In this document: positions 1-64,000 of the stretch, piece by piece
Position numbering within the stretch: the stretch's first letter is position 1
Layout: each line of letters begins with the position of its first letter
Assembly: GCA_021781955.1 (NCBI GenBank)
Contig: JAJXVV010000003.1
Location: 27,933 to 91,932 of the forward strand
Direction: 5' to 3'
Length of the DNA stretch: 64,000 bases
Source of the DNA: a bacterium
GTDB taxonomy: Bacteria; Patescibacteriota; Minisyncoccia; Phycocordibacterales; UBA2100
Made by a program: the position numbers and the translations under genes
Notes under the pieces: model-generated
Told to the model about the DNA's origin: nothing
Database searches by the model: none
The model's input: the letters and a program-made list of their open reading frames with translations, nothing else

Positions 1-194
1 CTGTTGGGCTTGTACGCGCACACGAGGTCCTTGGTGGCGTCGATGATGGCTCGATTGAAACCGACGATGCTCTCGCGGACGTCGGCCGTTCGCGCCGCTT
101 CGGGAATGCGTTCGAGGTCGCTATCGAGCCCAACGCACAGCATGTTGCCCGCATCCCACTGCTTCTCCAACAGCTCTCGAAAATCGCGACTCAT
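1..194 (-). CDS. pyrF: orotidine 5'-phosphate decarboxylase, N-terminal part (gene continues beyond window start)
   Basis: Minus-strand translation from ATG at 194-192 gives MSRDFRELLEKQWDAGNMLCVGLDSDLERIPE..., matching the N-terminal LCVGLD(P) region of type-2 OMP decarboxylases. Not in the ORF track because it is truncated by the window edge. Confidence 0.5.
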   Translation of the reverse strand, partial: MSRDFRELLEKQWDAGNMLCVGLDSDLERIPEAARTADVRESIVGFNRAIIDATKDLVCAYKPN

Positions 195-272
195 TAGGGG
201 CAATAGTATCATTCCGTATAAAAAGATACAGCCGGCGAAACCCTTGGGTTTCGCCGGCTGCGAATACTTCCG

Positions 273-707
273 TCAACACAAGTTGAAATGCCCGATCACT
301 GCTCTGTCGCCGACTAGCCGCGTATCGTCGTAATTGACGGGATCGACCAGCCGAAGCTGGAACCGGTAGTCCAGCCTGCCCGACGCTTCCAGGCGGAAAA
401 CAAAGCAGTCGTCCAAAAGCGCGAATTGGCGTCGATACCAGTCGATCCCATTCTGCATATCCATACAGTCAGCCAGATCTACCGCGCGACTCTCGAGTAT
501 CTCGACATCGGTCGTCAGGGCTTCAGCCGCCTCCGATGCCCTGACCTGGACCGCTTGCAACATCAGGCGGGCAACGCCGCGCTCCCTGACTTGCTTGATG
601 ACGAGCACGACCTCGGGCGGTTTTTCCATACCGAGCCGCCGTGCGGCGGCATTCGTTCGGCATGCCAATACCGCGTTAGCAGAATTTGCTTGCATGACCA
701 CCTCCAA
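273..707 (-). CDS. possible GNAT-family acetyltransferase (hypothetical)
   Basis: 144-aa ORF upstream of and co-oriented with pyrF. Contains an R-x-x-G-x-A element (VRERGVARLML) and a later GIDWYRRQFA segment resembling GNAT motifs A and B. The fold assignment is weak. Confidence 0.3.
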   Translation of the reverse strand: MEVVMQANSANAVLACRTNAAARRLGMEKPPEVVLVIKQVRERGVARLMLQAVQVRASEAAEALTTDVEILESRAVDLADCMDMQNGIDWYRRQFALLDDCFVFRLEASGRLDYRFQLRLVDPVNYDDTRLVGDRAVIGHFNLC

Positions 708-774
708 AAAGAACCGGGAGGTTGATGCTAACGAAATCGCACCCGTTCGTCAATCGCTCGGTTCGCGCGCTCCT

Positions 775-1959
775 TTAAAAGGCACCGAATTGTTTGCCGA
801 CCTTCGTAAACGCTTGCACCGCGCGCTCGATGTCCGCTTCGGTATGCGCAGCCGATACCTGGACGCGGATCCTCGCTTTGCCTTTGGGCACGACCGGAAA
901 CGCGAATCCGATCACGTAGATGCCTTCATCAAGGAGCGCCTTGGCCATCGCAACTGCGCGCTTCTCATCGCCGAGCATGATCGGCGTGATGGGGTGCGGC
1001 GCGTCCGATACCGTGAAGCCGTTCTCTTTCATGCGCGCGCGGAAGAGCGCGGTGTTATCCCAGAGTTTCTTGCGAACCTCCGGATGTTTAGCGAGATAAT
1101 CGATAACGAAAAGCGATGTGCCGGTGACGGCCGTATCGAGTGAGTTTGAAAAGAGATAGGTGCGGGAGCGGTTGCGCAAATAATCAGCCGCTTCCTTGCG
1201 GGTGGCGGTATACGCGCCGCCCGCGCCGCCGAGCGCTTTGCCGAAAGTGCCCGTCACGAAGTCGACGCGATCGGCGACACCGCAATGCTCCGGCGTGCCG
1301 CCTCCGTTGCTCCCCATCACGCCGATGCCGTGCGCATCGTCCACCATGACGAGCGCGCCGTACTTGCCGGCCAAATCACAGATCGCTTTGAGCGGCGCCA
1401 CGTCGCCGTCCATGCTGAAGACACCGTCGGTCGCAACGACCGTGAGCCGCTTGCCCGCAGCAGTCTTGAGCTTTTCTTCGAGATCGGCCATGTCCATGTG
1501 TTTAAAAACAGCGCGCTCGGCCTTGGAGAGGCGCACCGCGTCGATAATTGACGCGTGGTTGAGCTCATCGCTGATAATCATGTCTTCCGCGCCGAAGAAG
1601 GTTTGGAAGAGGCCGACGTTGGCCATGAAGCACGAGGAGTAGAGCACGGCGTCGTCCTGCCCGACGAGTTTCGCGATCGCGGCCTCAAGATCTTTGTGCA
1701 CAGTTTGCGTCCCGCAGATGAATCGCACCGAGGCAAGGCCGAAACCCCATTTTTTCACCGCGTTCTCCGACGCTTTTTCCAAAAGCCCCGTCCCCGAGAG
1801 CCCTAAATAATTATTCGCGCAGAAATTCAGAAGCTTCTTACCGCCGACCGCGATCTCTCTGCCTTGCGGCGACTCGAGCATGCGCTCGGTTTTGTACGTG
1901 CCAGTCTCCCGCATCGCAGCGAGTTCCTCCTGTAAAATTGGTTTGAGTTTGTCGTACAT
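775..1959 (-). CDS. kbl: 2-amino-3-ketobutyrate CoA ligase (glycine C-acetyltransferase)
   Basis: Near full-length similarity to E. coli Kbl from memory (NFCANNYLGL, SVRFICGTQ, ATDGVFSMDGD, MVDDAHG, PVVPKGKARIRVQVSAAHT). Start placed at the MYDKLK Met; the ORF track starts 9 codons earlier at 1986. Confidence 0.85.
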   Translation of the reverse strand: MYDKLKPILQEELAAMRETGTYKTERMLESPQGREIAVGGKKLLNFCANNYLGLSGTGLLEKASENAVKKWGFGLASVRFICGTQTVHKDLEAAIAKLVGQDDAVLYSSCFMANVGLFQTFFGAEDMIISDELNHASIIDAVRLSKAERAVFKHMDMADLEEKLKTAAGKRLTVVATDGVFSMDGDVAPLKAICDLAGKYGALVMVDDAHGIGVMGSNGGGTPEHCGVADRVDFVTGTFGKALGGAGGAYTATRKEAADYLRNRSRTYLFSNSLDTAVTGTSLFVIDYLAKHPEVRKKLWDNTALFRARMKENGFTVSDAPHPITPIMLGDEKRAVAMAKALLDEGIYVIGFAFPVVPKGKARIRVQVSAAHTEADIERAVQAFTKVGKQFGAF

Positions 1960-2041
1960 GGTGGGAAGTGTACGCCGCTGGCCCAAAAAGAAAAGGCCGC
2001 CACGAGAACGGTCTTTTCCGCTCTTGTGGACGGCCGAATGT

Positions 2042-2527
2042 TCAGTCTCCGTCTTTGTGATCGCGCGGCCAAGAACTTGTCAGCGAGGCCTCCGCTCGTT
2101 CTGCGCGTACCCTTGCCGTATCTGCCCGGTACGCGAACAGGAACGCGAGCGGCGACGAAGCATCTCTTAGATTGACGAGGACATGCGGTACGCTACGCGG
2201 TGCGACAAAATATGTGTTTTCCGTCAAGATCTTCACGCCAGACCATTTCAACTGCCCGTCGCCCGCCGCTTCCGCAAGACGCATCTCGCCAACGCCTCGC
2301 ACGATCAAGAACGATTCATCGTTCTGATCATGCATGTGGGCGAGACCTGAGCGTCCGCGAATGCTCCCCATGAAGATATCCCACCGTCCCCCGTCGCCAG
2401 TATCGGTGCGAACGTCAAGCTTGCGCACGTGAACATCGCTGCCATTCGCGGTACAGCTCTCCGCGAACGAACGGACCGTGTCGCTCCGTGAAAGTGTTTG
2501 CAAAACGACAAAGAGCCTTGCGCTCAT
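2042..2527 (-). CDS. cupin-domain protein (hypothetical)
   Basis: 161 aa between tdh and kbl on the same strand, with a cupin-like core (HMHDQNDESFLIVRGVGEM). Confidence 0.45.
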   Translation of the reverse strand: MSARLFVVLQTLSRSDTVRSFAESCTANGSDVHVRKLDVRTDTGDGGRWDIFMGSIRGRSGLAHMHDQNDESFLIVRGVGEMRLAEAAGDGQLKWSGVKILTENTYFVAPRSVPHVLVNLRDASSPLAFLFAYRADTARVRAERAEASLTSSWPRDHKDGD

Positions 2528-2611
2528 TGGTTTTCCTTTCTTGCGGTTCCGACGAATCCCGTCTGGGACGGTTATATCACGTAAAATCGCGGCTGCAATC
2601 GCGACTCGATC

Positions 2612-3823
2612 TCAGGCATTGATGCGGAACAGGATCTTCGGATACTTTTCCATCGCTTTTTCAAAAGACGCAGGCGTGAATTTCTTGAAATCGAGGACGG
2701 TGCCCTTCCCCTCCTTGAGCATCACCTTCCAGATCTTCTCTTGGATGCCATTGGTCTTGTCGGAGAGCACGCGCTGCGCGATCTGCCACGTGCCGAAGAT
2801 GCGGCGGCCGATGATGCCGTGAACGGTGAGTCCGCGCACGATGACCGAACGCGAGAAATCCGGTATCGTCATATCGCCGTCCTTGATCCCAAAGGCGATG
2901 ACGTGTCCGCCACGGCGCGTGCACATGATGCAGTTGTTGAGCGATGAGGGCGGGCCGGCCATTTCCATCGACACGTCGACACCCTTGCCATAGGTGAGCT
3001 CAATCACGCGCTCGACGACTTCCGGATCTGCGTCCCACGCGTGCTCCTTTTTCTTTTTCGTAATGAGAATGGTCTCATGCGCGCCGAGCCGCTTCGCCAT
3101 CGCGAGGTTGGCAGGGTTGACATCGGCGACGATGACCTTGGCCGCACCAAAGGCGCGCGCAAGAAGAATACTGAACATCCCGATCGCGCCCGCGCCCATG
3201 ATCGCGACGCGCTGCCCGCGCATATCGACTGCGGTTGTCGCATGCACCGCGTTGCCGAACGGATCCATGATGGAAGCGATCTCCGCACGGATGCGGCGGG
3301 AGTCGATCGCCCAGAGATTCTTCGCCGGTATCTTCACGTACTCAGCGAAAATCCCGTCGATCGAGATGCCGAGTATCGCCTCATTCAGACACACGTGCTC
3401 CTCGCCGAGACGGCACTGGTAGCAGCGTCCGCACGTCACGTGCGAGTCGCCGGACACGAGCGAGCCTACCTGTATCTTCACGGGATTCATCTCGTCTAGA
3501 TCGTAATAGAGGCGCTGCACCATAGAACCCATGGCGACGATCTCGCCGACGAATTCGTGGCCGGTGATGCGCACGCTCTTTCCCTCGCGTGAAAGCGAAT
3601 CGTGCACCATGTCGGAAAATGCGGTGCGGTACCAGAGTCCGCGATCGGAACCGCACACGCCGGCATACTTGATCTTGAGCACGACGGAGAGCGCGTCGTC
3701 GGGATTCTTCTTCTCATCGAGGACCGGCATCGGCACCTCGCGCATGACGAAACCGCGGCTCTTTTCCCATTCTCCTTTCGCGACATCTATGGTGAGTGCT
3801 TTAACCTTTCTCTGCATGGCCAT
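2612..3823 (-). CDS. tdh: L-threonine 3-dehydrogenase (Zn-dependent MDR family)
   Basis: Zn-ADH motifs (GVCGSD, GHEFVGEIV, catalytic Cys/His pattern, GAGAIG Rossmann) and colinear similarity to Tdh. Lies upstream of kbl in the same orientation, which is the classic threonine-to-glycine pair. Confidence 0.8.
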   Translation of the reverse strand: MAMQRKVKALTIDVAKGEWEKSRGFVMREVPMPVLDEKKNPDDALSVVLKIKYAGVCGSDRGLWYRTAFSDMVHDSLSREGKSVRITGHEFVGEIVAMGSMVQRLYYDLDEMNPVKIQVGSLVSGDSHVTCGRCYQCRLGEEHVCLNEAILGISIDGIFAEYVKIPAKNLWAIDSRRIRAEIASIMDPFGNAVHATTAVDMRGQRVAIMGAGAIGMFSILLARAFGAAKVIVADVNPANLAMAKRLGAHETILITKKKKEHAWDADPEVVERVIELTYGKGVDVSMEMAGPPSSLNNCIMCTRRGGHVIAFGIKDGDMTIPDFSRSVIVRGLTVHGIIGRRIFGTWQIAQRVLSDKTNGIQEKIWKVMLKEGKGTVLDFKKFTPASFEKAMEKYPKILFRINA

Positions 3824-3891
3824 ACGGTGGTACTCACTACACTACCACACGTACTGTTCTTTGCGCTACCCGCGTGGTATAGATTGATGTA

Positions 3892-5196
3892 ATGAACGCT
3901 CGCATCACTTCCCTCACCGAGCGGACGAGACGGGCAGGCGAGGGCGTGCTTGCCGAAGAAAAGAGCGGCGTCCTCGCACATCTTCCGTTCCTCGGCCCTG
4001 CGGTCATTGCCTCCATCGCCTACATGGACCCCGGCAATTTCGCGACGAACATCCAATCAGGGGCGCAGTACGGTTACATGCTCCTGTGGGTCGTGCTCGT
4101 CGCCAACTTGATCGCGATGCTCTTCCAAGCACTCTCGGCCAAGCTCGGTATCGTGACCGGTAAAAGCCTTGCCGAGCACTGCCGCGAGCAACTGCCCGCG
4201 TGGGCAACGTATGCGCTGTGGATCGGGAGCGAACTTGCCGCTATGGCGACCGATCTGGCCGAGGTCTTGGGCGGCGCCATCGGACTCACGCTCCTTTTCG
4301 GTCTCCCACTTATCGTGAGCGCCGCCATCACCGGCGTCGCCACCTATGTCATCCTGCTCCTCGAAGGGACCGGCTTCCGACCGATGGAGATCGTCATCGG
4401 CACGTTCGTCGGCGCGATCAGCTTGAGCTACATCGCGGAGCTTTTCATCGCCCCGCCCGCATGGGGCTCAGCGCTCTTCCACGCCGTCGTACCGCAACTC
4501 GCCGGCGGCGACAGCGTGCTCTTGGCAGTGGGTATCGTCGGCGCCACGGTGATGCCGCACGCCATCTACCTCCACTCGAGCCTCACCAAAGACCGCATAC
4601 CGGTGCGGGGCGACGCCGACGTGAAGCGCGTGCTCACCTTCTCCAACCACGAGGTCCTGCTCGCGCTTGGCGCCGCAGGACTCGTCAACATGGCGATGGT
4701 CGCCATGTCGGCGGTCGTCTTCTTCGCGACCGGCCATCAAAACGTCGCCTCGATCGAGAGCGCCTACCACACGCTCACGCCTCTGCTCGGCATCGCGGCC
4801 GCAGGCATCTTCATGCTCTCGCTCTTGGCCTCCGGATTTTCGAGCTCGGTCGTCGGCACGATGGCCGGGCAGACTATCATGCAGGATTTCGTGCATTTTA
4901 AAGTGCCGCTCTCCATCCGCCGTCTGCTCACGCTCGTCCCGACCTTTTTCGTGATCGGATTCGGCGTCGACCCGACGCAAGCGCTCATCGTAAGCCAGGT
5001 CGTGTTGAGCCTGCTCCTGCCGCTCCCGATCATCGCGCTCATCGTCTTCACCTCGCGCAAGGACATCATGGGACAGTTCGCGAGCGGCCCGCTCCTCCTC
5101 GGCGGCGCATCGCTCGCCTCACTCGTCGTCATCGCGCTCAACGTGTTGCTCCTCCTCCAGGTCGTCCGCGTGCCGATCCCCCTTTTGTCGGCATAA
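3892..5196 (+). CDS. mntH: NRAMP-family divalent metal (Mn2+/Fe2+) transporter
   Basis: DPGN motif (AYMDPGNFATN), MPHAIYLHSS motif, about 11 TM helices. Confidence 0.85.
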   Translation: MNARITSLTERTRRAGEGVLAEEKSGVLAHLPFLGPAVIASIAYMDPGNFATNIQSGAQYGYMLLWVVLVANLIAMLFQALSAKLGIVTGKSLAEHCREQLPAWATYALWIGSELAAMATDLAEVLGGAIGLTLLFGLPLIVSAAITGVATYVILLLEGTGFRPMEIVIGTFVGAISLSYIAELFIAPPAWGSALFHAVVPQLAGGDSVLLAVGIVGATVMPHAIYLHSSLTKDRIPVRGDADVKRVLTFSNHEVLLALGAAGLVNMAMVAMSAVVFFATGHQNVASIESAYHTLTPLLGIAAAGIFMLSLLASGFSSSVVGTMAGQTIMQDFVHFKVPLSIRRLLTLVPTFFVIGFGVDPTQALIVSQVVLSLLLPLPIIALIVFTSRKDIMGQFASGPLLLGGASLASLVVIALNVLLLLQVVRVPIPLLSA

Positions 5197-5199
5197 GTT

Positions 5200-8100
5200 T
5201 TACCGCGATTTCTGCGGAGCGCGGAAGAAGAGGACGGGTACGAGGATAAGCGTGAGGACGATCGCGAAGGAAAGGCCGAACATGATGGCGAAAGCGAGCG
5301 GACCCCACATCGCGTTGGTGAAGGAGAGCGGTACCATGCCGATCACCGTCGCGATTGTCGTGAGCGCGATGGGGCGCAGCCGCGTCGCAGCCGATTCAAC
5401 GACCGTATCTATCATCGGTTCCTCCGGATGCGCGCGGCGACGATGGATCATAGAATCCATGAGGATGATGGCGTGATTGATGATGACGCCGCCGAGCGCT
5501 ATGACGCCCAAGAGCGAGGAGAACGAGACCGGCTGCCCGACGAGCGCGAGGCCGTCCAAGACGCCGATGAGCGAGAGCGGCACGATGACGAGCAGGTAGA
5601 GCGTGTAGCGGATGGAGTTGAACGCGATGATGAGGATCATGAACATGAGCAAGAGTCCTGCGATGAGCGCGATGAACATGTCGGAGAAGGATTGATTGAT
5701 GTTCTGCGTTTCGCCGCCGTAGCTCACGGTCACGCCGGAGGGCAGGTTCAGTTCACTCAAGCGCTTTTGGAACTCGCTCGTCACCGCAGAGGCGGTCGTG
5801 TGGCTGTCTGGATAGGCCGAGACGGTCTCTTCGCGCACCTTGTTGCGATGCGAGATGCTCGCATTGCTCTGCGCGAGCGAGGTCGAGAGTATGGAGCCGA
5901 GCAATACCGGCCCGTTGCTCCCTTGCACCGAAAGGCTGTTGATGGCGTCGGCGGTCGTTTGATTCGTGTCCGACGGCGTCGTGAACGCGGGATTGAGGTC
6001 GAGCTTTGCGACAACGTCGATGTTTTGTCCGGGCAGCGTGATGGTCGTCGCCTTCGCGCCGTTGACCGAATCGCGCAAGACCTGCGCCACCTGCGCCGCA
6101 TTCACGCCGAAGGCCGCGGCCTTCGCTCGATCGATCGAGAGGTCGAACTCGGTGCCGTTGTTCTGCGTCGAAGAGGTCACGTTGGTCACGTGCGGCATGG
6201 TAAGGAGGAGCGCCTTGCCGCGATCAGCCGCCGTAATGAGATCGTCCAAGTTGTTGCCGTCGAATTGTATTTGGATGGGCGCGCCGGAGGATGGACCGTT
6301 GGAGCTTTGGAGCACCTGTACCGTCGCATCGTGTATCGGCGCGAGAAGCTGCTGCAGGTCGGTGACGATCTGCGTCGAGGTCTTCGTACGGTCGGTCCGC
6401 AAATTCACGGTGATGTTGGCCAGATTGGTGCTTGCGGGCGCGCCCGCGCTCAAGCCGCTCGAAAGCGCCGACCCCTGCCCTACCGTCGTCTGGAACGAAG
6501 CGATGTCTTTGTCGGTATACAGGAACTCCTCCACCTCGCGGGCCGCGAGATCGGTGCGCGCAAGCGTCGTCCCTTCCGGCGTCTCTATGTTAATGAACAC
6601 GAAATCCTGGTCGCTCTGCGGGAAGAAGACCGATTGCACAAGTCCGGATATCGGCAAGATAAGCGACGCCGCGAAAAGCAGACCGAGCGTCCAGAGGAAC
6701 CGGCGCTGCAAGCGCGGGCGCTCCAAGAGCACGCGCAAGGCGCGCTTGTACCACTCGGTGATCTTCGCGGTATACTCCTCCTGTTTCTCTTCGAGACGAT
6801 TGCGCTTGCCGCCGGTCAACGCGAGCGCGACCAAGGGCACGATGCCGAGGGCGACGAAGATCGATGCGGTCAGTACGAAAATGAGCGTGTACGGAATACC
6901 CGCGATGAACTTGCCGACGATGCCGCGAATGAAGAAGAGCGGCGCGAACACGGCGACCGTTGCCATCGTGCCGGCGATGAGGGGCCATGCGTAGTCGTGA
7001 AGCGCTGCGTGCGCCGCTTCGATCGGAGTCGGATACAGCTTGATGCGCGCGTGTATCGCCTCAGTGACGACGATGCCGGAGTCGACCAAGATGCCGACCG
7101 CGAGAATGAGCGCGAAGAGCGATATGAAGTTGAGCGTGTTGCCGGTGAGGTAGAGCGCGAGGAACGCGATCAAGAACGATATCGGTATCGAGATGGCCGC
7201 GACGAACGATTCGCGCCAGCCGATCGTGAGGAAGAGCACCGCCATGACGAGGAGCACGGTGATAGCGCCCGTGTGTGTGAGGTCGCCGAGCTGCTTTGCG
7301 ACCTGTGCGCCCTGATCAGTGGAAGGCGGTATGAAAACGTCGAGTCCCTTGAGCGTGGTGCTCTGGAGCTTTTGGAGCTCAGTGCGCACCGAATCCGCGG
7401 TCGTTTGGATGCCGGCGCTCGATTGCTTGTAGACGGTGAGCTCGATCGCCTGCTCGCTCGGCTTGCCCCCGATGGAGAGCCGCGAGTAGCTCGTGGCCGG
7501 CGCGAGTCCGTCGGAGATGAGCGCGATATCGCGCAGGTAAATGGGCGAACCGCTCTTTTGCCCGACCGCTATGTTCGCGATCTGCGAAGTGTCGGTGATG
7601 CCGCCCTTGAAGTTGAGATCGTAGTTGACGCCGTCAAAAGAGACGTTGCCTGCGGGCAGCGCCGCATTGCTCGCAGCGATCGCCGCAACGACGCCGGGAA
7701 GCGTAAGACCGTACTGCGAGAGTGCCGCTTGGCGCACGACGACGTCCACCTCGCGGTCAGGGACTCCCGCGACGTCGACCGAGGAGACGCCTGAGATCGC
7801 GGATAGATCGTTAGAAAGCGCCGTCCCGAGCGCCGAGAATTGCGTCGGCGGCAGATCGCCCCCGATCGAGGCGACGAGGATCGGTTGCGCGTTGAAATCT
7901 ATTTTGATGACCTGCGGCGTGGAAGCGTCGGTCGGCAGGTTCGGCTCTGCCTTGGCGACCGCGTCGCGCAGGTCTTGGATGGACTGGTTGATATCGGCGC
8001 TTGCGACGAACTGCACCGTGATCTCGGAAACGCCGTCGGACGACATCGAGGTCATCGTGTCGATGTTGGCGATGCCCGATATCTGATCTTCGAGTTTGTC

Positions 8101-8295
8101 CGTGACCAGCGTTTCCATGTCGGACGCGGAGGCACCCGGTAAGGTCGTTACAACGAAGCCGTCGGGTATCGTGATGGACGGGTAGTTCTCCTTCGGTATC
8201 GAAACGAGCGCCCAAATTCCTGCGGCGCAGAGCGCCGCCAAGAGGACGTAACTGAACTGGCGTTTATTCAAGAAAAAGTTCCAAAGCCACAGCAT
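5200..8295 (-). CDS. RND-family efflux permease (AcrB/HAE-type)
   Basis: 1031-aa 12-TM protein with two large periplasmic loops. Typical RND signatures. Convergent with mntH. Confidence 0.85.
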   Translation of the reverse strand: MLWLWNFFLNKRQFSYVLLAALCAAGIWALVSIPKENYPSITIPDGFVVTTLPGASASDMETLVTDKLEDQISGIANIDTMTSMSSDGVSEITVQFVASADINQSIQDLRDAVAKAEPNLPTDASTPQVIKIDFNAQPILVASIGGDLPPTQFSALGTALSNDLSAISGVSSVDVAGVPDREVDVVVRQAALSQYGLTLPGVVAAIAASNAALPAGNVSFDGVNYDLNFKGGITDTSQIANIAVGQKSGSPIYLRDIALISDGLAPATSYSRLSIGGKPSEQAIELTVYKQSSAGIQTTADSVRTELQKLQSTTLKGLDVFIPPSTDQGAQVAKQLGDLTHTGAITVLLVMAVLFLTIGWRESFVAAISIPISFLIAFLALYLTGNTLNFISLFALILAVGILVDSGIVVTEAIHARIKLYPTPIEAAHAALHDYAWPLIAGTMATVAVFAPLFFIRGIVGKFIAGIPYTLIFVLTASIFVALGIVPLVALALTGGKRNRLEEKQEEYTAKITEWYKRALRVLLERPRLQRRFLWTLGLLFAASLILPISGLVQSVFFPQSDQDFVFINIETPEGTTLARTDLAAREVEEFLYTDKDIASFQTTVGQGSALSSGLSAGAPASTNLANITVNLRTDRTKTSTQIVTDLQQLLAPIHDATVQVLQSSNGPSSGAPIQIQFDGNNLDDLITAADRGKALLLTMPHVTNVTSSTQNNGTEFDLSIDRAKAAAFGVNAAQVAQVLRDSVNGAKATTITLPGQNIDVVAKLDLNPAFTTPSDTNQTTADAINSLSVQGSNGPVLLGSILSTSLAQSNASISHRNKVREETVSAYPDSHTTASAVTSEFQKRLSELNLPSGVTVSYGGETQNINQSFSDMFIALIAGLLLMFMILIIAFNSIRYTLYLLVIVPLSLIGVLDGLALVGQPVSFSSLLGVIALGGVIINHAIILMDSMIHRRRAHPEEPMIDTVVESAATRLRPIALTTIATVIGMVPLSFTNAMWGPLAFAIMFGLSFAIVLTLILVPVLFFRAPQKSR

Positions 8296-8301
8296 AGGCG
8301 T

Positions 8302-9936
8302 CTATGGCGCCGTGGACGTGGCATTGTCGGAGCCGACGATAACGAACTCGCCCGCCGAGTGCCCGCGCGCATCGGTGACGATCTGTAGGTCCGGCGATAT
8401 GCCGGAAACAACGACCCGGTCGCCGAGGATGGGGCCGAGCTGCACCGGCTGCGCAGCGAGCGTCGAGCTCGCGCTCACGATGAATACGACCGAGCCGCCC
8501 GGAGTTATCTTGAGCGCGTTGATCGGAATGGAAAGCTGCGCGTTCTGTTTCGAGAGCGGCGCGCGAGCACGCGTGAGCGAGAGCGCGACGGCTTCGCCGT
8601 CGGTGAGATCGCCGGTCGCACCGGTTACACCAACTTTAACCTCTATCTTTCCGGTCGATGGATCGAGCGCGGGCGCGACGAACGTAATGACGCCGGGGAC
8701 CAAGCTCTCCATCATCGCGGGAGCACCGACGGCAAGCGTCTTCGCGTCGTCCGAGGTCACCTGTGCGTCCACGTAGAGCGCGCCGGGATTGGAGACGATA
8801 GCGACCTGCGAGAACGCGGGCACAAAATCGCCCTGCGTCACCGGCAAACTCACGATGGTGCCGGATATGGGGCTCCTGATGATGGTCTTCTCGAGCGCGG
8901 ATTGCGCGGCCTGCAACGCGCCTTGCGCCGATTTGAGCGAAGCCTGCGCTGCCGCGATGTCCTGCGGCGTACCAGAGGTCGCGCTATTGGATGCCGTTTG
9001 CGCCGACGAAAGCGCGCTATCATACGCGCTCTGCGCCGCGACGATCGCGCTTATCGCGGCAACCACTTCCGTGCGCGCCACCGAAAGCGATGCCTGGTAG
9101 CCGCTGATCGCTGAAGCTGAGTAATTGGTGTTGGGCACGGCCTGATTGAGCGCGGTGATGAGGTCGTTCAGGAACGCGGCGATTTGCCGCGTATCGGAGA
9201 GCATCTCCTGCGCGCTACCGGCGACGTCGATCGACGAGGAAGCCGTCACGATACCCTGCATATCCGCGAACGTGTTATTGAGACCGAGGCGCTCGTTGTT
9301 GATATTAGTGACGAGCTGCGTGTTGGGCACGGTAAGCGAGATGAATCGAGGGTCGCCCGAGTGCGGGTTGGTGAAGAGCACATCGGCTTTGGTATGCACG
9401 GCATCGTCGAGCGAGGAATATGCGCTCACGAGCGCCGCATCGAGCGCCGTGCCAGCGTTCTGCGCTGCCGTCGCCGCCTGCTGCGAGGTGATGCCGGTAT
9501 TGGCGGCGGTCGTGCTGGTGAGCTTCGAGAGCGAAGCCTGCGCCGCGTCGTACGCACCTTGCGCCTGTGTCACCGCTGCGCGCTGCGCGGAATTCTCGAA
9601 CTGCCCCAGCACCTGCCCGGCAACGACATGATCGCCGATCGATGCGGAGAGGCTCACGATCTCGCCAGAAGTTTGCGCCAGTATCGTCGCCTGGCTCTCC
9701 GACTTGACCGTACCGACGACCGAGAGCGGTCCCGCTTCGGCCGAAAGCGCGCTCACGGATTCAAGCGTCACGGTCGGCGTACCGGAAGGCTGGCTTTGTG
9801 TCGATGAGGTCGCGGCCATGAAGTGCCGCACGCCGATCACGATGACCGCAATGATAACGACGCCCCCGCCTGCCGCGTACGGCCAGGGCACCATCCGCAC
9901 CCGCTGCATCACATCACGCCATGTCATGTGATACAC
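8302..9936 (-). CDS. efflux periplasmic adaptor (membrane fusion protein, HlyD family)
   Basis: N-terminal membrane anchor, long Ala/Ser/Gln-rich coiled-coil region, C-terminal beta-barrel-like segment. Immediately upstream of the RND gene. The exact start among the first 15 codons is uncertain. Confidence 0.7.
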   Translation of the reverse strand: MYHMTWRDVMQRVRMVPWPYAAGGGVVIIAVIVIGVRHFMAATSSTQSQPSGTPTVTLESVSALSAEAGPLSVVGTVKSESQATILAQTSGEIVSLSASIGDHVVAGQVLGQFENSAQRAAVTQAQGAYDAAQASLSKLTSTTAANTGITSQQAATAAQNAGTALDAALVSAYSSLDDAVHTKADVLFTNPHSGDPRFISLTVPNTQLVTNINNERLGLNNTFADMQGIVTASSSIDVAGSAQEMLSDTRQIAAFLNDLITALNQAVPNTNYSASAISGYQASLSVARTEVVAAISAIVAAQSAYDSALSSAQTASNSATSGTPQDIAAAQASLKSAQGALQAAQSALEKTIIRSPISGTIVSLPVTQGDFVPAFSQVAIVSNPGALYVDAQVTSDDAKTLAVGAPAMMESLVPGVITFVAPALDPSTGKIEVKVGVTGATGDLTDGEAVALSLTRARAPLSKQNAQLSIPINALKITPGGSVVFIVSASSTLAAQPVQLGPILGDRVVVSGISPDLQIVTDARGHSAGEFVIVGSDNATSTAP

Positions 9937-10195
9937 AGTATACTACGCGGCACCATCGCCGTTTACCTGATGTGGTCGCAGAGCGCTGCGAGCCCGGCAC
10001 CGGCCGCGAGCGCGCCCGCAGCAGCCGCGACGGCCGAGCAACAAAACCCGGCACCCGCATCGACGAGCAGTGCGCCGCACCGGTGACGACTACCTCGTCG
10101 CCGTCGACGCGCAGGGCATGATCCTTCGGTGACCTTCGCTTCGCACCCCACCCTTTCATGCCGGAAACCTACGAGGTGACACCTCGTGGGTTTCG

Positions 10196-10876
10196 TCAGT
10201 TCCCCACTTTTTCGATGCGCTCGAGAAGGCCGTCCTCGAGCAAGAGAACGCGGTCGACGTAGCGCTTGTCGTCTGGCTCGTGCGTGACCATGATGATGGT
10301 CTGCTTGAGCTCTTTGTTGAGTTTCGTGAACAGTTCGAGCACGACCTTCGCAGATTCCGTGTCGAGATTGGCGGTCGGTTCGTCGGCGAAGACGATCTCC
10401 GGCGAGTTGACGAGCGCGCGCGCGATAGCGACGCGCTGCTGTTCGCCACCCGAGAGCTCGTGCGGGTAGTGGTGGAGCCGCTCGCCGAGGCCGACGAGCG
10501 AAAGCAGCTCGCCCGCGCGCTTTTTGTATACGGTCGAGGGCGTGCCGAGCGCGCGAGCGGGCAAGTACACATTTTCGAGCGCGGTGAATTCCGCGATGAG
10601 CGCGTACTCCTGGAAAACGTAGCCGAGATGTTCGAGCCGGAAGGCGGTGCGCTCCCGCTCCGAGAGCTTGGTCACATCGGTGCCGTTCACGACGACCTCG
10701 CCGGAGGTCGGCATGTCGATGAGCGAAAGCTGATGTACGAGCGTCGATTTGCCGGAGCCGCTGCGACCCATGACCGCGACGAATTCGCCGTCTTGTACCT
10801 CGAACGAGACGCCGCGCAGCGCTCTCGTCGGCACTTTGCCGGGGTATGTTTTGATGACATTGCGAATGGTGATCAT
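10196..10876 (-). CDS. ABC transporter ATP-binding protein (MacB/LolD-like)
   Basis: Walker [10 protein letters not shown], signature [15 protein letters not shown], Walker B IVFADEPT. Start set at the MITIRN Met (cat at 10874-10876); the longer ORF-track N-terminus is arginine-rich noise. Confidence 0.8.
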
Positions 10877-10884
10877 AGCGAACG

Positions 10885-12111
10885 TTAGCCCCAAATGGCG
10901 GTAAGGATGCTCTCGCGCACGACGAGACGCGCGGGAACGAGGCCGGAAATGAATCCGGCAACGAGGAACCCGATGACGCTCTCGCCGATCAAGGTCGGAC
11001 CGAACGAGAGCAAGAGCGGACCGAAGGGCAGCATGATGGGATGCACGCTCAAGACGGGCAGCAAGATGCCGAAGACGAAGAAGAGTCCGACGAGCACGCC
11101 GCAGATCACGTAGAAGAGCGATTGGAACACGTAGGCCCACACGACGACGTCCTCCTTGATGCCGATAGCCTTCAAGATGCCGATCTGCCGGCGGCGGTTG
11201 AGGGCGTTGATGTAGATCATGACGAAAATGGTGATCGCCGCGACCAGGACGCTAATGATCGAGACTATCCCCGCGATCAACGTGAATGCGTCGAGCACTG
11301 ATTGAATGACCGCGAGGAGCTCCGAATACATTTTCACCTGGAGCTGCGGCGCGAGCGCCTCGATGCGGCCTTTGTAGTACGAGAGCGGATGCGACGCGTC
11401 GACCTTCACGAGGATCTGCGACGCCTGATCGGAAGCGCCGAGGACCGACTCGGCCTCGCGGCTCGTGATATACGTGTTGGAAAGCGCCGTGCCGAACGTG
11501 ATGTTCACGATGCCTTTCACGGTGTACTGCCGCCGCACGCCGTTGGCGTAGGTGATGGTCACCTTATCGCCCACTTTGGCGCCGCCGAGATCGGAAGGTA
11601 CCGGCAGGCCATAGCCGCCAGCAAGCGCCGCAGGCAGGAGGACCTGATCGGTATCGCTCGGCGAGAGGAACTGCCCCGCAACGAGGTAGCGCTTGAGCGA
11701 GAGCGCGTCGTCCACCTGACCGGGATCGATGCCGATCATCTGCGCCGATACGCTCTTGAAGACACCGTTCTTATCCGCATCGAACGATATCGAACCGGCC
11801 GTGAGGTACACGCGCGCCGTGCCGACGATGCCGGGAATCGTGTGCAGCTGCGCCTGCAATTGCTCTTCATCGGCGATGAACTGTTCCGGCACGGGGAGCT
11901 GCTGGGGCGTGATGACGATATCGGAGGTGGTCGTATTGATGAGGAGATTGGTGATGGTGTCGAGCAATCCTGAGAAAACGCCCGGAATGAACACCATGTT
12001 GAAGAACGAGAGACATAAGATGAGCAGCATGAACGCGAGAAGCGAGCGGCTGCTCCGCATGATCGATTTGTACGCGATGAAGAGCGCGGTCGAGAGGTCG
12101 GTCAAGGTCAT
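10885..12111 (-). CDS. FtsX-like ABC transporter permease
   Basis: 4-TM FtsX/MacB-type permease with a large extracytoplasmic domain. Start at the MTLTDLS Met (cat at 12109-12111). Forms an operon with the ATPase and the upstream adaptor. Confidence 0.75.
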   Translation of the reverse strand: MTLTDLSTALFIAYKSIMRSSRSLLAFMLLILCLSFFNMVFIPGVFSGLLDTITNLLINTTTSDIVITPQQLPVPEQFIADEEQLQAQLHTIPGIVGTARVYLTAGSISFDADKNGVFKSVSAQMIGIDPGQVDDALSLKRYLVAGQFLSPSDTDQVLLPAALAGGYGLPVPSDLGGAKVGDKVTITYANGVRRQYTVKGIVNITFGTALSNTYITSREAESVLGASDQASQILVKVDASHPLSYYKGRIEALAPQLQVKMYSELLAVIQSVLDAFTLIAGIVSIISVLVAAITIFVMIYINALNRRRQIGILKAIGIKEDVVVWAYVFQSLFYVICGVLVGLFFVFGILLPVLSVHPIMLPFGPLLLSFGPTLIGESVIGFLVAGFISGLVPARLVVRESILTAIWG

Positions 12112-12133
12112 AGCGCGAGAAAGACTCTCCAGG

Positions 12134-12219
12134 GGCGCGTCCGGACGGACACTTCCCGCGGAGGAACTGTCCGAGCGAAGCGAGTTTTCCGCAGCGGGAA
12201 GTGTCCGTCCGGACGCGCC
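12134..12219. repeat. hairpin repeat element copy 1 (26-bp perfect inverted arms, conserved 34-nt loop)
   Basis: Arms are ggcgcgtccggacggacacttcccgc and gcgggaagtgtccgtccggacgcgcc. The loop ggaggaactgtccgagcgaagcgagttttccgca is 30/34 identical to the loop of a second hairpin at 40736-40817. Intergenic between the adaptor and FtsX genes. Confidence 0.6.
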
Positions 12220-12230
12220 ACACCCATAGG

Positions 12231-13760
12231 TCAATTCGTTCCCGTCACGACGACGTCGCCTTCTTGTAGGCCGGAAAGTATTTGCACCATGCCGCTCTGG
12301 TCTTTGAGGCCGGTGGAGACCGGCATCGTCGTCGGCGAACCGTTCTGGAGCAGCTGTACCGTGCTGCTCGCGCCCGAGGCCGTGACCGCGCTCGCCGGCA
12401 CGAGGAGGGCGTCGGAACTCGAGGCCGTCTGTATCCACACATTGGCCGTCATGCCGGGCCTCACGCCTGCGTACGTTTTAGTAAAGAGGATGGTTGTTTG
12501 GTAGTAGATGGCGCCGCCGACCACGGTCTGCGCGGGATCAACTTCGCTCACCTTCCCGTCGAACGACGTGCCTGCCGGAAATGCGTCGAGCTCGATGCGC
12601 ACCGGGTCCCCTGGCACCACGCCAACGACGTTGTCCTCCGAGACGTTGACCTTCACGTCGAGCGCCTGATCGGGCTGCAGCGTGACCACCGCAATATCCG
12701 GCGTCACGTTCTCGCCCACGCTCCCCTGCGTATCGGTGATAGTGCCGCTGAAAGGCGCGATGATCTCGAGGGTGCGTATCTGCGCTTGGATCGCGGTGGC
12801 GGCGGCTTGCGCCTGCTGCACGGCGGCTTGCTGCGCGGCAATGGTCGAGGCGGTCGAGCCGGCGAATTGGAGCGCCAGGGTCTTTTGGTCTTTAGCGAGG
12901 GTCGAGGACGCTGCTGCTTGCGTCGTCTCGGCAGCAGTCAGCGTTGAGAGCGCGGCATTGACGTTCGTACGCGCGGTCGCAACACCGGTCGTCCAGGTCG
13001 TGAGCTGCGTCTGGGTGACGCCCTGGCCGGGCAGTGCTTTGTTGAGCGCCGTGTTCGCATCGGCGAGCAAATTCGAGACGGCATTAAGCCCGCTCTCCGC
13101 CTGAGCGATCGGCAAAGCGCCGCCTGCGGATGCCGCGAGCTGCGCTTGGCTCCAATCGGCCATCGTCGAGCCGATGGCCACGCGCTCGCTCTCGAGCTGC
13201 GTCTCAAGCTGCGAATCGGGCAGCGAGAACAGGACCTGCGGGTTCGTGCTGCGAGGATTGTTGAACAAAAGATCGACGCTGTTGCCGATCGCGCTATCAG
13301 ACGTCGTGTAGGCGCTCATGAGCGCGTTCAAAAGGGACTGCCGGCTCTGCGAGAGCGCGACCTCGTCGCTTTGCACCTGCGCTTGCGTAACGGCTATCTG
13401 CTCAGGGCGTGTGCCTTCTTGCAGGGTCGCGAGCGCCGCCTGCTGCATCGCGACCACTGCCTGCGCCTGGGAGAGCTGCGCCTCAAGCACGCTCGTGTCT
13501 TGCTGCGCGAGCACGGCTCCCGCCGCGACACGCTGTCCGACCGCCACATTGAGCGCGACGAGCTGCCCCGGCGACTGGAAGCGCAGGACGCTCGTCGTCG
13601 GCGACTCGACATTGCCGCTCGCGAGCGCCTCCTGCACGATAGGGCCGCGCGTTACCGCTGCCGTGACGTAAGCCGCCGGCCGGGTGCGCACGAAAAGGAC
13701 GGCCGCGCCTGCGACGAGCACGACCGCGATCCCGATGGTCGCGAGCGCGTGGTTCTTCAT
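12231..13760 (-). CDS. efflux adaptor (membrane fusion protein, MacA/HlyD family)
   Basis: Signal-anchor MKNHALATIGIAVVLVAG, long coiled-coil (Q/A-rich), C-terminal beta domain. Start set at the MKNH Met (cat at 13758-13760). Confidence 0.7.
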   Translation of the reverse strand: MKNHALATIGIAVVLVAGAAVLFVRTRPAAYVTAAVTRGPIVQEALASGNVESPTTSVLRFQSPGQLVALNVAVGQRVAAGAVLAQQDTSVLEAQLSQAQAVVAMQQAALATLQEGTRPEQIAVTQAQVQSDEVALSQSRQSLLNALMSAYTTSDSAIGNSVDLLFNNPRSTNPQVLFSLPDSQLETQLESERVAIGSTMADWSQAQLAASAGGALPIAQAESGLNAVSNLLADANTALNKALPGQGVTQTQLTTWTTGVATARTNVNAALSTLTAAETTQAAASSTLAKDQKTLALQFAGSTASTIAAQQAAVQQAQAAATAIQAQIRTLEIIAPFSGTITDTQGSVGENVTPDIAVVTLQPDQALDVKVNVSEDNVVGVVPGDPVRIELDAFPAGTSFDGKVSEVDPAQTVVGGAIYYQTTILFTKTYAGVRPGMTANVWIQTASSSDALLVPASAVTASGASSTVQLLQNGSPTTMPVSTGLKDQSGMVQILSGLQEGDVVVTGTN

Positions 13761-13839
13761 ATCGTACAGGATACCACGCGGCGCGCTCCTCCAGAGGAAC
13801 GTGCCGCTCAATGTCATGTGTTTGCTACAATGCGCGAGT

Positions 13840-14691
13840 ATGAAATTCATCGGACGCCCTACCGTCGGTCTCGCGCTCTCCGGCGGATCGGCCAAAGGCC
13901 TCGCGCACATCGGCGTCATCAAGGCATTCGAAGAGGCGGGAATACCGATAGACATGATCGCCGGCACCAGCATGGGTGCGCTCGTCGGCGCGTTTTATGC
14001 AGCCGGCCGCGATGGCGCCGAACTGGAGCGCATCGCGAACTCGATCGACCGGCGGCAGCTCTTGCAGCTCCTCGACCCTGGCTTCAACGGCGGCTTGATG
14101 GCGGGCGAGAAGGTATACGAGTTCATCGATTCGTTCCTACGCGGCGCGACCTTCGAGAAATGCCGCGTCCCTTTCCGCGTCGTCACCACCGACCTGCGCA
14201 CCGGCGAGCCGACCATCTTCGACGACGGCGAACTGCTGCCCGCAATACGCGCGAGCATTTCGCTGCCTCTGGTGTTCAATCCGGTCCCGTATCGCGATCT
14301 TCTCCTCACCGACGGCGGACTCTCGCTCCCCTTGCCCGCGCGCGTCGTGCGCGACATGGGAGCCGACATCGTCATCTCCGTCAACGTGCTCTCCCGCCTC
14401 GACCCGCGAGCTGTCGTTCACCCGAAAGGCGTCAGCGGCATTTTCAGTGTCGCGAACGCGTCCATCGACATCATGATGCGCAACCTCACGAAGCAGGACG
14501 CCACGCTTTCTGACATCGTCATCGCGCCGGAGGTAAGCAGCTTCAATAGCCGCGACTTCGATCGCGCGCGGCCGCTTATCGAGCTTGGTGCCGTCTCCGC
14601 CAAGGAGGTGCTCCCCCGCATCAAGGGCGCGATCACCGCGAAGACCCCGCCGCTACGGCGCCTTCTTACCCGCCTGCGTTCACTGCATTGA
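13840..14691 (+). CDS. patatin-like phospholipase
   Basis: GGSAKG oxyanion motif, GTSMG nucleophile elbow (GxSxG), DGG catalytic Asp motif. Start at the MKFIGRP Met. Confidence 0.75.
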   Translation: MKFIGRPTVGLALSGGSAKGLAHIGVIKAFEEAGIPIDMIAGTSMGALVGAFYAAGRDGAELERIANSIDRRQLLQLLDPGFNGGLMAGEKVYEFIDSFLRGATFEKCRVPFRVVTTDLRTGEPTIFDDGELLPAIRASISLPLVFNPVPYRDLLLTDGGLSLPLPARVVRDMGADIVISVNVLSRLDPRAVVHPKGVSGIFSVANASIDIMMRNLTKQDATLSDIVIAPEVSSFNSRDFDRARPLIELGAVSAKEVLPRIKGAITAKTPPLRRLLTRLRSLH

Positions 14692-15967
14692 TCTCCCCAG
14701 GACCGAGTATTCCTTCGTGCATCGCGTACGCGCCATACGCAGCAGCCGCGAGGCAGACGACGCCGCCCACGACGAGCGGCATGCGGCCGCCCGCGACATC
14801 GGCGAGATAGCCGAGCGCAGGGCCGCCGATCGCCGTCGAACCGATGAAGAACACCGACTGGAGCGCGAGCGCGCGGCCGCGCATCTCTGGCCGCGCATCC
14901 ACCTGTATGAGCGTCGTCGTTGCGGTCGAATAGATAACGCTCGAGGCGCCCACGAAAAACGCGATGCCGATCGCGCTCCACACGTTCGGCGCGGCGGAGA
15001 GCGCGAGCACTGCGAGGCCGAACGCGGCCGCGCCGGCGACGACGTGCCGCACGCTGATATCCTCGCGCCGCGCGATAAGGAACGAACCTGCAATCGCGCC
15101 GACGCTGAAGATCGAGTAGAGCACCGTGAAGACGCCGTCGGCAGCGCCGAGCGATCGCGTCACGAAGAGCGGGAGCGTGACGGTGAAATTGAGCGTAAGC
15201 GTCCCGATGAGCGCAAGCATGATGAAATTCACCAAAAACACCGGCGTCGCGCGGATATAGCGTAGACCCTCGCGCACGCTGCCACCGCGTACCGCCGCTT
15301 GTGCGGCACGGTGGAGCTCGTTCGTGCGCATCTGATATAAACTCCATAGCACCGCGAGGTACGAGAGCGCGTCGATCGTAAAACACCAGCCGTAGCCAAT
15401 GCTCACGATGAGCGCGCCGGCGAGCGCCGGTCCGAACACGCGCGCGACATTGACCGTGGTGCTATAGAGCACGACCGCGTTGGGCACGTCCTCGGGCGCC
15501 ACCATTTCGCTCACAAAAGAACGGCGCAACGGATTATCGAGCGAGAGCAAGATCCCGCCGAAGAGCGCGAGCGCGTACAGGCCGACAAGCGGCGGGTGCG
15601 GCAAGAACGCGAACACCGCGAGCCCCGCCGATTGCGCCATCTCGAGACCTTGCGTTGCGTAGAGGAGCGCGTGCTTGTCGAAACGGTCCGCAACCGTGCC
15701 TGCCCACGCAGAAAAGAGCAGTATCGGCCCGTACTGGCACGCGGCAAGCACGCCGACGGCGAAACCGCTCTCCGTGACCTTGAGCACGAGGAGCGTGAGA
15801 GCGACGCTCGTGAGCCAGTTGCCCGTGTTCGAGATGGTCTGGCCGTAGAAAAATAGCTTGAAATTACGATTGCGGAGCGACACGAACGTCTCGCGCATCA
15901 GACTTGCCATGCCGCGCATGCCGCCACCATCGAGCAATCCTGCACCATGAGTCATGTATTTAGTCAT
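14666..15967 (-). CDS. MFS transporter
   Basis: 12-TM MFS topology (EntS/macrolide-exporter-like). The start may be an internal Met (MRGMASLM). Confidence 0.7.
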   Translation of the reverse strand: MTKYMTHGAGLLDGGGMRGMASLMRETFVSLRNRNFKLFFYGQTISNTGNWLTSVALTLLVLKVTESGFAVGVLAACQYGPILLFSAWAGTVADRFDKHALLYATQGLEMAQSAGLAVFAFLPHPPLVGLYALALFGGILLSLDNPLRRSFVSEMVAPEDVPNAVVLYSTTVNVARVFGPALAGALIVSIGYGWCFTIDALSYLAVLWSLYQMRTNELHRAAQAAVRGGSVREGLRYIRATPVFLVNFIMLALIGTLTLNFTVTLPLFVTRSLGAADGVFTVLYSIFSVGAIAGSFLIARREDISVRHVVAGAAAFGLAVLALSAAPNVWSAIGIAFFVGASSVIYSTATTTLIQVDARPEMRGRALALQSVFFIGSTAIGGPALGYLADVAGGRMPLVVGGVVCLAAAAYGAYAMHEGILGPGEINAVNAGG

Positions 15968-16102
15968 GTATTATATAGTATGCACGAGTGTGAGACATTC
16001 GCTTCAGACGTGCTACGGGATCGCACGGGAACATTGATGACGAGATTGTTGGCTAGACGGAGGAAGTGTCTGATAAAGATTATAAGAAGTAATGGTTAAC
16101 AT

Positions 16103-17152
16103 ATGAGGGCAACCCTATTCAAAGGACCGCGTCGCGTTGAACTCGGCGAACGTCCTGACCCCGTTATCAAAGAGCCGACCGACGCCATCGTGCGCGTGGT
16201 CATGGGATGCGTTTGTGGTTCTGATCTCTGGTACTACCGCGGCATCAATCCGCACAAGGAAGGCAGTATCGGGCACGAATTCATCGGCATCGTCGAGAAA
16301 ATCGGCGATGACGTGAAAGATACCAAGGTCGGCGATTTGGTCATCGCACCGTTCGATTACAGCGACGGCACCTGTGCCAACTGCAAAGCCGGCTACACCT
16401 TCGAGTGCCCACACGGCGGCGCGTTCGGCAATGGCGATACCGATGGCGGTCAGGGCGAGTACGTGCGCGCTCCATATGCAGACGTCAATCTCGTGAAAGT
16501 GCCGAAAGGTGAATATACAGAAGACCAGCTCGCGTCGTTCCTCGCGCTCTCGGACGTCATGTGCACCGGCTTTCATGCTGCGTCGAGCGCTGGGGTAAAG
16601 AAAGGAGACGTGGTGGCCGTTGTCGGCGACGGCGCAGTGGGTCTGTCCGGTATCATCGCGGCAAAGCTAAAGGGCGCATCGCGCATCATCGCGCTCTCCC
16701 GTAATCCAGCGCGCCAAAAGCTCGCCAAAGAGTTTGGGGCGACCGACATCGTGCCGGAGCGCGGCGAGGAAGCAGTGGCTGCGGTTATGAAGCTGACCGA
16801 TGGCGTTGGCGTGAACGCCGCGCTCGAATGCGTTGGCACTAAAGAAGCGCTCGAAACCGCGGCGAATGTCACGCGCGCGGGCGGCATGGTCGGCGCGGTC
16901 GGTGTTCCCACCTACGGCACGATCGAGTACGCCAAAATGTTTTTCTGGCGCAACATCGGCATCAAGGGCGGCGTCGCTCCGGCGCGCACTTACATCCCGG
17001 AGCTTCTTAAAGCGGTACTCAATGGGCGTATCAATCCAGGCCGTGTCTTCGACCTGCGCACTGACCTTGATAATGTCGCGGAGGCGTACGCCGCGATGGA
17101 CGAGCGCCGCGCTATCAAGTCGCTCCTTAAGGTGAGCGAGATTAATCGCTAG
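16103..17152 (+). CDS. Zn-dependent alcohol dehydrogenase (MDR family)
   Basis: GHEFIGIV, structural-Zn Cys cluster (C..C..C, CANCKAGYTFEC), GDGAVG Rossmann motif. Confidence 0.8.
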   Translation: MRATLFKGPRRVELGERPDPVIKEPTDAIVRVVMGCVCGSDLWYYRGINPHKEGSIGHEFIGIVEKIGDDVKDTKVGDLVIAPFDYSDGTCANCKAGYTFECPHGGAFGNGDTDGGQGEYVRAPYADVNLVKVPKGEYTEDQLASFLALSDVMCTGFHAASSAGVKKGDVVAVVGDGAVGLSGIIAAKLKGASRIIALSRNPARQKLAKEFGATDIVPERGEEAVAAVMKLTDGVGVNAALECVGTKEALETAANVTRAGGMVGAVGVPTYGTIEYAKMFFWRNIGIKGGVAPARTYIPELLKAVLNGRINPGRVFDLRTDLDNVAEAYAAMDERRAIKSLLKVSEINR

Positions 17153-17240
17153 CCAGAAGCGATCGCTCGCTTACCATCGTAAAAAGTTCGGGCGCCCCTT
17201 AGCCCTCGATTTTCGCGATTTTCAAAAAACGAAGTGAAGC

Positions 17241-17270
17241 GGTCGCATTACACCGTCTCACGTTCCTGCG
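17241..17270. repeat. direct repeat copy A (putative att-like site)
   Basis: ggtcgcattacaccgtctcacgttcctgcg matches 37812-37841 ggtcgcgaaacacggtctcacgttcctgcg at 26/30 positions, including a perfect 16-mer. Confidence 0.6.
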
Positions 17271-17689
17271 TGTGCCCAGACACTCAGACCGCCCGCATCG
17301 CCTCGGAGGCGAACGCACCAGCACACCCAGATACTTTTTGTCAAGGGCGCAGCTCTACGCTGTTCTTAGAACCTATTTTAGCAAAAATCAGGGCTGATCT
17401 GCCTAGTCATACAGGTAGTCATTCGGGGTGGCGCGGAATGACTACCCTCCGAATCTGGAAAAGGCACTGGCATCTTCGGCTCCAACCTGTATTTATCTGC
17501 GCGCGAAGCGCGCGGAGTAACTAAACCACAATGGGCTGCGCTGTGCGCAGCCAAAAATAATTTCCCTTTAGTTCCTATTGCGGTGAGGGTCGGTCTAGAA
17601 CCAACCTGTTTCAAGCATTGTAAGGGTTCTTTGGCGAGTTTGCGACCTGCCGATTTTAGGGGGAACGGTCGCTGAGAATGTTACAAACG

Positions 17690-18445
17690 TTACAACTTTT
17701 TGCGTAGTTTCTTGCGGGCCTCCCGCTTAGCCCTCCGATCCTCCCGTTGTCGCTTTTCTTCCTCTTCTCGCGCTTTCATCTCCTCAGGAGGAATGATGCG
17801 TAGATGGTCCATGATTTTGTAACCCTTGAGGGTCTCGCGCGGATCACCGAAGCAATACCACTCGTATGACCGATACCATGTCTGCCCATCGCGATCTTCC
17901 TTCACCAACTGAGATTCAACCAATTTCTTGGGCGGCAAGGTACCCTCGTTGTCCTTGATAAGGAACAGCCGTGCGTGTACGCGTCCCGCACCATCCGTCA
18001 CAGTGCGCGCCTTCAGTACTCCTTCTTTGATCCATCGTGTGACATCTGAGTGCTTCAGGTTGAATGCGCGCTGAAGTTCGTGTTCCCTGTAGTAACTCTT
18101 CTCGCGTTTCGCGAGAGACCCCGGGATTTCTTTTCGATCGACAGCTCCGTGGCACGTAAGGCAGGTGACGCCCCATTTGTCGTACCAGCTTCCTTCTTCC
18201 CGCGAACTCTCGTGGCAAATAGCGCACGTGCGACCACGGCCCTCAAGGACAAATCCTTTGGGAGACTCTTGGAGACGCTTCTTCCATCCTTGTTCCTTCA
18301 CCCAGAGCTCGTACAGAATCTCAGCCAACCCCGCCAGATTGCGCGAAGCTTCTTCCGCCTCCTCCCAGGTAACTTCCTTGCCCTCGCGCTTCTCGAGAAG
18401 CTCTTTCATTTTCTGAATGTGTTTTTTGTGTTCCTCCGCATCCAT
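17690..18445 (-). CDS. hypothetical protein with C-x2-C...C-x2-C zinc-ribbon-like motif and a lysine/arginine-rich C-terminal tail
   Basis: CAICH-x17-CLTCH. No signal peptide. Start at the MDAEEHKK Met (cat at 18443-18445). Confidence 0.5.
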   Translation of the reverse strand: MDAEEHKKHIQKMKELLEKREGKEVTWEEAEEASRNLAGLAEILYELWVKEQGWKKRLQESPKGFVLEGRGRTCAICHESSREEGSWYDKWGVTCLTCHGAVDRKEIPGSLAKREKSYYREHELQRAFNLKHSDVTRWIKEGVLKARTVTDGAGRVHARLFLIKDNEGTLPPKKLVESQLVKEDRDGQTWYRSYEWYCFGDPRETLKGYKIMDHLRIIPPEEMKAREEEEKRQREDRRAKREARKKLRKKL

Positions 18446-18870
18446 ACCTATATTCTGCCGAACTCGCGCAGCGAACGCTAACGGACGCGAGCGCTTGCAA
18501 ACGACGACAAACTGTTGTGTTATCCACAGCTCCCTCTTCCTGTCCAAAGACAATCTCCCCGGAATCCGTATGATGGAAGTACGCAGCTTACCGCGCGCCC
18601 TCACGAAGGGCCCGTAGGAAAGCGACGAGGCTGCAGGGCGCTACAGCCGCTGAGCAGAACCCTGCTCAGGCAAGGTGCGTAACACCGAAGACAGCGCTTC
18701 GGCCCTATCTTCAGACTCTGCGCTCCTTGGCCCTGATTCTCGGTCTCACGAAGACTCAGAATCCCAGAAAACAAAAACACGATTATTCACCGCGAGCGGT
18801 TCGCCGCTCTCGAATTAAGTGCTTTTGTTTGCGTGGGATTTTTTCTCGTGCACGCAAAGGCCTATGCACA

Positions 18871-20214
18871 ATGACCAATCAAGAATTGAAGATTACGTAT
18901 GTCCCCATTGAGACCCTTAAACACCCTGAACGGAATCCTCGCTTCTGGAGCAACGAGGTAAAGCTCCAGCTCAAAGAGAGCGTCACAAGACACGGGGTTG
19001 TCGACCCATTAATCATCAATACCGCGCCCGGCCGGGAGAACATCTGCATTGGTGGGAACTTGCGGTTGGAGGTCCTCAAAGAGCTCGGCCATAAAACAGT
19101 GCCGGTCGTCTCACTCTCCATCACCGACCCGAACAAGGAGCAGGAGCTCATATTGCGGTTGAATCGCAATGTCGCGGAGTTCGACGCGACGCTCCTCAGT
19201 GAGTTCGACGAGGCGTTCCTCAAAGACATCGGATTTTCGTCGGAAGAATTGGATGAGGTGTTTGAGGTCGAGAAAGACGAAGAACAATTCGACCTCGAAA
19301 AGGAATTAGACAAGCTCCAGATAGATCAGATCACCGTAGAGAAAGGAGACGTGTACGACCTCGATGGGTCACGTCTTAAATGCGGCGACTCTACTGTGGA
19401 GGCTGACGTGCTGGACCTAATGCGCGGAGAAAAAGCGGACATGTGCATGACCGACATGCCGTACCGCCTCAGTTACCTGAAGGGCAAAACGCGCAAAGGA
19501 AACCCAACGGTCGGCTTCGGTGCAAAAAGAAACCGCCGGTACCTCGAGACCGAGGCGCTGCCACCGGACTTCGTTGAGAAGTGGATGGGTAATGTTGCCA
19601 AGGTCGCTAACAAGGACTTTTCCATCATTTCCTACGAAAACTGGCGCAACATCCGCGAACAGTGGGACGTGATGGAGAAGCAAGGATGGAAGGTCCGCAA
19701 CATGATCGTCTGGCACCTCCCCACGAGGAACCAGGGCTATGCCGGCAAAAATATCTTGTTCTCGAAGCATGACATCGCGATGGTCGGCACGAGCGAAGCA
19801 CACAGCGGTCTCAACCTTGAGCCCGAGGACGGACTCTATGAGAACCAGTACGAAACTGCTCTCTTCGCGATCCAGGGTAAAGGTTCCCACTGGGAAAACT
19901 ACGGCAAAAACAAGAAGTACTGCCCGACGGATTTCATCGAGTTCAACGCAGCTGACGAGAAGTCTTCCGGGCAAGCGATCATCTACGGCGTAAAGCCGAT
20001 TGAGATCCTCCTGCCCTACATCAAAACGCTCACCAAGCGCGGTCAGCTCATCATTGAGCCCTTTGCGGGATCGGGTTCCACATTAATTGGAGCGAATACA
20101 CTTGGTCGCCGGTGCTTCGCGATGGAAAAAGTACCGACCTATGCCGAGGTCATCCTCAACCGATGGGAAAAGTTCTCTGGGAAGAAACGCGTAAAGATCC
20201 ATGCACAAGCGTGA
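18871..20214 (+). CDS. ParB-like nuclease domain / DNA methyltransferase fusion (beta-class N6A/N4C MTase)
   Basis: N-terminal ParB/Srx-like region (KITYVPIETLKHPERNPRFW...VVDPLIIN). Then DMPY (motif IV variant of DPPY) precedes the FAGSGST AdoMet-binding motif I, which is beta-class order. Common in phages and plasmids. Confidence 0.7.
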   Translation: MTNQELKITYVPIETLKHPERNPRFWSNEVKLQLKESVTRHGVVDPLIINTAPGRENICIGGNLRLEVLKELGHKTVPVVSLSITDPNKEQELILRLNRNVAEFDATLLSEFDEAFLKDIGFSSEELDEVFEVEKDEEQFDLEKELDKLQIDQITVEKGDVYDLDGSRLKCGDSTVEADVLDLMRGEKADMCMTDMPYRLSYLKGKTRKGNPTVGFGAKRNRRYLETEALPPDFVEKWMGNVAKVANKDFSIISYENWRNIREQWDVMEKQGWKVRNMIVWHLPTRNQGYAGKNILFSKHDIAMVGTSEAHSGLNLEPEDGLYENQYETALFAIQGKGSHWENYGKNKKYCPTDFIEFNAADEKSSGQAIIYGVKPIEILLPYIKTLTKRGQLIIEPFAGSGSTLIGANTLGRRCFAMEKVPTYAEVILNRWEKFSGKKRVKIHAQA

Positions 20215-21094
20215 TCAGATATCGGTACTTCTCAGCACGCTTGCTGAGGGACACACCATCACAGCCGCCTGCAAGCGAGCGGGTGTGTCCCGCATGTTCT
20301 ACGACCGCCACTACAAGAGCGACCTCGCGTTCAAGAAGCAGGTCGATGAAGTACGGAGAACCGGGCTTGAGACGAACAACGATCGCGTCGTCTCAGCCCA
20401 CATGAAGAAAATCAGTGACGGCGGCTGGCCTGCAATCAAGTACTACCTCGAACACAACGTCACTCCCTACAAGAAAATGGCCGACCGGCCCGAGCCCGTT
20501 CCTATGCACCCCGTACCGGAGACCCTCTCCGATGCCGAGGCATATGAGCAGTTCGTCCTTTGGAGCGCTCTCTCGCCCGAGGAGCGTTCCTGGCGTGGGA
20601 TTGAGACACGTGAGCAGTTCTGCAAAACCTACGGCGTTCCGAGCATCCGATTGCTTGATATCTGGGCACAGCGTCCAGACTTCGAACAACGCGTTGCCAC
20701 GCTCCGGGAAGACTGGATCATCCTCAAGACCGGTGAACTACTGGGCGACATCTATGGCGCTGCCCGAGGCGGTGATTTCAAGAGTCGGCGGCTCTGGCTG
20801 GAGTATGCCCGGCACATCAAGGAAAAGCGTGATGCTGCGGGACCGAAGCCGAATCTGATTTCGCCGGAGGACGTGCGCTACATAATCGGCATGTTGCCAG
20901 AAGCGCTACAGAATCTTAACTACATGCGCCTGGACAGCATCAGGGGTGACGTTGCCAGATACGAAAGAGAGCGGGAGCGTAAAGAGCATGAGCGGGCGGA
21001 GATTGAAGATCGAGCGAAGAAGGACGCTCTGATGGAGCACTACAGAAAGCCGGATGGAGAAATCGACTGGGGCGCGTATTCGGAGTCGTTGTAA
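20201..21094 (+). CDS. HTH DNA-binding protein (phage terminase small-subunit-like), hypothetical
   Basis: N-terminal HTH (TITAACKRAGVSRMFYDRHY). Translationally coupled to the MTase gene (14-nt overlap). The function call is weak. Confidence 0.4.
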   Translation: MHKRDQISVLLSTLAEGHTITAACKRAGVSRMFYDRHYKSDLAFKKQVDEVRRTGLETNNDRVVSAHMKKISDGGWPAIKYYLEHNVTPYKKMADRPEPVPMHPVPETLSDAEAYEQFVLWSALSPEERSWRGIETREQFCKTYGVPSIRLLDIWAQRPDFEQRVATLREDWIILKTGELLGDIYGAARGGDFKSRRLWLEYARHIKEKRDAAGPKPNLISPEDVRYIIGMLPEALQNLNYMRLDSIRGDVARYERERERKEHERAEIEDRAKKDALMEHYRKPDGEIDWGAYSESL

Positions 21095-21099
21095 CTTCT

Positions 21100-21309
21100 C
21101 TAGGGCCTCTTGCGAGGCAAAAAGAGCCGGAGCTGATGAGGAGGAGGAGGTGGTACCTCCTTGCGGTTTTCGACATGCCACAGAAGCTGGAGCAGCTTGA
21201 TGAGATGACCCCAGATCGCGTACGCCTCGCCGAGCGAGATATCGCGACCGGTCGCTTCCTTGATGATTCGGCGAAGCTCCTGGGCACTCTGGGGCGTAAG
21301 AATGGCCAT
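21100..21309 (-). CDS. small hypothetical protein (69 aa) with polyproline tail
   Basis: ATG-initiated ORF downstream of and co-oriented with the SHOCT gene, GC-rich third codon positions. An overlapping plus-strand ORF (21136-21327) is equally possible. Confidence 0.2.
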   Translation of the reverse strand: MAILTPQSAQELRRIIKEATGRDISLGEAYAIWGHLIKLLQLLWHVENRKEVPPPPPHQLRLFLPRKRP

Positions 21310-21353
21310 GGGGCCATTCCAGCTTAGATTCAGGCGTTTGCGAAGCGAGCTGT

Positions 21354-21815
21354 CTACAGCCCAAGTAGCTGTTTCTTCTTGGCCGAAAACTCCTCGTCGG
21401 TAAGGACGCCTTTGTCTTTGAGTGCAGCAAGTCTCTCCAGATCGTCGACACCACTCGCATGACCAGCAAATCGGCCGAACCGCGCGTCATTAATAGCTTG
21501 CTCCCATGAGAGGAAATGGCTCGGAGAGGCGGCGGCAAAAATGAGTTGCCGGCGATCGTGGTGCACGAACTTTGCACGGCGTTCGGTGTTACCGTCTTTG
21601 TAGACGATGAAAAGATTGTCTTTAAAGTCCATCTTTTCCGTATTGACGCTCACGATGTTCAAGAGCGGCACGCGCAACAGTTCCTGGTTACGTTTCTTCG
21701 AAAGGAAATATACGTCACTCCTTGTAAGGACCAGTGAGCCTCTATGTGCCTTATGCCAAAAGCCATTGTGCTGTATAAGGTTGTCCTCTTTCTTCAAAAC
21801 TTGCTCTTCCGCCAT
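21354..21815 (-). CDS. PH-like (bPH/GRAM-like) domain protein with C-terminal SHOCT domain
   Basis: The C-terminus DDLERLAALKDKGVLTDEEFSAKKKQLLG matches the SHOCT short C-terminal oligomerisation motif. Confidence 0.5.
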   Translation of the reverse strand: MAEEQVLKKEDNLIQHNGFWHKAHRGSLVLTRSDVYFLSKKRNQELLRVPLLNIVSVNTEKMDFKDNLFIVYKDGNTERRAKFVHHDRRQLIFAAASPSHFLSWEQAINDARFGRFAGHASGVDDLERLAALKDKGVLTDEEFSAKKKQLLGL

Positions 21816-21973
21816 ATCGTTATGGTTAGGTTAAATAAAGCCGACCTTGTGTTCCTAGCTTAGTTTCAAGACCTTGCGAAGCGGGTTACCAACTCTTGCC
21901 TTTGAAGGGTATTCGTAGCCTACCATAATATCTAAAGTTTGGATATTCAGTTCTTGGATAGACGCTTATTGGT

Positions 21974-22192
21974 ATGGGAAAGAGCATCCATACCAAGGAG
22001 TACAAGGTTTTTGTAGAGCGCCTGAAGAAGGCCCGGATTGAGGCTGGCCTGACTCAAGTGCAAGCAGCAAAGAAACTAGGCCGCCCGCAGTCGCACATTT
22101 CGAATGTTGAGACTGGCCAGCAGCGCGTGGATATAGTGGAGCTTAAGCGGTTTGCGAAGCTCTACGGGAAGAGTATCGAGTACTTCCTCTAA
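21974..22192 (+). CDS. XRE-family HTH transcriptional regulator (Cro/CI-like)
   Basis: 72 aa. HTH LTQVQAAKKLGRPQSHISNVETGQ. Confidence 0.7.
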   Translation: MGKSIHTKEYKVFVERLKKARIEAGLTQVQAAKKLGRPQSHISNVETGQQRVDIVELKRFAKLYGKSIEYFL

Positions 22193-22968
22193 AAACTTTC
22201 GGAATCAACGGCGAGCCCGATCTGCCTTCCAATTGGCTTTATTAGCTTCTCTTCCAAGAGAGGAAAGTAGCTTGGCATAAATCGAAAAAGGCCAACCTTA
22301 GGGTATCGAGCTTCAATCGTGCTCGAAAAGAAAGAGGCGGAGAGATCGTCGATAATGTATTCAAGATCCGGATCTAGCAGCACCTTCTCGACATCGAGTC
22401 TGCGGCAATGGTCGTAGAATTTTTTGTACTCGTGTCGGTATCTCTTCACTGTCTCAATAACCTTTAGCGGATCTTCCAGCTCTTTGAATAGGATGAACGA
22501 CGTAAGCAGCGATTCTATTCCCTGGGTTAAGAGAATTTCATACCGCCCGCTGTCTTCCTTCTTATGATACAGAAATTTCGCGGAATCGATACAGTCTCTT
22601 CCGGTCGTATAAAAAGAAACGACGAGATCATCACGCCTATTTTGCGTAAGGACTGTCTCGAGGAATTCATCGATTCCAATGTCAGCTTCTCCCTTTCGTC
22701 GACGAGGATAGAACGTCGAGAGTTGGTCATCGCGATACACCAAAAGATGTGGGTAAAGAATGCCGCTCCCTGTCTGCCGTATCTGAATCTTAGCCAGTAT
22801 CGATTCTTTTAAGAGCTCATCTTTTATCTTTTGCGCATGATCAGATTCGGATATGATCTCAGTCTCAGTTCTAATGGGTAAACTACTCTTTTCAATGTCA
22901 TCTAAGAGAGCCAGCGTCTTGGATACGTCGTCGTGGGGGTTATAAATCAAGCGGAATACTATTCTCAT
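22189..22968 (-). CDS. hypothetical protein, compositionally foreign (AT-rich)
   Basis: 259-aa ORF spanning a marked local GC drop (visibly A/T-rich codons against an otherwise ~60% GC background). No motif recognised. Convergent with and overlapping the XRE gene by 4 nt. Confidence 0.5.
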   Translation of the reverse strand: MRIVFRLIYNPHDDVSKTLALLDDIEKSSLPIRTETEIISESDHAQKIKDELLKESILAKIQIRQTGSGILYPHLLVYRDDQLSTFYPRRRKGEADIGIDEFLETVLTQNRRDDLVVSFYTTGRDCIDSAKFLYHKKEDSGRYEILLTQGIESLLTSFILFKELEDPLKVIETVKRYRHEYKKFYDHCRRLDVEKVLLDPDLEYIIDDLSASFFSSTIEARYPKVGLFRFMPSYFPLLEEKLIKPIGRQIGLAVDSESF

Positions 22969-23043
22969 ATAAGAATATTCTTCAATTTCTAATCCAGAAT
23001 ATCCACTCCCTTCTCGTAAAGATTACAGGTCGGCGGAGTAATC

Positions 23044-23829
23044 TCACACCACATGCGAGCGATCCACATCTATTCGAGTCGCTGCAAGGTACCAGATAAA
23101 CCCAACGAGCAGCACGGTGAGGACCAGACTGACTGTGCCATCGCCGAATCCAAGACCGCTGACGCTCGGTGCCTTGCCGAACCAGTCTGCAAACGAAGCA
23201 CCTAATGGGCGTGTGAGAATGTACGCGAGCCAGAATGCGAGCACAGCGTTGCGAGTCAGGTGCTCGTGGTGCTCGGAGAGCCAGCCCTTTGCGGCATAGT
23301 GGAAGATAGCGATGAGCGCGATAAGCCCGGCAAAAAGTAATCCTGCAGAGAGAAAGCCGAGGTTGAGGGTGAACGCCATCATGTCGCCCCATGCGGTGCC
23401 GAGCGCGAAGGTCGCGCACACGGTGAGCCAGTAGAATATTTCCCTTCGCCGCGTCGTAATGCTGTGAATGGATAGCGTCTTTTCAACCGCGTACCAGAGG
23501 ATAAAAATAACGACGAGCGACACGGCGAAGAATATGGTCGTGTAGAGGTACGGAATACCGATGACGATATGGAGGACATCTGCCCCCATCGTGCCGAATA
23601 CGGCAACCATGGTGACCGCGAGCCAGTACACCCACGCGTTGTATCGTGGCCACCAGAATTGGAGTGTGAGCGCAGCCGCGAATGCAAGCGCACCGATACC
23701 GACTGCGACGTACGGGTTGATGGAGTACACGAGGTAGTCGGACGCACTCTCACCGAGCGCGGTGGTAAGGAGTTTGACGATCCAGAAAAACGCCGTGATC
23801 TGGGGAACTTTTCGCAAACCCTGCCGCAT
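23044..23829 (-). CDS. polytopic membrane protein, paralog 1 (uncharacterised family)
   Basis: Shares FWI(V/I)K(L/I)L, AFWLAYI(L/M)TRPLGAS and other blocks with the upstream gene. Start at MRQGLRK is 1 nt after the upstream stop. Confidence 0.6.
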   Translation of the reverse strand: MRQGLRKVPQITAFFWIVKLLTTALGESASDYLVYSINPYVAVGIGALAFAAALTLQFWWPRYNAWVYWLAVTMVAVFGTMGADVLHIVIGIPYLYTTIFFAVSLVVIFILWYAVEKTLSIHSITTRRREIFYWLTVCATFALGTAWGDMMAFTLNLGFLSAGLLFAGLIALIAIFHYAAKGWLSEHHEHLTRNAVLAFWLAYILTRPLGASFADWFGKAPSVSGLGFGDGTVSLVLTVLLVGFIWYLAATRIDVDRSHVV

Positions 23830-23830
23830 A

Positions 23831-24685
23831 TCACTCTGGCATCGGAACGTGCTCCCTGCGCTGTTCCTCAATATCATCTTTGACGGTCTCAGCCGTGATC
23901 ACGTCACGCTTCGTCAGCGTCAGGAAGATGACGAGTGCGAGAATGGCGCCGAGGAAAATAAAACTCGTCATCGTCGTGCCAAGACCTAAGCCACCATCAC
24001 TTTGTGCTTGAGATAGATAATCGCCAATCGAGGCTCCGAGAGGGCGCGTCATGATGTACGCGAGCCAGAACGCAAGAACCGCATTCGAGGACACGTGCCG
24101 ATGCTCAATGCCCAGGACTGCTTTGAAGATGTAATGGGCCGCAGTAATAGCAGCGATAACGCCAGCAAAGATGAGGAGCGCCGTAAGGTACCCTAGGTTG
24201 AATTTCTCAGCTACCAGGTCGCCCGCCGCAGTGCCGAGCGCAAAAGTAAAGAGAATCGTGAGCCAGTAAAACGCCTCGCGACGCTTCGAGAAAATTGTGT
24301 GGATAGAGAGCGTCTTCTCGAACGCGAACCAGACCGCGAACGTGATCGCGAGGAGAATCGCGAACACCGTGGTGGTGGTCGTGAGCGACACGCCGAGATT
24401 GTCGGTGAGGTTGTCTGTGATGAGCGTGCCGACAACGCTGATAAATACGACGGCAAGCCAGTAGATTGAGGGAACGTACCTTTTCGCTCGGAACTGGAAG
24501 AAGAGAATGACGATGAGGATGGCCCCCATTACCAAGCTCGTGCCGTTGAGCCCAAAGCCAAGCGTCGTATTCAAATAATCGGCCGCGGTCTCGCCCACGG
24601 TCGTGCAAAGAATTTTTATGATCCAAAAGTACAGCGTTACTTCCGGAACCTTATTGAGCATTTGTTGCCATTTTGACGGCCCCAT
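23831..24685 (-). CDS. polytopic membrane protein, paralog 2 (uncharacterised family)
   Basis: Tandem duplicate of the downstream gene. The start is uncertain (Met at 24685 or 24661). An AT-rich promoter-like region lies upstream at 24700-24780. Confidence 0.55.
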   Translation of the reverse strand: MGPSKWQQMLNKVPEVTLYFWIIKILCTTVGETAADYLNTTLGFGLNGTSLVMGAILIVILFFQFRAKRYVPSIYWLAVVFISVVGTLITDNLTDNLGVSLTTTTTVFAILLAITFAVWFAFEKTLSIHTIFSKRREAFYWLTILFTFALGTAAGDLVAEKFNLGYLTALLIFAGVIAAITAAHYIFKAVLGIEHRHVSSNAVLAFWLAYIMTRPLGASIGDYLSQAQSDGGLGLGTTMTSFIFLGAILALVIFLTLTKRDVITAETVKDDIEEQRREHVPMPE

Positions 24686-24904
24686 GGCGCTCGGCTGTTT
24701 AGGATTCGCACTCGTTACTGCTGGCATATGGTTAGGGATAGTAATGCATTTTAGGAATAATTGTAAGGCGGTGCACCGAGGGGTCAGTCGATGCACCGCT
24801 TTACGCACTCGCCGCAAATATCTCAAGCGGCTAAGCAAAGAGGACGGAAGTCCTCACTGGTAAGAATCTCTCATGGACTGTAAAGATTTTGTAAAGCGCG
24901 TCCA

Positions 24905-24955
24905 GAAAGAACAAGGGCCGGTTCCGTTGCGGACCGGCCCTTGTTCTGTTTCTCT
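24905..24955 (-). terminator. Rho-independent terminator (bidirectional hairpin)
   Basis: A GC stem aagggccggttccg / cggaccggccctt is flanked by an A-run on one side and gttctgtttctctc on the other. Lies downstream of the secreted-protein gene ending at 24968. Confidence 0.5.
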
Positions 24956-24967
24956 CTCACTGTCGCC

Positions 24968-25606
24968 TTACTGCCCCACGACTTCCGCGCCGCCAGGGGC
25001 TTTCGTCACCTGCGCGGTCGCGACGGCGTAGCCGGGCGCGCTCACTTCTATAGAGAACTTCAGCTGATCGAGCGCCGTCCCGTAAATGCCATGCATGTTC
25101 GCCGGAAAATGCCCATAGCCGGATTGATTGTCGAAGTGCACCGTAACGCTGCCGTGCGCCGGGATCGTTATCCCCGTGAGAGGCTTGTAGTACCCCTCTT
25201 TCTTGCCGTTCGCCGAGTCGGTAATGGTGTAGTACGCCTCAAGATTCGAGAGCGTTTGATTGGTCAGATTGTTGATGACGAACTGCAAGTGGTCGCTGAC
25301 GGCATTGCCTGCCGCATCGACGTTATTCTCAACCATGACCGAAGTGAGTTTGATTCCTGACTTGGTCGAGGTGTTCTTGATTGGGTTCGGATACAGCCCC
25401 GGTACCACGTCCTCCGGATTTGCTCCCGCCGTTTGGCTTGTCGTTGACGCACCAGAGGTGGCAGACGGCTGCGTGTACGACGAAGGCGTATTCGGTGCAT
25501 TCGTCGCGACTGTTTGCGTCGCTGAACCGCCCGGATGCAATGCGAATATCACTATTGCTGCCACCGCGATGACGACGCCTCCGATTATGTATGCTGTTTT
25601 GTTCAT
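24968..25606 (-). CDS. secreted Ser/Thr-rich hypothetical protein
   Basis: Signal peptide/anchor MNKTAYIIGGVVIAVAAIVIFA, low-complexity linker, C-terminal globular domain. Last gene of the ABC-2 operon. Confidence 0.5.
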   Translation of the reverse strand: MNKTAYIIGGVVIAVAAIVIFALHPGGSATQTVATNAPNTPSSYTQPSATSGASTTSQTAGANPEDVVPGLYPNPIKNTSTKSGIKLTSVMVENNVDAAGNAVSDHLQFVINNLTNQTLSNLEAYYTITDSANGKKEGYYKPLTGITIPAHGSVTVHFDNQSGYGHFPANMHGIYGTALDQLKFSIEVSAPGYAVATAQVTKAPGGAEVVGQ

Positions 25607-25657
25607 AGTAAGGGTGTTAATGGTTGGTAATGTCTGCTAATAATCGCTGCGACCGCA

Positions 25658-26635
25658 TCATGGCGATGAAGCCATGATGCGTTTGTTGCTTGCGAACAGA
25701 AACGCCGCGCCGACTCCCACGACGTAAAGGGCCATCAAGAGCGCGAGGTCCGGCCACTTGTCGCCCATGATGTAGCTGAGCGACTTGTCGTTGTACATGC
25801 CCTTGATGCCGAGCGTAGCGAACACGAGCCGCTCGTAGTGCTTTTCAATCGAGCTGACCTCCAGGGCATTGCGGAAATTCTCATAGTTCTGGAATTGCGC
25901 GATGATGACACTTTGCTGATCCTGCGTGGTGTGCATGCTGGCGAAGAACCCACCGGGGACCTGGTTGTCGGGATCCATCGTGTCGCCGATCTGCGGAATG
26001 ATGAGCACGAACACGAGCCAGAGCGCGAAGGAAAGCAGCAGCGCGCGCGGCAGATCCTTGAAAAAGAGCGTGAGCGCCGCGGAGAAGCAGAAGAAAAATA
26101 GCAGGTAGAAATACGTGTAGGCGAATGACAAGGTCAGCTTAAGCATCTCCACAGTGGAAAATGCCACGTGGCCGATGGCCGTTATCGACAGCGCGATGAA
26201 ACCTTCAAGGAGCGCGAGCAGCGTGAGAATGAGCAGACTGGTGCCAAGTATCTTTCCGCCCACCAGCGCGGTGCGGGAAACCGGCCTCGTGAGGAGCAGC
26301 CGAGAGGTGTTGGTCCCTTTCTCTTTGGCAACGGCGAGATATCCGAGTACTATTGCGAGGACAGCGCCGATGATTTCTAGGTATTCAATTGTTCCGCGCA
26401 GCATCAGCAGCGGATAGTATGAGGGCGGCGGAATGACTGCACCGGCACGCTGCGCGGCCGTGAGCTGAGACAGTGCGGCATTGTACTGCGCCACTTCCGC
26501 CTGGAAGTTGAATGACGCGACGAGGATCGACACGGTGGTAAGCAATACCATGAAGCCCGCCAGCGTGATGAACAAGGCGCTCCGCGCAGAATCCCGGTAC
26601 TCTTTCTTGGCGATGGTGAGCGTTGGAGAAGTCAT
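25658..26635 (-). CDS. ABC-2 type transporter permease
   Basis: 6-TM ABC-2 permease topology. Start set at MTSPTLT so that it abuts the upstream stop. Confidence 0.6.
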   Translation of the reverse strand: MTSPTLTIAKKEYRDSARSALFITLAGFMVLLTTVSILVASFNFQAEVAQYNAALSQLTAAQRAGAVIPPPSYYPLLMLRGTIEYLEIIGAVLAIVLGYLAVAKEKGTNTSRLLLTRPVSRTALVGGKILGTSLLILTLLALLEGFIALSITAIGHVAFSTVEMLKLTLSFAYTYFYLLFFFCFSAALTLFFKDLPRALLLSFALWLVFVLIIPQIGDTMDPDNQVPGGFFASMHTTQDQQSVIIAQFQNYENFRNALEVSSIEKHYERLVFATLGIKGMYNDKSLSYIMGDKWPDLALLMALYVVGVGAAFLFASNKRIMASSP

Positions 26636-26636
26636 A

Positions 26637-27578
26637 TCATGCGATTTGATCGGCCGTTGTTGAATACTTCTGGAGCGCAAATACGCACGCTGCTCCGGCA
26701 ACTACGCCCGCAGCGGCCAGCGCGAGAATCGCACCGATATCGAACGGGCCCGGACTTATGCGCAAGAAATGCAGCGCTAGAGCCGTATAGTCTTGTCCGA
26801 AAGAGAACGGGCTCAGTATTGCGCGAGCGGACGAGAAAAATGCGCCCGACGCCGCCGGAGCGTGCGCGAGCGTGACCGGATTGAGGAGCGAAACCGGGTT
26901 CTGCCCCGTCGATAGTTCGGGCAGGATGAATACGACGGCAATCCACACGAGAACAGGCGCGAGAAGCGCGAGGGACTCGTTCGACATGTACACGCCGAAG
27001 AGGAGGCCGATCGCAGCAAAGAACGTGAGGTACACGAAAGACACCGCATAGAAAGCGGCCAACGAGAGGAACTCTCCTCCGGAGAGGTGCAGTGCGGGGA
27101 TGAAGAGAGTGCTGAGCGCGCTTACGACGAACATGCCGAGTATAACGAGGAGCAACGCCACGTTGATGCCGCAGAGTTTGCCCGCGATATAGAGCGGTCG
27201 CCCGGCGGGGCGCGACAGCAGGAGCGGGACGACTCCCGATTTGCGGTCGCGCACGAATGAGCGGTGGCCGATAACGATGGCGAGCAATGCGCCAACCAAG
27301 AGCGTGTAGATGATCAGATTGTTGAATATCGCGAGAGTTGAGACGCCGAGAAGCGGGTTCGGAGCGATGTGCGAAACGCCCGCCGCTTTCAGGGTGGCAA
27401 CCGTGGCCGCGTATATTGCGAGCGTCGTCGAGCGCGTCGACCATCCGATAAATACTGCAAAGAGCGTCACGGCTGAGAAAATGCCGAGCAGCGTCGAAAA
27501 GGTCCCTTCCCGCCTCAGAGTGCGCAGTTCGTGGGCGACGATCGTTCGCAACGGACTTGCTACGCGAGAGGAATTCAT
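26637..27578 (-). CDS. ABC-2 type transporter permease
   Basis: 6-TM ABC-2 permease. 4-nt overlap with the upstream ATPase gene. Confidence 0.6.
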   Translation of the reverse strand: MNSSRVASPLRTIVAHELRTLRREGTFSTLLGIFSAVTLFAVFIGWSTRSTTLAIYAATVATLKAAGVSHIAPNPLLGVSTLAIFNNLIIYTLLVGALLAIVIGHRSFVRDRKSGVVPLLLSRPAGRPLYIAGKLCGINVALLLVILGMFVVSALSTLFIPALHLSGGEFLSLAAFYAVSFVYLTFFAAIGLLFGVYMSNESLALLAPVLVWIAVVFILPELSTGQNPVSLLNPVTLAHAPAASGAFFSSARAILSPFSFGQDYTALALHFLRISPGPFDIGAILALAAAGVVAGAACVFALQKYSTTADQIA

Positions 27579-28345
27579 GACACTTCTGTAGTTTCCATTC
27601 TGACGTAAATCTCCTCGAGCGAGGCCTCGTCGGGGAATTTCTTCTGCGTGCGCTCCATGGTGTCCGAGTAAATGAGCTTGCCCATGCTGAGAACGCCGAT
27701 CGACGTGCAGGTCTTTCCGACCTCTGAAAGAAGGTGTGTGTTCATAAAAATAGTCATGCCGCGCTCCCGGTTGAGGCGCAGAATGATATCGCGCAGGTTT
27801 TTGATGCCCATTGGATCCAGACCGGACGTCGGCTCGTCGAGGAAGAGCACGGCGGGGTTGTGAAGGATCGCCTGCGCGATGCCGATGCGCTGCCGCATAC
27901 CCTTCGAGAACGTTTTCAGCCGTTTGTGCTCGACTCCCCGGAAGTCGAGGAATGCGAGCGTCTCGTCGATTTTGGCGTCGACCTCCTCGACGCCGGAAAG
28001 GCGCGCAAAATACGCCAGGTTCTCATATGCGGTGAGATCGTTGTAGAACGTGACATTCTCCGGCAGATATCCGATGCGTTTGCGTACATCGATACTCTGC
28101 GAGAGTGTGTTGAATCCGGCAATCTTAACCTCACCCGCGGTCTGTCGCAGGAGCGTCGTCAAGATGCTCATGGTGGTCGTCTTGCCTGCGCCGTTGTGCC
28201 CAAGGAAGCCGAAAATCTCCCCTGCGGGAATGGATAAATTGAGGTCGTGCAATACCGTATGCCCGTTGTACGCGTGCGTTACGCCGCGAACTTCAATGGC
28301 GGGAGATTCGCCATGGCGCTGTTTTGATTCCATGGCTAATACCAT
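27575..28345 (-). CDS. ABC transporter ATP-binding protein
   Basis: Walker A GHNGAGKTT, signature SKGMRQRIGIAQAI, Walker B LFLDEPTSGLD. Confidence 0.8.
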   Translation of the reverse strand: MVLAMESKQRHGESPAIEVRGVTHAYNGHTVLHDLNLSIPAGEIFGFLGHNGAGKTTTMSILTTLLRQTAGEVKIAGFNTLSQSIDVRKRIGYLPENVTFYNDLTAYENLAYFARLSGVEEVDAKIDETLAFLDFRGVEHKRLKTFSKGMRQRIGIAQAILHNPAVLFLDEPTSGLDPMGIKNLRDIILRLNRERGMTIFMNTHLLSEVGKTCTSIGVLSMGKLIYSDTMERTQKKFPDEASLEEIYVRMETTEVS

Positions 28346-28395
28346 GGAATATGGCGTGTAAAAAGTCTGTAAAGGAGATCGAGGGCCTGCGCAGC

Positions 28396-28983
28396 CTATT
28401 TCCGAGCCCTTCGATACAGGTAGTAGCCGACCAGCAAGACTCCGCAGACGGCGATGCCGTATTCAAGTGGTGCGACGTAATCACCGATATCGTTCCACTG
28501 ATTGCCGAGCAAATAGCCGATCCATGCGAGCAAACCGGACCATAGCAGAGAGCCGGCGAATGTGTATAACGAGAACCTCCATACATTCATCTCGAACATG
28601 CCGGCCGGGAGCGAGATGTATGTGCGGACGGCCGGCAAAAGGCGCGACAGAAATACGGCCGCACTCCCGTATTTGGAAAACCACGAGGCACCCCGGTGAT
28701 AATCCTCTTCTTTCAGCAATACGTATTTCCCATAGCGGCGTATCCAGCCGATGAGCACGCTCTCCTCGAGCAAATACCCGATGTAGTACCCGACGAGCGA
28801 ACCAGCGAGATTTCCTAGAGCACCGGCGAGCATGACGAACCAGAGATTAAGGGATCCTTGGCTCGCAAGATAACCCGCGAACGGCATGGTCACCTCGGAC
28901 GGAATGGGAACGAAGACGCTCTCAAGCGTCATGAGTGCGAAGAGCGCGAAATAGCCGAACGACTGGATAATACCTGTCACCAT
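28396..28983 (-). CDS. DedA/SNARE-associated family membrane protein
   Basis: Characteristic FVPIPSE...G segment and 4-5 TM helices. Confidence 0.7.
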   Translation of the reverse strand: MVTGIIQSFGYFALFALMTLESVFVPIPSEVTMPFAGYLASQGSLNLWFVMLAGALGNLAGSLVGYYIGYLLEESVLIGWIRRYGKYVLLKEEDYHRGASWFSKYGSAAVFLSRLLPAVRTYISLPAGMFEMNVWRFSLYTFAGSLLWSGLLAWIGYLLGNQWNDIGDYVAPLEYGIAVCGVLLVGYYLYRRARK

Positions 28984-29006
28984 AGCGAAGAATCAAATGC
29001 GTCCCG

Positions 29007-30017
29007 CTACGTGGACGAGAGCGGCAGCCGCATCGTCACCTTTGTGCCTTTTCCTTTCTCACTCTCGATAGACACCTCCCCGCCATGCTGGGCGATAATC
29101 TCCTTGACGATGGAGAGGCCGAGGCCGCTGCCGTTTGTCCCTTCACCTTTGTAGAAACGCTCGAAGACGTGCGGCAGATCTTTCAGGTCGATGCCGGTAC
29201 CGGTATCAGACACGCGCATAAGCGCCTGCGGTCCCTCGCGGCGCACCTCGAGTACCACCGAACCTCCCTGCGGCGTATGTTCGATCGCATTTTGCAGGAG
29301 ATTCGTTAGTACTCGGGCGATTTCGGACGACCTCCCGAGAATAGTTATCGGAGCTGCCGCGGATATCGCAATGGAGACGCCGTTCTTGTCACCGAGCGCC
29401 TTTAGTTTCTCCGCCGTGCTTCTGGCGACTTCCGCGAGGTCTATTTGCTCTGCGGGAGCCGGTGAACGCGTATGCGAGCGCGCGAGCGTGAGGAGGTCGC
29501 TCGTCATGCTCGTGAGGTGGTCTATCTCCTCGATGTTGCTGCGCAACGCCGTCTGCATAAGTTCCTTGGTCGGCGAAGGGTTGCGCAGGAGCACTTCGAA
29601 GTCGTTGCGCATGACCGCGAGTGGCGTACGCAATTCGTGAGAAGCTTTTTCGGAGAATGCCTGCTGCGCCTCAAGTGCGCGCTGTATGGGGCGAAGCGTG
29701 TATCCGGCAAACCAGAATCCTAATGCTCCTGTACAGACCAGAATGACGGCATCGACGAGCAGCAGGTCGCGTTCGAAAGAAGTTAACGTGCGGTCGATGA
29801 ACTGCTGCTGTGCCTCATTGCTGGAGAAATCGCCGTCGACCCCGTTGCCTTCATTCAGACTCTGCTGCAGGTTGAAATAGAGAAACGCGCTGAAACCGAT
29901 CACGATGGCCGCGACGATAACGACGTAGACGCCCGTGAGCTTCAAACGGGCCCAAAAGAATACGCTACGATCGGAGACGGTATCCGATGCCCCTGACAGT
30001 TTCGATTGCTGAGCCAT
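29007..30017 (-). CDS. sensor histidine kinase
   Basis: H-box HELRTPL, N/G1/G2 boxes (LLQNAIEHT, DTGTGI, GLGLSIV). One N-terminal TM. Overlaps the RR gene end by 53 nt. Confidence 0.75.
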   Translation of the reverse strand: MAQQSKLSGASDTVSDRSVFFWARLKLTGVYVVIVAAIVIGFSAFLYFNLQQSLNEGNGVDGDFSSNEAQQQFIDRTLTSFERDLLLVDAVILVCTGALGFWFAGYTLRPIQRALEAQQAFSEKASHELRTPLAVMRNDFEVLLRNPSPTKELMQTALRSNIEEIDHLTSMTSDLLTLARSHTRSPAPAEQIDLAEVARSTAEKLKALGDKNGVSIAISAAAPITILGRSSEIARVLTNLLQNAIEHTPQGGSVVLEVRREGPQALMRVSDTGTGIDLKDLPHVFERFYKGEGTNGSGLGLSIVKEIIAQHGGEVSIESEKGKGTKVTMRLPLSST

Positions 30018-30636
30018 GTGTATCCTTCAGCTTATTCCTCAGGTTGTTAATATGCACGTCCATCGCTCGACTCGTGGGATTGAAATTAAAATCCCAGAGA
30101 TGGTCTATAATCTGCTGCCGGTCGACTACCTCGTCCGGCCTGCTCATGAAATATTCGAGCAGACGGAATTCTTTGAGCGTGAGATTGAGCTTCTTGCCCC
30201 CTTGAAATGCCTCCTGCGATGCGGGCTTGAGCAGCAGGTCTCCTACGGAAAGGTCCGGCGAGCGCGTCTCGCGCGGCCTTCTCGAAAGCGCCCGCACGCG
30301 CGATAGCAGTTCTTCCAGTGAGAAGGGCTTCACGAGGTAGTCGTCAGCGCCGCTGTCGAGACCGACGATCTTGTCGTGCGTCGTGTCGCGCGAGGTGAGC
30401 ATGATGATCGGGGTCATGATGTGCTGCTCGCGAAGGGAGCGGCATATTTCAAGTCCATTCTTGCCCGGCAGGTTGATATCGAGGATTACGACATCGTAAT
30501 CACGGTGGCTCATAAAGAGGCGGCGTTCCGCATCTTCTCCCCGCGTGAGATAGTCGGCGGCGTAACCCTCCTGGCGGAATCCTTGCGTGAGAGAACTCGC
30601 GAGCTTCTGGTTATCTTCCACGACAAGAATCCGCAT
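29965..30636 (-). CDS. OmpR-family response regulator
   Basis: Receiver domain (MRILVVEDN...DVVILDINLPGKNG...) plus winged-helix C-terminal domain (GIGYRL). Start at the MRILVVEDN Met (cat at 30634-30636). Confidence 0.85.
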   Translation of the reverse strand: MRILVVEDNQKLASSLTQGFRQEGYAADYLTRGEDAERRLFMSHRDYDVVILDINLPGKNGLEICRSLREQHIMTPIIMLTSRDTTHDKIVGLDSGADDYLVKPFSLEELLSRVRALSRRPRETRSPDLSVGDLLLKPASQEAFQGGKKLNLTLKEFRLLEYFMSRPDEVVDRQQIIDHLWDFNFNPTSRAMDVHINNLRNKLKDTHGSAIETVRGIGYRLRS

Positions 30637-30727
30637 AGTGACAACACTATATAGGAGTACGTAAGTTTTGTGTAAAGCGCAAACCCCCTCGCATGGGAGG
30701 GGGTTTGGGGACTCAGACTTGGAAGCT

Positions 30728-31108
30728 TTACTGCTCCGATGTGTCTGAAGAGCCGGCCGGCTCGCTCGCTTCGCTCTGCGCGCTGCCATCGCCATCGCCT
30801 TGTGCTGAGACGCTCGCGTGCTGCGTGCCGCTTACCGCGGCATCTGTGCCGCCGTTGCCGTCCTGATGCTCACCCTGCTGGTCGAGGGTCGATCCCGGAC
30901 CCGCCTGCACGTTGTCAGTGTCCGCCTGATCGTTCGCCGTTTCCGGCTTATCGACCGTGCCTTGCACGGAGTTGGCCGAGGAGGTAACGACCGGAGTATT
31001 GGACGTGGCGGTCGTTTGCGCGCTTGCCATGAGCGCCGTTCCGCCTGCTGCCCCCGCGAGCGCCATCATGCCCGCTGTCGCAAGAAGCAATGCCTTGTTC
31101 TTTAACAT
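30728..31108 (-). CDS. secreted acidic low-complexity protein (hypothetical)
   Basis: Signal peptide MLKNKALLLATAGMMALAGAAGG followed by a T/S/D/G/Q-rich sequence. Confidence 0.4.
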   Translation of the reverse strand: MLKNKALLLATAGMMALAGAAGGTALMASAQTTATSNTPVVTSSANSVQGTVDKPETANDQADTDNVQAGPGSTLDQQGEHQDGNGGTDAAVSGTQHASVSAQGDGDGSAQSEASEPAGSSDTSEQ

Positions 31109-31217
31109 ACAACTTTACTGTTAACTAATAACAGCAAGAGTATAGAGAGCGGCACGTAAAGTATCTGTAAAAGTACGGCGTACAAACTTTTCCGAAGCGT
31201 TTCTCAGAGCAAATCAA

Positions 31218-31676
31218 TTACGCACGATAAAAGCGGTTCATTGCGACTTTCCACGCGGATACAGCAATGAGCGCGAATACCACACTCGCAACGACGTCGA
31301 GCGGATGATGGAGACCGACATATACGCGCGCCGCGGCAACGAGTATCGCGATGGCCCACAGGGCAATGCCGAGCCACTTGTTCCAAAACATACCGACCGC
31401 AGCAAAAGCCGAGACAAGGAGGGTGTGATCGGACGGAAATCCGTTATCGGGCGCATGCGGGAGCAGCGGTGTGAAGTGTCCGACGACGAACGGGCGCGGA
31501 TCGAAGTACAGGTGGTTGGCAAGAAAACCGAGTGCATAGGTGAGCAGCCCGGCGGGGATGGCGAATAGAGCGAGGCGCACCCATGAAGCACGCGGCTGGG
31601 AGAAGAAATATGCGCCAAGAATGATGATGGGCAGTGCTATCCCGTACTGGGCTATGAATTCGAAAAATGCGTCCAT
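31218..31676 (-). CDS. PAP2-family phosphatase (undecaprenyl-diphosphatase-like)
   Basis: PSDHT and GLHHPLDV motifs (PAP2 signatures), 4 TM. Confidence 0.7.
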   Translation of the reverse strand: MDAFFEFIAQYGIALPIIILGAYFFSQPRASWVRLALFAIPAGLLTYALGFLANHLYFDPRPFVVGHFTPLLPHAPDNGFPSDHTLLVSAFAAVGMFWNKWLGIALWAIAILVAAARVYVGLHHPLDVVASVVFALIAVSAWKVAMNRFYRA

Positions 31677-31745
31677 GTTTTTCAGCAGTCGTAGCTACCT
31701 AGTATAATCCCCATGAACCATTCGCGACGAACGGTATCAAGCTGC

Positions 31746-32495
31746 CTACAGTTTATCGAACTGATACCCCTGCGCTTTCAACTTTGGCACGATCTGCTCA
31801 AGCACAATGAGGCTTTCTGGAGCATTCGGTCCGCCGATGTGCATGAGGATGGTTCCGCCGTTCGCAGCATGGGAAAGTATCGCGTGCACGATCGCGTCCG
31901 CATTCTTGTTGAACGGATCGCCGGCGATATCGGTGCCGTCATTGATGGCGTACCCGAGGCTCTTCACGAACGCGTCGTTTTGCGCGTTGGTGCACGCGCC
32001 GGGGAATCGGAAAAGAGTCGTCGTCTGCCCCGTGTCTTCCTTGATGATCTGTTCCGTCTCCTGTATCTGCCGGATCTTCTCCTGGTCGGTCGTGAGCGTC
32101 CTGAGCCAATAGCAATGCGGAACAAAAGACGATTCGTCGTAGCTGTGGTTCTCAAACCCAAATTGACTGGTTGAGGCGAGGCTGTGCATTAGATCGGGGT
32201 ATGCGACGGCGAAAAGCCCCGAAACGAAGAAGGTTGCCGGGATATGATTCTGTTCAAGGTACGAAAACACCGCCGGGTCATACCACACCTTGCCTGCACT
32301 GCGTATCTTCCGGTACATCAGCTCGTTCATGTCCATATCGAGCGTGAGGTAGATTATTTTTTGCGGGGCGACTTCCGACGATGTGGCGGCTGTCGCCGGA
32401 GCCGCTGCAGGCGGGAGCACCGGCTGATGCGAGAGCCCGACCAACGAAGAAACGGCCATGGTTATTCCGGCCAAGAGTGATGCAAAGATATGCAT
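31746..32495 (-). CDS. polysaccharide deacetylase (NodB homology domain), secreted
   Basis: Signal peptide, TFFVSGLFA, HSYDE, ILMHIGG-type NodB motifs. Confidence 0.65.
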   Translation of the reverse strand: MHIFASLLAGITMAVSSLVGLSHQPVLPPAAAPATAATSSEVAPQKIIYLTLDMDMNELMYRKIRSAGKVWYDPAVFSYLEQNHIPATFFVSGLFAVAYPDLMHSLASTSQFGFENHSYDESSFVPHCYWLRTLTTDQEKIRQIQETEQIIKEDTGQTTTLFRFPGACTNAQNDAFVKSLGYAINDGTDIAGDPFNKNADAIVHAILSHAANGGTILMHIGGPNAPESLIVLEQIVPKLKAQGYQFDKL

Positions 32496-32551
32496 TTCTA
32501 AAATCTACCATTATCGCGGCGTAATGCGCTTATACGGTATCATTACAGGTA

Positions 32552-33721
32552 ATGCGAGAAAAGTTTTTCGGTCTTCCTAGGAATATTTTCCTACTCGGCC
32601 TCACGAGTCTCTTCAACGACTTCTCGTCTGAGATGGTGTTTTCGATCTTTCCCGCGTTCTTCATCTCGGCGCTCCACGCAGGAGCGGCATCGCTCGGGCT
32701 GGTGGACGGCATCGCCGAGGCGACATCCAACCTCTTCAAAATCTACTCGGGCAGTCTCTCAGACAGGCTTGGGCGTCGCAAACCGCTCGTAATCTCGGGC
32801 TACGCGCTCTCGGTCGTGACGCGGCCTTTCTACATACTCGTTTCGACGGTCAGCGGCGTACTCGGCTTGCGCGTTATCGACCGCCTCGGTAAGGGGTTGC
32901 GCACGGCTCCACGCGACGCCATCATTTCGCTCTCGTCGGAGAAGAACGAGCTCGGCCGCTCGTTCGGCTTTCACCGCGCCATGGACACGACGGGGGCGAT
33001 ACTCGGGCCCTTGGTCGCGTACCTCATCCTGCGGACGTTCCCGCTCCAGTTCAACTACGTATTCCTTACTGCGTTCGGCGTCGGCTTGCTCACGCTTCTC
33101 ACGCTAGCATTCATCTCGGATGTTGCCACGCATGGCAACGCGCAACGCGCCCAACTCTTGGCGTCGTTCAAAGAACTCTCTCCGCGCTTCAAGCTTTTTC
33201 TCCTCGCCGTGTTCGTACTCTCGGCCGGAAGCCTGCCGGTCGCGGTGGTGCTTCTCAAGACAGCGTCACTCGGCCTTGCAGTCGCCGACATTCCACTCTT
33301 TTTTGCCGTGTATAGCATCTCCTATGCGATCTTCTCCATACCGGCCGGAAGGCTCTCCGATCATGTCGGGGCACGCACCGTCATCTTCGTCGGCTATCTT
33401 GTCCTCATCGCCAGCTATGCTGTGCTCAATTTCGCATACGGCGCGTGGACGCTCGCCATTGCCTTTCTCGTGTTCGGCCTATTTCCCGCGCTCACGGACG
33501 GCGTGCAGCGTTCTCTTGCTGCACGGCTCACGGGCGAGACTGTTCGCGGCGGCGGTTTGGGATGGCTCAATGCATCGGTCGGGTTTGGCGCACTTCTTGC
33601 GGGCATAGCGGGAGGATATTTATGGCAGACATACAGCCCGACAACCGCATTTTTCACTGGTGGCATTGTTGTGATGTTTGGACTCCTGCTTCTCCTCGTT
33701 TCAGGAAGCCAGAAGGGCTAG
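32552..33721 (+). CDS. MFS transporter
   Basis: 12-TM MFS topology with a DRLGRRKP-type motif between TM2 and TM3. Confidence 0.7.
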   Translation: MREKFFGLPRNIFLLGLTSLFNDFSSEMVFSIFPAFFISALHAGAASLGLVDGIAEATSNLFKIYSGSLSDRLGRRKPLVISGYALSVVTRPFYILVSTVSGVLGLRVIDRLGKGLRTAPRDAIISLSSEKNELGRSFGFHRAMDTTGAILGPLVAYLILRTFPLQFNYVFLTAFGVGLLTLLTLAFISDVATHGNAQRAQLLASFKELSPRFKLFLLAVFVLSAGSLPVAVVLLKTASLGLAVADIPLFFAVYSISYAIFSIPAGRLSDHVGARTVIFVGYLVLIASYAVLNFAYGAWTLAIAFLVFGLFPALTDGVQRSLAARLTGETVRGGGLGWLNASVGFGALLAGIAGGYLWQTYSPTTAFFTGGIVVMFGLLLLLVSGSQKG

Positions 33722-33781
33722 AAGTTACCAACTCCGAGGAGGAACGGATGCTCTGGACTCCTTCACTAAAGGCGTCATTCC

Positions 33782-35119
33782 TTGGGGTGTATGGACACCA
33801 TTACGAGGGCACCCCTGGGCGGTATTAGCAGGCAGGCCGTACAAGCGCCCGTAAGGATCAAATACTGCCTGTATGCAAGAAAGAGCACCGAGAGTGAGGA
33901 GCGGCAGGTGCTTTCGATAGATAGCCAGATCAAGGAGATGCTCCAGCTGGCCGACCGAGAAGGGCTTGAGGTAGTGGAGATGAAGCGCGAGTCTCACTCG
34001 GCAAAGGAAACTGGCAAGCGGCCGGTATTCAATGAGATCGTCGACGAGCTCCGGGCTGGCAAGTATAACGGTATCCTCACCTGGGCACCGGATCGTATCA
34101 GCCGTAACGCCGGGGACCTTGGCAAGATTGTCGACCTCATGGATGCGGGAGCATTGATGGAGATTCGCACATACGGTCAGAGTTTCAAGAATAATCCGAA
34201 TGAGAAGTTCCTTCTCATGATTCTCGGCTCGCAAGCCAAACTCGAGAACGACAATCGCGGAGTGAACGTGAAGCGCGGGTTGCGGACGCGCTGCGAGATG
34301 GGTTTGCGGCCGGGCGTAGCACCGGTCGGCTACAACAACGAGAAGCATGCTGACAAGAAGTGCCACGCAATCGTTGATCCGGCGCGCGCGCCGATCGTGA
34401 AGCAGATGTTTGAGAAAGTCGCCAACGAGAAGTGGAGCGGCAGGCGCATACACCAGTGGCTCAAGTTCGAGCTCAACTTCAAGAGTCGGGGCAACAAGAA
34501 CATGACGCTTAGCAGCGTGTACGTAGTACTCCAGAACCACTTCTACTACGGCATGTTTGAGTACCCGGTAAACAGCGGGAATTGGTACGAGGGCAGACAC
34601 CAGCCGCTCATCACCAAAGAATTGTTCGACAAGACGCAAGAGCAACTCAAGCGCGACCGGATCGTGCGCTCCGACATTAAGGAATTTGCCTTCACCAAGC
34701 TTATGGTATGCGGCCTGTGTGGCTCCGGCATCTCCGCTGACGAGAAGTTTAAGAAGCTCAAGGATGGAACCTCTAACCGCTATGTGTACTACGGCTGCAC
34801 CCGAGCGCGGGACAAGAGCTGTAAGGGCGGCTACGTGCGCGAGGAGGCGCTCATCGAGCAGATGGTGAAAGTGATGGACAAGGTCGATTTCAACAAGATG
34901 GCCATGCGTGACAAGTTCGAGGCCGAGGTAGAGCGCATGCGGAAGTTCCAGCGTGCATTCACTGGCGGAGATGATGCCAAACCACGGAAGGACATAGATC
35001 TGTGCGACTACGCGAAGTACCTGCTCAAGGAAGGCAGCGTTACGGAAAAACGAGAGCTGCTACTTTGCATCAAAAGCAAGCTGGTGCTTACCAGAAGCGA
35101 ATTGAAACTCGAAAACTAG
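33782..35119 (+). CDS. large serine recombinase (resolvase/integrase family)
   Basis: N-terminal resolvase domain with nucleophile context YARKSTESEE and a conserved GILTWAPDRISRN block, then a recombinase domain and a zinc-ribbon (CGLCGS...YYGC...C). About 445 aa. Confidence 0.8.
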   Translation: MGCMDTITRAPLGGISRQAVQAPVRIKYCLYARKSTESEERQVLSIDSQIKEMLQLADREGLEVVEMKRESHSAKETGKRPVFNEIVDELRAGKYNGILTWAPDRISRNAGDLGKIVDLMDAGALMEIRTYGQSFKNNPNEKFLLMILGSQAKLENDNRGVNVKRGLRTRCEMGLRPGVAPVGYNNEKHADKKCHAIVDPARAPIVKQMFEKVANEKWSGRRIHQWLKFELNFKSRGNKNMTLSSVYVVLQNHFYYGMFEYPVNSGNWYEGRHQPLITKELFDKTQEQLKRDRIVRSDIKEFAFTKLMVCGLCGSGISADEKFKKLKDGTSNRYVYYGCTRARDKSCKGGYVREEALIEQMVKVMDKVDFNKMAMRDKFEAEVERMRKFQRAFTGGDDAKPRKDIDLCDYAKYLLKEGSVTEKRELLLCIKSKLVLTRSELKLEN

Positions 35120-36052
35120 TTATCTAGAATCGAGGTCTCGCGTCTCGCCATTTATGTAATCAGGAATATCTCGGTTCTTTTCACTGATGATCCTTTCCAT
35201 CTCATCAATTTGACGAATTGTGGGTTTATCGTCGTGACGCATAGCAATTTGACGTCCTTTTGCAAGATATCGTTTTGCTGCTCGGAATCGATATGCAGTC
35301 TTCAGATCATTGGCTAAGTTATGGTATGCGATCGCGGCAAGAGGATCATTCAATTCCTCAAACAACGCTGCGGCAACAAGAAAGCTGTCGGTAAATTTCT
35401 TAACATGGGCATTTAATTTGCGGGCATCACCGTTTGAAAGCAGTAACAAATATTCAGGCAGAGGATAACGCATAAATTCGTATCTGCTCCAAAGTTTTGT
35501 TCGCAGACCACCGCGCATGCAAACGACCTTGTATTGTATATAACGAGAACTTTCAATGCTGCCTTTCGCCATTAAAACAAGTGCTTGAATTCTCTTATTT
35601 CCAGTTTGGTTTGCAAGTGAAATAGCATCGGCGAGCGAGCTATCAATCCCGGCTTCGAGTGTCTGCACTTCAGCAGATAATGAGTCAAACTCCTGTTTTT
35701 CAGCTTCGGTCGCAAACTCGACCCATCTTGGCGGGAGTTTTAGCATCGCCATTCGATGGCGACGCAGCACAACCTGATGCATTGACATATCTGCAAGGCG
35801 TCCCAAAAAATGAGCGCGAAGATCCTTTAAATTTAGTGCTGAGGTTATCTTTAACCCTTCTACGAGGAGAGCCAATATTTTCAGATTGTCTTCCACTGGA
35901 GATAGAACACCAATGGCTACATCGATAAATTGAAGGCGGGTGTGAGGATCTTTAATTTGAGGATCCAGCTTTAACAAGTTGGCACGCGCTTGAGTACGCT
36001 TGCCCTCCGACGCCAAAGTAAGCGCTTTTTTAATTTCATCTTTTTGTGACAT
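35120..36052 (-). CDS. hypothetical alpha-helical protein (third gene of HNH/DUF4238-like cassette)
   Basis: 310 aa. Lower GC than its surroundings. Its start overlaps the upstream gene end by 17 nt; its stop abuts the recombinase stop (convergent, 0-nt gap). Confidence 0.5.
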   Translation of the reverse strand: MSQKDEIKKALTLASEGKRTQARANLLKLDPQIKDPHTRLQFIDVAIGVLSPVEDNLKILALLVEGLKITSALNLKDLRAHFLGRLADMSMHQVVLRRHRMAMLKLPPRWVEFATEAEKQEFDSLSAEVQTLEAGIDSSLADAISLANQTGNKRIQALVLMAKGSIESSRYIQYKVVCMRGGLRTKLWSRYEFMRYPLPEYLLLLSNGDARKLNAHVKKFTDSFLVAAALFEELNDPLAAIAYHNLANDLKTAYRFRAAKRYLAKGRQIAMRHDDKPTIRQIDEMERIISEKNRDIPDYINGETRDLDSR

Positions 36053-36962
36053 GGCGATATTGGTACCACAATTTTAATTCATGCCAGCGCATCGAAGCTT
36101 GGTGTCGCAGTATTTTAAGAATAAAGAAAAAGTCCAGCGGATAGCGGCGGTACCAATGGCGACGAGCTCTTGAGCTGTTTGCTATAAAGTATTTATAAGA
36201 ATGCCCCACAGTCATACGGTTCGATTCCTCAACCTCAGTTTTATCCCTGAGTACATACCCCCGTAACGGGCTTCGGCTCATGCAAAGTAATATCTCTGGA
36301 GAAAGTGGAAGATACACCTCGACTCGTTCTTGCCCAAGGTCAGGACCGTAAGCACGCTGCCATTGGAGTTCAGGATTGAATACCTGACAAGGGTCGTCAG
36401 AGGTGATGTATTTTGCGCCCCCATCCGAACAGAGGAAGGCGATGTTCATATCCATGAGCATCATTGCCACATCAGGCAGGAGCTGAACGAAATTCAGCTT
36501 ATGGCCATTTTCCATTTCTTGCTTTAGGCCTTGGCGTTCTTCTGGAGTAACGTCGGGGCTCATTTGTTCCATCAACTGATCGTGAAAGCGCTGCATGTTA
36601 TCCCTGAAGCGTGGCGTACGTTGAAGCATCGCTGCAACGAATACACGTAACGTTATGCGTTCGTCTTCAGTGAGTGGTAATCGCTGACTGATCTTATCTT
36701 TGAAAAGAGCTGCATATTTTCCTTCAAGGGTCGCTAGCGTTTCTTCGATGGAATAGTTTTTCTCGCCAGACTTCAGCTTAAGCGTGTATAGATCCTTTTC
36801 AACGAAAACGTTCGTTATCGAACTTTTACGGCCCTTCTTCTCGCCTTTATTAAAAGTCCAGAGATAGGAGGTCTTTCTAAAAAGGAAGTCCGAAGCGGCC
36901 CACTCTCGTAGGTAGCATTGCGGAACGTAATGTTGTCTGGTTGGACCTTTTGCCACGACCAA
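36036..36962 (-). CDS. DUF4238-like protein (hypothetical)
   Basis: The N-terminus TRQHYVPQCYLREW matches the HYVPQ-YL motif I recall as defining DUF4238. TTG/GTG start with AGGGG about 7 nt upstream. AT-richer than the host background. Confidence 0.5.
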   Translation of the reverse strand: MVVAKGPTRQHYVPQCYLREWAASDFLFRKTSYLWTFNKGEKKGRKSSITNVFVEKDLYTLKLKSGEKNYSIEETLATLEGKYAALFKDKISQRLPLTEDERITLRVFVAAMLQRTPRFRDNMQRFHDQLMEQMSPDVTPEERQGLKQEMENGHKLNFVQLLPDVAMMLMDMNIAFLCSDGGAKYITSDDPCQVFNPELQWQRAYGPDLGQERVEVYLPLSPEILLCMSRSPLRGYVLRDKTEVEESNRMTVGHSYKYFIANSSRARRHWYRRYPLDFFFILKILRHQASMRWHELKLWYQYRHVTKR

Positions 36963-36990
36963 ACGATACCCCTACTTTGTCTTTTCCGCA

Positions 36991-37767
36991 CTAAGGAGCG
37001 AAAGGGTCTAGGGCATCATGATTTGGAGATACGTTCCTTTCGGAAATTCCCAGTGCTGCGCCCTGCGGGACAAGACCCGATGGAAGAACATAGAAACCTG
37101 CACAACCTCTCGCGTCTTGGTCGCGTACCTTACCCAAGTCTTTCCAATCGTAAACATCGAGCGCGAAGAAGCACATCCATGGACCGTTGTTATCCGCCTG
37201 ATTCCAAACACATTCATAGGTAAGATTACCTTTGTTACACTGGACTTTATCGAGATTGTTTTTCGCGCGATTGTCTTTTATAGCTTGAACGAATGCAGCG
37301 TGCTGAGGAAGGATCGGATCGATAACCGGCTTACCATGTACCATGCGCCCGCGAGGAAATGGGGTTACGAGTGCACAGTTATCTCGTATATCGAGCACCG
37401 GTTCTTTGTATAGAGCGGCATGAAAGCCGCTGATCCAGCGCCATACAGCTTCGTCAACATCCAAGTTCGTGAGGGCACCAAGTTGTGGATTTATGACCAG
37501 GCGGCGATGTTTCGGATCCGATGGTTTTTTGCCGTACCGAAGTGCGATAAGCTGGGCAATCTTTTCATCGGTTAAGGTGTGCGCACTGTTGCAAGCTTGG
37601 TGCGTCGGCAAAATCAAGGGATCTTTATGATCCGTTTGGAAGATAGAGTCGGGCGGAACATGATCGCGATTTTTGACATCTCCTGCCGCGAACATTTTCC
37701 CGCACAAATAGCAGAACGGAAGGTTCTGCACTGGGCGACGTTCAGTTTGCGTAATGAGCGAAATCAT
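36991..37767 (-). CDS. HNH-nuclease-domain protein (N-terminal HNH-like motif plus about 190-aa unknown C-terminal domain)
   Basis: C-x2-C ... NRDHVPP ... HQACNSAH follows the HNH pattern (Zn ligands plus catalytic His-Pro). Start at MISLITQ (cat at 37765-37767). The longer ORF-track version (to 38058) reads through tRNA-Ser and is an artefact. Confidence 0.5.
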   Translation of the reverse strand: MISLITQTERRPVQNLPFCYLCGKMFAAGDVKNRDHVPPDSIFQTDHKDPLILPTHQACNSAHTLTDEKIAQLIALRYGKKPSDPKHRRLVINPQLGALTNLDVDEAVWRWISGFHAALYKEPVLDIRDNCALVTPFPRGRMVHGKPVIDPILPQHAAFVQAIKDNRAKNNLDKVQCNKGNLTYECVWNQADNNGPWMCFFALDVYDWKDLGKVRDQDARGCAGFYVLPSGLVPQGAALGISERNVSPNHDALDPFAP

Positions 37768-37811
37768 ATTGAGTCGGACTATTTTACGACGAAAACGCCC
37801 CGACGTGGGAC

Positions 37812-37841
37812 GGTCGCGAAACACGGTCTCACGTTCCTGCG
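37812..37841. repeat. direct repeat copy B (abuts/overlaps by 2 nt the 3' end of tRNA-Ser)
   Basis: See copy A at 17241-17270. Confidence 0.6.
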
Positions 37842-37926
37842 GAGAGGGAGGGATTCGAACCCTCGATACCGTTTCCAGTATGCCGCATTTCGAGTGCGGT
37901 GCCTTCGACCACTCAGCCACCTCTCC
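37840..37926 (-). tRNA. tRNA-Ser (anticodon CGA), long variable arm, no encoded CCA
   Basis: Reverse complement folds as GGAGAGG / D-arm / CCGCA-CTCGAAA-TGCGG / 18-nt variable arm / GAGGG-TTCGAAT-CCCTC / CCTCTCC plus G. Confidence 0.85.
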
Positions 37927-38063
37927 CAGTACCACCCCGAAAGGGGTGGTCCTCCCGCAAAACGCGGGGAAAATGACCTGGCCACCATCAAAATAGCACA
38001 CTTTCGAGCCGTGAAAAAATGCGTTACACTGCAGACGATTCGCGCATGCTGCGAACAAAAGAC

Positions 38064-38135
38064 GGCCCTATCGTCTAGTGGTTAGGACAGCAGCTTTTCA
38101 AGCTGTTAACTCGGGTTCGATTCCCGATAGGGTCA
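38064..38135 (+). tRNA. tRNA-Glu (anticodon TTC), no encoded CCA
   Basis: GGCCCTA acceptor with D-arm GTCT/GGAC, anticodon arm GCAGC-TTTTCAA-GCTGT, T-arm TCGGG-TTCGATT-CCCGA, TAGGGTC plus A. Confidence 0.8.
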
Positions 38136-38136
38136 A

Positions 38137-38706
38137 GTGGACACTACCGATACCAGCCCGGTCGACGAAGCGCTCGCGAAAGCGCTACAGGAGGGCGACG
38201 AGCAGGCGCTCGCGGTCTTGATGGATCGCTACACTGGCAAACTCCTGCGCTACGGGCGGCGCTTCCTCACCTCGCAGGACGACATCGCCGATATCGTGCA
38301 AGACGTCTTCATATCGGTCTACGAAAACATCCGCGACTTCGACGCGACCCGCCGCTTCTCGCCGTGGATCTACCGTATCGCGCACAATGCGTTCGTCAAC
38401 GCACTACGCAAGCGAGCGCACGGGCCACTCTACGGACTCGACCTCGATCTCGACCGCGTGATGCCCCATCTCGTCTACGAGGATCCGGACAAGAAAGAGA
38501 AAGAACGAGCGGAGCTGCGTGTAGTACTGGAGCAAGGCCTCGGCAAGCTCTCCCCTGCCTATCGCGAGGTCATCGATTTGTACTACTTCGAGGACTTCAG
38601 CTATCAGGAAATAGCGGACGTTTTGCATGTGCCACTCGGTACGGTCAGCATTCGCCTCTCGCGCGCCAAAGCAGCGCTCAAGAAAACACTTCCCAAAGAC
38701 CTATGA
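38137..38706 (+). CDS. ECF-subfamily RNA polymerase sigma-70 factor
   Basis: Region 2 (DIVQDVFISVY, FSPWIYRIAHN) and region 4 (YREVIDLYYFEDFSYQEIADVLHVPLGTV). Apparent GTG start 2 nt after the tRNA-Glu; first ATG is codon 29, so the exact start is uncertain. Confidence 0.7.
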   Translation: MDTTDTSPVDEALAKALQEGDEQALAVLMDRYTGKLLRYGRRFLTSQDDIADIVQDVFISVYENIRDFDATRRFSPWIYRIAHNAFVNALRKRAHGPLYGLDLDLDRVMPHLVYEDPDKKEKERAELRVVLEQGLGKLSPAYREVIDLYYFEDFSYQEIADVLHVPLGTVSIRLSRAKAALKKTLPKDL

Positions 38707-39416
38707 GCGACGACACCATCCAGCAGCACATACATGAGCAGGTATTGAGCCGCGTCAAAAGTGGCAGCGTGCACATGCGCTCACGCGCGTACTTTTTCCT
38801 GCGCGTGACGACGACCGCGGTGACCGCGCTCCTCGTGCTCGGCATCTCATCGCTCATCTTGAGCTTCATCGGTTTCTCCATCCACGCGAGCGGGCAGGAC
38901 ATCCTGCTCGGCTTCGGAGCGCGCGGTATCGGCACTTTTTTCGCGCTCTTCCCTTGGCCGCTCTTTATCGCAGACCTCTTGCTCATGCTCGCCCTCGAGT
39001 GGTGTTTGCAGGGATTCCGTTTCGGCTACCGCTTCTCGCTCGTCTCGATATTCGTCCTTACCTTCGCCATGAGTTGGTTCCTCGGTTTTCTGATCGAGCT
39101 CACTCCCCTCCATGACTCGCTCCTCTCAGCGGCCGATCGCGGCGAACTCCCGATCGCCGGCGGCCTCTACGAGCATATCCGCGACCCGCACCACGACCTC
39201 GGCATCTTCCGCGGCACGGTCTTTTCGGTGCAGAACGGCCAGGTCATGATCGGACACGATGACGGCGACCACGACCCGGACGACGGCACCTGGACCGTCG
39301 CGCTCCCGCCCGACACGCCGCCGCCGCAGGTGGGAGATCGCATGCTCGTCTTCGGCAGCTCGACCGGCTCGCAGGTGGACGCGTATGGCATCGAGCATCT
39401 CTCGCCCGAGCAATAG
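38703..39416 (+). CDS. putative anti-sigma factor / membrane protein
   Basis: ATGA overlap with the sigma gene stop. Several TM helices and a C-terminal extracytoplasmic domain. No recognisable zinc-binding anti-sigma motif. Confidence 0.45.
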   Translation: MSDDTIQQHIHEQVLSRVKSGSVHMRSRAYFFLRVTTTAVTALLVLGISSLILSFIGFSIHASGQDILLGFGARGIGTFFALFPWPLFIADLLLMLALEWCLQGFRFGYRFSLVSIFVLTFAMSWFLGFLIELTPLHDSLLSAADRGELPIAGGLYEHIRDPHHDLGIFRGTVFSVQNGQVMIGHDDGDHDPDDGTWTVALPPDTPPPQVGDRMLVFGSSTGSQVDAYGIEHLSPEQ

Positions 39417-39496
39417 AAACCGCCATGAAAGAAATCGCCCCGCCGCACGTAGTAGTGGCATGAGACCGCTTCCACAGCTCGTCTCGTCCTCGCCAT

Positions 39497-39979
39497 ATGA
39501 AACGCATCATCGCTTCTATCGTTTTCATTATTACCTTTGCCGTCTACGCGGGATACCAACATCTCGTTAGCGCCTCGCCGACGGCACTCGCCGCTACGGG
39601 TGCCGCGACCGCTTTTGCTGCTGGCGCTGCCGCTTCAACGGCAAGCGCATCTGGATCGTCCGCGCCACCTTCGAGCGCTTCCGCATCAAACGGCCAATAC
39701 AAGGACGGCGCGTACACGGGCGACGCGGTCAGCGCGTACTACGGAACCGTTCAGGTACAAGCGGTAATAAAGAACGGCCGGCTCGCAAACGTCAATTTCC
39801 TGCAATACCCGAGCGATCGCAGCACGTCGCAATTCATCAACAGCCAAGCGATGCAGGGATTGGCGCAAGAGGCCGTCAACGCGCAGAGCGCCAATGTCGA
39901 CGGCGTCTCCGGGGCAACCGACACGACGATGGCGTTCCGTCAGTCGCTTTCGACCGCGCTTTCTGCGGCAGCGGCATAA
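39497..39979 (+). CDS. FMN-binding domain protein (secreted/anchored, flavinylation substrate)
   Basis: Signal anchor, Ala/Ser-rich linker, C-terminal FMN_bind-like domain with DGVSGATDTT (S-G-A-T flavinylation motif). Confidence 0.6.
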   Translation: MKRIIASIVFIITFAVYAGYQHLVSASPTALAATGAATAFAAGAAASTASASGSSAPPSSASASNGQYKDGAYTGDAVSAYYGTVQVQAVIKNGRLANVNFLQYPSDRSTSQFINSQAMQGLAQEAVNAQSANVDGVSGATDTTMAFRQSLSTALSAAAA

Positions 39980-39992
39980 CCTTGCACCTACC

Positions 39993-40853
39993 ATGCGGCA
40001 AACGCGCGACATCATGGGCATGCCGGTCATCGTCGAGATAGTCGGCGGCGATGAGGCCGCGCTCGAGGCGGTGTTCGCCTACTTCCGCGGGATCGATGAG
40101 CAGTTCAGCCCGTACAAAAAAGAAAGCGAGGTCTCGCGCCTCAGCGACGGCCGCCTTGCTAAGAGCGCCGCTTCGCGCGAGATGCGTGAGGTGCTTTTGC
40201 TCGCCGAACAAACCAAGCGCGAGACGAACGGCTATTTCGATATTTACACGCCGAGCGGTTCGTTCGACCCTTCCGGCCTCGTGAAAGGTTGGGCGATCCA
40301 AAAAGCCGCACAGCTTTTGCATGACAGGGGGCATCATAATTTCTGGGTCGAAGCGGGCGGCGACATCCAAACCTCCGGCCGCAACGCTGAAGGCGGCGAG
40401 TGGAGCGCCGGCATCCGCAATCCGTTCAATTCGTCCGAGATCGTGAAGGTCGTCTATCCGCGTGGCGCAGGCATCGCGACATCCGGCACCTACGTCCGCG
40501 GCAGCCACATCTACGATCCGCACCTGGGAGCTCCGGTGCGTTCCGAGCTCGTGAGCCTTACCGTTATCGGGAAAAACGTCTACGAGGCCGACCGCTTCGC
40601 CACGGCGGCTTTCGCCATGGGGCGTGACGGCATGTACTTCATCGAGCAGCACCCGGAACTCGAAGGCTACGCCATTGACGTACAGTGCCGCGCCACGCTC
40701 ACGAGCGGTTTTGCCGGATACACAATCGCTGCAAAGCCGTCCGGCGCGAAAGTTCTTGCAGAGGAACTGCCCGAGCGAAGCGAGTTTTCCGACGCAGGAA
40801 CCTTCGTGCCGGACGGCTCTCGGATATCATTACCGACGTATGCCACTTCGTAA
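39993..40853 (+). CDS. apbE: FAD:protein FMN transferase (ApbE family)
   Basis: ApbE family blocks (MGMPVIVEI, GYFDIY, GLVKGWAIQKAA, FWVEAGGDI, ATSGTYVRG). The C-terminal 30 aa are encoded by hairpin repeat copy 2. Confidence 0.7.
   Translation: MRQTRDIMGMPVIVEIVGGDEAALEAVFAYFRGIDEQFSPYKKESEVSRLSDGRLAKSAASREMREVLLLAEQTKRETNGYFDIYTPSGSFDPSGLVKGWAIQKAAQLLHDRGHHNFWVEAGGDIQTSGRNAEGGEWSAGIRNPFNSSEIVKVVYPRGAGIATSGTYVRGSHIYDPHLGAPVRSELVSLTVIGKNVYEADRFATAAFAMGRDGMYFIEQHPELEGYAIDVQCRATLTSGFAGYTIAAKPSGAKVLAEELPERSEFSDAGTFVPDGSRISLPTYATS
40736..40817. repeat. hairpin repeat element copy 2 (24-bp imperfect inverted arms, conserved 34-nt loop)
   Basis: Arms are gccgtccggcgcgaaagttcttgc and gcaggaaccttcgtgccggacggc (21/24 complementary). 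The loop agaggaactgcccgagcgaagcgagttttccgac is 30/34 identical to copy 1. Lies inside the apbE 3' end and just upstream of the next gene's start. Confidence 0.6.
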
Positions 40854-41568
40854 AACGATCCTCTCGATAGCGATGCTCGCGATATTCTCGACGTACGCGT
40901 TCTACGAGCACGCGCACAGCGACAGCGGAAATCTCGCAGCGCTCATCATGAGCGACCTCACGGGCCGCGAGCAAAACGGCATAGCTGCCGCTGACTCGCA
41001 CACCACTCCGTCGCAACAGACTGCAACGACCCCTGCACCGGCTGCGAGCGCTACCGCGCAACAACAGTACGCGCAATACCTCGCGCAGATCAATGCGCAA
41101 GCTGCGCGCCGCGGAGATGAAAGCTCATCTGAGGGCGAAGGTGAGGGCGGTGAGGGGCGACGTCTTGCGACCACGCAGCCAGCACCCGCCCCCGCACAGA
41201 CGCAAGCAGCAACCCCTGCGCAATCCGCCCAAACGCAACCAGCTCAGACCTCTGCTCCAGCGCAGCCGCAACAGCCGCAGGGACAGTACAAGGATGGCAC
41301 GTACACCGGACCGAGCGTGTTCGTCTACTACGGCAACGTGCAGGTGCAGGCCATCATCCAGGGCGGCAAGATAGCCGACGTCAAGTTCCTCCAATACCCG
41401 AGCGATCGCAGCACGTCGCAGTACATTAATAGCCAGGCCATGCCGATGCTGACCCAGGAGGCGATCGCTGCGCAGAGCGCCAATGTGAGCGGCGTCTCCG
41501 GCGCATCCGAGACGAGCAGCGGCTTCGTGCAGTCGCTCGGTCCAGCGCTCGCGCAAGCGCACGCATAA
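40840..41568 (+). CDS. FMN-binding domain protein, paralog 2 (Gln/Ala/Pro-rich linker)
   Basis: Signal anchor, long low-complexity linker, C-terminal domain about 70% identical to the 39497 protein, with NVSGVSGASETS (S-G-A-S motif). Start at MPLRKTIL (atg 40840). Confidence 0.6.
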   Translation: MPLRKTILSIAMLAIFSTYAFYEHAHSDSGNLAALIMSDLTGREQNGIAAADSHTTPSQQTATTPAPAASATAQQQYAQYLAQINAQAARRGDESSSEGEGEGGEGRRLATTQPAPAPAQTQAATPAQSAQTQPAQTSAPAQPQQPQGQYKDGTYTGPSVFVYYGNVQVQAIIQGGKIADVKFLQYPSDRSTSQYINSQAMPMLTQEAIAAQSANVSGVSGASETSSGFVQSLGPALAQAHA

Positions 41569-41582
41569 CAACGCAAGATACT

Positions 41583-43103
41583 ATGCCGAGATTCATGGAT
41601 GAATTTTTGAACAAGGTGACCATGTACCGCCTGTTGGTCTATTACCTCGGCGGACTCCTCCTCATCTCTGCCAGTTTCTCGGCTATCGGCATGCTTCCGT
41701 ACGATCCCGTCAATGTTCTCGCGAGCGCAGGCTTCCTCATCGCGGTGTGCTGGCTTTCCAACATCATCTTCGCGCGTTTCTGGAGCGTGCCGCCCAATGC
41801 CGAATCTTCGCTCATCACGGCACTCATCCTCTCGCTCATCATCACGCCAACCTGGCCGGACGCGTCATTCTTCTTCCTTCTGTGGGCAGGACTCCTCGCC
41901 ATGGGGTCGAAGTATTTGCTGTCGGTACGCGGCAAACACGTGTTCAATCCTGCCGCGTTCGGCGTCGCCATCACGGCGCTCGCGCTCAAGGACTCGGCCA
42001 CCTGGTGGGTCGCTGGCAATCTGCCGCTCATGCTCTTCATTCTCGCGGGCGGCATCTTGGTCGTGCGCAAGATCCACCGCACCGACCTCGTGATCCCGTT
42101 CTTCGCAGCAGGCATCATAAGCTCGCTCATGTTCATACCGCTCACGCCGCAAGACGTCATCTCGGCGCTCACCGCGACGCTTTTGCACACGACGCTCTTC
42201 TTCTTTGGCTTCGTGATGCTCACCGAGCCTCTGACCACGCCGCCGCGACGCGCGGGCCGCATCGCGTACGGTGCGCTCGTCGGCATACTCTTCGCGCCCT
42301 GGGTGCATGTGGGATCGCTCTACTTCACGCCTGAACTCGCGCTCCTTGCGGGCAATGTCTTCTCGTTCCTCATCAGCCCCAAGTACAAAGCGGTGCTCCA
42401 GCTCTCACAGGTCCGCAAGCTCGCCAACGACACGTACGAGTTCATTTTCTCGGGCCGCGTACCGCACTTCCAGCCCGGACAATTTGCGGAATGGACGCTC
42501 GACGCCGACACGTCAGACTCGCGCGGCAACCGCCGCTGGTTCACCATCGCCTCCTCGCCCACCGAGAACGACGTTCGGCTCGGCATCAAGTTCTATGCGG
42601 ACCCGAGCACCTACAAAACGTTCCTCGCTGATTTCCGCAACGGCCGCAAAATACTCACCGGGAGCATCGCGGGAGATTTCACGATGCCGAAGAATCCTAA
42701 GCGCAAGCTCGCCTTCATCGCCGGCGGTATCGGCGTCACCCCTTTCCGCAGCATGGTGAAGTATCTGCACGATCGCAACGAGCGGCGCGATGCGGTGCTT
42801 CTCTACTCGAACCGCTCGGAAGCGGAGATCGCCTATCGTGACATATTCGACGCTGCCGAGCGCGCGGGCATCGGTTTTCGCGCTCATTACACGCTCACCG
42901 ACAAGAGCGTCGCGCCCACCTGGCAAGGCGAGCGCGGATTCGTCGATGCCAACATGATCACCCGCACGATGCCGGATTACAAAGAGCGGACATTCTACAT
43001 CTCCGGACCGCCGTCGATGGTGGGCACCTTCAAGCATCTCCTGCACGAAATGGGCGTCCCGCGCCGCCGGATCAAGACCGACTACTTCCCGGGATTCGCT
43101 TGA
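41583..43103 (+). CDS. membrane-bound FAD/NAD(P)-binding oxidoreductase (polytopic N-terminal domain fused to FNR-like C-terminal domain)
   Basis: About 240-aa multi-TM N-terminal domain (FNPAAFG). The C-terminal domain has an RxFT..S FAD-binding motif (RRWFTIASSP) and a GGIGVTPF NAD(P)-binding motif. Confidence 0.6.
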   Translation: MPRFMDEFLNKVTMYRLLVYYLGGLLLISASFSAIGMLPYDPVNVLASAGFLIAVCWLSNIIFARFWSVPPNAESSLITALILSLIITPTWPDASFFFLLWAGLLAMGSKYLLSVRGKHVFNPAAFGVAITALALKDSATWWVAGNLPLMLFILAGGILVVRKIHRTDLVIPFFAAGIISSLMFIPLTPQDVISALTATLLHTTLFFFGFVMLTEPLTTPPRRAGRIAYGALVGILFAPWVHVGSLYFTPELALLAGNVFSFLISPKYKAVLQLSQVRKLANDTYEFIFSGRVPHFQPGQFAEWTLDADTSDSRGNRRWFTIASSPTENDVRLGIKFYADPSTYKTFLADFRNGRKILTGSIAGDFTMPKNPKRKLAFIAGGIGVTPFRSMVKYLHDRNERRDAVLLYSNRSEAEIAYRDIFDAAERAGIGFRAHYTLTDKSVAPTWQGERGFVDANMITRTMPDYKERTFYISGPPSMVGTFKHLLHEMGVPRRRIKTDYFPGFA

Positions 43104-43169
43104 GCAATGAAACGGTCGTGTCGCGGCGCGCTCCTTGCGGAGCGCGCCGCTTTTTTGGATACTGGTGCG

Positions 43170-43799
43170 ATGAACGATGAACAGCAGGCACTGAAAGTGC
43201 TCGCGCGCGATCCGCGATTCAAGAAACTCATCGCCAAGCACGGTGCGCCCGTATGGCGGCCGCGCGGCACAGCGTTCCGTTCGCTCGCGCGCGCCATCAT
43301 CCACCAGCAAGTATCGACCGCAGCCGCGAAGAGCATCGAGAGAAAATTCCTTTCGCTGTTCCCGCGCGACTCCTTCCCGACCCCCGCGCGCGTGGCGGCG
43401 CTTTCGGTACACCAGCTGCGCGCGGCGGGACTTTCCGCACAAAAGGCAACGTACCTGCACGACCTCGCGGCGAAATTCTCGGACGGTACGGTACGGCATC
43501 GCAAGCTTCCGTACATGACCAACGACGAAATAGTCGAGCACCTCACAAAGGTCAAAGGTATCGGCGTGTGGACCGTGCACATGTTCCTCATCTTTACCTT
43601 GCGCCGACCGGACGTGCTCCCCGTCGGCGATCTCGGTATCCGCAAGGGCTTCCAGGCGATATATGGATCGAAAACGTTGCCCGATGCTGCGGAAATGGAG
43701 CGGCGTGCGGCCGCCTGGCGGCCGCACGCCTCAGTAGCAAGCTGGTACCTCTGGCGCGCTGCTGGCGACGCGGCGACCGCGCGCCAGAAACGTTCCTAG
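43170..43799 (+). CDS. DNA-3-methyladenine glycosylase II-like (HhH-GPD family, AlkA-like)
   Basis: HhH-GPD region (LTKVKGIGVWTVHMFLIF...PVGDLGIRKG) with the catalytic Asp context. Start at MNDEQQ (alternative at 43107). Confidence 0.65.
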   Translation: MNDEQQALKVLARDPRFKKLIAKHGAPVWRPRGTAFRSLARAIIHQQVSTAAAKSIERKFLSLFPRDSFPTPARVAALSVHQLRAAGLSAQKATYLHDLAAKFSDGTVRHRKLPYMTNDEIVEHLTKVKGIGVWTVHMFLIFTLRRPDVLPVGDLGIRKGFQAIYGSKTLPDAAEMERRAAAWRPHASVASWYLWRAAGDAATARQKRS

Positions 43800-43886
43800 C
43801 GTTGTAGAGAACGCGAACGGCCGAGGGTGCTCCTCGGCCTTTTGCGTTATCAAGGACTCCCCTTGATGAAACTCTTTGAGAGCCCT

Positions 43887-44405
43887 CTAGTTGGTACCGA
43901 AAGTCGTGCCCGCGACGGTGCCGTCGGCGTTGGTGAGAAGCGTATCCTTGTGCAGATCGAACTGCTTGTCGCCGTCATCCGTGTAGATGAGCGCCTGGTA
44001 ACGCTGTCCCGGCTCGGTCGCGCGCAAGAGCGGGACCTGCACATTGGCGTGCGTACCCGCCGGGAAAAGCGCCGCGCCGAGCGTACGGCCCGTGTTGTCG
44101 CGAATGGCGACCCAGCCGAGCTTCGGCAAGGTGACCGAGGCAACGGTGACGATGCTGCCCGCTCCCTGATCGTTGACGGTGATGAGGCCGCCGCTCACGT
44201 TCAATTCGGCGCCCGTATTCGCGAGGGATGCCGCACCGGATGCGGAGGCAGCGGTCGATGTACTCGTGTCGACGACCGAACCGGCGGTCGTGCTCGCGAT
44301 GGTCGAGCCGACCTTCGATTTGGTGCCGGCATACCATGCGCCGATAATGAGGAGAACCACGATAATGCCCGCGATGATCCGATTGCCGTTGTCGTTGAGA
44401 TCCAT
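43887..44405 (-). CDS. membrane-anchored hypothetical protein
   Basis: Start at MDLNDNG (cat at 44403-44405), one TM, S/T/A-rich linker, C-terminal beta-rich domain. Confidence 0.4.
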   Translation of the reverse strand: MDLNDNGNRIIAGIIVVLLIIGAWYAGTKSKVGSTIASTTAGSVVDTSTSTAASASGAASLANTGAELNVSGGLITVNDQGAGSIVTVASVTLPKLGWVAIRDNTGRTLGAALFPAGTHANVQVPLLRATEPGQRYQALIYTDDGDKQFDLHKDTLLTNADGTVAGTTFGTN

Positions 44406-44466
44406 ACGGAATATGCCTGTGTTATTAACGTATATGCCGCACAGTGTATGGGTACGAGCAGCTCTG

Positions 44467-45099
44467 TCAAATACCGGCCGCAACAAAGACCTCCGGGGCA
44501 GGAACGACGCCTTCGCGCAAGATAACGACGCCAGAAGCGCAGTCGATGACCGTGGAAGGCGCGGCTGGAGGCAAAACGCCTCCATCGATGACGAGCGAGA
44601 TGCTTGATACGGCTTCGCCGAGCTGGATGAGGATGTCGTCGATGCGGCGCGGCGCAGCCGCGCCGCTCACGTTCGCGCTCGTCGCCGTGACGGGAGTTCC
44701 GAAAACGCGGGTGAGCGCCACGCAAAAATCGTGATCGGGTATGCGGAAACCGAACGTCGCTCTGCCTTTCGCGATGCCCGCGTCCAAGCCGATTCGTTTC
44801 TTCACGACGAACGTCGCCTTCCCTTTCGGCAAACGCTCGGCCAGCCGCCGCGCCGTATCGTTCACTTCGCCGTACCGCTCGGCCATCGCGAGATCGGCGA
44901 CGATCGCGTGCATCGGCTTGTCGTCCCGCCGCCCCTTTAACGCGTACACTTTCGCGACAGCTTCATCAGAAAGTGCGTCTGCGCCGAGGCCGTACAGGGT
45001 GTCGGTCGGATACAGCACGACCCCTCCGGCACGCAATGCGGCGGCCGCCTTGGCGGCCGCCGCATCGATACCCGCCTCCGCAAGTGAAATGCGTTCCAT
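44467..45099 (-). CDS. tsaC: L-threonylcarbamoyladenylate synthase (TsaC/YrdC/Sua5 family)
   Basis: YrdC-fold blocks (VVLYPTDTLYGLG, ATSANVSG, STVIDC). Confidence 0.8.
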   Translation of the reverse strand: MERISLAEAGIDAAAAKAAAALRAGGVVLYPTDTLYGLGADALSDEAVAKVYALKGRRDDKPMHAIVADLAMAERYGEVNDTARRLAERLPKGKATFVVKKRIGLDAGIAKGRATFGFRIPDHDFCVALTRVFGTPVTATSANVSGAAAPRRIDDILIQLGEAVSSISLVIDGGVLPPAAPSTVIDCASGVVILREGVVPAPEVFVAAGI

Positions 45100-45103
45100 C
45101 GGG

Positions 45104-45175
45104 TGCGCGGTAAAGGGATCGAACCTTTGACCCTCGTCACGTCAAGACGATGCTCTACCACTGAGCTAACCGCGC
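45104..45175 (-). tRNA. tRNA-Val (anticodon GAC), no encoded CCA
   Basis: Reverse complement: GCGCGGT-TA-GCTCAGTGGTAGAGC-A-TCGTC-TTGACGT-GACGA-GGGTC-AAAGG-TTCGATC-CCTTT-ACCGCGC-A. Confidence 0.85.
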
Positions 45176-45254
45176 AATATAATCACAGACAGAACTCTTC
45201 TTCTTTTGAGAATAGGATAACTATAGCCGATTCGAGTGATATTTTCCACCCAGC

Positions 45255-47024
45255 CTACTCTCCGATAAAACCGCCCGCTTGTATGTTCCAGAGCTTCTGG
45301 TAGAGGCCACCCTGCGAGAGCAGATCGTCGTGCGCCCCCTGCGCGACGACCTTGCCCTGATCGATGACGACGATGCGGTCCATTTTCATGATGGTCGAAA
45401 GCCGGTGCGCGATGACGAGCGCGGTCTTCCCCTGCATCAGAGTCGAGAGTGAGTCCTGGATGAGCGCTTCGCTCTCGCTGTCGAGCGAAGAGGTCGCCTC
45501 GTCGAGGATGAGGATGGGCGAGTTCTTGAGGATAGCGCGCGCGATAGCGACCCGCTGGCGTTCGCCGCCAGAGAGCTTGATGCCGCGCTCGCCCACGTAG
45601 GTGTCGTACCCGTGGGAGAACCGAGAAATGAATTCGTCGCAGTGCGCCTTCTTTGCGGCCTCGATAACCTCTGCGTCCGATGCGTCACGGCGACCATAGC
45701 GGATGTTCTCCATGAGCGTGCGGTGGAAGAGTATCGGCTCTTGCGGTACGAAACCGATCACCTCGCGCAAGCTCTCCTGCGTCACCTGCGCGACGTTCTG
45801 GCCGTCTATCTCGATCGCGCCCTCTTTCACGTCGTAGAGACGCAGGATGAGGCGCGTCATGGTACTTTTGCCCGCGCCCGAGGGGCCGACGAGCGCCACT
45901 TTCTCGCCGCCCGCGATCAAAAGATTGAGTTCGTGATAGATGGGGTCGTCGGGACGGAAGTAAAAGCCCACTCCGCGCAGCGCGATCGTCCCGACCGAAA
46001 CGGCGAGCGGTCGTGCGCCGGGCTGGTCCTGCACCTCGTACGGCATCGCGAGAAGCTCCACCATTTCGCCCGCATCGGCGTATGCGTCGTACACGCGCCG
46101 CAATTCCCGGTTGAGCGCGATGAGCCGCTCAATCGCGGTGATGAGGTACGACTGGATGAGCACAAAATCGCCGAGCGTGAGGAGCCCACGCTGCCAGAAA
46201 TAGACGGCGCCGAAAAGCATGCCCGCTTCGATAACAAGCATGAAGAGCCCGATCGCGGACCATATCCACGTGTCGGTGGTCCAGGCGCGCATGACCGCCT
46301 CATGCCAGCGATGTACCGTCCTGTCGAAACGTATCGATTCGAATGTACGTGCCGAGAACAGCGCGATGTTCGACTGATTGGCGACGGCGTCAGCGAGGTC
46401 GGCCGTCACGCGCGTCTCAGCCGCGGCGCGAGCCGCGCGTATCGGTCGGCGCATCCTCGACACCCAGATCTGGAACGCGATCAGGCACGCGCTCCAAAGC
46501 GCAAGCGCAAGCCCAAGCGTGTGGTTGCGGATATAGAGAACGACGACGGCGCCAGTGACGAAGAGAAAGGTCGGCACGAACTGCATGAAGATGCTGTCGA
46601 AGAGCAGCTCGAAACCGCGCGCGTACTTGGTGACCTTGTGCGTGAGCGAGCCGGCGAAGCGAGAGAGGAAAAAATCGTACGAGTGGCCCATGAGCCGCTT
46701 GAAAACGCCGGAATAAATGTCCTGCATCGCATAACCTTCGAGGTAGATCATCGCTACGTCGAAGAGTCGTCGCGCTGTCATCTCGACGAACCACAAGAAC
46801 GCGACTATCCCGATGATGCCAAACAGTCGCGGGGTAATGCCCGGCACGGCAGGTCCCTGCACGAGGAGGTTGAAAAAATCCTTGAGGTAGAGCGGCGCCG
46901 CGATAGTCGCCGCTTGCGTAATGGCGATCGTGACGATGATCACAGAAAGGAGCCACGGGTAGCGCAGCGCGTAGCGCGCGTATGCATGGAACACTTTGGG
47001 TGCCGGTCGAGACTTCTTTTGCAT
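45255..47024 (-). CDS. ABC exporter, fused permease/ATP-binding protein (MsbA-like)
   Basis: 6-TM domain plus NBD ([33 protein letters not shown]). Confidence 0.8.
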   Translation of the reverse strand: MQKKSRPAPKVFHAYARYALRYPWLLSVIIVTIAITQAATIAAPLYLKDFFNLLVQGPAVPGITPRLFGIIGIVAFLWFVEMTARRLFDVAMIYLEGYAMQDIYSGVFKRLMGHSYDFFLSRFAGSLTHKVTKYARGFELLFDSIFMQFVPTFLFVTGAVVVLYIRNHTLGLALALWSACLIAFQIWVSRMRRPIRAARAAAETRVTADLADAVANQSNIALFSARTFESIRFDRTVHRWHEAVMRAWTTDTWIWSAIGLFMLVIEAGMLFGAVYFWQRGLLTLGDFVLIQSYLITAIERLIALNRELRRVYDAYADAGEMVELLAMPYEVQDQPGARPLAVSVGTIALRGVGFYFRPDDPIYHELNLLIAGGEKVALVGPSGAGKSTMTRLILRLYDVKEGAIEIDGQNVAQVTQESLREVIGFVPQEPILFHRTLMENIRYGRRDASDAEVIEAAKKAHCDEFISRFSHGYDTYVGERGIKLSGGERQRVAIARAILKNSPILILDEATSSLDSESEALIQDSLSTLMQGKTALVIAHRLSTIMKMDRIVVIDQGKVVAQGAHDDLLSQGGLYQKLWNIQAGGFIGE

Positions 47025-47056
47025 CGTGACACGATAGCACATGCTATAAAGGTGCC

Positions 47057-48103
47057 ATGCGGATACTCGGCGTCGAGACCAGCTGCGACGAAACGGCCAT
47101 TTGCCTTATCGAGGCCAGTGGCGAGTTCGGTCCTGCGTTCAGATTCAGCGTGCTTGGCGACACGCTCGCCTCACAGGCAACGCTGCACGCGCAGTATGGC
47201 GGCGTGTTCCCCAATCTCGCGAAGCGCGAACACCTCAAGAACCTGCCGGTGCTTTATGAGGCGGTGCAGAAACAGGTTGGCGGTGTGAAGCCGGACGCGA
47301 TCGCGGTCACGGTCGGGCCAGGGCTTGAGCCGTGTCTGTGGACGGGGATCAATTTCGTGCAGAGGCTCGCCGATGAGTCGAAAGCGCCTGTCGTCGGCGT
47401 CGATCACATGGAGGGACACATCATGCTCTCGATGATGGCCCACGGAAAACTGTCTGACTTCGAGTTCCCCGTGCTCGCTCTCCTCATTTCCGGCGGCCAC
47501 ACGGAACTCGTCGTGATGCGCTCCTTCGGCGAGTACGAGGTGGTCGGGCGCACGCGCGACGATGCGGCTGGCGAGGCGTTCGACAAGGTCGCGCGATTGC
47601 TCAGCCTGCCGTATCCGGGCGGGCCGGAGATATCGCGCATTGCGCGGGCCGCCCGTTCCGCGGGCGGCCCGCGCCTCTACAACCTTCCGCGTCCGATGCT
47701 CCACGAAAATAATCTCGACTTTTCGTTCTCCGGCCTCAAGACCGCCGTACGGCGGCAGGTCGAAGACAAATCAGTCACCGACGATGAGCGCGCCGCGCTC
47801 GCGCGCGAGTTCGAGGACGCGGTCGCCGACGTGCTCGTCGGCAAAGCGATGCGTGCCATCGACGAGTACGGCATCAACACGCTCGTCGTGGGCGGCGGCG
47901 TTTCTGCCAACGACTATATTCGTGAGCGGCTGAAGACCGCGCTGGAAAACGAAGGCAACATCGCCAAGCTCCTCGTCCCTCCACCGGAGCTCGCCACCGA
48001 CAACGCACTCATGATCGCGCTCGCCGGCTACTTCCACGCGCAGAAGAAAGAATTTACCGACCCGTCGTCGCTCACCGCCGACGGCAACCTCGCGCTTGGC
48101 TAA
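47057..48103 (+). CDS. tsaD: tRNA N6-adenosine threonylcarbamoyltransferase
   Basis: MRILGVETSCDETA N-terminus and Kae1/TsaD family blocks (metal-binding HMEGH, GGVSAN). Confidence 0.9.
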   Translation: MRILGVETSCDETAICLIEASGEFGPAFRFSVLGDTLASQATLHAQYGGVFPNLAKREHLKNLPVLYEAVQKQVGGVKPDAIAVTVGPGLEPCLWTGINFVQRLADESKAPVVGVDHMEGHIMLSMMAHGKLSDFEFPVLALLISGGHTELVVMRSFGEYEVVGRTRDDAAGEAFDKVARLLSLPYPGGPEISRIARAARSAGGPRLYNLPRPMLHENNLDFSFSGLKTAVRRQVEDKSVTDDERAALAREFEDAVADVLVGKAMRAIDEYGINTLVVGGGVSANDYIRERLKTALENEGNIAKLLVPPPELATDNALMIALAGYFHAQKKEFTDPSSLTADGNLALG

Positions 48104-48119
48104 TTCGTGCTATAACTTC

Positions 48120-50312
48120 GCCATGGAACCGTCCAAGGCGCCTGAAGCGTTCTTGAGGCCCTACAACCCGGCCGAGCAGGAACCGCGCATGCTTGAGCTG
48201 TGGGAAGACAGCGGCTACGCCAATCCAGACGTCTGTGTCGAGAAAGGCGTCATCGAGCCTGATGCCGAACCCTATTCAATAGTATTGCCGCCGCCCAACG
48301 TGACCGGCACGCTTCACATGGGACATGCCGCGATGCTCGCTATCGAAGACATCCTCATCCGCTACCACCGCATGCGCGGGTACAAGACCCTTTGGTTGCC
48401 CGGCACCGATTCGGCCGCCATCGCCACGCAATCAAAAGTTGAAACGGATATCTACAAGAAGGAAAAGAAGACCCGGCACGACCTCGGCCGCGAGGAGCTG
48501 CTCAAACGCATCGAGCAATTCACCGACGAGAGCAAGGCGACGATCATCAACCAAACGAAGAAGATGGGCAGCTCGCTCGATTGGAGTCGCTACGCCTACA
48601 CGATGGACGAGGAGCGGTATGCGGCCGTCATGGAAGCGTTCGTGCGCATGTACGATGCGGGCCTTATTTATCGCGGCGACCGCATCGTCAATTGGGACCC
48701 GAAATTGCAGACGACCGTCTCCGACGACGAAATCGAGCACGTCGAACAGAAAGACCCATTTTTCCATTTCAAGTACGGCCCGTTCGACATCGGTACCGTA
48801 CGCCCTGAGACGAAGTTCGTCGACAAGTACGTCGTCATGCATCCCGAAGACGAGCGTTACGCGCAGTACAAGCATGGCCAAACGATCGAGGTGGAGTGGA
48901 TCAACGGCCCTATTACGGCAACCATCATTAAAGACAAGGCGGCCGACATGAGCTTCGGTTCGGGCGTGATGACCATTACGCCCGCGCACTCGGCCATCGA
49001 CTTCGAGATCGCGCAGCGCCATGGGCTCGACATGGAGCGCGTGATCGACGACCGGGGTATTTTGCTGCCCATCGCGGGCGAGTTCGCCGGCATGCACATT
49101 AAGAAGGCGCGCGCGCTCATCGTCGACAAGCTCAAGGCCAAGGGCTTGATCGCGAAGGTGGACGAAGGCTACATGCACAACGTCGCGACCAACAGCCGTG
49201 GCGGCGGCATTATCGAGCCGCAGATCAAGCGCCAATGGTTCATCGCGGTCAATAAGAAAGCGAAGTTCCCCGACGGCAAAACGCGCACGCTCAAGGAGTG
49301 GATGCGGCACGCGGTCGAGAGCGGCGAGGTCGGCATCATGCCAGAGCGTTTCGAGAAAATTTACTACCACTGGATCGACAACCTGCGTGACTGGTGCATC
49401 TCGCGGCAAATATGGTTCGGTCACCGCATCCCCGCATGGTTCAAAGATGACGAGGTGAAAGTGCAGGCCGGCTCGCCGGGCGAGGGTTGGGAACAGGACC
49501 CCGACACGCTCGATACCTGGTTCTCGTCCGGCCTGTGGACATTTTCCACGCTCGGCTGGCCGGATGATACGCACGACATGAAGACCTACCACCCGACCTC
49601 CGTACTTGAGACCGGCTACGACATCCTCTTCTTCTGGGTCGCGCGCATGGTGCTCATGAGCGGATTCTTGCTCGGCGAGGTCCCCTTCCGCAAGGTCTAC
49701 CTGCACGGCCTTGTGCGCGACGGATCGGGCCGCAAGATGAGCAAATCGCTCGGCAACATCATCGACCCGCTCACGATGGTCGAGAAGTACGGCGCCGACG
49801 CCGCGCGCCTTTCGCTCGTCATCGGCGCTTCGATGGGCAACGACGTGAAGCTCTCGGAAGACCGCGTGCGCGGCTACAAACATTTCGGCAACAAGGTCTG
49901 GAACATCGCGCGCTTCGTGCTCGAGAATCAGCAAGACCCCAGAGGACCGTCCTCTGGGCGTCCAGAGGACGGTCCTCTGGGCGAGGAGGATAGGCTGCTT
50001 ATCGTCGAGGCGCACACGGTCGCCAAGCAGGTATCCGAGCACATCGACCGCTTCCGCCTCGACCTCGCGGCCGATCAGGTCTACCACTTCGTGTGGGACC
50101 GCTTCGCGGCAGAAATACTCGAAAGCTCGAAACCGATACTGAAAGGCGATGATGCGGCGGCCCGCCAAGGGCGGGCCGCCGCCCTCTCCGAGATACTCGG
50201 CATCTCGCTCAAAATCCTTCACCCCTTCATGCCCTTCGTCACTGAGGCAATCTGGCAGCAGCTGCCGCAGAAGGAGTCCGACCTCCTCATGGTGGCGAAA
50301 TGGCCGGTCTAG
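48120..50312 (+). CDS. valS: valyl-tRNA synthetase (short form, no C-terminal coiled-coil)
   Basis: HMGHA (HIGH-class motif in PPPNVTGTLHMGHA), KMSKS, and editing-domain and anticodon-binding blocks typical of ValRS. About 730 aa. Confidence 0.85.
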   Translation, partial: AMEPSKAPEAFLRPYNPAEQEPRMLELWEDSGYANPDVCVEKGVIEPDAEPYSIVLPPPNVTGTLHMGHAAMLAIEDILIRYHRMRGYKTLWLPGTDSAAIATQSKVETDIYKKEKKTRHDLGREELLKRIEQFTDESKATIINQTKKMGSSLDWSRYAYTMDEERYAAVMEAFVRMYDAGLIYRGDRIVNWDPKLQTTVSDDEIEHVEQKDPFFHFKYGPFDIGTVRPETKFVDKYVVMHPEDERYAQYKHGQTIEVEWINGPITATIIKDKAADMSFGSGVMTITPAHSAIDFEIAQRHGLDMERVIDDRGILLPIAGEFAGMHIKKARALIVDKLKAKGLIAKVDEGYMHNVATNSRGGGIIEPQIKRQWFIAVNKKAKFPDGKTRTLKEWMRHAVESGEVGIMPERFEKIYYHWIDNLRDWCISRQIWFGHRIPAWFKDDEVKVQAGSPGEGWEQDPDTLDTWFSSGLWTFSTLGWPDDTHDMKTYHPTSVLETGYDILFFWVARMVLMSGFLLGEVPFRKVYLHGLVRDGSGRKMSKSLGNIIDPLTMVEKYGADAARLSLVIGASMGNDVKLSEDRVRGYKHFGNKVWNIARFVLENQQDPRGPSSGRPEDGPLGEEDRLLIVEAHTVAKQVSEHIDRFRLDLAADQVYHFVWDRFAAEILESSKPILKGDDAAARQGRAAALSEILGISLKILHPFMPFVTEAIWQQLPQKESDLLMVAKWPV
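49939..49980. repeat. tandem pair of a palindromic 19-mer (ccagaggaccgtcctctgg and its reverse complement), in-frame inside valS
   Basis: Two hairpin-forming units separated by gcgt. Encodes PRGPSSGRPEDGPL within ValRS. A third copy is at 52218-52236. Confidence 0.7.
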
Positions 50313-50330
50313 GCACGCTATAATGCACGC

Positions 50331-51053
50331 ATGCCCGATATAGGGTCATTTAGTGCGGCTGCCGCGGGCGGAGTCTTGCCCGCGCTCGCGTGGGTGTGGT
50401 TCTGGCGCCGCGAGGACAGCGCGCACCCGGAGCCGCGCCGCCTCATTGCGCTCGCCTTTCTGGCGGGCATGGTCGCCGTCGGAGTCGTCATCCCTATTGA
50501 ACGGGCGGTCGTCCCCTACATCGCCTCGCAAACCCTCCTTTTCTCCGTATGGTCGACCATTGAGGAGATCATGAAGTACGTCATGGCGCGCCTCACGGTG
50601 CTCTACCGCTGGGAGAACGACGAGCCTATCGATCCGATCATCTACATGGTCACGACCGCGCTCGGCTTCGCGGCCGCCGAAAACACCCTCTTTTTGCTGT
50701 CTCCGCTGTCTGGCGACACACTCGCTCAGACCATCCTCACGGGCGATTTGCGCTTCGTGGGAGCAACGCTGCTGCATGTTCTTTCCTCAGCGGTCATCGG
50801 GGTCGCGCTTGCGCTCTCGTTCTACAAATCCAAGCGCACCAGACGCTGGTATACGGTCGCCGGAGTTATCCTCGCCGCCTCTTTGCACAGTCTCTTCAAT
50901 TTCCTTATACTGAACACACCAGAGACGCACATTTTCCGCACGTTCGGCTTCGTGTGGCTCGGGCTGATAGGTTTGCTCGCGGTCTTGGAGTACGTCAAGC
51001 GCATCCATCCCACTGTTAAAAAGATACTAGTCAAAAAAGTCTCATGGCGATAA
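50331..51053 (+). CDS. PrsW-family intramembrane protease
   Basis: WRREDSAHPEP near the N-terminus, EE...K and FAAAEN motifs typical of PrsW/YhfC-like proteases, multiple TM. Confidence 0.65.
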   Translation: MPDIGSFSAAAAGGVLPALAWVWFWRREDSAHPEPRRLIALAFLAGMVAVGVVIPIERAVVPYIASQTLLFSVWSTIEEIMKYVMARLTVLYRWENDEPIDPIIYMVTTALGFAAAENTLFLLSPLSGDTLAQTILTGDLRFVGATLLHVLSSAVIGVALALSFYKSKRTRRWYTVAGVILAASLHSLFNFLILNTPETHIFRTFGFVWLGLIGLLAVLEYVKRIHPTVKKILVKKVSWR

Positions 51054-51532
51054 AGAAACCAGGGTTCCTCTCCAAGCTCACCGGTTCTGATAATGAGTAC
51101 GAATATTTCGATGATGGCAAACCCGCCGTATTTGAAGGCGAGGGCGACGAGCGTCACGCGCAGATCCGTACGTCGCAGCAAGAATGGCGCGGCGAAGAGC
51201 CGCACGGGGAGCTCGCCGTCGACATCTACCAGACTCAGGACGCCATCGTGGTGAAAGCGCTCGTGGCGGGCGTCCAGCCGCAATCCATTGACATATCGCT
51301 TACCCGAGAGATGCTCACTATTTCCGGCTCACGCCAAGACGAACGCGAGGTGGAGGACGATAATTACTTCCAGCGCGAGCTCTACTGGGGATCGTTCTCT
51401 CGAACGATACTTTTGCCCGAGGAGGTCGATGTGGACATGGCGGAAGCCTCCGAAAAGCACGGCATTCTCATGATCCGCCTGCCAAAAATCAACAAGAAAA
51501 AAGAAACGAAGCTCAAGGTCCGCAGCCGATAG
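51044..51532 (+). CDS. Hsp20/alpha-crystallin small heat-shock protein
   Basis: Alpha-crystallin domain (AVDIYQTQDAIVVKALVAGV...ILMIRLPK). Confidence 0.8.
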   Translation: MAIKKPGFLSKLTGSDNEYEYFDDGKPAVFEGEGDERHAQIRTSQQEWRGEEPHGELAVDIYQTQDAIVVKALVAGVQPQSIDISLTREMLTISGSRQDEREVEDDNYFQRELYWGSFSRTILLPEEVDVDMAEASEKHGILMIRLPKINKKKETKLKVRSR

Positions 51533-51533
51533 C

Positions 51534-51560
51534 AAAAAGGCGCCCCCGGGCGCCTTTTTC
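51534..51560. terminator. bidirectional Rho-independent terminator
   Basis: aaaaaGGCGCCCccGGGCGCCttttt. Serves the hsp20 gene (plus) and the minus-strand gene ending at 51582. Confidence 0.8.
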
Positions 51561-51581
51561 GTTCGTGGAAAGATCGTGCTC

Positions 51582-52217
51582 TCAAGCGAGGTTCAATTTT
51601 GCCAACGCCTGGCGGACTTGTCGCCTCAACACCCAATTGCCGAGGGGAATGAACGCGTACGCCCACAACAACACAGCGGCCCCTAACGAACCCAGCACGA
51701 GCGCGTCAAAATCCGGCGACGGCCACGGCCTGAAATAGTGGATGATAGCCGCACTGAACACGAACGCACATCCACTCCATGTCAGGAAGTGGCGTTCACT
51801 TCTTGACGCCATCCACTGGGCCGCAGGACGCACCTTCCGGATTGCGCGTTCAATGATGGCAGGCGCCAACACGAACGCTCCATCGGGTCTTATTGAGCCA
51901 AGATTGGGCGTAAGCGCGTACGCCTTGCCGTCCTGCCATCCAACAAGGAAGACCTCCCGTCCCAGACCAAAAACGTGCACGCTCTCGAACTCTTCAAAGA
52001 AGTCTTTCATGTTCTCTCCCGTCTCGAGCGCGAACGTCAGCTCGATCCGATTACGAGATCGTCGATCCTGCGAGCAGACTTCAATGGAATAGTCGAACGC
52101 GGCACGCAACACGTCAAGGTGCGCAGTCTCGAGCCCTTTCATTGCCTTATCCCTTCTTTCTTTACAAGCAGCCCAGATTGAAGCACAGAAGGCGCGCTTG
52201 CACAAACCGATCCTCAC
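51582..52217 (-). CDS. hypothetical membrane protein
   Basis: 211 aa with a TM segment near the C-terminus. No motif recognised. Confidence 0.4.
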   Translation of the reverse strand: MRIGLCKRAFCASIWAACKERRDKAMKGLETAHLDVLRAAFDYSIEVCSQDRRSRNRIELTFALETGENMKDFFEEFESVHVFGLGREVFLVGWQDGKAYALTPNLGSIRPDGAFVLAPAIIERAIRKVRPAAQWMASRSERHFLTWSGCAFVFSAAIIHYFRPWPSPDFDALVLGSLGAAVLLWAYAFIPLGNWVLRRQVRQALAKLNLA

Positions 52218-52236
52218 CCAGAGGACCGTCCTCTGG
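52218..52236. repeat. palindromic 19-mer ccagaggaccgtcctctgg (third copy)
   Basis: Identical to the unit inside valS. Intergenic between two minus-strand genes. Confidence 0.65.
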
Positions 52237-52244
52237 AGAAGAGG

Positions 52245-53132
52245 TCACGAGGTCCGCAAATCCTCGTCTGTCGGAAAATCATCGTTGAGGAGGCCTATCT
52301 TGTAGATGTCGAAACTGTTATCTCCTTCGAACATATCCGAAGGATTCGGGAGATAGATGCGCGGGCGGGAGATCTCGGCCGTCGCATCCCGAATGAGCCG
52401 GTGGAAGAGCCGGAATTCCTCATCGAAATGCGTGAAGTCGATGACGTAGCGGCGCAATTGCGGCGAACCGTCGGCATTCTTGCGCTTCTTGAGCTCGTGA
52501 TAGATGAAGCGGCGTACCGGCTTTTGGAACAGCTCGCGCACGGTGTAGTAGTTGAATATCGCCTGGAGCACGAAGAGCGGCTTGTCTTGCTTGAGCGATG
52601 AGAACGAGTCCACGAATTTGTGATCGACGATATCGAACGCGCCGCGCTCCACTTTTGATCGCACGACGAGGTCCGAGACGGCCTTCAGGGGCAGCGGCAG
52701 GCCCTCGACTTCGACCATGCCCTTCACCTCAACGCCCACCACCTCGAAGCGCGGCGGCCGTTCCAGGTAAAAACCGATGGCCTGGAGATATTCGCGCTCC
52801 ATAGAGGCGCGTTTCTTTTTCTTGGCCGCGCGCGTCTTCGCTTTGCCGAAATTGATCTCAAGATCGGGCACCGCGCGCAAATATTCGAGCCCGAGCTCGA
52901 TGGCGCCCTCTTTGCCGATACCGCCATAAAAATGCTGGAGCGCGATGTGACCCGCGCGCCCGACCACGCCTGCAGGCGAGGAGGGCGTATCGTACACATG
53001 TTCGACATAGCGCTTGTACCAGGCCAAGGGATTCCGCAAGAAAGCCGCGAGCGACGAATGGCTCCAGTACTTGATGGGCGGCTTCCCTTCCGTTGGCATT
53101 GGGTGAGTATACCTCGTTTGACGCTCATTCAT
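52245..53132 (-). CDS. PD-(D/E)xK-superfamily nuclease-like protein (Cas4/RecB-like N-terminal region, no Fe-S Cys cluster)
   Basis: YWSHSSLAAF..NPLAWYKRYV N-terminus, AGHIALQ, and a D..D.K element (DIVDHKFV) fit the PD-(D/E)xK pattern. Confidence 0.45.
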   Translation of the reverse strand: MNERQTRYTHPMPTEGKPPIKYWSHSSLAAFLRNPLAWYKRYVEHVYDTPSSPAGVVGRAGHIALQHFYGGIGKEGAIELGLEYLRAVPDLEINFGKAKTRAAKKKKRASMEREYLQAIGFYLERPPRFEVVGVEVKGMVEVEGLPLPLKAVSDLVVRSKVERGAFDIVDHKFVDSFSSLKQDKPLFVLQAIFNYYTVRELFQKPVRRFIYHELKKRKNADGSPQLRRYVIDFTHFDEEFRLFHRLIRDATAEISRPRIYLPNPSDMFEGDNSFDIYKIGLLNDDFPTDEDLRTS

Positions 53133-53207
53133 ATCTATGGCATCCTACCGCGATACCTGCATTGCGTAATGTGGGTTGATCGAAGCCAAACCAAGGAGGC
53201 AGGTACG

Positions 53208-53330
53208 ATGTTCATCGTTTATTGGGTCTACGAGAAGGTCGACCAGCTCCTCGAATTTCTCGACCGCACGATCGGTCCGCTCGTGCGGCCGCCTGCGAAA
53301 CCGACACAGCCAACCCGTGTCGAGGAGTGA
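53208..53330 (+). CDS. small hydrophobic protein (40 aa), hypothetical
   Basis: Canonical SD AAGGAGG 8 nt upstream of ATG. MFIVYWVYEKVDQLLEFLDRTIGPLVRPPAKPTQPTRVEE. Confidence 0.35.
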   Translation: MFIVYWVYEKVDQLLEFLDRTIGPLVRPPAKPTQPTRVEE

Positions 53331-53501
53331 TCGTGCTCCGTTCTGTTCCCATATAACCCGAGCCCGCCGTGCCCCTCGCATCGGCGGCTCTTTTTTTGGC
53401 ATTATCCACTCGCGTCGATTGACTTTGCGTGCCGCGGGAATAGGATAGTTCGATCCTTGCATGAAAGGATGCCACCAGGCAATGACGAAAGGGGTCATCT
53501 G

Positions 53502-54173
53502 ATGGAAGCTCTTTTGTTCTCTGTCTCAGGACAGAGATTAACGAACAAGACCGAATTGTACCACCGGCTGAAAGAAGAACTTTCGAGGAGGTTCCCCGAA
53601 ATACCGTTCATGTTCCCTGGGAACCCGTTCGATCGTCTTCCCTTCCCGCTCACCTGGGAACGGGATCGCGGCGCGGACGCGCCGACGACGAGGCTGCTCG
53701 AGTGCTGGACGCGCCTCGATCGATTCTGTTCGAGGAATCTATGCTCCTTATTGCGCACCAAAAGCGTTATATTCGTGCATGGGTTCGGCCTCGATGCGCT
53801 TCTGCATGCAACTGCATGCGTCGATTGCGAGACGGCGAACGACGAGGCATTCAGGCTCCACAACGGGCTCGTCCGGCTTCGGCTGCAGGAGCAGAACATT
53901 GAAGCGCCGGAATACTTCATCACCCGAGCCGATGTGCGAACGCTTGACGCTCGCATCGTAAAGAGATACCCGGCGCTCACGGACATGCCGCAAGCGGCAC
54001 GGACGCGCTTCATCCGGTACGAAGAAGGAACGATCAACACGTATTTTCGCCGAATCAAGCACCAGAAGGAACCGCATTTCATCGATGCGGGCGAGACTGT
54101 CGAAAACATGGTCGAGCAGGTCGTTGCGGTCGTTATGCGACGGCTTCAAGAAAGGAAATTGCTCGCGGCGTAA
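53502..54173 (+). CDS. hypothetical protein
   Basis: About 224 aa upstream of the Ehr-like cluster, no motif recognised. Start at MEALLF (ORF track 53457). Confidence 0.4.
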   Translation: MEALLFSVSGQRLTNKTELYHRLKEELSRRFPEIPFMFPGNPFDRLPFPLTWERDRGADAPTTRLLECWTRLDRFCSRNLCSLLRTKSVIFVHGFGLDALLHATACVDCETANDEAFRLHNGLVRLRLQEQNIEAPEYFITRADVRTLDARIVKRYPALTDMPQAARTRFIRYEEGTINTYFRRIKHQKEPHFIDAGETVENMVEQVVAVVMRRLQERKLLAA

Positions 54174-54327
54174 CGTTGCCGATCGATGAGCCCGCGCTAT
54201 GTCGCGGGCTCTTTATTTGTCCGCCGACGCGGTTGCGCGTTCGTGCTCGTGGGTGTACAGTCTCGCACATCGGCCGAGCGCTCTCGCCACGGGTGACGCA
54301 TCGGTCTCTTTGTTTTATCGTGTCGCT

Positions 54328-54858
54328 ATGTATAGACTGCTGAAAAAAATCGCTTCGACCCCGCAGGTGACCATGCCGAGGAGCACTTTTGCCGATGCGG
54401 AATTCGAGACGCTCGGCGAGCGGCTCAGAGAGAGGATATTCTCATCCCTGAAAGGCTCGCTCGCGATACGCCAAGTCGCGGCCGGATCATCGAACGCCGA
54501 GGAATGGGAATTGACCGCGCTCGGCAACGCCTATTACGACATCGAGCGCTTCGGGATCAAGTTCGTCGCGTCCCCGCGCCACGCCGACGCGCTCCTCGTG
54601 AGCGGGCCGGTCTCGCGCAACATGGCAGAGGCGCTGCGCCGCACGTACGAGGCGACCCCCGCTCCAAAGATCGTCGTCGCGGTCGGCGACGGTGCGATCG
54701 ACGGCGGCATCTTCAAGGGCTCCTACGCGATAGCCGGCGGCGTCAAAGATGTCATTCCGGTCGATATCGAGATCCCGGGCGATCCGCCGACGCCGCAAGC
54801 CATCATCGCGGCTCTGCTGCAAGTCGTGGAGCGCCTCGGCACAAAACGCACGCCGTAA
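54328..54858 (+). CDS. NuoB/HycG-like small subunit, degenerate (all four [4Fe-4S] Cys ligands replaced)
   Basis: Strong colinear similarity to HycG/NuoB (ERFGIKFVASPRHADALLVSGPV, IPVDIEIPG.PPTP). At the positions where I recall HycG/NuoB having Cys-containing motifs (CxxCxxC, GACxxSGG, PGCPP), this protein reads VAAGSSNAEE, GDGAIDGG and PGDPP. Confidence 0.75.
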   Translation: MYRLLKKIASTPQVTMPRSTFADAEFETLGERLRERIFSSLKGSLAIRQVAAGSSNAEEWELTALGNAYYDIERFGIKFVASPRHADALLVSGPVSRNMAEALRRTYEATPAPKIVVAVGDGAIDGGIFKGSYAIAGGVKDVIPVDIEIPGDPPTPQAIIAALLQVVERLGTKRTP

Positions 54859-54859
54859 T

Positions 54860-56902
54860 ATGAGTATCCTTCCGCAGTACGGCATAACGCTTGCACTGGC
54901 GCTCTATGCAGCGGGCGCGCTCTCCTCGCTCGTTCTCGGCGCACGGAAGACGGAAGGCGCGGCCCTGATAGCATCGCACGCGTTCGCGGCCCTCGCCGCG
55001 CTCGCGGCGTTCGTTTCGGCGTGCTCGATCGTCGTCTCGGGCGCCGCAGCGCTCTTCGACGCGGGCAGCATCGGGCTCATGGCGCATGTGCTCACGATTC
55101 GTATCGATCCGCTTTCCGCGCTTTTCCTCGCCGTCATTTCAACGGTCGTATTCGCGGCATCGATCTACGGCATCGCCTACCAGAGGCAATTCCTCGGCGT
55201 GTACCGCTCATCTGGGTTCGGCTTCTTCTACAACGTGTTCCTCGCGAGCATGTCGCTCGTCGTCATGGCCGACAACGCGATCCTCTTCCTGCTTGCCTGG
55301 GAACTGATGGCCGTGTGCTCCTACGCGCTCGTCGTGTTCGAACGTCACGAGTCGCATGCCGTTGCCGCAGGCGCTCTTTACCTCCTGATTTCGCAGCTCG
55401 GCGCAGCGTGCTTGTTGGCCGCATTCGTCATACTCTACGGCATAGTCGGTTCGTGGGATTTCGAGGTGCTGCGCGCTCATACGACACAGCTCTCGGCCCT
55501 CGCGCAAAACGGCGTCCTGCTGCTTGCGCTCGTCGGTTTCGCCTCGAAAGCCGGCGTCATCCCGCTCCACATCTGGCTGCCGGAGGCGCATCCCGCTGCG
55601 CCCTCGCACGTGTCGGCAATCATGTCCGGCGTGATGATCAAGACCGCGCTTTTCATGATCATCCGTTTTTTCATCGAATTCTTTCCCGCGAGCGCATCGT
55701 GGGGGCTGGTCATCCTCGTCCTCGGCGGCATCTCGAGCCTGCTCGGAGTCCTGTACGCCCTCTCGGAGCATGACATTAAACGCCTCCTCGCTTTCCACAG
55801 CGTCGAGAACGTGGGCATTATCCTGCTCGGCATCGGCGCTTCGATCTGCTTCTTCTCATACGGCCTGCCCGCACTCGGCTACCTCGCGCTCGCAGCGGCG
55901 CTTTACCACACCGTCAACCACGCGCTCTTTAAGTCGCTTCTGTTCCTTTCCGCCGGCTCCGTGGTGCACTCGACCGGCACGCGCAACATGGAAGAGTACG
56001 GCGGCCTCATCCGCACGATGCCGTGGACCGCTCTTTTCTTCCTCGTCGGCGCGATCGCCATTTCCGGCCTGCCTCCATTCAACGGTTTCGTGAGCGAATG
56101 GCTCACCTTCCAGAGCCTGTTCGCTGGCATCAAAGCGCTCCCCGCGCTCGGGAAAGCGGTCTTTCTATTCGGCGCCGCCTCGCTCGCCTTCACCGGAGGG
56201 CTCGCTGCCGCGTGTTTCGTGAAGGCCTTCGGCGTGACATTCCTCGCGCGCGCGCGCAGCAGCCACGCCTCTCATGCGCACGAGACACCGGCACTGATGA
56301 TACTTCCCATGGGCCTGCTTGCGCTCCTCACGTTCCTGCTCGGCGTAGGCGCCTCCTCGTTCGCGCCCATACTCTCCACGATCGCGCTCTCGCTGCGCGG
56401 CGGCTCAGCGGGAGCGCCGCACGCGAACCCGCTGCAAGCGATCACCGTCGGCTCATCCGCAACGCTCTCAATGGCATGGATTGCCGCAGCGCTCTTGGCA
56501 GCCATCGCGCTCACGTATTTCTACACGCTATTCGCATCAAAGGGCACGCGACGCACCGTCTCTCGCACATGGGATTGCGGATATCCGCTCTCGCCTCGCA
56601 TGGAGATCACGGCGACGGGATTCTCGCGTTCCATCATCGTCATATTCCGCGGACTGCTGCGTCCGAGCATCCAGCGAAGCGCCGAGTATCACGACGCGGC
56701 GATGCGCTACTTCGCCAAGTCGCGCAGCGTGTACTTGCACATGCCAAATCTCTATCGCACGTACCTGTATGACCCCGCGGGGCTATTGATCGAGAAGGGC
56801 GCGATGCGCGCCCGCCGCATCCAAACCGGCAACCTCAACCTGTACCTGCTCTACATCCTCCTCACGATCGCCGCTCTCCTGGTGTGGACCATTCATTCAT
56901 AA
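54860..56902 (+). CDS. NuoL/HyfB/MrpA-like antiporter-type membrane subunit
   Basis: 680-aa polytopic protein with complex-I antiporter-subunit blocks (WLPEAHPAAPSHVSAIMSG, multiple TM). Confidence 0.8.
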   Translation: MSILPQYGITLALALYAAGALSSLVLGARKTEGAALIASHAFAALAALAAFVSACSIVVSGAAALFDAGSIGLMAHVLTIRIDPLSALFLAVISTVVFAASIYGIAYQRQFLGVYRSSGFGFFYNVFLASMSLVVMADNAILFLLAWELMAVCSYALVVFERHESHAVAAGALYLLISQLGAACLLAAFVILYGIVGSWDFEVLRAHTTQLSALAQNGVLLLALVGFASKAGVIPLHIWLPEAHPAAPSHVSAIMSGVMIKTALFMIIRFFIEFFPASASWGLVILVLGGISSLLGVLYALSEHDIKRLLAFHSVENVGIILLGIGASICFFSYGLPALGYLALAAALYHTVNHALFKSLLFLSAGSVVHSTGTRNMEEYGGLIRTMPWTALFFLVGAIAISGLPPFNGFVSEWLTFQSLFAGIKALPALGKAVFLFGAASLAFTGGLAAACFVKAFGVTFLARARSSHASHAHETPALMILPMGLLALLTFLLGVGASSFAPILSTIALSLRGGSAGAPHANPLQAITVGSSATLSMAWIAAALLAAIALTYFYTLFASKGTRRTVSRTWDCGYPLSPRMEITATGFSRSIIVIFRGLLRPSIQRSAEYHDAAMRYFAKSRSVYLHMPNLYRTYLYDPAGLLIEKGAMRARRIQTGNLNLYLLYILLTIAALLVWTIHS

Positions 56903-56907
56903 CGCGT

Positions 56908-57834
56908 ATGTACGTACTTTCGTTCGTCCTCAATGCAATCGTGGTCTCGGCCCTCTCACCGCTTGCGGTCGGGCTCATTCGCACACTTAAGGCTCGGATA
57001 CAGGTGCGCGTCGGGGCAGACCCGTTCCAGCCGTATCGCGACCTCTCGAAGCTCTTTCGCAAGGATGAGGTCATATCTGAGGACGCGTCATGGATATTCA
57101 CTGCCTCACCCTACATCGTGTTCGGCACGACGCTCGCGCTCGCAGCTGGCGTGCCGATCCTCTCCTCCGCGCTCACGTTCGCGCCGCTCAGCGACATGCT
57201 CGTGTTCGTGTACATGCTCGCTGTCGGCACCTTCTTTCTCGCGCTTTCCGGTATCGACGCCGGCAGCGGCTTCGGGGGCTTCGGCGCGAGCCGCGAAATG
57301 ACGATCGCGGCGCTGACGGAAGGCGGCCTCATACTCTCGCTTGCGGCGCTCGCACTCCTGACCGGCAGCAGCATGTTCCTGACGATGGCGAGCGTGACGA
57401 TGACGCTTCCGCTCGCGAAAGTGCTGCCGCTCATTATCGCCGCTGCCGCTTTCTTCATTGCTCTCCTTGCCGAGAACGCGCGTTACCCCGTCGACAACCC
57501 GGCGACCCATCTCGAGCTCACCATGGTACATGAGGCGATGCTTCTGGAACATTCCGGCAAAGGGCTCGCGCTCATGGAATGGTCGGCGTCGAACAAGCTG
57601 CTCATATTCACCGCGATATTCGTGAACGTGTTCCTGCCGTGGGGTTCCCCGACGAGCCCTGGCCTCGCCGCCCTGTTCGTCGGCGCGATATGGTTCGCGC
57701 TCAAAACGCTTGCCGTCCTCGCGGGCATCGCATGCATCGAATCGGGCATGGCGAAGTTCCGGATATTCCGCGTTCCCGACCTCCTTTTCACGTCGTTCGT
57801 CCTGAGTGTGATCGCCATCGTCCTTACCGTATGA
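56908..57834 (+). CDS. NuoH/HycD-like membrane subunit
   Basis: Colinear with HycD/NuoH (RIQVRVGADPFQPYRDLSKLF, ARYPVDNPATHLEL, EW). Confidence 0.8.
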   Translation: MYVLSFVLNAIVVSALSPLAVGLIRTLKARIQVRVGADPFQPYRDLSKLFRKDEVISEDASWIFTASPYIVFGTTLALAAGVPILSSALTFAPLSDMLVFVYMLAVGTFFLALSGIDAGSGFGGFGASREMTIAALTEGGLILSLAALALLTGSSMFLTMASVTMTLPLAKVLPLIIAAAAFFIALLAENARYPVDNPATHLELTMVHEAMLLEHSGKGLALMEWSASNKLLIFTAIFVNVFLPWGSPTSPGLAALFVGAIWFALKTLAVLAGIACIESGMAKFRIFRVPDLLFTSFVLSVIAIVLTV

Positions 57835-58481
57835 TATTCGGTCTCGACATACTCACGGTCTGCGCGAGCCTCGTCTTTTTGCTCGCGCTCCTGATGAACC
57901 TCGTTCGCAAGAATACGACCTTAATATCGCTCTACGTCATCCAATCGGTCGCCATCGCGGCAGCGCTCGCGGTCCTGGGCGGTACCGATGGCGAGACGGG
58001 ATTGGTGTACGCCGCGCTCCTGACGCTCGCGGTCAAAGGCGTCATAGCGCCGACCTTCCTCTATCGTCTCATTAGCAAATATTCCGGGCATTTTTCCGCA
58101 GCATCCTACCTCTCGATGCCGCCAACGCTCGTCGGCCTCGCCTGCATGACCGCATTCTCCTTCCTCCTGGCGCCGCACCTTCCCTTTGCCGGCGTGAGCG
58201 CGGTCCCGCTCCTGTTCGCTGGCATATTCAGCGCGCTATTCCTCATGATCAATCGACGCGGTGCGCTCTCAGCCGTGGTCGGGGTACTCGCGCTTGAGAA
58301 CGCGGCCGTGCTGCTCTCTTCGACCCTTGGAGCGGTACATACCTTCGCGCTCGAATTCACGATCGCGTTCGATATCGCGGTATGGGTCGCCATCGCCACG
58401 GCATTCCTTCACATGATGCACCGCCAGTTCGGTATCGTCGACACCGACACGCGCCTCATATCGCGCCTCACGGAAGAATAA
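57831..58481 (+). CDS. HyfE/NuoK-related small membrane subunit
   Basis: 216-aa 6-7 TM protein. ATGA overlap with the upstream stop, and it sits where hyfE lies in hyf clusters. Confidence 0.55.
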   Translation: MIFGLDILTVCASLVFLLALLMNLVRKNTTLISLYVIQSVAIAAALAVLGGTDGETGLVYAALLTLAVKGVIAPTFLYRLISKYSGHFSAASYLSMPPTLVGLACMTAFSFLLAPHLPFAGVSAVPLLFAGIFSALFLMINRRGALSAVVGVLALENAAVLLSSTLGAVHTFALEFTIAFDIAVWVAIATAFLHMMHRQFGIVDTDTRLISRLTEE

Positions 58482-58484
58482 CGT

Positions 58485-59939
58485 ATGATCATCTACCTTC
58501 TCCTCATCGCACCGCTCGTTGCCGCCGCCCTCACCGCCCTCATGCCGCGCGGGAAGAAGTGGCTCATCGAGTATGGCGCGCTCGGCGCGGCCTGCGTTGA
58601 ACTACTCATGGCCTGCATGATCGTCGCGGGCGTACTTGCGCACGGTGTCGTCAGAGCCTCTGCAGTGTTCGAGGCCGACGCGCTCGGCGCGTTCGTCGTG
58701 CTCTTCGTTTCCGTCGTCGGGCTCGCGGCGGCGATGCACTCGATCGGCCACTTGCGCGAGGAGATGCGGAAGCAGATCGTCGGGTTCAGCCGCGTCCGAC
58801 AATACTTCGTGCTTTTTCATCTCTTTTTCTTCGCCATGCTCGCTGCGGCGGTGACCGCAAGCCCCGTCCTGATGTGGGCGGCGATCGAGGCCACGACGCT
58901 CGCCTCTGCGTTCCTCGTTACCTTCTACAACAAGTCCTCAGCGCTGGAGGCAGGCTGGAAATTCCTCATCATCAATTCAGTCGGACTGCTGCTCGGCTTC
59001 TTGGGGACCTTGCTATTCCTTTCGGCTGCGGGCAGCGCGGGCGCGTCCGGCGCGTTCGTCACGTGGCACACGCTGCTCGGACTCTCGCCAGCGCTTAATC
59101 CCCTGCTCGTCAAGATCGCGTTCGTGTTCATCCTCGTAGGGTTCGGCACCAAAACCGGGTTCGTACCGATGCACACCTGGCTTCCCGACGCGCACTCAAA
59201 AGCTCCCATCCCGATCTCCGCGCTCCTCTCGGGCGTTCTCCTCAATATCGCGCTCATCGGTATCCTGCGTTTCCGTGCGGTCGTTGATACCGTGGTCGAC
59301 CCCTCGTTCTCATCGCATCTCCTGATCGGCTTCGGCGTCCTGTCCCTCGTCGTGGCCTCGTTCATCATCTACGCGCAGAAGAATTACAAGCGTCTTCTCG
59401 CCTACTCATCGATCGAGCACATGGGCATCATCGCGATCGGTTTCGGCATCGGAGGCCCAGGCACGGTGTTCGCGATCTTCCATCTTCTCTACCACGCGCT
59501 TCTCAAGCCGATCCTGTTCTTCTCGGCGGGCAACTTCTTTCTCAAGTATAGCTCTACGAAGATCGCGCGAGTGCGCGGCGCCCTGACAGCAATTCCGGTA
59601 TCCGCCACGCTCTTCTTCGTCGCATTGTTGGCCGTGGCGGGGACCCCTCCCTCAGGCATGTTCTTCACGGAACTCGGTATCCTGAGCGCGGGTGCGCGGA
59701 CCTACCCCTATCTCATACCCTTCGTGCTCGCAGCGCTTCTCATCAGCTTTGCCGGATTCATCAAGCAAGGGAGCGCCATGTTGTTCGGCGAGGCGCCCGC
59801 CGAAATCGCGAAAGGCGAGGCGAATAGCTGGACCATCGCCTCGATCGTATTCCTCTTCCTCGTATTCGCGACGATCAGTATCATGGTCCCATTCCCACTT
59901 TATGAGCTCGTGCAACACGCCGCGTCACTCGTCAGTTGA
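58485..59939 (+). CDS. NuoN/NuoM/HyfF-like antiporter-type membrane subunit
   Basis: 484-aa polytopic protein with antiporter blocks (GFGTKTGFVPMHTWLPDAHSKAPIPISALLSG). Confidence 0.8.
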   Translation: MIIYLLLIAPLVAAALTALMPRGKKWLIEYGALGAACVELLMACMIVAGVLAHGVVRASAVFEADALGAFVVLFVSVVGLAAAMHSIGHLREEMRKQIVGFSRVRQYFVLFHLFFFAMLAAAVTASPVLMWAAIEATTLASAFLVTFYNKSSALEAGWKFLIINSVGLLLGFLGTLLFLSAAGSAGASGAFVTWHTLLGLSPALNPLLVKIAFVFILVGFGTKTGFVPMHTWLPDAHSKAPIPISALLSGVLLNIALIGILRFRAVVDTVVDPSFSSHLLIGFGVLSLVVASFIIYAQKNYKRLLAYSSIEHMGIIAIGFGIGGPGTVFAIFHLLYHALLKPILFFSAGNFFLKYSSTKIARVRGALTAIPVSATLFFVALLAVAGTPPSGMFFTELGILSAGARTYPYLIPFVLAALLISFAGFIKQGSAMLFGEAPAEIAKGEANSWTIASIVFLFLVFATISIMVPFPLYELVQHAASLVS

Positions 59940-59940
59940 T

Positions 59941-61494
59941 ATGAACGACCAACACATCATCCAACGCTACTTGTCCGATCGCATCCCGGAGCGCAGCGGC
60001 AACACCCTCGTGGTGCGCGCGGAAGCGCACGAACTCACCGACCTGTTCCGAACGCTCATTGACGCGCTTCCGTTCATCTCGATGTTCGCGACCGACGAGT
60101 ACGGCTCGTTCAGTATTCGGTACGTGTTCGGCGTTCCGCACGAAAACGCGTTCATCGTCGTGCTGCTCCCGCTTTCCGGCACCGCGTTCCCGTCGCTCGC
60201 CCGCGAATTCCCCTGCACCGCCCTCTACGAGCGGCTTTGCATGACCATGTTCGGTCTCACGGCCGAAGGACACCCGGATCCGCGCACCGTCACCCTGCAC
60301 GAAGAGAACTGGCCGCGCGACACGTACCCGATGCGTACATCGTTCGAATGGAACACCCGCGTACCCATGCGGGGATCAGGCACGTACCGCTTCCATGAGG
60401 TCAGCGGTGAGGGCATCTACGAGATACCGGTCGGCCCGGTGCATGCTGGCATCATCGAACCGGGCAATTTCCGCTTCAGCGTCGCGGGCGAGGAGATCAT
60501 CGCGCTCGAAGCGCGTTTGGGCTGGGTGCACAAAGGCACCGAAAAGCTCTTCGAGCATCTCGCCATGAGCCAACACCCGGCACTCGCGGAGCATGTTTCC
60601 GGCGACAGCTCTTTCGCGCATTCGCTCGCATACTGTCAAGCGATCGAAGTCTTAACGGGCACCGCGGTACCGGAGCGCGCACGCTACCTGCGCACCGTAT
60701 TCGGCGAGCTGGAGCGGCTGACCATGCACCTATTCGATATCGGGAACATCTGCGGCAACGGGACCGGATTTACGTTCATGGCGACGCAGGGGTTCCGCAT
60801 GACCGAAGAACTGCGTCGCCTTTCGCAGCGGCTCGCGGGGAACCGTTTCTGGCGATCGATCAACCTGCCCGGCGGTGTCACCAAAGACATCTCCGCCGAC
60901 GATGCGCGACAGCTCACGACGTTCCTCGGCGCACTCAAGGAGGATTTCGCCGACATGATGAACGTCGCCGACCAGAGCGCTTCCCTCGCGAATCGCTTGC
61001 AGGGCACCGGCACCCTCTCGCGCGTCGTCGCGCAAGAGAACCACGCAACAGGCGTAGCCGCGCGCTGCGTGGGGATCGAGAAGGACGTCCGGGTCGAATA
61101 TCCCTACGCCGCGTACGATTCGCTCAAGCCGGACGTCGTAACGGAACAGGCGGGCGACGTCGACGCACGCGTCAAGGTGCGCGTGCGCGAGGTCTATGAA
61201 TCGATCCGGCTTATCGTCTTGGCGCTTGAGCGCCTGCCACGAGGCCCTCTCGCCACCACAATCCGCACGCTGCCGAGCAAGGGCATGGCGGTCGGTCTCA
61301 CGGAAAGCTGGCGCGGAGAGATCGCCTACGCGGTCATCACCGACGACCAAGGGGCGATCGCGCGGGTCGCTGTCCGAGACCCGTCATTCGTGCATTGGCA
61401 GCTTTTCCCGCATATGGTAGGACGCGACATGGTGCCTGATTTCCCTCTCATAAACAAAAGTCTCAACCTTTCGTATACTGGTAACGACCTGTAG
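59941..61494 (+). CDS. HycE-like large subunit (NuoC-NuoD fusion), degenerate (NiFe-ligating Cys absent)
   Basis: NuoC-like N-terminal half then a NuoD/HycE-like half (IPVGPVHAGIIEPGNFRF, RLGWVHKGTEK, AYCQAIEVLTG, RTVFGELERL). The expected CxxC site reads VSGDSSFAH and the C-terminal CxxC site reads DFPLINKSLN. Confidence 0.8.
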   Translation: MNDQHIIQRYLSDRIPERSGNTLVVRAEAHELTDLFRTLIDALPFISMFATDEYGSFSIRYVFGVPHENAFIVVLLPLSGTAFPSLAREFPCTALYERLCMTMFGLTAEGHPDPRTVTLHEENWPRDTYPMRTSFEWNTRVPMRGSGTYRFHEVSGEGIYEIPVGPVHAGIIEPGNFRFSVAGEEIIALEARLGWVHKGTEKLFEHLAMSQHPALAEHVSGDSSFAHSLAYCQAIEVLTGTAVPERARYLRTVFGELERLTMHLFDIGNICGNGTGFTFMATQGFRMTEELRRLSQRLAGNRFWRSINLPGGVTKDISADDARQLTTFLGALKEDFADMMNVADQSASLANRLQGTGTLSRVVAQENHATGVAARCVGIEKDVRVEYPYAAYDSLKPDVVTEQAGDVDARVKVRVREVYESIRLIVLALERLPRGPLATTIRTLPSKGMAVGLTESWRGEIAYAVITDDQGAIARVAVRDPSFVHWQLFPHMVGRDMVPDFPLINKSLNLSYTGNDL

Positions 61495-61568
61495 GGCTAA
61501 ACCCGCAGACATGGTTCTCGGACACTCCTGGCACGAGCGAATCATCGGAAATGCCGTATACTTGTCGC

Positions 61569-62117
61569 ATGAAGCGGCAATCGATATTCGGGCTCGCCGT
61601 GCTCGTCTTCTTCATTTTCGGCGGCGTGTGGTATGCGTTTACGTACCCTGCGCAAATCACCGGCCTCCTAGCCGGCAACTCTTCAGGCGGCGCGCCAAGC
61701 GGCGCGAGCCAACCATCGCAGCCGACCGTGCAGTCCGGCGTGCCGCTGGTGAACGGCAATGGCCAGAACATCGGCGGCAATCTCACGCTTGGCATATACG
61801 ACGACCCGCGTCTCGGTGCCTATCTTACCGGCTACACCGGCAACGCGGTGTACACCTTCGCCCGCGATCAGGTCGGCACCTCCACCTGCTACGGCACGTG
61901 CGCGCAGCTATGGCCGCCATACACCGTTTCCGGCACGTTGCAGTTCAACCTTCAGCCCGGCGTGAACCAAACACTCGTCGGTACGATCACGCGTACGGAT
62001 AACACCGAGCAACTCACCTACCGCGGCCTCCCGCTCTACTTCTATGCACCCGACCAGAGCGCCTCCCAAGCAAAAGGCCAAGGCGTGGGCGGCCTGTGGT
62101 ACGTCGTGACTCCGTAG
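61569..62117 (+). CDS. secreted protein with tandem lipoprotein-15-like (COG4315-type) repeats
   Basis: Signal anchor. Repeats NAVYTFARDQ...TCYGTCAQLWPPY and LTYRGLPLYFYAPDQS...GQGVGGLWYVV. Confidence 0.5.
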   Translation: MKRQSIFGLAVLVFFIFGGVWYAFTYPAQITGLLAGNSSGGAPSGASQPSQPTVQSGVPLVNGNGQNIGGNLTLGIYDDPRLGAYLTGYTGNAVYTFARDQVGTSTCYGTCAQLWPPYTVSGTLQFNLQPGVNQTLVGTITRTDNTEQLTYRGLPLYFYAPDQSASQAKGQGVGGLWYVVTP

Positions 62118-62123
62118 AGTCGT

Positions 62124-63404
<1,281 letters not shown>

Positions 63405-63524
63405 AGATATCCACAGGCCCCGAGTACAGAATCCGCCCGGAACGGGCGTTCCTGTACCCTCTTCTACCCTAAAATGGCTCTATTTCTTTCAAAAACAGGC
63501 ATTTGAGGGGCAAGGTGGACAAGT

Positions 63525-64000
63525 TTACACGGTATCGTGTAATTGTGCAATTTTCGTTGTCAACAGTTTATGCACAGAAATGAGGCGCTCGATCTCGGCC
63601 TCGTCGTGCTCGTTTTCGGCCTTTTTGAGCGCGACGGCGGTCTGTGAGAGCTCGCGCGCGGCACGATCCTTCGCGAGAAAGCGCAGGAGCGTATTCGCTT
63701 CGCGAGAAAGCGACGTGCTCGCGCCGAAAAGCCATTCGGCCTCGAAACGGAGTGCTTCTTGCTCGCTCTTATCAAGCGCCCGCATCGCGGCGAGCACCTT
63801 CTCGCCGATCACCTCCGTCATATCCTGCTCGAACGTCGCGAGATCAATCTGCGGCTCTCGTAGCGAGCGCTGCCAGAGCAAGAGCGCGAACGCTTGCTTC
63901 TCTCTGCTGTGGCCGTTCGCTGGCGCGGCTGCGGCTCGCGTGGCGCTCGGCGCCGGAGCGGTCGATGCGGATCCCGGGCCGTCCGCAGGCGCGACTGGAA
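63525..64000 (-). CDS. partial CDS upstream of rpoD (C-terminal part), possibly DNA primase C-terminal helical domain
   Basis: The open frame continues without a stop to the window end. It is helical, sits upstream of rpoD as dnaG usually does, and has no catalytic motifs within the window. Confidence 0.3.
   Translation of the reverse strand, partial: PVAPADGPGSASTAPAPSATRAAAAPANGHSREKQAFALLLWQRSLREPQIDLATFEQDMTEVIGEKVLAAMRALDKSEQEALRFEAEWLFGASTSLSREANTLLRFLAKDRAARELSQTAVALKKAENEHDEAEIERLISVHKLLTTKIAQLHDTV

Follow-up and report, generated by a model that had tools for sequence, protein, structure and literature searches.

Two hairpins with a shared tip and covarying stems in a bacterial genome belong to an apparently new, dispersed family

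Two long hairpins in the same bacterial genome carry almost the same loop on stems of different sequence, which raises the question of what kind of element keeps its tip while its arms change. The window analyzed here (the whole stretch of 64,000 nucleotides, from an uncultured member of the Patescibacteria) has a GC content of 58.6%, and the named homologues of its proteins belong to Patescibacteria (Paceibacterota, Kaiserbacteria-like). Inverted-repeat search and folding placed copy 1 (86 nt) at 12134..12219 and copy 2 (84 nt) at 40735..40818, both on the plus strand in the sense of the conserved core, with scores of 60.2 and 53.3 bits, respectively, under the covariance model R1 (tip with apical stem). 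The 26-nt 5' arm of copy 1 (12134..12159, plus strand) is the perfect complement of its 3' arm (12194..12219, plus strand; inverted-repeat search), and inclusion of GGAA/TTCC gives an inverted repeat of 33 nt with 94% complementarity. The arms of copy 2 (40735-40766 and 40787-40818) are imperfect, with 81% complementarity over 32 nt. At the tips lie the invariant core CTGTCCGAGCGAAGCGAGTTT of copy 1 (12167..12187, plus strand) and the core CTGCCCGAGCGAAGCGAGTTT of copy 2 (40767..40787, plus strand), whose GCGAAGC mini-hairpins occupy 12175-12181 and 40775-40781. These are the top two inverted repeats of the 64-kb window, with folding z-scores of -7.7 (copy 1) and -5.9 (copy 2), and none of 200 shuffles was as stable. 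The 31-nt centre GAGGAACTGYCCGAGCGAAGCGAGTTTTCCG occurs exactly twice in the window (12161-12191 and 40761-40791, both on the plus strand), against a chance expectation of none. Thus, the description in an earlier note of this DNA holds for both hairpins, including the perfect arms of copy 1, the identity of the loops at 30 of 34 positions and the presence of GCGAAGC in each. No third copy was found in the window by the covariance model with filters off, and a motif scan of the 10 kb past the right window end did not find the core either, which gives a total of 2 copies in ~74 kb. The element was likewise not found in ~130 kb of related genomes.

Comparison of the two copies revealed homologous arms of equal length that have diverged far more than the tip: 23 of 64 arm positions differ (36%), compared with 1 of 20 tip positions (Fisher p=0.009). 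Twenty-eight of the 32 stem positions are paired in both copies, and among these shared pairs 18 are identical, one shows a single-sided change, and nine show double compensatory changes. Divergence extends to the outermost 3-4 bp, and the feet read GGCGCGT...ACGCGCC in copy 1 and AGCCGT...ACGGCT in copy 2. A distance of 28.6 kb separates the sites, and their flanks have no sequence in common. An origin of the arms by copying from neighboring host DNA was also considered and rejected, since the arm sequences have no significant match elsewhere in the window.

Further examination of the host genes revealed that both hairpins sit in junctions that are much tighter in relatives. Copy 1 is located among minus-strand genes, in the 119-nt spacer between the stop codon of an HlyD/MFP-type adaptor gene (12231..13973, minus strand; longest ORF, 528 aa in public gene calls), which is operon-upstream of the hairpin, and the start codon of an FtsX-type ABC permease gene (10885..12111, minus strand), the two belonging to a MacB-type efflux operon. 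A ribosome-binding site, GGAGAG, begins 3 nt past the hairpin foot. In relatives whose FtsX is 72-75% identical, the MFP stop codon overlaps the FtsX start codon (ATGA) or lies 15 nt from it. Copy 2 is located among plus-strand genes, within the extended 3' end of an ApbE (FMN transferase) gene (39993..40853, plus strand), 21 nt 5' of the ATG of the following gene in the operon (40840..41568, plus strand), which begins MPLRKTILSIAMLAIF, overlaps the extended ApbE end with its ATG, and has orthologues with an FMN_bind domain. ApbE homologues are ~247 aa long and stop 1-3 nt ahead of the next ATG, whereas the ApbE of the window has 286 aa. Its homology to relatives ends at ...TSGFAGYT, after which ~35 codons (IAAKPSGAKVLAEELPERSEFSDAGTFVPDGSRISLPTYATS), derived from copy 2 and its flanks, run through the hairpin into the next gene. 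Since the orthologous junctions in relatives overlap or are only 1-15 nt apart and lack a hairpin, comparison with related Patescibacteria shows both window hairpins to be lineage-specific insertions.

Candidate target-site duplications, CCT for copy 1 and GGATAY for copy 2, are weak, and no clear duplication was seen at either site, the relatives (72-75% amino acid identity) being too diverged to fix the junctions and exact ends. The earlier note had proposed to look for an associated transposase, and here the result was largely negative: none of the ~40 window ORFs has a transposase, RAYT, Y1_Tnp, or tyrosine recombinase domain, and the only enzyme of this general kind is a large serine recombinase, the gene of which is 22 kb away from copy 1 and ~6 kb away from copy 2. 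A role of the hairpins as att sites of a low-GC island (16-40 kb) was rejected because the arms pair within each copy and hybrid sites are absent; copy 1 sits 4-5 kb outside this island.

We also searched for the tip outside this genome. A 20-mer tip probe against species-representative genomes gave a single match, in a Ralstonia metagenome-assembled genome, with 28 identical nucleotides and wholly different arms. BLAST against plasmids then placed the tip in 128 Ralstonia megaplasmids, at up to 7 places per replicon, and a further plasmid search added Ilyobacter polytropus (Fusobacteriota) and Aureibacter tunicatorum (Bacteroidota). A total of 74 metagenome loci, from gut, groundwater, and other sources, match a 21-nt pattern, and five contigs of a viral collection match a slightly degenerate form of it. 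After de-duplication, ~30 distinct copies with ~20 unrelated arm sequences remained, the arms being up to ~100 nt long and following the GC content of their hosts (31-67%); the loci themselves span 31% to 65% GC. Finished isolate genomes with the element include those of R. pseudosolanacearum GMI1000, Ilyobacter polytropus DSM 2926, and Aureibacter tunicatorum NBRC 107587, and the core has no match in E. coli genomes. Matches in RB16-type phages were set aside, for they have another arrangement, with the motif within the arms. Thus, bacteria from at least four phyla share a tip of ~20 nt with hardly any difference in sequence. Since exact-match patterns, which do not sample diverged tips, were used to find members beyond the window, this invariance is in part a matter of ascertainment, and independent support for constraint on the tip comes from the contrast between tip and arms in the window and in Ralstonia.

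Chance occurrences of the 21-mer are also found in the coding sequence of histidine kinases (HisKA), and pairing of the flanks separates the two classes. Of 12 flanking positions, 8-12 are paired in members of the family and 3-7 at the histidine-kinase 21-mers, a bimodal split. With 25 distinct members aligned without gaps, the paired fraction of stem cells is 86.9%, compared with 60.6% in shuffles and 28-54% in slid controls, and 105 cells carry double changes, compared with 33 in shuffles; since these members were picked for pairing, the alignment quantifies covariation and is no independent proof of it. Together with the comparison of the two window copies, these data show that a hairpin family exists in which the tip is conserved and the stems covary. 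The earlier note had named two outcomes that would speak against a true repeat family, namely only two copies without covariation and a loop shared as a coding fragment. Many members exist outside this genome, their stems covary beneath the conserved loop, and the loop is not such a fragment.

These observations also bear on the alternative that the likeness is an artefact or chance product, such as adapter or foldback chimeras or a shared coding fragment. The chance matches in HisKA genes speak for it, as do two apparent recombinants (contigs L035 and L062), which were taken for assembly chimeras that arose at the palindrome. For the window copies, it is already refuted. Copy 1 is identical in sequence across five independent assemblies from three sources (ENA, Logan, and NCBI), the ApbE protein including its copy 2-encoded tail is recorded on 7 contigs from the same three sources, and the gene order spanning both hairpins agrees with that of relatives; from the identical copies and this synteny, it follows that the hairpins are not assembly artefacts. 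Moreover, the element is present in the three finished isolate genomes, its arms contain mismatches and bulges, unlike foldback chimeras, and the variation of the tip does not track codon positions. We therefore give this explanation practically no weight.

The family appears to be new, as we found no earlier description of it in Rfam or in the literature open to full-text search. There was no match in Rfam 15 at gathering score, and permissive searches of the window, Ralstonia, and ten other loci returned only generic miRNA-precursor hairpins. In that literature, the core and the Ralstonia module sequences gave unrelated primer matches only, and nothing relevant was found there on MITEs or hairpins in Ralstonia or on conserved-loop repeats. 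As for a protein partner, all-vs-all BLASTP of the element neighborhoods across loci recovered only ABC ATPases and spurious ORFs as common proteins.

Another alternative is a locally evolved, immobile intercistronic hairpin (terminator, attenuator, or mRNA stabilizer), in which the likeness of the loops would be due to local duplication only. Both copies do lie between co-transcribed genes, and two metagenome members (L010 and L079) have the look of bidirectional terminators, with flanking A and T tracts. However, the same tip recurs in unrelated genomes of four phyla, and both window sites are empty in relatives, which largely refutes this explanation; the distance between the two sites and their unlike flanks also argue against it. 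An intrinsic terminator is a GC-rich hairpin followed by a U/T tract, whereas neither window hairpin is followed by a T tract on either strand, although some other members have T or A tracts. No sigma-70-like promoter was detected near either window hairpin. A purely local origin is thus very improbable.

The tip itself has the consensus CTG-YYY-GA-GC-GNA-GC-GA-G-TTT, and its core form is CTG-YYY-GAGCG(A/C)AGCGAG-TTT. Among the 25 members, the only variable positions are the three Y and the N of GNA (A or C), and the Y6 opposite G18 is C in 17 and T in 8. The closing pair of the tip is usually A-T, formed by an A with the last T; otherwise the first C pairs with a G that follows. On the basis of its sequence and of published work with DNA oligonucleotides, the tip could fold into a mini-hairpin, with C/U-G, G.A, A.G, G-C, and C-G pairs stacked under a GNA triloop. 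The variation observed (A or C at N, and C or T at Y6 opposite G18) fits such a fold. GCGNAGC mini-hairpins have been described as extraordinarily stable in DNA and resistant to SSB (review PMC13037366). Several other readings of the tip were examined by eye and rejected, including a hammerhead (misfit of A6 and A14), a K-turn (a Y-G pair between the bulge and the G.A pairs), and a T-loop (misfit at Ψ55). A small encoded protein (LSERSEF...FFAYFL) was also rejected, because it is the nucleotide sequence that is identical, with variable positions that do not track codon third positions.

Both window copies represent a minimal form, consisting of arms and tip only. Many other members are 150-230 nt long and contain two additional conserved parts. 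The first, a bulge located 8-10 bp below the tip in the 5' arm, has the sequence (C)GTTAAGAA where the GC content of the host is low and AAAAA(A) where it is high. The second, a 3' module with the sequence TCTTGAY...CTTTTG...TTACTTTYC[RTCAAGA]GAAAGTAA, shows compensatory changes in both of its helices and includes a stretch of 17 nucleotides that is identical between Aureibacter and Ralstonia. An H-type pseudoknot was considered for this module and is doubtful, since its connecting loops would be 0-1 nt long; two alternative helices are more likely. In Ilyobacter the 3' module is also present without a tip hairpin, and being separable, it gives the family a mosaic character resembling that of BIMEs.

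Several observations elsewhere in the family are those expected of mobile or unstable DNA. Termite-gut contigs (Ga0209755) contain at least 7 near-identical copies of ~215 nt, many of them at contig ends, and two other contigs (L071 and L040) contain 2 copies each. In Ralstonia, the units are inverted pairs, with a nested palindrome in the glgB-glgX spacer, where strains show presence, absence, and deletion forms. The shorter forms are bounded by short direct repeats, as expected for palindrome-stimulated deletion. Filled and empty orthologous sites, at the window loci compared with relatives and at glgB-glgX in Ralstonia, amount to insertion polymorphism. The Aureibacter element is flanked by a DnaG-type primase gene on one side and by two XerC/D-like tyrosine recombinase genes on the other, within a duplicated ~8-kb mobile unit; no homologues of this primase or these recombinases were found at other element loci.

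Our best reading, which we hold tentatively and somewhat short of even confidence, is a non-autonomous foldback (MITE/REPIN-like) hairpin element whose tip would be recognized in single-stranded form and whose arms would need only to pair. The Aureibacter context and the occurrence of GCGNAGC mini-hairpins at single-stranded DNA priming sites and in hairpin promoters (PMC13037366) also speak for it. Against it stand the negative transposase result for the ~40 window ORFs, the failure to find a protein common to the element loci, the lack of a clear target-site duplication, the small number of copies in the ~74 kb of this genome and their absence from ~130 kb of related genomes, and several features that are more like RNA than DNA. 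The earlier note had called the hairpins REP/MITE-like and mobile. This is borne out as far as the repeat family, the retained loop, the covarying stems, and the insertions are concerned, but assignment to the formal REP or MITE class fails. It had also read the same genomic orientation of the two copies, which lie in transcripts of opposite strands, as a sign of function at the DNA level. Both hairpins are indeed plus-oriented, but this argument lacks support, as two copies would agree by chance in 50% of cases and the Ralstonia units occur in inverted pairs. On whether function is at the DNA or the RNA level, the evidence is divided. The near-invariance of the tip across phyla, the main point here, could not be seen from the window alone.

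A rather unlikely alternative, though one with several points in its favor, is a structured RNA module. The core-sense transcript would form a long helix with a conserved loop (tandem G.A pairs and a GNA/GNR-like cap) that binds a widely conserved protein or RNA. Full-length members would have, in addition, an internal loop rich in A and a 3' domain of two helices, and copies would spread or persist through a role of the RNA in processing, stability, regulation, or priming. Features that distinguish the strands recur across phyla (purine-rich 5' arm, bulge, and 3' module), and the covariation of the 3' module in both helices and its identity between Aureibacter and Ralstonia would suit such a module. 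The core-sense strand folds better than its complement in most members, and T at Y6 gives a wobble pair (U.G with G18) on the core-sense strand only, so that Y6-G18 would be C-G or U.G in RNA. A U-tract follows many members, as in a terminated small RNA. On the other hand, mismatches in the long arms comprise 39 G:T and 33 A:C (p=0.56), and this lack of a G:U-type bias is the expectation for DNA inverted repeats. The absence of an Rfam match even at permissive thresholds likewise speaks against an RNA module. Orientation relative to neighboring genes is mixed (antisense to the operon for window copy 1, sense for window copy 2), the Ralstonia units are paired in inverted orientation, and convergent genes flank many members. 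Neither the bulge nor the 3' module is present in the window copies, which also have no promoter-like site and no U-tract. Near-identical sets of several copies, and arms as long as 70-100 bp, are typical of mobile DNA rather than of RNA genes.

The context in Aureibacter points to another alternative, which we consider improbable, namely that the element is a single-stranded DNA signal for initiation or recombination on a mobile replicon (of the G4/ssiA type, or resembling sso or attC/CTX attP), with chromosomal copies, those of the window among them, being dispersed relics or miniatures. The trinucleotide 5'-CTG-3' is the template sequence recognized by E. coli DnaG primase, and the core opens with an invariant CTG beside the GCGNAGC mini-hairpin. 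Elements of the sso type are long, imperfect, strand-asymmetric palindromes, as are the full-length members of 150-230 nt. The primase preference for trinucleotides varies between phyla, however, and the invariance of CTG is therefore not obviously due to the DnaG of each host. GCGNAGC mini-hairpins are found at the primase start sites of G4, St-1, and alpha3 and at ssiA (RepB'), and the hairpin promoters of N4 vRNAP, in which a stem of 5 bp carries a GAA or GGA loop, are of the mini-hairpin type (PMC13037366). The opening CTG, the palindromes, and these mini-hairpins lend support to a single-stranded signal, as does the position of the Aureibacter element between primase and recombinase genes. 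Against it, this context was found in one host only, and most copies are in ordinary chromosomal intergenic regions. Neither window copy has a primase or tyrosine recombinase beside it, DnaG being more than 20 kb away, just past the window end, and the inverted pairs in Ralstonia are at odds with a role tied to one direction of replication.

A comparison with known systems indicates where the foldback element would stand. REPs and REPINs (RAYT, Y1 HUH) resemble it in being interspersed extragenic palindromes that are non-autonomous, form single-stranded hairpins, undergo compensatory changes, and are sited between operon genes or convergent genes. A REP, however, is 20-40 nt long, has a conserved stem with a 5' GTAG foot, is species-specific, and is spread by RAYT, whose gene the repeats typically flank, in tens to hundreds of near-identical copies per genome, whereas the window elements are 84-86 nt long and number 2 in ~74 kb, with feet GGCGCG and AGCCG, arms 64% identical, and tips identical at 20 of 21 positions. 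In the family as a whole, it is the tip that is common across phyla, while the arms (26-100 nt) are unrelated between hosts, and no RAYT was found among the ~40 window ORFs. MITEs and foldback elements (Correia, ERIC/IRU, RUP, RPE, and Nezha) share with the element a length of 80-230 nt, long hairpins, insertion at gene junctions, the lack of coding capacity, presence/absence polymorphism, and multi-copy sets in some genomes, and Rickettsia RPEs can be read in frame, as is the ApbE tail derived from copy 2. Yet a MITE has conserved terminal inverted repeats in common with a parent IS and is flanked by target-site duplications; here the termini are least conserved and the centre is invariant, no parent IS was found, and target-site duplication is not clear. 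Formal membership in either class therefore fails on defining features, the arms and termini being unconserved and GTAG being absent; neither RAYT nor a parent IS was found near the hairpins.

BIMEs are similar in being mosaics of separable modules (here the tip hairpin, the A-rich bulge, and the 3' two-helix module), but they consist of other sequences and modules and are confined to enterobacteria, in contrast to a core that is found in no E. coli genome. The attC and CTX attP sites are likewise recognized as single-stranded structures whose paired sequence is free to change provided that pairing is kept. The layout of attC is the reverse, however, with conserved R and L boxes at the foot, extrahelical bases, and a variable terminal loop; attC core sites (RYYYAAC...GTTRRRY) are absent from the feet of the hairpins, and there is no integrase or cassette context in the window. 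The G4 oric, RSF1010 ssiA, and ssoA/ssoU signals and the N4 vRNAP promoters share the strand-specific imperfect palindrome, the GCGNAGC mini-hairpin, and the adjacent CTG, but such signals occur once or twice per phage or plasmid replicon at defined places, unlike an element dispersed in chromosomes. The window copies are in efflux and flavin-transfer operons, a primase neighbor is found in Aureibacter only, and strand asymmetry of this type (the bulge) is seen in other members and not in the window copies.

For the favored foldback element, the following course of events can be proposed. The two hairpins would be diverged copies of a small element that inserted into two tight gene junctions, an element defined by its hairpin tip rather than by its arms and forming a near-continuous hairpin with a 3-nt apex. 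Its tip would combine a GNA-triloop mini-hairpin (GCGNAGC) with two tandem G.A pairs and a Y-G pair. The arms would be constrained only to pair, so that they drift and are repaired by compensatory change. We infer that the element acts as a single strand, in replication or transfer intermediates or in transcripts, where the tip would nucleate folding and be read by an enzyme acting in trans to copy or move the element; a HUH enzyme, a tyrosine recombinase-type enzyme, or a primase-type enzyme is a candidate partner. In the window, the inserts would be tolerated passengers of host operons. They would have broken translational coupling, the new GGAGAG serving FtsX and ApbE gaining its ~35 codons, and a duplex of 24-26 bp in a polycistronic mRNA would be a plausible RNase III or stability site.

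A broader proposal, possible in our view but on balance unlikely to be right in full, is that the tip (CUG-YYY-GAGCGNAGCGAG-UU), the (C)GUUAAGAA or A5 bulge, and the 3' two-helix module together constitute a previously unrecognized single-stranded element. It would be handled by one conserved machinery (e.g., for primase/polymerase entry, or a structure-specific recombinase) common to Patescibacteria, Pseudomonadota, Bacteroidota, Fusobacteriota, and others, and would spread as a miniature mobile hairpin with arms free to evolve. If true, the family would represent a new class, either of mobile elements defined by structure or of single-stranded DNA/RNA signals, and not a variant of REP or MITE. 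Conserved arms or feet are what normally defines REP, MITE, and attC, each of them restricted to a species or element, whereas here the layout is reversed. A tip that is near-constant across at least four phyla in sequence that is neither coding nor rRNA implies strong constraint in all hosts, which could be physical (a very stable GNA mini-hairpin nucleating folding) or exerted by a widespread protein that reads the tip. Identifying this constraint could reveal a new means of miniature-element mobility, a single-stranded DNA priming or recombination signal, or an RNA motif, and the cultivable hosts (Ralstonia solanacearum, Ilyobacter polytropus, and Aureibacter tunicatorum) permit experiments to this end. 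For Patescibacteria, the finding means that even very small genomes host the element, and the splitting of coupled genes and the lengthening of a protein at its two sites illustrate the way in which insertion remodels operons.

The 21-mer that forms the near-invariant tip of the hairpin family also occurs, mostly as its C variant, inside the HisKA coding sequence of histidine-kinase genes (L024, L025, L027-L031, L041, L053, L060, and L074), where the reverse strand encodes ...KLASLGQL.... Since none of these loci has an inverted repeat flanking the 21-mer, they are chance coding matches rather than family members and were used as a negative control. In two other loci, L035 and L062, the core joins two element types, with a left arm from one and a right arm from the human-gut type (L010); on the far side of L035, the sequence runs on as the L010 left flank in reverse complement. 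Both loci are probably assembly chimeras formed at palindromic k-mers.

When the window was scanned with the covariance model of the family, the top match outside the family was a GC-rich 12-bp hairpin at 228-261 (ACAGCCGGCGAA...TTCGCCGGCTGC), which looks like an ordinary terminator-type stem-loop. Another palindromic feature, at 49938-49981, consists of two tandem 23-nt units, CCAGAGGAC(C/G)GTCCTCTGGGCG(T/A), each of which is itself palindromic. These units lie in frame within the gene for a class I aminoacyl-tRNA synthetase (48015-50312), in the region separating the catalytic domain from the anticodon-binding domain, and may represent an in-frame palindromic insert of a different kind from the hairpin family.

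Outside the window, the core motif was also observed in other arrangements. At least six direct copies (CTGYYCGAGCGAAGCGAG), lacking flanking inverted repeats, were found in a GC-rich non-coding stretch of metagenome contig Ga0307992_1107419 (L012, 120-980), along with related core variants such as CGAGCGTAGCGAGCG; the direct copies look like an iteron-like array. In the gp24-uvsY interval of phage RB16 (L083, 1190-1390), the motifs CGAGCGAAGCGAG and CGAACGAAGTGAG form a large inverted repeat with an AT-rich centre; the motif is located in the arms rather than the loop, and this arrangement is kept in approximately 50 RB16/Lw1-like phages. At L047 (8900-9150), the core has no long hairpin and adjoins 17 nt duplicated from the 5' end of a neighbouring tRNA-Met gene, after which the D-arm region of the same tRNA appears in reverse complement.

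Larger structures were noted at two loci. The Ralstonia glgB-glgX spacer (L007 1150-1650, L100, and L101) contains two inverted units of ~190 nt that build a nested ('Russian doll') palindrome, of which strains FJAT445 and MAFF301069 have progressively shorter forms with junctions at short direct repeats (GGGGNCGA; YTACTTTCTTTG). Within the RHS toxin locus of Aureibacter pAT2 (L099, 19800-35000), a unit of ~8 kb is tandemly duplicated, comprising an RHS C-terminal fragment, a small ORF, an HTH regulator, a DnaG-like primase, the hairpin element, and two tyrosine recombinases.

The two hairpins of the window lie outside, and on either side of, a block at 16000-40000 whose GC content is 52-56%, compared to 58-64% in its flanks. 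This block contains genes for a ParB-domain DNA methylase (18574-20211), a large serine recombinase (33770-35116), tRNAs (37840-38135), and SHOCT and DUF347 proteins, and is probably an integrated element. In the closest relative found (L089), 1.5 kb separates the MacB-type efflux operon from the sigma/FMN_bind/RnfD cluster, whereas in the window the low-GC island falls between the two hairpin-bearing operons, which are separated by ~26 kb.

What the first reader, a model, noticed from the sequence alone, without database searches (positions are those of the whole stretch)
17241..37841. 30-bp direct repeat pair, one copy abutting tRNA-Ser, brackets about 20.6 kb containing phage and mobile-element-like genes
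ggtcgcattacaccgtctcacgttcctgcg (17241-17270) and ggtcgcgaaacacggtctcacgttcctgcg (37812-37841) are identical at 26/30 positions. The right copy overlaps the last 2 nt of tRNA-Ser(CGA). Between them lie a ParB-MTase fusion, a terminase-small-subunit-like HTH gene, a SHOCT protein, an XRE regulator, an AT-rich orphan gene, a large serine recombinase and the HNH/DUF4238-like cassette. Apparently ordinary host genes (ABC-2, TCS, MFS) also lie between them. This looks like attL/attR of a tRNA-targeting integrative element, possibly composite or decayed. One caveat: serine recombinases normally leave only a 2-bp crossover identity, not 30-bp direct repeats, and no tyrosine integrase is present, so the mechanism is unclear.
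Basis: seen in the sequence. Interest (0 to 1): 0.6.

Follow-up and report, generated by a model that had tools for sequence, protein, structure and literature searches.

The report
Serine-recombinase island stacked at tRNA-Ser
The 20.6-kb stretch is a real mobile island that a large serine recombinase inserted right after a serine tRNA gene in a candidate-phyla-radiation bacterium, and the two 30-bp repeats are recombinase-site arms contributed by two successive elements, not a duplication made by one insertion.

Summary
The repeat is real: 26/30 identical, extending to 33/41, and not expected by chance. The tRNA-Ser(CGA) lies where stated, and GC and tetranucleotide composition shift between about 17 and 38 kb.

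The mobile unit W runs from a TGCGG core at 17579-17583 to the same core at 37838-37842, which is 20,259 bp. Its left end is a conserved ~95-nt element whose start resembles the tRNA-Ser 3' end. Its right end is the conserved arm that forms the right repeat copy.

A 110-kb metagenome contig carries W, with all 12 proteins in the fetched stretch 100% identical. It also carries a second 13.3-kb element, N, with an 84%-identical recombinase. N sits exactly between W's right arm and the tRNA. That comparison places the crossover within 5 nt and shows that no repeat is created.

The left repeat copy lies 308 nt outside W. It matches right-end modules found next to tRNA-Ser genes in other organisms, so it is most likely a relic arm of an older element.

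Relatives of this recombinase in 39 of 39 informative loci from species-representative genomes, almost all of them CPR, sit just upstream of a convergent tRNA (Ser, Gln, Asp and others). The closest functional analogue is SCC stacking at rlmH.

The parts
17160..17270 (.). X: a relic right-end module of an older element. It abuts the ADH stop codon at 17152.
   Evidence: 84-88% identical to two modules in L021, one abutting tRNA-Ser(GCT) and the other a tRNA-like stub. By eye, the right-end sequences of L016 and L024 look similar. Logan contig L001 ends exactly at 17270.
17271..17578 (.). V: a 308-nt non-coding spacer with three hairpins. It is probably the remnant of another decayed element, and its right end was the target arm when W integrated.
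   Evidence: No homolog in any fetched locus except contigs of the same strain. It lies outside W by the boundary evidence. Sequence read.
17579..17583 (.). TGCGG core of W's left junction (attL crossover region).
   Evidence: Anchored junction table. The W variant L107 diverges from the window immediately to the left of GCGG.
17580..17673 (.). P': the conserved ~95-nt left-end element of the element family. Its first ~23 nt resemble the tRNA-Ser 3' end (T-arm-like hairpin plus acceptor 3' strand). A conserved CAAGC-N3-GTAAGG box and a GGGGGAACGGTC motif follow.
   Evidence: 82-85% identical in L010, L012, L014 and L025. nhmmer finds it in L090, L098 and many elements of the tRNA-Gln clade. 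It matches the tRNA 3' end at 18/27 positions. Only a T-arm-like hairpin is predicted.
17690..18445 (-). 251-aa protein with a Zn-ribbon (CxxC...CxxC) and an HTH-like segment. It is a conserved left-end gene and a candidate directionality or regulatory factor (inference).
   Evidence: 303 homologs at E <= 1e-5, the few named sources being CPR. It sits next to ParB-MTase in L012, L068, L094 and L098. No Pfam, PHROG or PADLOC hit.
18865..20214 (+). ParB-N / N6-N4 DNA methyltransferase fusion (backbone gene).
   Evidence: Pfam PF02195 + PF01555. phrog_498 at 5e-71. Homologs lie upstream of the recombinase in 31 of the 66 GTDB loci.
20201..21094 (+). Small-terminase-like HTH protein of 297 aa (backbone gene).
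   Evidence: phrog_24579 terminase small subunit at 7.8e-6. Weak PF13022 hit. The syntenic proteins of relatives (140 aa in N, 135 aa in L049) also hit TerS PHROGs.
21354..22968 (.). PH-SHOCT protein (21354-21815, minus strand), XRE-type HTH (21974-22192, plus strand) and a low-GC orphan of 259 aa (22189-22968, minus strand).
   Evidence: SHOCT synteny is conserved in L094.
23044..33721 (.). Cargo block: two DUF347 proteins, a 212-aa protein, two ABC-2 permeases plus an ABC ATPase, a VTT/DedA protein, a histidine kinase and response regulator, a 126-aa protein, PAP2, a polysaccharide deacetylase and an MFS transporter.
   Evidence: Pfam, Pfam families listed for L098. The part from the ABC ATPase to the MFS gene is 100% identical at protein level in L098. 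Composition is intermediate but still foreign.
33782..35119 (+). Large serine recombinase, the integrase of W. It is transcribed towards the tRNA. The true start is probably a few codons inside this ORF, because the gene is called at 442 aa in L098.
   Evidence: PF00239 + PF07508 + PF13408. 84% identical to the recombinase of element N. Family-wide link to a convergent downstream tRNA.
35120..37767 (-). Variable cassette between the recombinase and the right arm: a 310-aa unknown, DUF4238 (308 aa) and a 258-aa unknown. It may be a defence cassette.
   Evidence: PF14022 at 1.8e-43. PADLOC DUF4238-Pers at 1e-10. In relatives the equivalent position holds M78+HTH or helicase+MTase.
37801..37841 (.). 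P arm: W's conserved right-end recombinase-site arm.
   Evidence: The same ~30-nt motif abuts tRNA-Ser genes of different isoacceptors and organisms in 18 metagenome loci, while the sequence beyond it is unrelated.
37838..37842 (.). TGCGG core of W's right junction, which is also the insertion point of element N in L098/L099.
   Evidence: Comparing the window with L098 and L003 places the exchange between positions -5 and +2 of the junction.
37839..37926 (-). tRNA-Ser(CGA), the integration target (B' half-site). It is left intact.
   Evidence: ARAGORN. Rfam RF00005 at 59.3 bits.

Best explanation
The interval is the product of repeated site-specific integration by large serine recombinases (LSRs) just 3' of tRNA-Ser(CGA) in a CPR (Patescibacteria) genome.

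The present element, W, is 20,259 bp from core to core (17579-37842). From left to right it carries:
- a left-end site P' that resembles the tRNA 3' end;
- a conserved backbone of a Zn-ribbon/HTH protein, a ParB-methyltransferase and a small-terminase-like protein;
- about 10 kb of transporter and signalling cargo;
- the LSR gene;
- a variable cassette;
- a conserved ~35-41-nt right arm, P.

The LSR exchanges strands within a TGCGG core at the last bases of the tRNA gene. This joins P to the tRNA and P' to whatever lay downstream of the tRNA. It makes no target duplication.

After integration both junctions have the form [arm]-TGCGG-[tRNA or tRNA-like sequence], so they stay usable as targets. 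Elements therefore accumulate in tandem, and older ones decay to their arms.

A 308-nt remnant, V, lies between X and W.

Shown: the boundaries of W, the crossover window, tandem stacking in the same population, the mobile nature of the arm motif, and the family-wide association with tRNAs.

Inferred: that X and V are relics, that the LSR tolerates P-type left arms, the roles of P' and of the 251-aa protein, and whether W is still active.
For: - Composition. GC and tetranucleotide content shift between about 17 and 38 kb.
- Tandem array. L098 (a 110.8-kb ENA contig) and L099 (a separate NCBI assembly) carry W's right arm joined at ...cacgttcctgcg|gtgagggtcggtc... to the 13.3-kb element N. N ends with its own arm next to the same tRNA in L003, L004 and L005. 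Host flanks are 99.95% identical. The 12 W proteins within the fetched stretch of L098 are 100% identical.
- Crossover. The arms of W and N differ at position -5, and P' differs from the tRNA at +2. The exchange therefore lies within TGCGG and nothing is duplicated.
- Left boundary of W. A 98%-related copy of W (L107) diverges from the window immediately to the left of GCGG. Homology with L012, L010, L014 and L025 also ends there.
- The arm motif travels with elements. The same ~30 nt abut tRNA-Ser(GCT) and tRNA-Ser(CGA) genes of different organisms, and the sequence further out is unrelated. By eye, L014 and L015 share hairpin plus arm next to different isoacceptors. Other tRNA-Ser genes in L040 and L083, not adjacent to the recombinase, have unrelated trailers.
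- X is mobile DNA. It is 84-88% identical to two modules in L021.
- [P-type arm]-core-[P'] junctions, sometimes combining arms of different clades, occur in L010, L090, L045, L049, L083 and L021.
- Family pattern. In 66 GTDB loci the first tRNA downstream of the LSR gene is on the opposite strand in 39 of 39 cases. There are 60 tRNAs downstream against 4 upstream.
- Assembly breaks fall exactly at junctions: L001 at 17270; L103, L100 and L101 at the start of N's P'.
Against: - No circular attP junction and no restored empty site for W itself was found. Exact-pattern scans of JGI metagenomes and GTDB genomes for the empty site predicted from the repeat found nothing. The Logan and ENA reads could not be searched by DNA.
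- L001 ends exactly at 17270.
- V's left end is only a poor match to P'.
- Well-studied LSRs (phiC31, Bxb1) recombine attP only with attB, so integration next to a P-type arm is unorthodox. L098 shows that it happened, but not which site pair was used. N inserting into P_W-tRNA and W inserting into arm-P'_N give the same array.
- L022 has the arm motif next to tRNA-Ser(GCT) with no LSR within 12 kb. That could be a scar or a native sequence.
- The resemblance of P' to the cognate tRNA is modest, at 13-18 of 27 positions.
Confidence: 0.72

Rival explanations
1. One 20.6-kb element (17271-37841) integrated into a native attB. The left arm of that attB is the 41-nt sequence at 17230-17270. The two repeats are attL and attR, the element's arm having evolved to resemble the host's tRNA trailer or terminator.
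For: - L001 ends exactly at 17270, so the sequence after X varies in that sample.
- The left copy, read on the tRNA strand, is a hairpin followed by T6, like a native tRNA terminator.
- The composition shift starts near 17 kb.
- SCC elements, also moved by LSRs, are flanked by repeated att sequences (the repeat length is from my own knowledge).
Against: - A 98%-related copy of W has different DNA to the left of the GCGG core at 17580.
- The neighbouring element N starts with the P' sequence, not with anything like 17271 onward.
- X is homologous over 110 nt to mobile modules in other organisms, next to a different tRNA-Ser isoacceptor.
- Other tRNA-Ser genes in L040 and L083 show unrelated trailers.
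- The hairpin energy is not unusual (z = 0.04).
Confidence: 0.15
2. The motif is a native, functionally constrained 3' trailer of tRNA-Ser genes in this lineage, for example a processing or termination signal. Under this model the islands were exchanged by homologous recombination between such conserved trailers and not by the serine recombinase.
For: - L022 has the motif with no recombinase within 12 kb.
- The motif always directly follows a tRNA-Ser or a tRNA-like sequence.
Against: - The motif differs between two otherwise 99.95%-identical strains exactly according to which element sits next to the tRNA.
- It follows different isoacceptors in different organisms.
- The analogous arms of the tRNA-Gln and tRNA-Asp clades group with recombinase identity band and target tRNA type, not with host.
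- The N insertion is precise to within 5 nt, with no flanking homology apart from the arm.
Confidence: 0.08
3. A tyrosine integrase, now lost or encoded elsewhere, made the repeat. This is the usual mechanism for islands at tRNA genes.
For: Direct repeats of tens of bp at tRNA 3' ends are the hallmark of tyrosine-integrase islands (general knowledge; cites Williams 2002 and Islander).
Against: - No tyrosine recombinase was found among the island proteins scanned.
- The repeat includes only 2-3 nt of the tRNA.
- The N insertion shows an exchange window of at most 5 nt.
- An LSR gene lies beside the tRNA in 39 of 39 informative relatives.
Confidence: 0.03

Closest known systems
SCC / SCCmec elements of staphylococci (CcrAB/CcrC large serine recombinases, integration at the 3' end of rlmH) and the Enterococcus cassette chromosome
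   Same: - LSR-driven insertion at the 3' end of a conserved housekeeping gene.
- Repeated att sequences flank each unit.
- Tandem stacking of full and recombinase-less cassettes that share att sites.
- Cargo rich in defence and accessory genes.
PMC11470126 documents the tandem SCC-like cassettes flanked by additional att sites and moved by Ccr.
   Different: - The target is a tRNA gene end, not rlmH.
- The host is CPR, not Firmicutes.
- There is a single recombinase gene.
- The backbone is phage-derived (ParB-MTase, TerS, sometimes TerL and a CI/LexA-like repressor).
- The element's left site resembles the tRNA.
- Homology to Ccr was not tested.
Phage-type large serine integrases (phiC31, Bxb1, TP901-1, A118)
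   Same: - Domain architecture of Resolvase + Recombinase + Zn ribbon.
- Short sites, a crossover core of a few nt and no target duplication.
   Different: - Those integrases usually target protein-coding genes and recombine strictly attP with attB (my own knowledge).
- Here the targets are tRNA 3' ends.
- Integration occurred next to a resident element's arm, so the two substrates look alike.
tRNA-integrating genomic islands with tyrosine integrases (Islander-type; P4, SaPI/PICI-like)
   Same: - A tRNA 3' end as target, with the integrase gene near the tRNA.
- Accretion of islands and remnants at the tRNA.
- The element carries a tRNA-like segment in its att site.
- The size (9-20 kb) and the repressor + TerS content resemble phage satellites.
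   Different: - The recombinase is a serine, not a tyrosine, enzyme.
- The crossover is at the very last bases of the tRNA, so no tRNA fragment is displaced.
- Helper dependence is unknown.

Membership tests
Large serine recombinase (serine integrase) | N-terminal resolvase catalytic domain, followed by a recombinase domain and a zinc-ribbon domain | tested here: met
   PF00239 at 3.8e-19, PF07508 at 2.5e-14 and PF13408 at 8.6e-9, in that order. A YARKST...R motif carrying the candidate catalytic Ser is visible in the translation. This is sequence reading only.
Large serine recombinase (serine integrase) | Strand exchange at a very short core with no target-site duplication | tested here: met
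   Comparing the window (unoccupied by N) with L098/L099 and L003 (occupied) confines the exchange to TGCGG.
Large serine recombinase (serine integrase) | Strict attP x attB pairing, with dissimilar attP and attB arms | tested here: inconclusive
   N (or W) integrated next to a P-type arm, and P' resembles the tRNA half-site. Which pair of sites reacted cannot be told from the sequence.
Integrative genomic island at a tRNA gene (Islander definition) | An integrase-encoding segment bounded by the tRNA gene and a displaced copy of the tRNA's 3' fragment | tested here: not met
   The repeat covers only 2-3 nt of the tRNA. The element's left end carries only a diverged tRNA-like sequence, 18/27 identical.
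Integrative genomic island at a tRNA gene (Islander definition) | Sporadic presence or absence among near-identical strains, with precise ends | tested here: met
   Element N is present in L098, L003 and L096 and absent from the window, with flanks 99.95% identical. A variant of W occurs in another context.
SCC-like cassette arrays | LSR-dependent cassettes stacked in tandem at one chromosomal site, separated by repeated att sequences | tested here: met
   W and N in L098. A module pair in L021. Relics X and V in the window.
SCC-like cassette arrays | Ccr-family recombinase and an rlmH target | not tested
   The target here is a tRNA. No comparison with CcrA, CcrB or CcrC was run, so this is claimed only as a functional analogue.
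Prophage | Genes for capsid, portal and tail | tested here: not met
   PHROG scans of W's non-cargo proteins and of the L049 element found only TerS, TerL, ParB-MTase and repressor-type hits. TerL is absent from W. The cargo block of W was scanned with Pfam only.
Phage satellite (PICI-like) | Integrase + repressor + packaging-redirection gene (TerS) in 10-15 kb, mobilised by a helper phage | not testable with these tools
   Relatives have the gene content, and W partly so (XRE and TerS-like genes). Helper dependence cannot be tested here.

The most novel reading that the evidence does not exclude
A very large family of serine integrases, found almost only in CPR bacteria, has specialised in the last bases of tRNA genes. 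Target choice is clade-specific (Ser, Gln, Asp, Lys, Met, Arg). The att sites are 'look-alike': the element's attP resembles a tRNA end plus trailer. Every integration therefore regenerates usable targets, so satellite-like and defence-carrying elements stack and shuffle modularly at tRNA genes. This would be an SCC-like system, but at tRNAs, and a main route of gene flow in these reduced genomes.
Probability: 0.4. Interest if true: 0.72.

Novelty: new variant of a known kind. Interest (0 to 1): 0.6.

Why it matters
Mobile elements of CPR/Patescibacteria are poorly described, and serine integrases are generally thought to avoid tRNA genes.

This locus, together with its natural occupied and unoccupied versions, gives base-level att sites for a large integrase family, with at least 7,951 proteins at E <= 1e-100.

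It shows that transporters, signalling genes, restriction-modification and other defence genes move as cassettes at tRNA genes in these tiny genomes.

It also explains how long imperfect direct repeats can flank a serine-recombinase island without being made by the recombinase.

The defined arm, core and tRNA sites could be tested directly as new integrase tools.

Tried and rejected
- Empty-site search. The exact pattern 'left copy + tRNA' gave 0 hits in JGI metagenomes and 0 in GTDB genomes.
- IMG/VR. There were no matches for the 251-aa protein, for the P' element or for the P-P' circle junction. Only 3 distant recombinase relatives were found. They were scanned for tRNAs, P' and backbone genes but not characterised further.
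- Rfam over 17.1-38.2 kb found only the two tRNAs above the gathering threshold. No known RNA family covers the repeat or P'.
- The idea that the repeat is just a terminator hairpin was dropped. Folding energy is ordinary for the window's copies (z = 0.04 and -0.41), and by eye the hairpin is not conserved among the arms.
- The idea that P' is a structured RNA was dropped. Only a T-arm-like hairpin is predicted, with almost no covariation.
- Dyad symmetry between the right arm and the sequence from 17271 onward was checked by eye. Only one AGACCG/CGGTCT hexamer pair was found, which is not convincing.
- ADH and MFS protein look-ups did not return any long contig crossing W's left junction in another arrangement.
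- No second recombinase remnant was found elsewhere in the window.
- Literature searches found no description of serine integrases targeting tRNAs in CPR.

Full report
**Observation**

The pair extends to 41 nt (17230-17270 and 37801-37841) at 80% identity. A 17-nt core with up to 2 mismatches occurs only at these two sites in 64 kb, where 0.03 matches are expected.

tRNA-Ser(CGA) is on the minus strand at 37839-37926 (Rfam). The right copy is therefore the first ~40 nt of the tRNA's 3' trailer and overlaps the gene by 2-3 nt.

GC falls from 0.60-0.65 to 0.44-0.58 over the 1-kb bins from 17 to 38 kb. Tetranucleotide distance to the flanks is 0.020-0.039 inside the interval and mostly 0.010-0.016 outside, so the 'ordinary' transporter and signalling block is foreign too.

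**A natural occupied/unoccupied pair**

I used exact-protein look-ups of host genes on the right flank. They found contigs L003, L004 and L005 whose flank and tRNA are 99.95% identical to the window. These contigs carry a different island, N, next to the tRNA. N has a recombinase 84% identical to the window's.

Following N's left-end protein led to L098, a 110.8-kb ENA contig, and to L099, from a separate NCBI assembly. In L098 the 12 proteins of the window's island that fall in the fetched stretch, from the tRNA-proximal 258-aa protein to the ABC ATPase, are 100% identical.

N is 13.3 kb. It encodes a 459-aa Zn-ribbon/HTH protein, a ParB-methyltransferase, TerS, TerL (phrog_38, 5e-66), a type II restriction-modification pair, the recombinase, and an M78 peptidase with an HTH protein. 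It sits exactly between the window's right repeat and the tRNA.

The junction reads ...gggacggtcgcgaaacacggtctcacgttcctgcg|gtgagggtcggtctagaaccaacctgttccaagcag.... The two partners share only about 5 nt, so this cannot be an assembly chimera, and it appears in separate assemblies.

Three junctions can be compared:
- window: ...ttcCtgcg|gAgaggg;
- L098: ...ttcCtgcg|gTgaggg;
- L003: ...ttcGtgcg|gAgaggg.

The exchange therefore lies within TGCGG (window 37838-37842), and nothing is duplicated.

**Where the element really ends**

N's left end is a conserved element of about 95 nt. The window has the same element at 17580-17673, 17 nt beyond the stop codon of the 251-aa gene. It is also present at 82-85% identity in L010, L012, L014 and L025. 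It is recognisable in L090, and in many elements that sit next to tRNA-Gln.

Its first ~23 nt resemble the tRNA-Ser 3' end: GCGGTGAGGGTCGGTCTAGAACC against GCGGAGAGGGAGGGATTCGAACC, and 18/27 overall. On the tRNA strand it folds into a T-arm-like hairpin.

A copy of the island with a 98%-identical 251-aa protein, on another contig (L107), matches the window up to GCGG and has unrelated sequence to the left of it.

The mobile unit W therefore runs from the core at 17579-17583 to the core at 37838-37842, which is 20,259 bp.

**What the repeat is**

A metagenome scan for 'arm + tRNA end' returned 18 loci. In these, the same ~30-nt motif (GGTCGCGWAACACSGTCTCACGTTCCTGCG) abuts tRNA-Ser genes of different sequence. 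Most are tRNA-Ser(GCT) and one is tRNA-Ser(CGA). Everything beyond the motif is unrelated.

Recombinase genes or remnants 81-87% identical to the window's are seen where the contigs are long enough. L012 has the same backbone order as W. The two near-identical strains differ in this motif according to which element adjoins the tRNA. In species-representative genomes the arms next to tRNA-Ser, tRNA-Gln and tRNA-Asp fall into groups that track recombinase identity band and target tRNA type and not the host. Other tRNA-Ser genes in the same loci have unrelated trailers.

The motif is therefore the element-borne half-site, the P arm.

The left copy, X, together with the 70 nt upstream of it (17160-17270), is 84-88% identical to two modules in L021. 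One of these abuts tRNA-Ser(GCT). The other abuts a tRNA-like stub that heads a 2.6-kb unit with no recombinase.

Junctions of the form [P-type arm]-core-[P'] are common, and the arm is sometimes of a different clade. Examples are L010 and L090 (CCGATA-type arm), L045 and L049 (tRNA-Gln clade, where the duplicated right-end module spans about 150 nt), and L083.

The simplest reading is that elements stack at the tRNA and older ones decay to their arms. X is then such a relic, and V (17271-17578) is another. I hold this step less firmly than the others.

**Family context**

The recombinase has at least 7,951 relatives at E <= 1e-100. The 66 loci found in species-representative genomes are almost all from CPR/Patescibacteria, and the best match, at 78% identity, is a Candidatus Kaiserbacteria chromosome.

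Across those loci there are 4 tRNAs in 443 kb upstream of the recombinase gene and 60 in 439 kb downstream. The first downstream tRNA is on the opposite strand in 39 of 39 loci. The recombinase-to-tRNA gap ranges from 89 nt to 9 kb. The tRNA type groups by recombinase identity band: Ser, Gln and Asp, plus Lys, Met and Arg.

Where both ends are visible, the elements are 9-20 kb. The tRNA-Gln-type element in L049 has this order: P', three unknowns, a CI/LexA-like repressor, one more unknown ORF, ParB-MTase, TerS, TerL, the recombinase, a helicase + methyltransferase cargo, the P arm and the tRNA. The scanned proteins show no capsid, portal or tail genes.

These elements look like phage satellites or stripped prophages that carry defence and accessory cargo. 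W has lost TerL and gained about 10 kb of transporter and two-component-system genes.

**Comparison with known systems**

The enzyme is a member of the large serine recombinase family by domain architecture and by the short-core exchange.

The locus behaves like SCC/SCCmec arrays at rlmH, where Ccr recombinases move tandem cassettes separated by repeated att sites (PMC11470126). Here, however, the target is a tRNA end, the backbone is phage-derived and the host is CPR. It is an analogue, not a member.

It does not meet the classical definition of a tRNA island, which requires a displaced tRNA fragment as the repeat. It is not a complete prophage.

I found no description of tRNA-targeting serine integrases in CPR in the searchable literature. 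Absence from that library is not proof of novelty.

**Open points**

- No circle junction or restored site for W itself was seen.
- L001 stops exactly at 17270, so something other than V follows X in that sample.
- The order of insertion of W and N cannot be told.
- Integration beside a P-type arm is unorthodox for serine integrases, and the site pair used is unknown.
- L022 shows the arm motif without a recombinase within 12 kb.

**Verdict**

The best explanation is a serine-recombinase island at tRNA-Ser, with the repeat formed by the arms of successive elements (confidence about 0.7). It is a new variant of a known kind. Interest is 0.6.

Noticed in passing
L098 1-11496 (ENA ERZ27233572 k141_1612923); also L096, L099 and L003: A second 13.3-kb element, N, is stacked between W and tRNA-Ser. 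It carries TerS, TerL, a type II restriction-modification pair (840-aa methyltransferase and 404-aa endonuclease) and an M78 peptidase with an HTH protein. It is present or absent among near-identical strains.
   Followed up: yes
L028-L093 (66 loci from GTDB species-representative genomes): Relatives of the recombinase are almost all from CPR. In 39 of 39 informative loci a convergent tRNA lies 89 nt to 9 kb downstream. The tRNA type (Ser, Gln, Asp, Lys, Met, Arg) groups by recombinase identity band.
   Followed up: partly
L049 2563-16199: The tRNA-Gln-type element has a repressor, ParB-MTase, TerS, TerL, the recombinase and a helicase + methyltransferase cargo, but no structural phage genes among the proteins scanned. 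Its gene content resembles a phage satellite.
   Followed up: partly
window 17690-18445 (-); homologs P0001-P0340: A Zn-ribbon + HTH-like protein family has no Pfam, PHROG or PADLOC match and hundreds of members (303 at E <= 1e-5). In the elements examined it sits at the left end, next to ParB-MTase. The longer forms of 440-460 aa have an extra N-terminal half. It is a candidate recombination directionality factor or regulator.
   Followed up: partly
L022 12100-12176: The arm motif abuts tRNA-Ser(GCT), but the 12 kb beside it hold ordinary-looking genes by reading of the translations (an endonuclease V-like, a PilM-like and a glycosyltransferase-like protein) and no recombinase. It is either a scar of a lost element or a native sequence.
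   Followed up: partly
L083 6560-8090: Several arm-tRNA-fragment and arm-P' junction remnants are stacked upstream of a tRNA-Ser(GCT) whose own trailer is unrelated. This looks like a graveyard of past integrations.
   Followed up: no
L010 3111-4353; L025; L014 166-2624; L021 1597-4248: Miniature or decayed units of 0.9-2.7 kb keep both the P' and P ends but have no intact recombinase. L014 retains a 30-aa recombinase fragment. They may be non-autonomous cassettes.
   Followed up: partly
window 23044-24838: Two adjacent DUF347 membrane-protein paralogs are about 45% identical at protein level and include a 74-nt DNA repeat at 72% identity.
   Followed up: no
window 50000-54000: A second stretch has lower GC (0.56-0.57) and a somewhat raised tetranucleotide distance (0.016-0.019). 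It might be another acquired segment.
   Followed up: no
window 39497-39979 and 40624-41568: There are duplicated FMN-binding-domain proteins, 67% identical over 93 aa, with a 237-nt DNA stretch at 75% identity. They flank an ApbE gene in the host operon downstream of the ECF sigma factor.
   Followed up: no

Follow-up and report, generated by a model that had tools for sequence, protein, structure and literature searches.

The three minus-strand genes that lie between a tRNA-Ser(cga) gene and a large serine recombinase in the window (the whole 64-kb stretch of DNA analysed here) probably form two independent defence-type modules, namely a putative anti-phage pair composed of a DUF4238 effector (gene 2) and a TPR protein (gene 3), and a stand-alone predicted nuclease (gene 1). 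The coordinates of the genes and of the surrounding elements are listed in Table 1.

Table 1. Features of the cassette and of the surrounding island, given as positions of the window
Feature	Coordinates	Strand	Description
Gene 1	36991..37767	-	258 aa; N-terminal HNH-like motif, C-terminal alpha/beta domain
Gene 2	36036..36962	-	DUF4238 protein; 308 aa from TTG, likelier 306 aa from GTG 36956
Gene 3	35120..36052	-	310-aa all-helical TPR protein; partner of gene 2 subfamily
Large serine recombinase	33782..35119	+	445 aa; convergent with gene 3, abutting
tRNA-Ser(cga)	37839..37926	-	ARAGORN and Rfam
41-nt direct repeat, tRNA-proximal copy (att-like)	37801..37841	.	repeat search
41-nt direct repeat, distal copy	17230..17270	.	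T-run follows
Phage-like element remnant	17579..20214	.	tRNA-3'-like end and methyltransferase

The tight packing of the three ORFs and their position between the tRNA and the convergent recombinase, both described in a sequence-only reading of this DNA, were confirmed, and the motifs it had quoted (C-x2-C, NRDHVPP, HQACNSAH and HYVPQCYLREW) were all found in the translations. The end of gene 2 and the start of gene 3 share 17 nt, the last base of the recombinase adjoins the stop codon of gene 3, and 71 nt separate the 3' end of the tRNA from the ATG of gene 1. The gap between genes 1 and 2 is 28 or 34 nt, since gene 2 may start at the TTG or at GTG 36956; the latter is favoured by the homologues and by a 306-aa database copy. 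Because nearly all homologues of gene 1 open with M-I/V-S-L at the corresponding position, its start at ATG 37767 is supported; a longer ORF beginning with TTG and extending to 38058, which would read through the tRNA, was rejected as spurious. A terminator scan predicted no terminator between genes 1 and 2. A terminator-like hairpin is present on the minus strand at 37796-37812, where the tRNA-proximal repeat copy partly overlaps it.

This compact layout on one strand, with its short gap, its overlap and no predicted terminator between genes 1 and 2, would suit a single three-component defence system with an HNH nuclease effector, DUF4238 and a helical partner, as the sequence-only reading had proposed. 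The complete trio recurs in L006 and, within contig reach, in L029. All three loci, that of the window included, come from related organisms, share a single orthologous tRNA-Glu/tRNA-Ser(cga) site and are therefore counted as one event. Elsewhere the components part company. Gene 1 was found at 80 metagenome loci, 32 of which had at least 1 kb of downstream sequence, and DUF4238 or gene 3 was present in just one of these 32; no recurring neighbour family was detected around gene 1 in the metagenome loci, and L014, L020, L028 and L036 likewise carry gene 1 without the other two. Conversely, 11 lineages possess the DUF4238-gene 3 pair and lack gene 1. The occupants of the slot also vary: AbiU2 lies upstream of the pair in L032, and an unrelated 332-aa gene lies downstream of gene 1 in L028. 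The claim of one co-occurring system was thus not upheld, and we regard a three-component system as very unlikely. As genes 1 and 2 are co-oriented and their adjacency is kept in the window, L029 and L006, some functional coupling may nevertheless exist within this lineage. Comparison of the window with L006 showed identities of 81% for gene 1, 85% for the recombinase, 59% for gene 2 and 54% for gene 3, in a profile that steps down at the gene boundaries; synonymous sites are saturated, so that a swap of the cassette and faster evolution of genes 2 and 3 look alike in this comparison.

In contrast to gene 1, genes 2 and 3 are strictly linked and constitute a tightly coupled pair. Gene 3 or a homologue directly follows the DUF4238 gene in 14 of 14 other independent loci (named loci: L006, L010, L011, L012, L022-L026, L030-L032 and L115), of which L030, L031, L032 and L115 were located via DUF4238 alone and therefore represent the unbiased direction. 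Twelve loci were scored for the overlap of the two genes, which measures 17 nt, as in the window, in eight, and 4, 11 and 23 nt in three; in L024 gene 2 is frameshifted, with a second match that likewise fits an overlap. In L115 the overlap measures 23 nt. The divergence of gene 2 from the window copy correlates with that of gene 3 (r=0.85), and the family sizes are comparable, with about 120 DUF4238 clusters and 195 gene 3 representatives. The distribution of the pair is patchy and comprises CPR bacteria, Proteobacteria and one viral contig. Its neighbours include type I R-M, MutH with a methylase, AbiU2, a LexA-methylase and serine recombinases.

The assignment of gene 2 to DUF4238, which had been proposed from its N-terminal motif, was borne out by a Pfam search (PF14022: E=1.8e-43, 149.4 bits, cut-off 27), in which residues 9-264 align with profile positions 1-280 of 281. 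The members of its subfamily (about 120 clusters) show 39-61% identity. An alignment of 36 members revealed Q10, H11, P14, Y17, L18, S188, D189 and P191 as invariant or nearly so, and all of these residues are common to the DUF4238 protein of phage pro483. Enzyme-like invariant polar residues are H11, N51, D57, E73, E80, R115, S188-D189, N196, S221 and N248. A sequence search of gene 2 against solved structures returned nothing useful.

DUF4238 is a named single-gene anti-phage system from the E. coli P2-like prophage hotspot (Rousset et al. 2022, PMC9122126), where anti-T7 activity of the gene was shown experimentally. Inspection of the neighbourhood of the phage pro483 gene confirmed that it is solitary. 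The two forms have PF14022, the motifs H-[YF]-x-x-Q-C-Y-L and ITSD-[DN]-P, other invariant residues and about 250 homologous residues in common (hhalign probability 98.9% over 253 columns against the pro483 protein), and both are carried on mobile elements. They differ in that gene 2 is always followed by the overlapping TPR gene, whereas the validated gene is solitary. Moreover, their identity is just 22-26%, and proteins of the gene 2 subfamily end in a hydrophobic and basic extension of about 45 residues, to which nothing in the solitary form can be aligned. The PADLOC model DUF4238-Pers matches the pro483 protein with 725.5 bits over positions 1-309, while gene 2 is matched in its N-terminal third (39.6 bits, E=1e-10; the better of two stretches covers model positions 6-122 of 309). 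The sequence-only reading had not recognised the gene combination as a named system; DUF4238 itself is a named single-gene system with a PADLOC model, and the paired form is a new variant of it, with a TPR partner not previously reported alongside DUF4238.

Gene 3, which had been called an uncharacterised helical protein, is indeed all-helical, and its stacked helix-turn-helix repeats form a superhelix of the TPR type; TPR matches at the sequence level (Pfam) stay below threshold. Almost all of the 195 representatives of the family are full length (about 300 aa), and the C-terminal tail NRDIPDYINGETRD is conserved and predicted to be disordered. A pattern search of IMG/VR found no gene 3 sequence, and a profile search found a divergent copy beside a DUF4238 match. 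Gene 3 differs from TPR sensor proteins such as those of the RRNPP family (Rap, PlcR, NprR, phage Rap) and the sensor arms of Avs/STAND defence proteins in consisting of TPR alone: domains for DNA binding, phosphatase or NTPase activity are lacking, and the enzyme-like protein to which it is coupled is a separate one. According to a study on E. coli TIR anti-phage systems (Nat Commun 2024, PMC11350192), these systems include DUF4238 or TPR domains, and five of them are two-protein systems that require both proteins. A single system that combines DUF4238 with TPR is not mentioned in the text consulted, and the cassette analysed here differs from the systems it reports in having no TIR domain.

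Genes 2 and 3 overlap and are translationally coupled, and their products would form a complex. Within it, the part of enzymatic effector would fall to the DUF4238 protein, given the set of invariant polar residues that it has retained, and the TPR protein would act as a protein- or peptide-binding subunit which either senses a phage component or keeps the effector inactive until infection. By analogy with the validated DUF4238 gene, we infer an anti-phage function for the two genes. The same translational coupling and conserved overlap, together with the carriage on integrative elements next to recombinases and the patchy horizontal spread, could also be explained if the two genes were a toxin-antitoxin or addiction pair serving to stabilise the island, with DUF4238 as toxin, TPR as antidote and no dedicated anti-phage role. 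In defence systems a TPR partner usually serves as a sensor, which counts against an antidote. As abortive-infection systems often behave like toxin-antitoxin pairs, the defence and addiction explanations overlap. A large enzyme encoded first and a partner of equal size encoded second (about 310 aa each) would be unusual for type II pairs, and the sole DUF4238 protein tested acts alone and confers phage resistance (PMC9122126). An addiction pair therefore appears improbable to us, and an anti-phage pair is preferred.

The genomic setting is that of foreign cargo at a tRNA-linked island, as had been proposed, and composition as well as the intact recombinase alongside support this. The GC content of 35120-37767 is 0.465, while equally long windows from outside the island have 0.610 +/- 0.017; this agrees with the lower GC noted earlier, and the cassette is essentially the lowest-GC stretch of its size in the 64-kb window. 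GC3 amounts to 0.38 in gene 3, 0.49 in gene 2 and 0.51 in gene 1, compared with 0.74 in the recombinase and 0.7-0.8 in host genes. The two copies of the 41-nt repeat are 80% identical with a 17-nt exact core, and between them GC drops from about 0.61 to about 0.54. The distal copy marks the far end of a composite island and is probably the original downstream flank of tRNA-Ser, displaced by 20.6 kb. The three-gene cassette is the tRNA-Ser-proximal tip of this approximately 20.6-kb composite genomic island. The 3' end of tRNA-Ser is the island junction and a polymorphic integration site: three different sequences adjoin ...CCGC/AGGAACGTGAGACC in otherwise 100%-identical contigs. A search for a second copy of the tRNA-Ser 3' end as island border found none within 3 mismatches, the actual repeat being located just downstream of the tRNA. 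The island has a mosaic make-up, with transporter and two-component genes of ordinary look among its contents. It also contains a phage-like remnant with a terminal tRNA-3'-like sequence (17579-17610) and a ParB-N6/N4 methyltransferase (18727-20214), and other assemblies from this population carry a fuller relative of the remnant between gene 1 and tRNA-Ser. Further products of the window are an RND pump, hydrogenase-4/Mrp-like subunits and ValRS, a gene content that does not readily suggest a CPR genome.

By its domain content, the gene abutting gene 3 is a large serine recombinase: Resolvase, Recombinase and Zn_ribbon_recom (the zinc beta-ribbon) all score above the Pfam cut-offs, and a PHROG integrase is matched with E=2e-62. 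The tRNA 3' end, the att-like repeat 20.6 kb apart, the intact three-domain recombinase, the low GC and the junction polymorphism all resemble tRNA-linked serine-recombinase islands with defence cargo. The locus differs from these in that its recombinase is set back from the tRNA-proximal end by about 2.7 kb instead of being placed at the end, in its mosaic content, and in att half-sites that could not be defined. Comparing the region upstream of the recombinase (33690-33800) with the tRNA-proximal junction yielded no att-like direct or inverted repeats above shuffled controls, and a 4.1-kb mini-element therefore has no definable limits.

An abutting convergent recombinase is also found in L006 (85% identity) and as a degraded copy in L032, and a remnant persists in L028. 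Its spacing of 0-2 nt from gene 3 in three lineages, with the remnant in a fourth, raises the question of a role in the life cycle of the mobile element, with gene 1 as a transfer or homing nuclease and genes 2 and 3 as accessory or directionality factors of the recombinase; the better conservation of gene 1 and the recombinase relative to genes 2 and 3 in L006 would be in line with this. Known directionality factors, however, are small proteins. The pair occurs without a serine recombinase in the available sequence of L011, L022, L025, L030 and L031, a serine recombinase accompanies gene 1 in just 2 of 80 loci, and homologues of gene 1 are absent from the phage and plasmid collections searched (IMG/VR, GenBank phages and PLSDB plasmids). 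A life-cycle role has accordingly little probability in our judgement, and we return to two defence-type modules.

The family of gene 1 comprises 432 clusters. Its HNH-type N-terminus, proposed from the motif, proved conserved as far as the motif is concerned (CxxC...DH...HxxCN: C19, C22, D35-H36, H56, C59-N60): among 44 sequences with 50-89% identity, C22, D35, H36, H56, C59 and N60 are invariant and C19 is present in at least 90%. The profile scores, on the other hand, remain below threshold (HNH_5, PF14279: 14.1 bits, cut-off 27.5; best E 1.3e-3 in a Pfam HNH search with the 44 members; best E 0.0018 against PHROG HNH families), and no HNH fold was recovered from the PDB. With its confident predicted fold gene 1 found no match in the PDB, so the structure search suggested for the C-terminal alpha/beta domain gave no structural relative.

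These scores leave room for a zinc-finger protein that binds nucleic acid or protein and in which the likeness to HNH is merely a CCHC zinc knuckle. In agreement with this, zf-C2HC_2 is matched by 10 of the 44 members, and the best hit of the gene 1 profile among the sequences of solved structures is a zinc ribbon (E=0.45). A mere zinc knuckle is difficult to reconcile with the invariance of D35-H36 and N60 besides the zinc ligands. Furthermore, the model places strand, strand and helix where a beta-beta-alpha-Me finger would have them, and the named families to which members give weak but recurrent matches belong to the HNH endonucleases (HNH_5 and HNH in Pfam, plus five HNH PHROGs, of which phrog_9645 covers residues 17-63). 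Gene 1 thus resembles HNH/His-Me finger nucleases in motif spacing and modelled arrangement. We consider a zinc-finger protein rather unlikely, and gene 1 a putative nuclease.

A survey of the neighbours of gene 1, given as raw counts from crude ORF calls on short contigs, listed AbiU2 (three times), TIR (twice), HipA, a KAP NTPase, PifA, bSEFIR, Lit, mad2/3/8 and a type I methylase, besides several PADLOC candidate families and housekeeping singletons; AbiV with an integrase and Gabija-like genes were found at further loci. Together with the neighbours of the pair, this bears out the expectation that relatives are found in the company of mobile-element or defence genes (R-M of types I and II, AbiU2, AbiV, TIR, PifA, Lit). 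Adjacency to a tRNA was rejected as a general trait of gene 1, an upstream tRNA in 7 of about 58 loci being unconvincing. The variable genes 3' of gene 1 in L014 (290 aa), L019 (281 aa) and L028 (332 aa) were likewise dismissed as hidden DUF4238 genes, as they have no Pfam matches; those of L014 and L028 gave no PADLOC matches either. Gene 1 would work by itself as a nuclease, in the likeliest case as a defence system of one gene or as a selfish nuclease gene.

Taken further, DUF4238 and TPR could be a distinct, undescribed two-component anti-phage system and, at the same time, gene 1 a new single-gene family of His-Me defence nucleases, a combined proposal which we put forward tentatively, with the balance leaning somewhat against it. 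Serine-recombinase islands would have carried the two-component system into CPR bacteria, Proteobacteria and at least one virus, possibly also into Asgard archaea, and the TPR subunit of the system would recognise a phage protein, upon which the DUF4238 enzyme would be released or activated. Gene 1 would then be a zinc-braced His-Me nuclease fused to a domain without a solved structural relative. Defence catalogues list DUF4238 as a single gene without known mechanism, and the coupled TPR partner offers a handle on this mechanism because a subunit that binds the trigger would naturally be sought in it. The paired subfamily would be overlooked or wrongly labelled by current single-gene models, as the PADLOC match covers a third of the model and nothing exists for the partner. 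Many of the hosts belong to the CPR (Patescibacteria), a group with a little-known repertoire of phage defences. With more than 430 clusters, a confident predicted fold and a defence-flavoured, partner-free neighbourhood, gene 1 is a reasonable candidate for screening. One catalogue entry would thus be refined and one candidate added, leaving current ideas in place.

Translation of the window confirmed the three minus-strand ORFs of the sequence-only reading, which encode an HNH-like protein (gene 1), a DUF4238 protein (gene 2) and a TPR protein (gene 3). The start of gene 1 was placed where the N-terminus of its homologues is conserved (37767), and for gene 2 the internal GTG is favoured by its homologues and by a 306-aa database copy. 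This cassette has a GC content of 46.5%, against 61.0 +/- 1.7% outside the island; practically no other stretch of equal length in the window is lower. GC3 ranges from 0.38 to 0.51 in the cassette genes and is 0.74 in the recombinase, compared with 0.7-0.8 in host genes. Between tRNA-Ser and the ATG of gene 1, the minus strand has a terminator-like hairpin with a T-run (37796-37812) that leaves only ~30 nt for a promoter; expression of gene 1 may rely on read-through from the tRNA.

Positions in the window of the cassette genes, the flanking genes and the direct repeat
Feature	Position	Strand	Remarks
Gene 1	36991-37767	minus	258 aa
Gene 2	36036-36962	minus	GTG at 36956 is the likelier start
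Gene 3	35120-36052	minus	310 aa; 17-nt overlap with the 3' end of gene 2
tRNA-Ser(cga)	37839-37926	minus	71 nt from the ATG of gene 1
tRNA-Glu	38064-38135		beyond tRNA-Ser(cga)
Large serine recombinase	33782-35119	plus	three-domain; directly adjoins the stop codon of gene 3
Direct repeat, tRNA-proximal copy	37801-37841		starts with the final 3 nt of the tRNA
Direct repeat, distal copy	17230-17270		followed by a T-run, like a native tRNA flank

Gene 2 is a full-length DUF4238 protein (PF14022; 149 bits, E=1.8e-43) and forms a strict pair with gene 3. Every locus recovered via gene 3, comprising the groundwater metagenome contig L006, four further metagenome contigs and MAGs of Sulfurifustaceae, Parcubacteria, Saccharibacteria and Andersenbacteria, carries a DUF4238 gene directly upstream of the gene 3 homologue. 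Conversely, a gene 3 homologue lies directly downstream in all four loci found via DUF4238 alone (L030, L031, L032 and the viral contig L115; in L115 seen by profile only, probability 99.7%), and the partner is kept even where DUF4238 identity falls to 39-45%. The overlap of the two genes measures 17 nt, as in the window (core ATGTCAGAAAAAGATGA), in eight of twelve scored loci; three others show overlaps of 4, 11 and 23 nt, and in L024, where gene 2 is frameshifted, a second match is likewise consistent with overlap. In L115 the two genes share 23 nt. Identities of gene 2 and gene 3 to the window copies correlate (r=0.85). The family sizes are comparable, with ~120 DUF4238 clusters of the paired subfamily and 195 gene 3 representatives, nearly all of them full-length (~300 aa). 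One protein of the paired DUF4238 subfamily (P0206, 46% identity) is attributed by its label to a MAG of Hodarchaeota (Asgard archaea), which hints at spread across domains.

A single DUF4238 protein cloned from a P2-like prophage hotspot confers strong resistance to T7, its molecular function being stated as unknown (Rousset et al., PMC9122126). The DUF4238 copy of the P2-like phage pro483 is solitary, between replication and portal genes, as is a copy on a Sinorhizobium plasmid, whereas the subfamily of gene 2 is paired with gene 3. Against the PADLOC model of the single-gene system (DUF4238-Pers), pro483 scores 725 bits and gene 2 only 39.6 bits, with the best-scoring stretch confined to the N-terminal third of the model. 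The subfamily profile aligns with pro483 over 253 columns (probability 98.9%, 22% identity), and both have the invariant polar residues in common, but the last 45 residues of gene 2, a hydrophobic/basic tail, are unalignable to pro483. In a 2024 study of E. coli TIR systems (PMC11350192), DUF4238 and TPR are among the domains of TIR-containing defence systems, five of which required two proteins. A literature search found no published description of a DUF4238-TPR pair, and the PADLOC models include none for gene 3.

The three genes of the cassette do not belong together. The sequence-only reading had proposed one defence or mobile-element module between tRNA-Ser and a serine recombinase; the assignment of gene 2 to DUF4238 and the view of the region as mobile-island cargo of defence type stand, but a single functional unit of three genes was not borne out, as genes 2 and 3 are strictly paired and gene 1 is independent elsewhere. 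Among 80 metagenome loci of gene 1, 32 had at least 1 kb of downstream sequence, and DUF4238 or gene 3 was found in just one of these, a copy of L006. All-against-all clustering of 487 neighbouring ORFs yielded no recurrent neighbour family of gene 1. The trio is restricted to the window, contig L029 (gene 1 89% identity; gene 2 92%, over its on-contig part) and L006, which share one tRNA-Glu/tRNA-Ser(cga) site and therefore count as one evolutionary event. Elsewhere, the slot upstream of the pair is taken by AbiU2 (L032) or other genes, and that downstream of gene 1 by an unrelated 332-aa (L028) or 290-aa (L014) protein.

Gene 1 represents an uncharacterised HNH-like singleton family of at least 432 clusters, unrelated to the neighbouring pair. 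Profile searches assigned it to no Pfam, NCBIfam or PADLOC family, and no homologues were found in IMG/VR, GenBank phages or PLSDB plasmids. Its N-terminus carries the pattern C19-x2-C22 ... D35-H36 ... H56-x2-C59-N60, which is fully or almost fully conserved among 44 homologues (50-89% identity). HNH endonucleases are the only named families matched by its members, every time below threshold: HNH_5 by 23 of the 44 (best E 1.3e-3), and five HNH PHROGs, of which phrog_9645 covers residues 17-63. The predicted structure is confident (pLDDT 89, pTM 0.90) and places a strand-strand-helix at the expected position of a beta-beta-alpha-Me finger. Because of the invariant pattern, these matches and the model topology, we regard gene 1 as a probable HNH-like nuclease.

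The direct repeat (41 nt, 80% identity, 17-nt exact core) brackets a 20.6-kb mosaic island with a GC of 0.54 between the copies vs 0.61 outside; the distal copy appears to be what originally flanked the tRNA on its downstream side. Besides cassette and recombinase, the island contains MFS, deacetylase, PAP2, two-component and ABC-transporter genes, paralogous DUF347 genes and the remains of a phage-like element that includes a ParB-methyltransferase. In other assemblies 99.9-100% identical through the cassette, non-tRNA sequence adjoins ...CCGC/AGGAACGTGAGACC: L001 and L002 have the end of the phage-like element there, in a more complete copy, and L004 has a third sequence. As different sequences are joined in near-identical contigs, the 3' end of tRNA-Ser is an active, polymorphic integration site, a live hotspot in the population sampled, with the cassette on its constant side. 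The three forms at ...CCGC/AGGAACG are the intact tRNA (window), the phage-like element end and a third, tRNA-3'-like sequence (window 37839-37861; L001:8149-8230; L004:1-30; window 17579-17645); the phage-like element there encodes the ParB-methyltransferase, HTH_Tnp_1_2 and a 509-aa protein. A repeat search of the recombinase/cassette region defined no att sites for a smaller recombinase-plus-cargo element. Nucleotide identity between window and L006 is 70-77% for gene 1 and 72-83% for the recombinase, but 49-65% for genes 2 and 3; this drop would be explained if the pair evolves faster or if its alleles were replaced.

Further observations concern the island and its surroundings. Two adjacent DUF347-repeat membrane protein genes (23044-24838; 277 and 335 aa) are tandem paralogues with a 74-nt diverged direct repeat in common (at 23190 and 24025). 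A 259-aa minus-strand ORF (22189-22968) without Pfam or PADLOC match falls within the kilobase that ranks second lowest in GC in the window (45.4%) and looks like a further foreign gene. An alcohol dehydrogenase gene directly adjoins tRNA-Glu/tRNA-Ser in the related genome L029 (6606-7926; 67% nucleotide identity to the window gene), whereas the window copy (16103-17152) is found at the distal island end, opposite the tRNAs. This suggests that the region was inverted or that insertions took a different course.

The pair is found beside a type I R-M system and a UvrD-like helicase (L006), a methylase and a MutH-like nuclease (L012), a LexA-peptidase-methylase fusion (L010), and AbiU2 and methylases (L032). 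In L006, the 550-aa helicase (811-2463; weak GajB-type matches) separates tRNA-Ser from gene 1, which it precedes by 11 nt, and the R-M system comes after the recombinase. In eight of the pair loci, the available sequence includes a serine recombinase. Relatives of the window recombinase run convergently up to gene 3 in L006 (85% identity, gap of 1 nt) and, as a degraded copy, in L032 (gap of 2 nt); L024 has a related copy ~1 kb away, and in L028 the cargo is followed by a remnant of 44 aa. This stop-to-stop arrangement at 0-2 nt in three lineages (window 35117-35122; L006:5156-5158; L032:4363-4366, with the recombinase split) is kept although gene 3 identity is just 47-54%, and the gap is too small for any terminator. 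Homologues of gene 1 adjoin AbiV and a tyrosine integrase downstream of tRNA-Thr (L014) or lie near Gabija-like genes, DUF3800, IS66 and ArdC (L020). Among 150 ORFs within 2.6 kb of gene 1 at ~55 loci, the commonest Pfam families by raw count were AbiU2 (3) and TIR_2 (2); PADLOC matches included PifA, bSEFIR, Lit, mad2/3/8, type I methylases, viperin-like proteins and several PDC candidate families, alongside single occurrences of housekeeping genes, among them DNA polymerase III alpha, MutL and trigger factor. The pattern agrees with small islets that were inserted at numerous positions in the chromosome.

The overlap and co-divergence of genes 2 and 3 argue for a stoichiometric complex of their products. 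The DUF4238 protein, which keeps an enzyme-like set of invariant residues, would be the likely effector, and the bare TPR protein, in the simplest reading, a binding subunit for sensing a phage component or for restraining the effector. The C-terminal tail of gene 3, NRDIPDYINGETRD (window 35120-35160, residues ~293-310), is among the most conserved parts of its family yet predicted to be disordered (pLDDT below 50), which suggests a docking peptide; the extra tail of the paired DUF4238 subfamily, RYPLDFFFILKIL...RHV[RT]KR (window 36036-36170, residues ~265-308), would be the other candidate docking element. Gene 1 would act as a lone metal-dependent nuclease, with specificity or regulation provided by its C-terminal domain. 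The notable outcome is the strictly conserved DUF4238-TPR two-gene module, a new form of a known single-gene defence family, beside which the gene 1 family sits.
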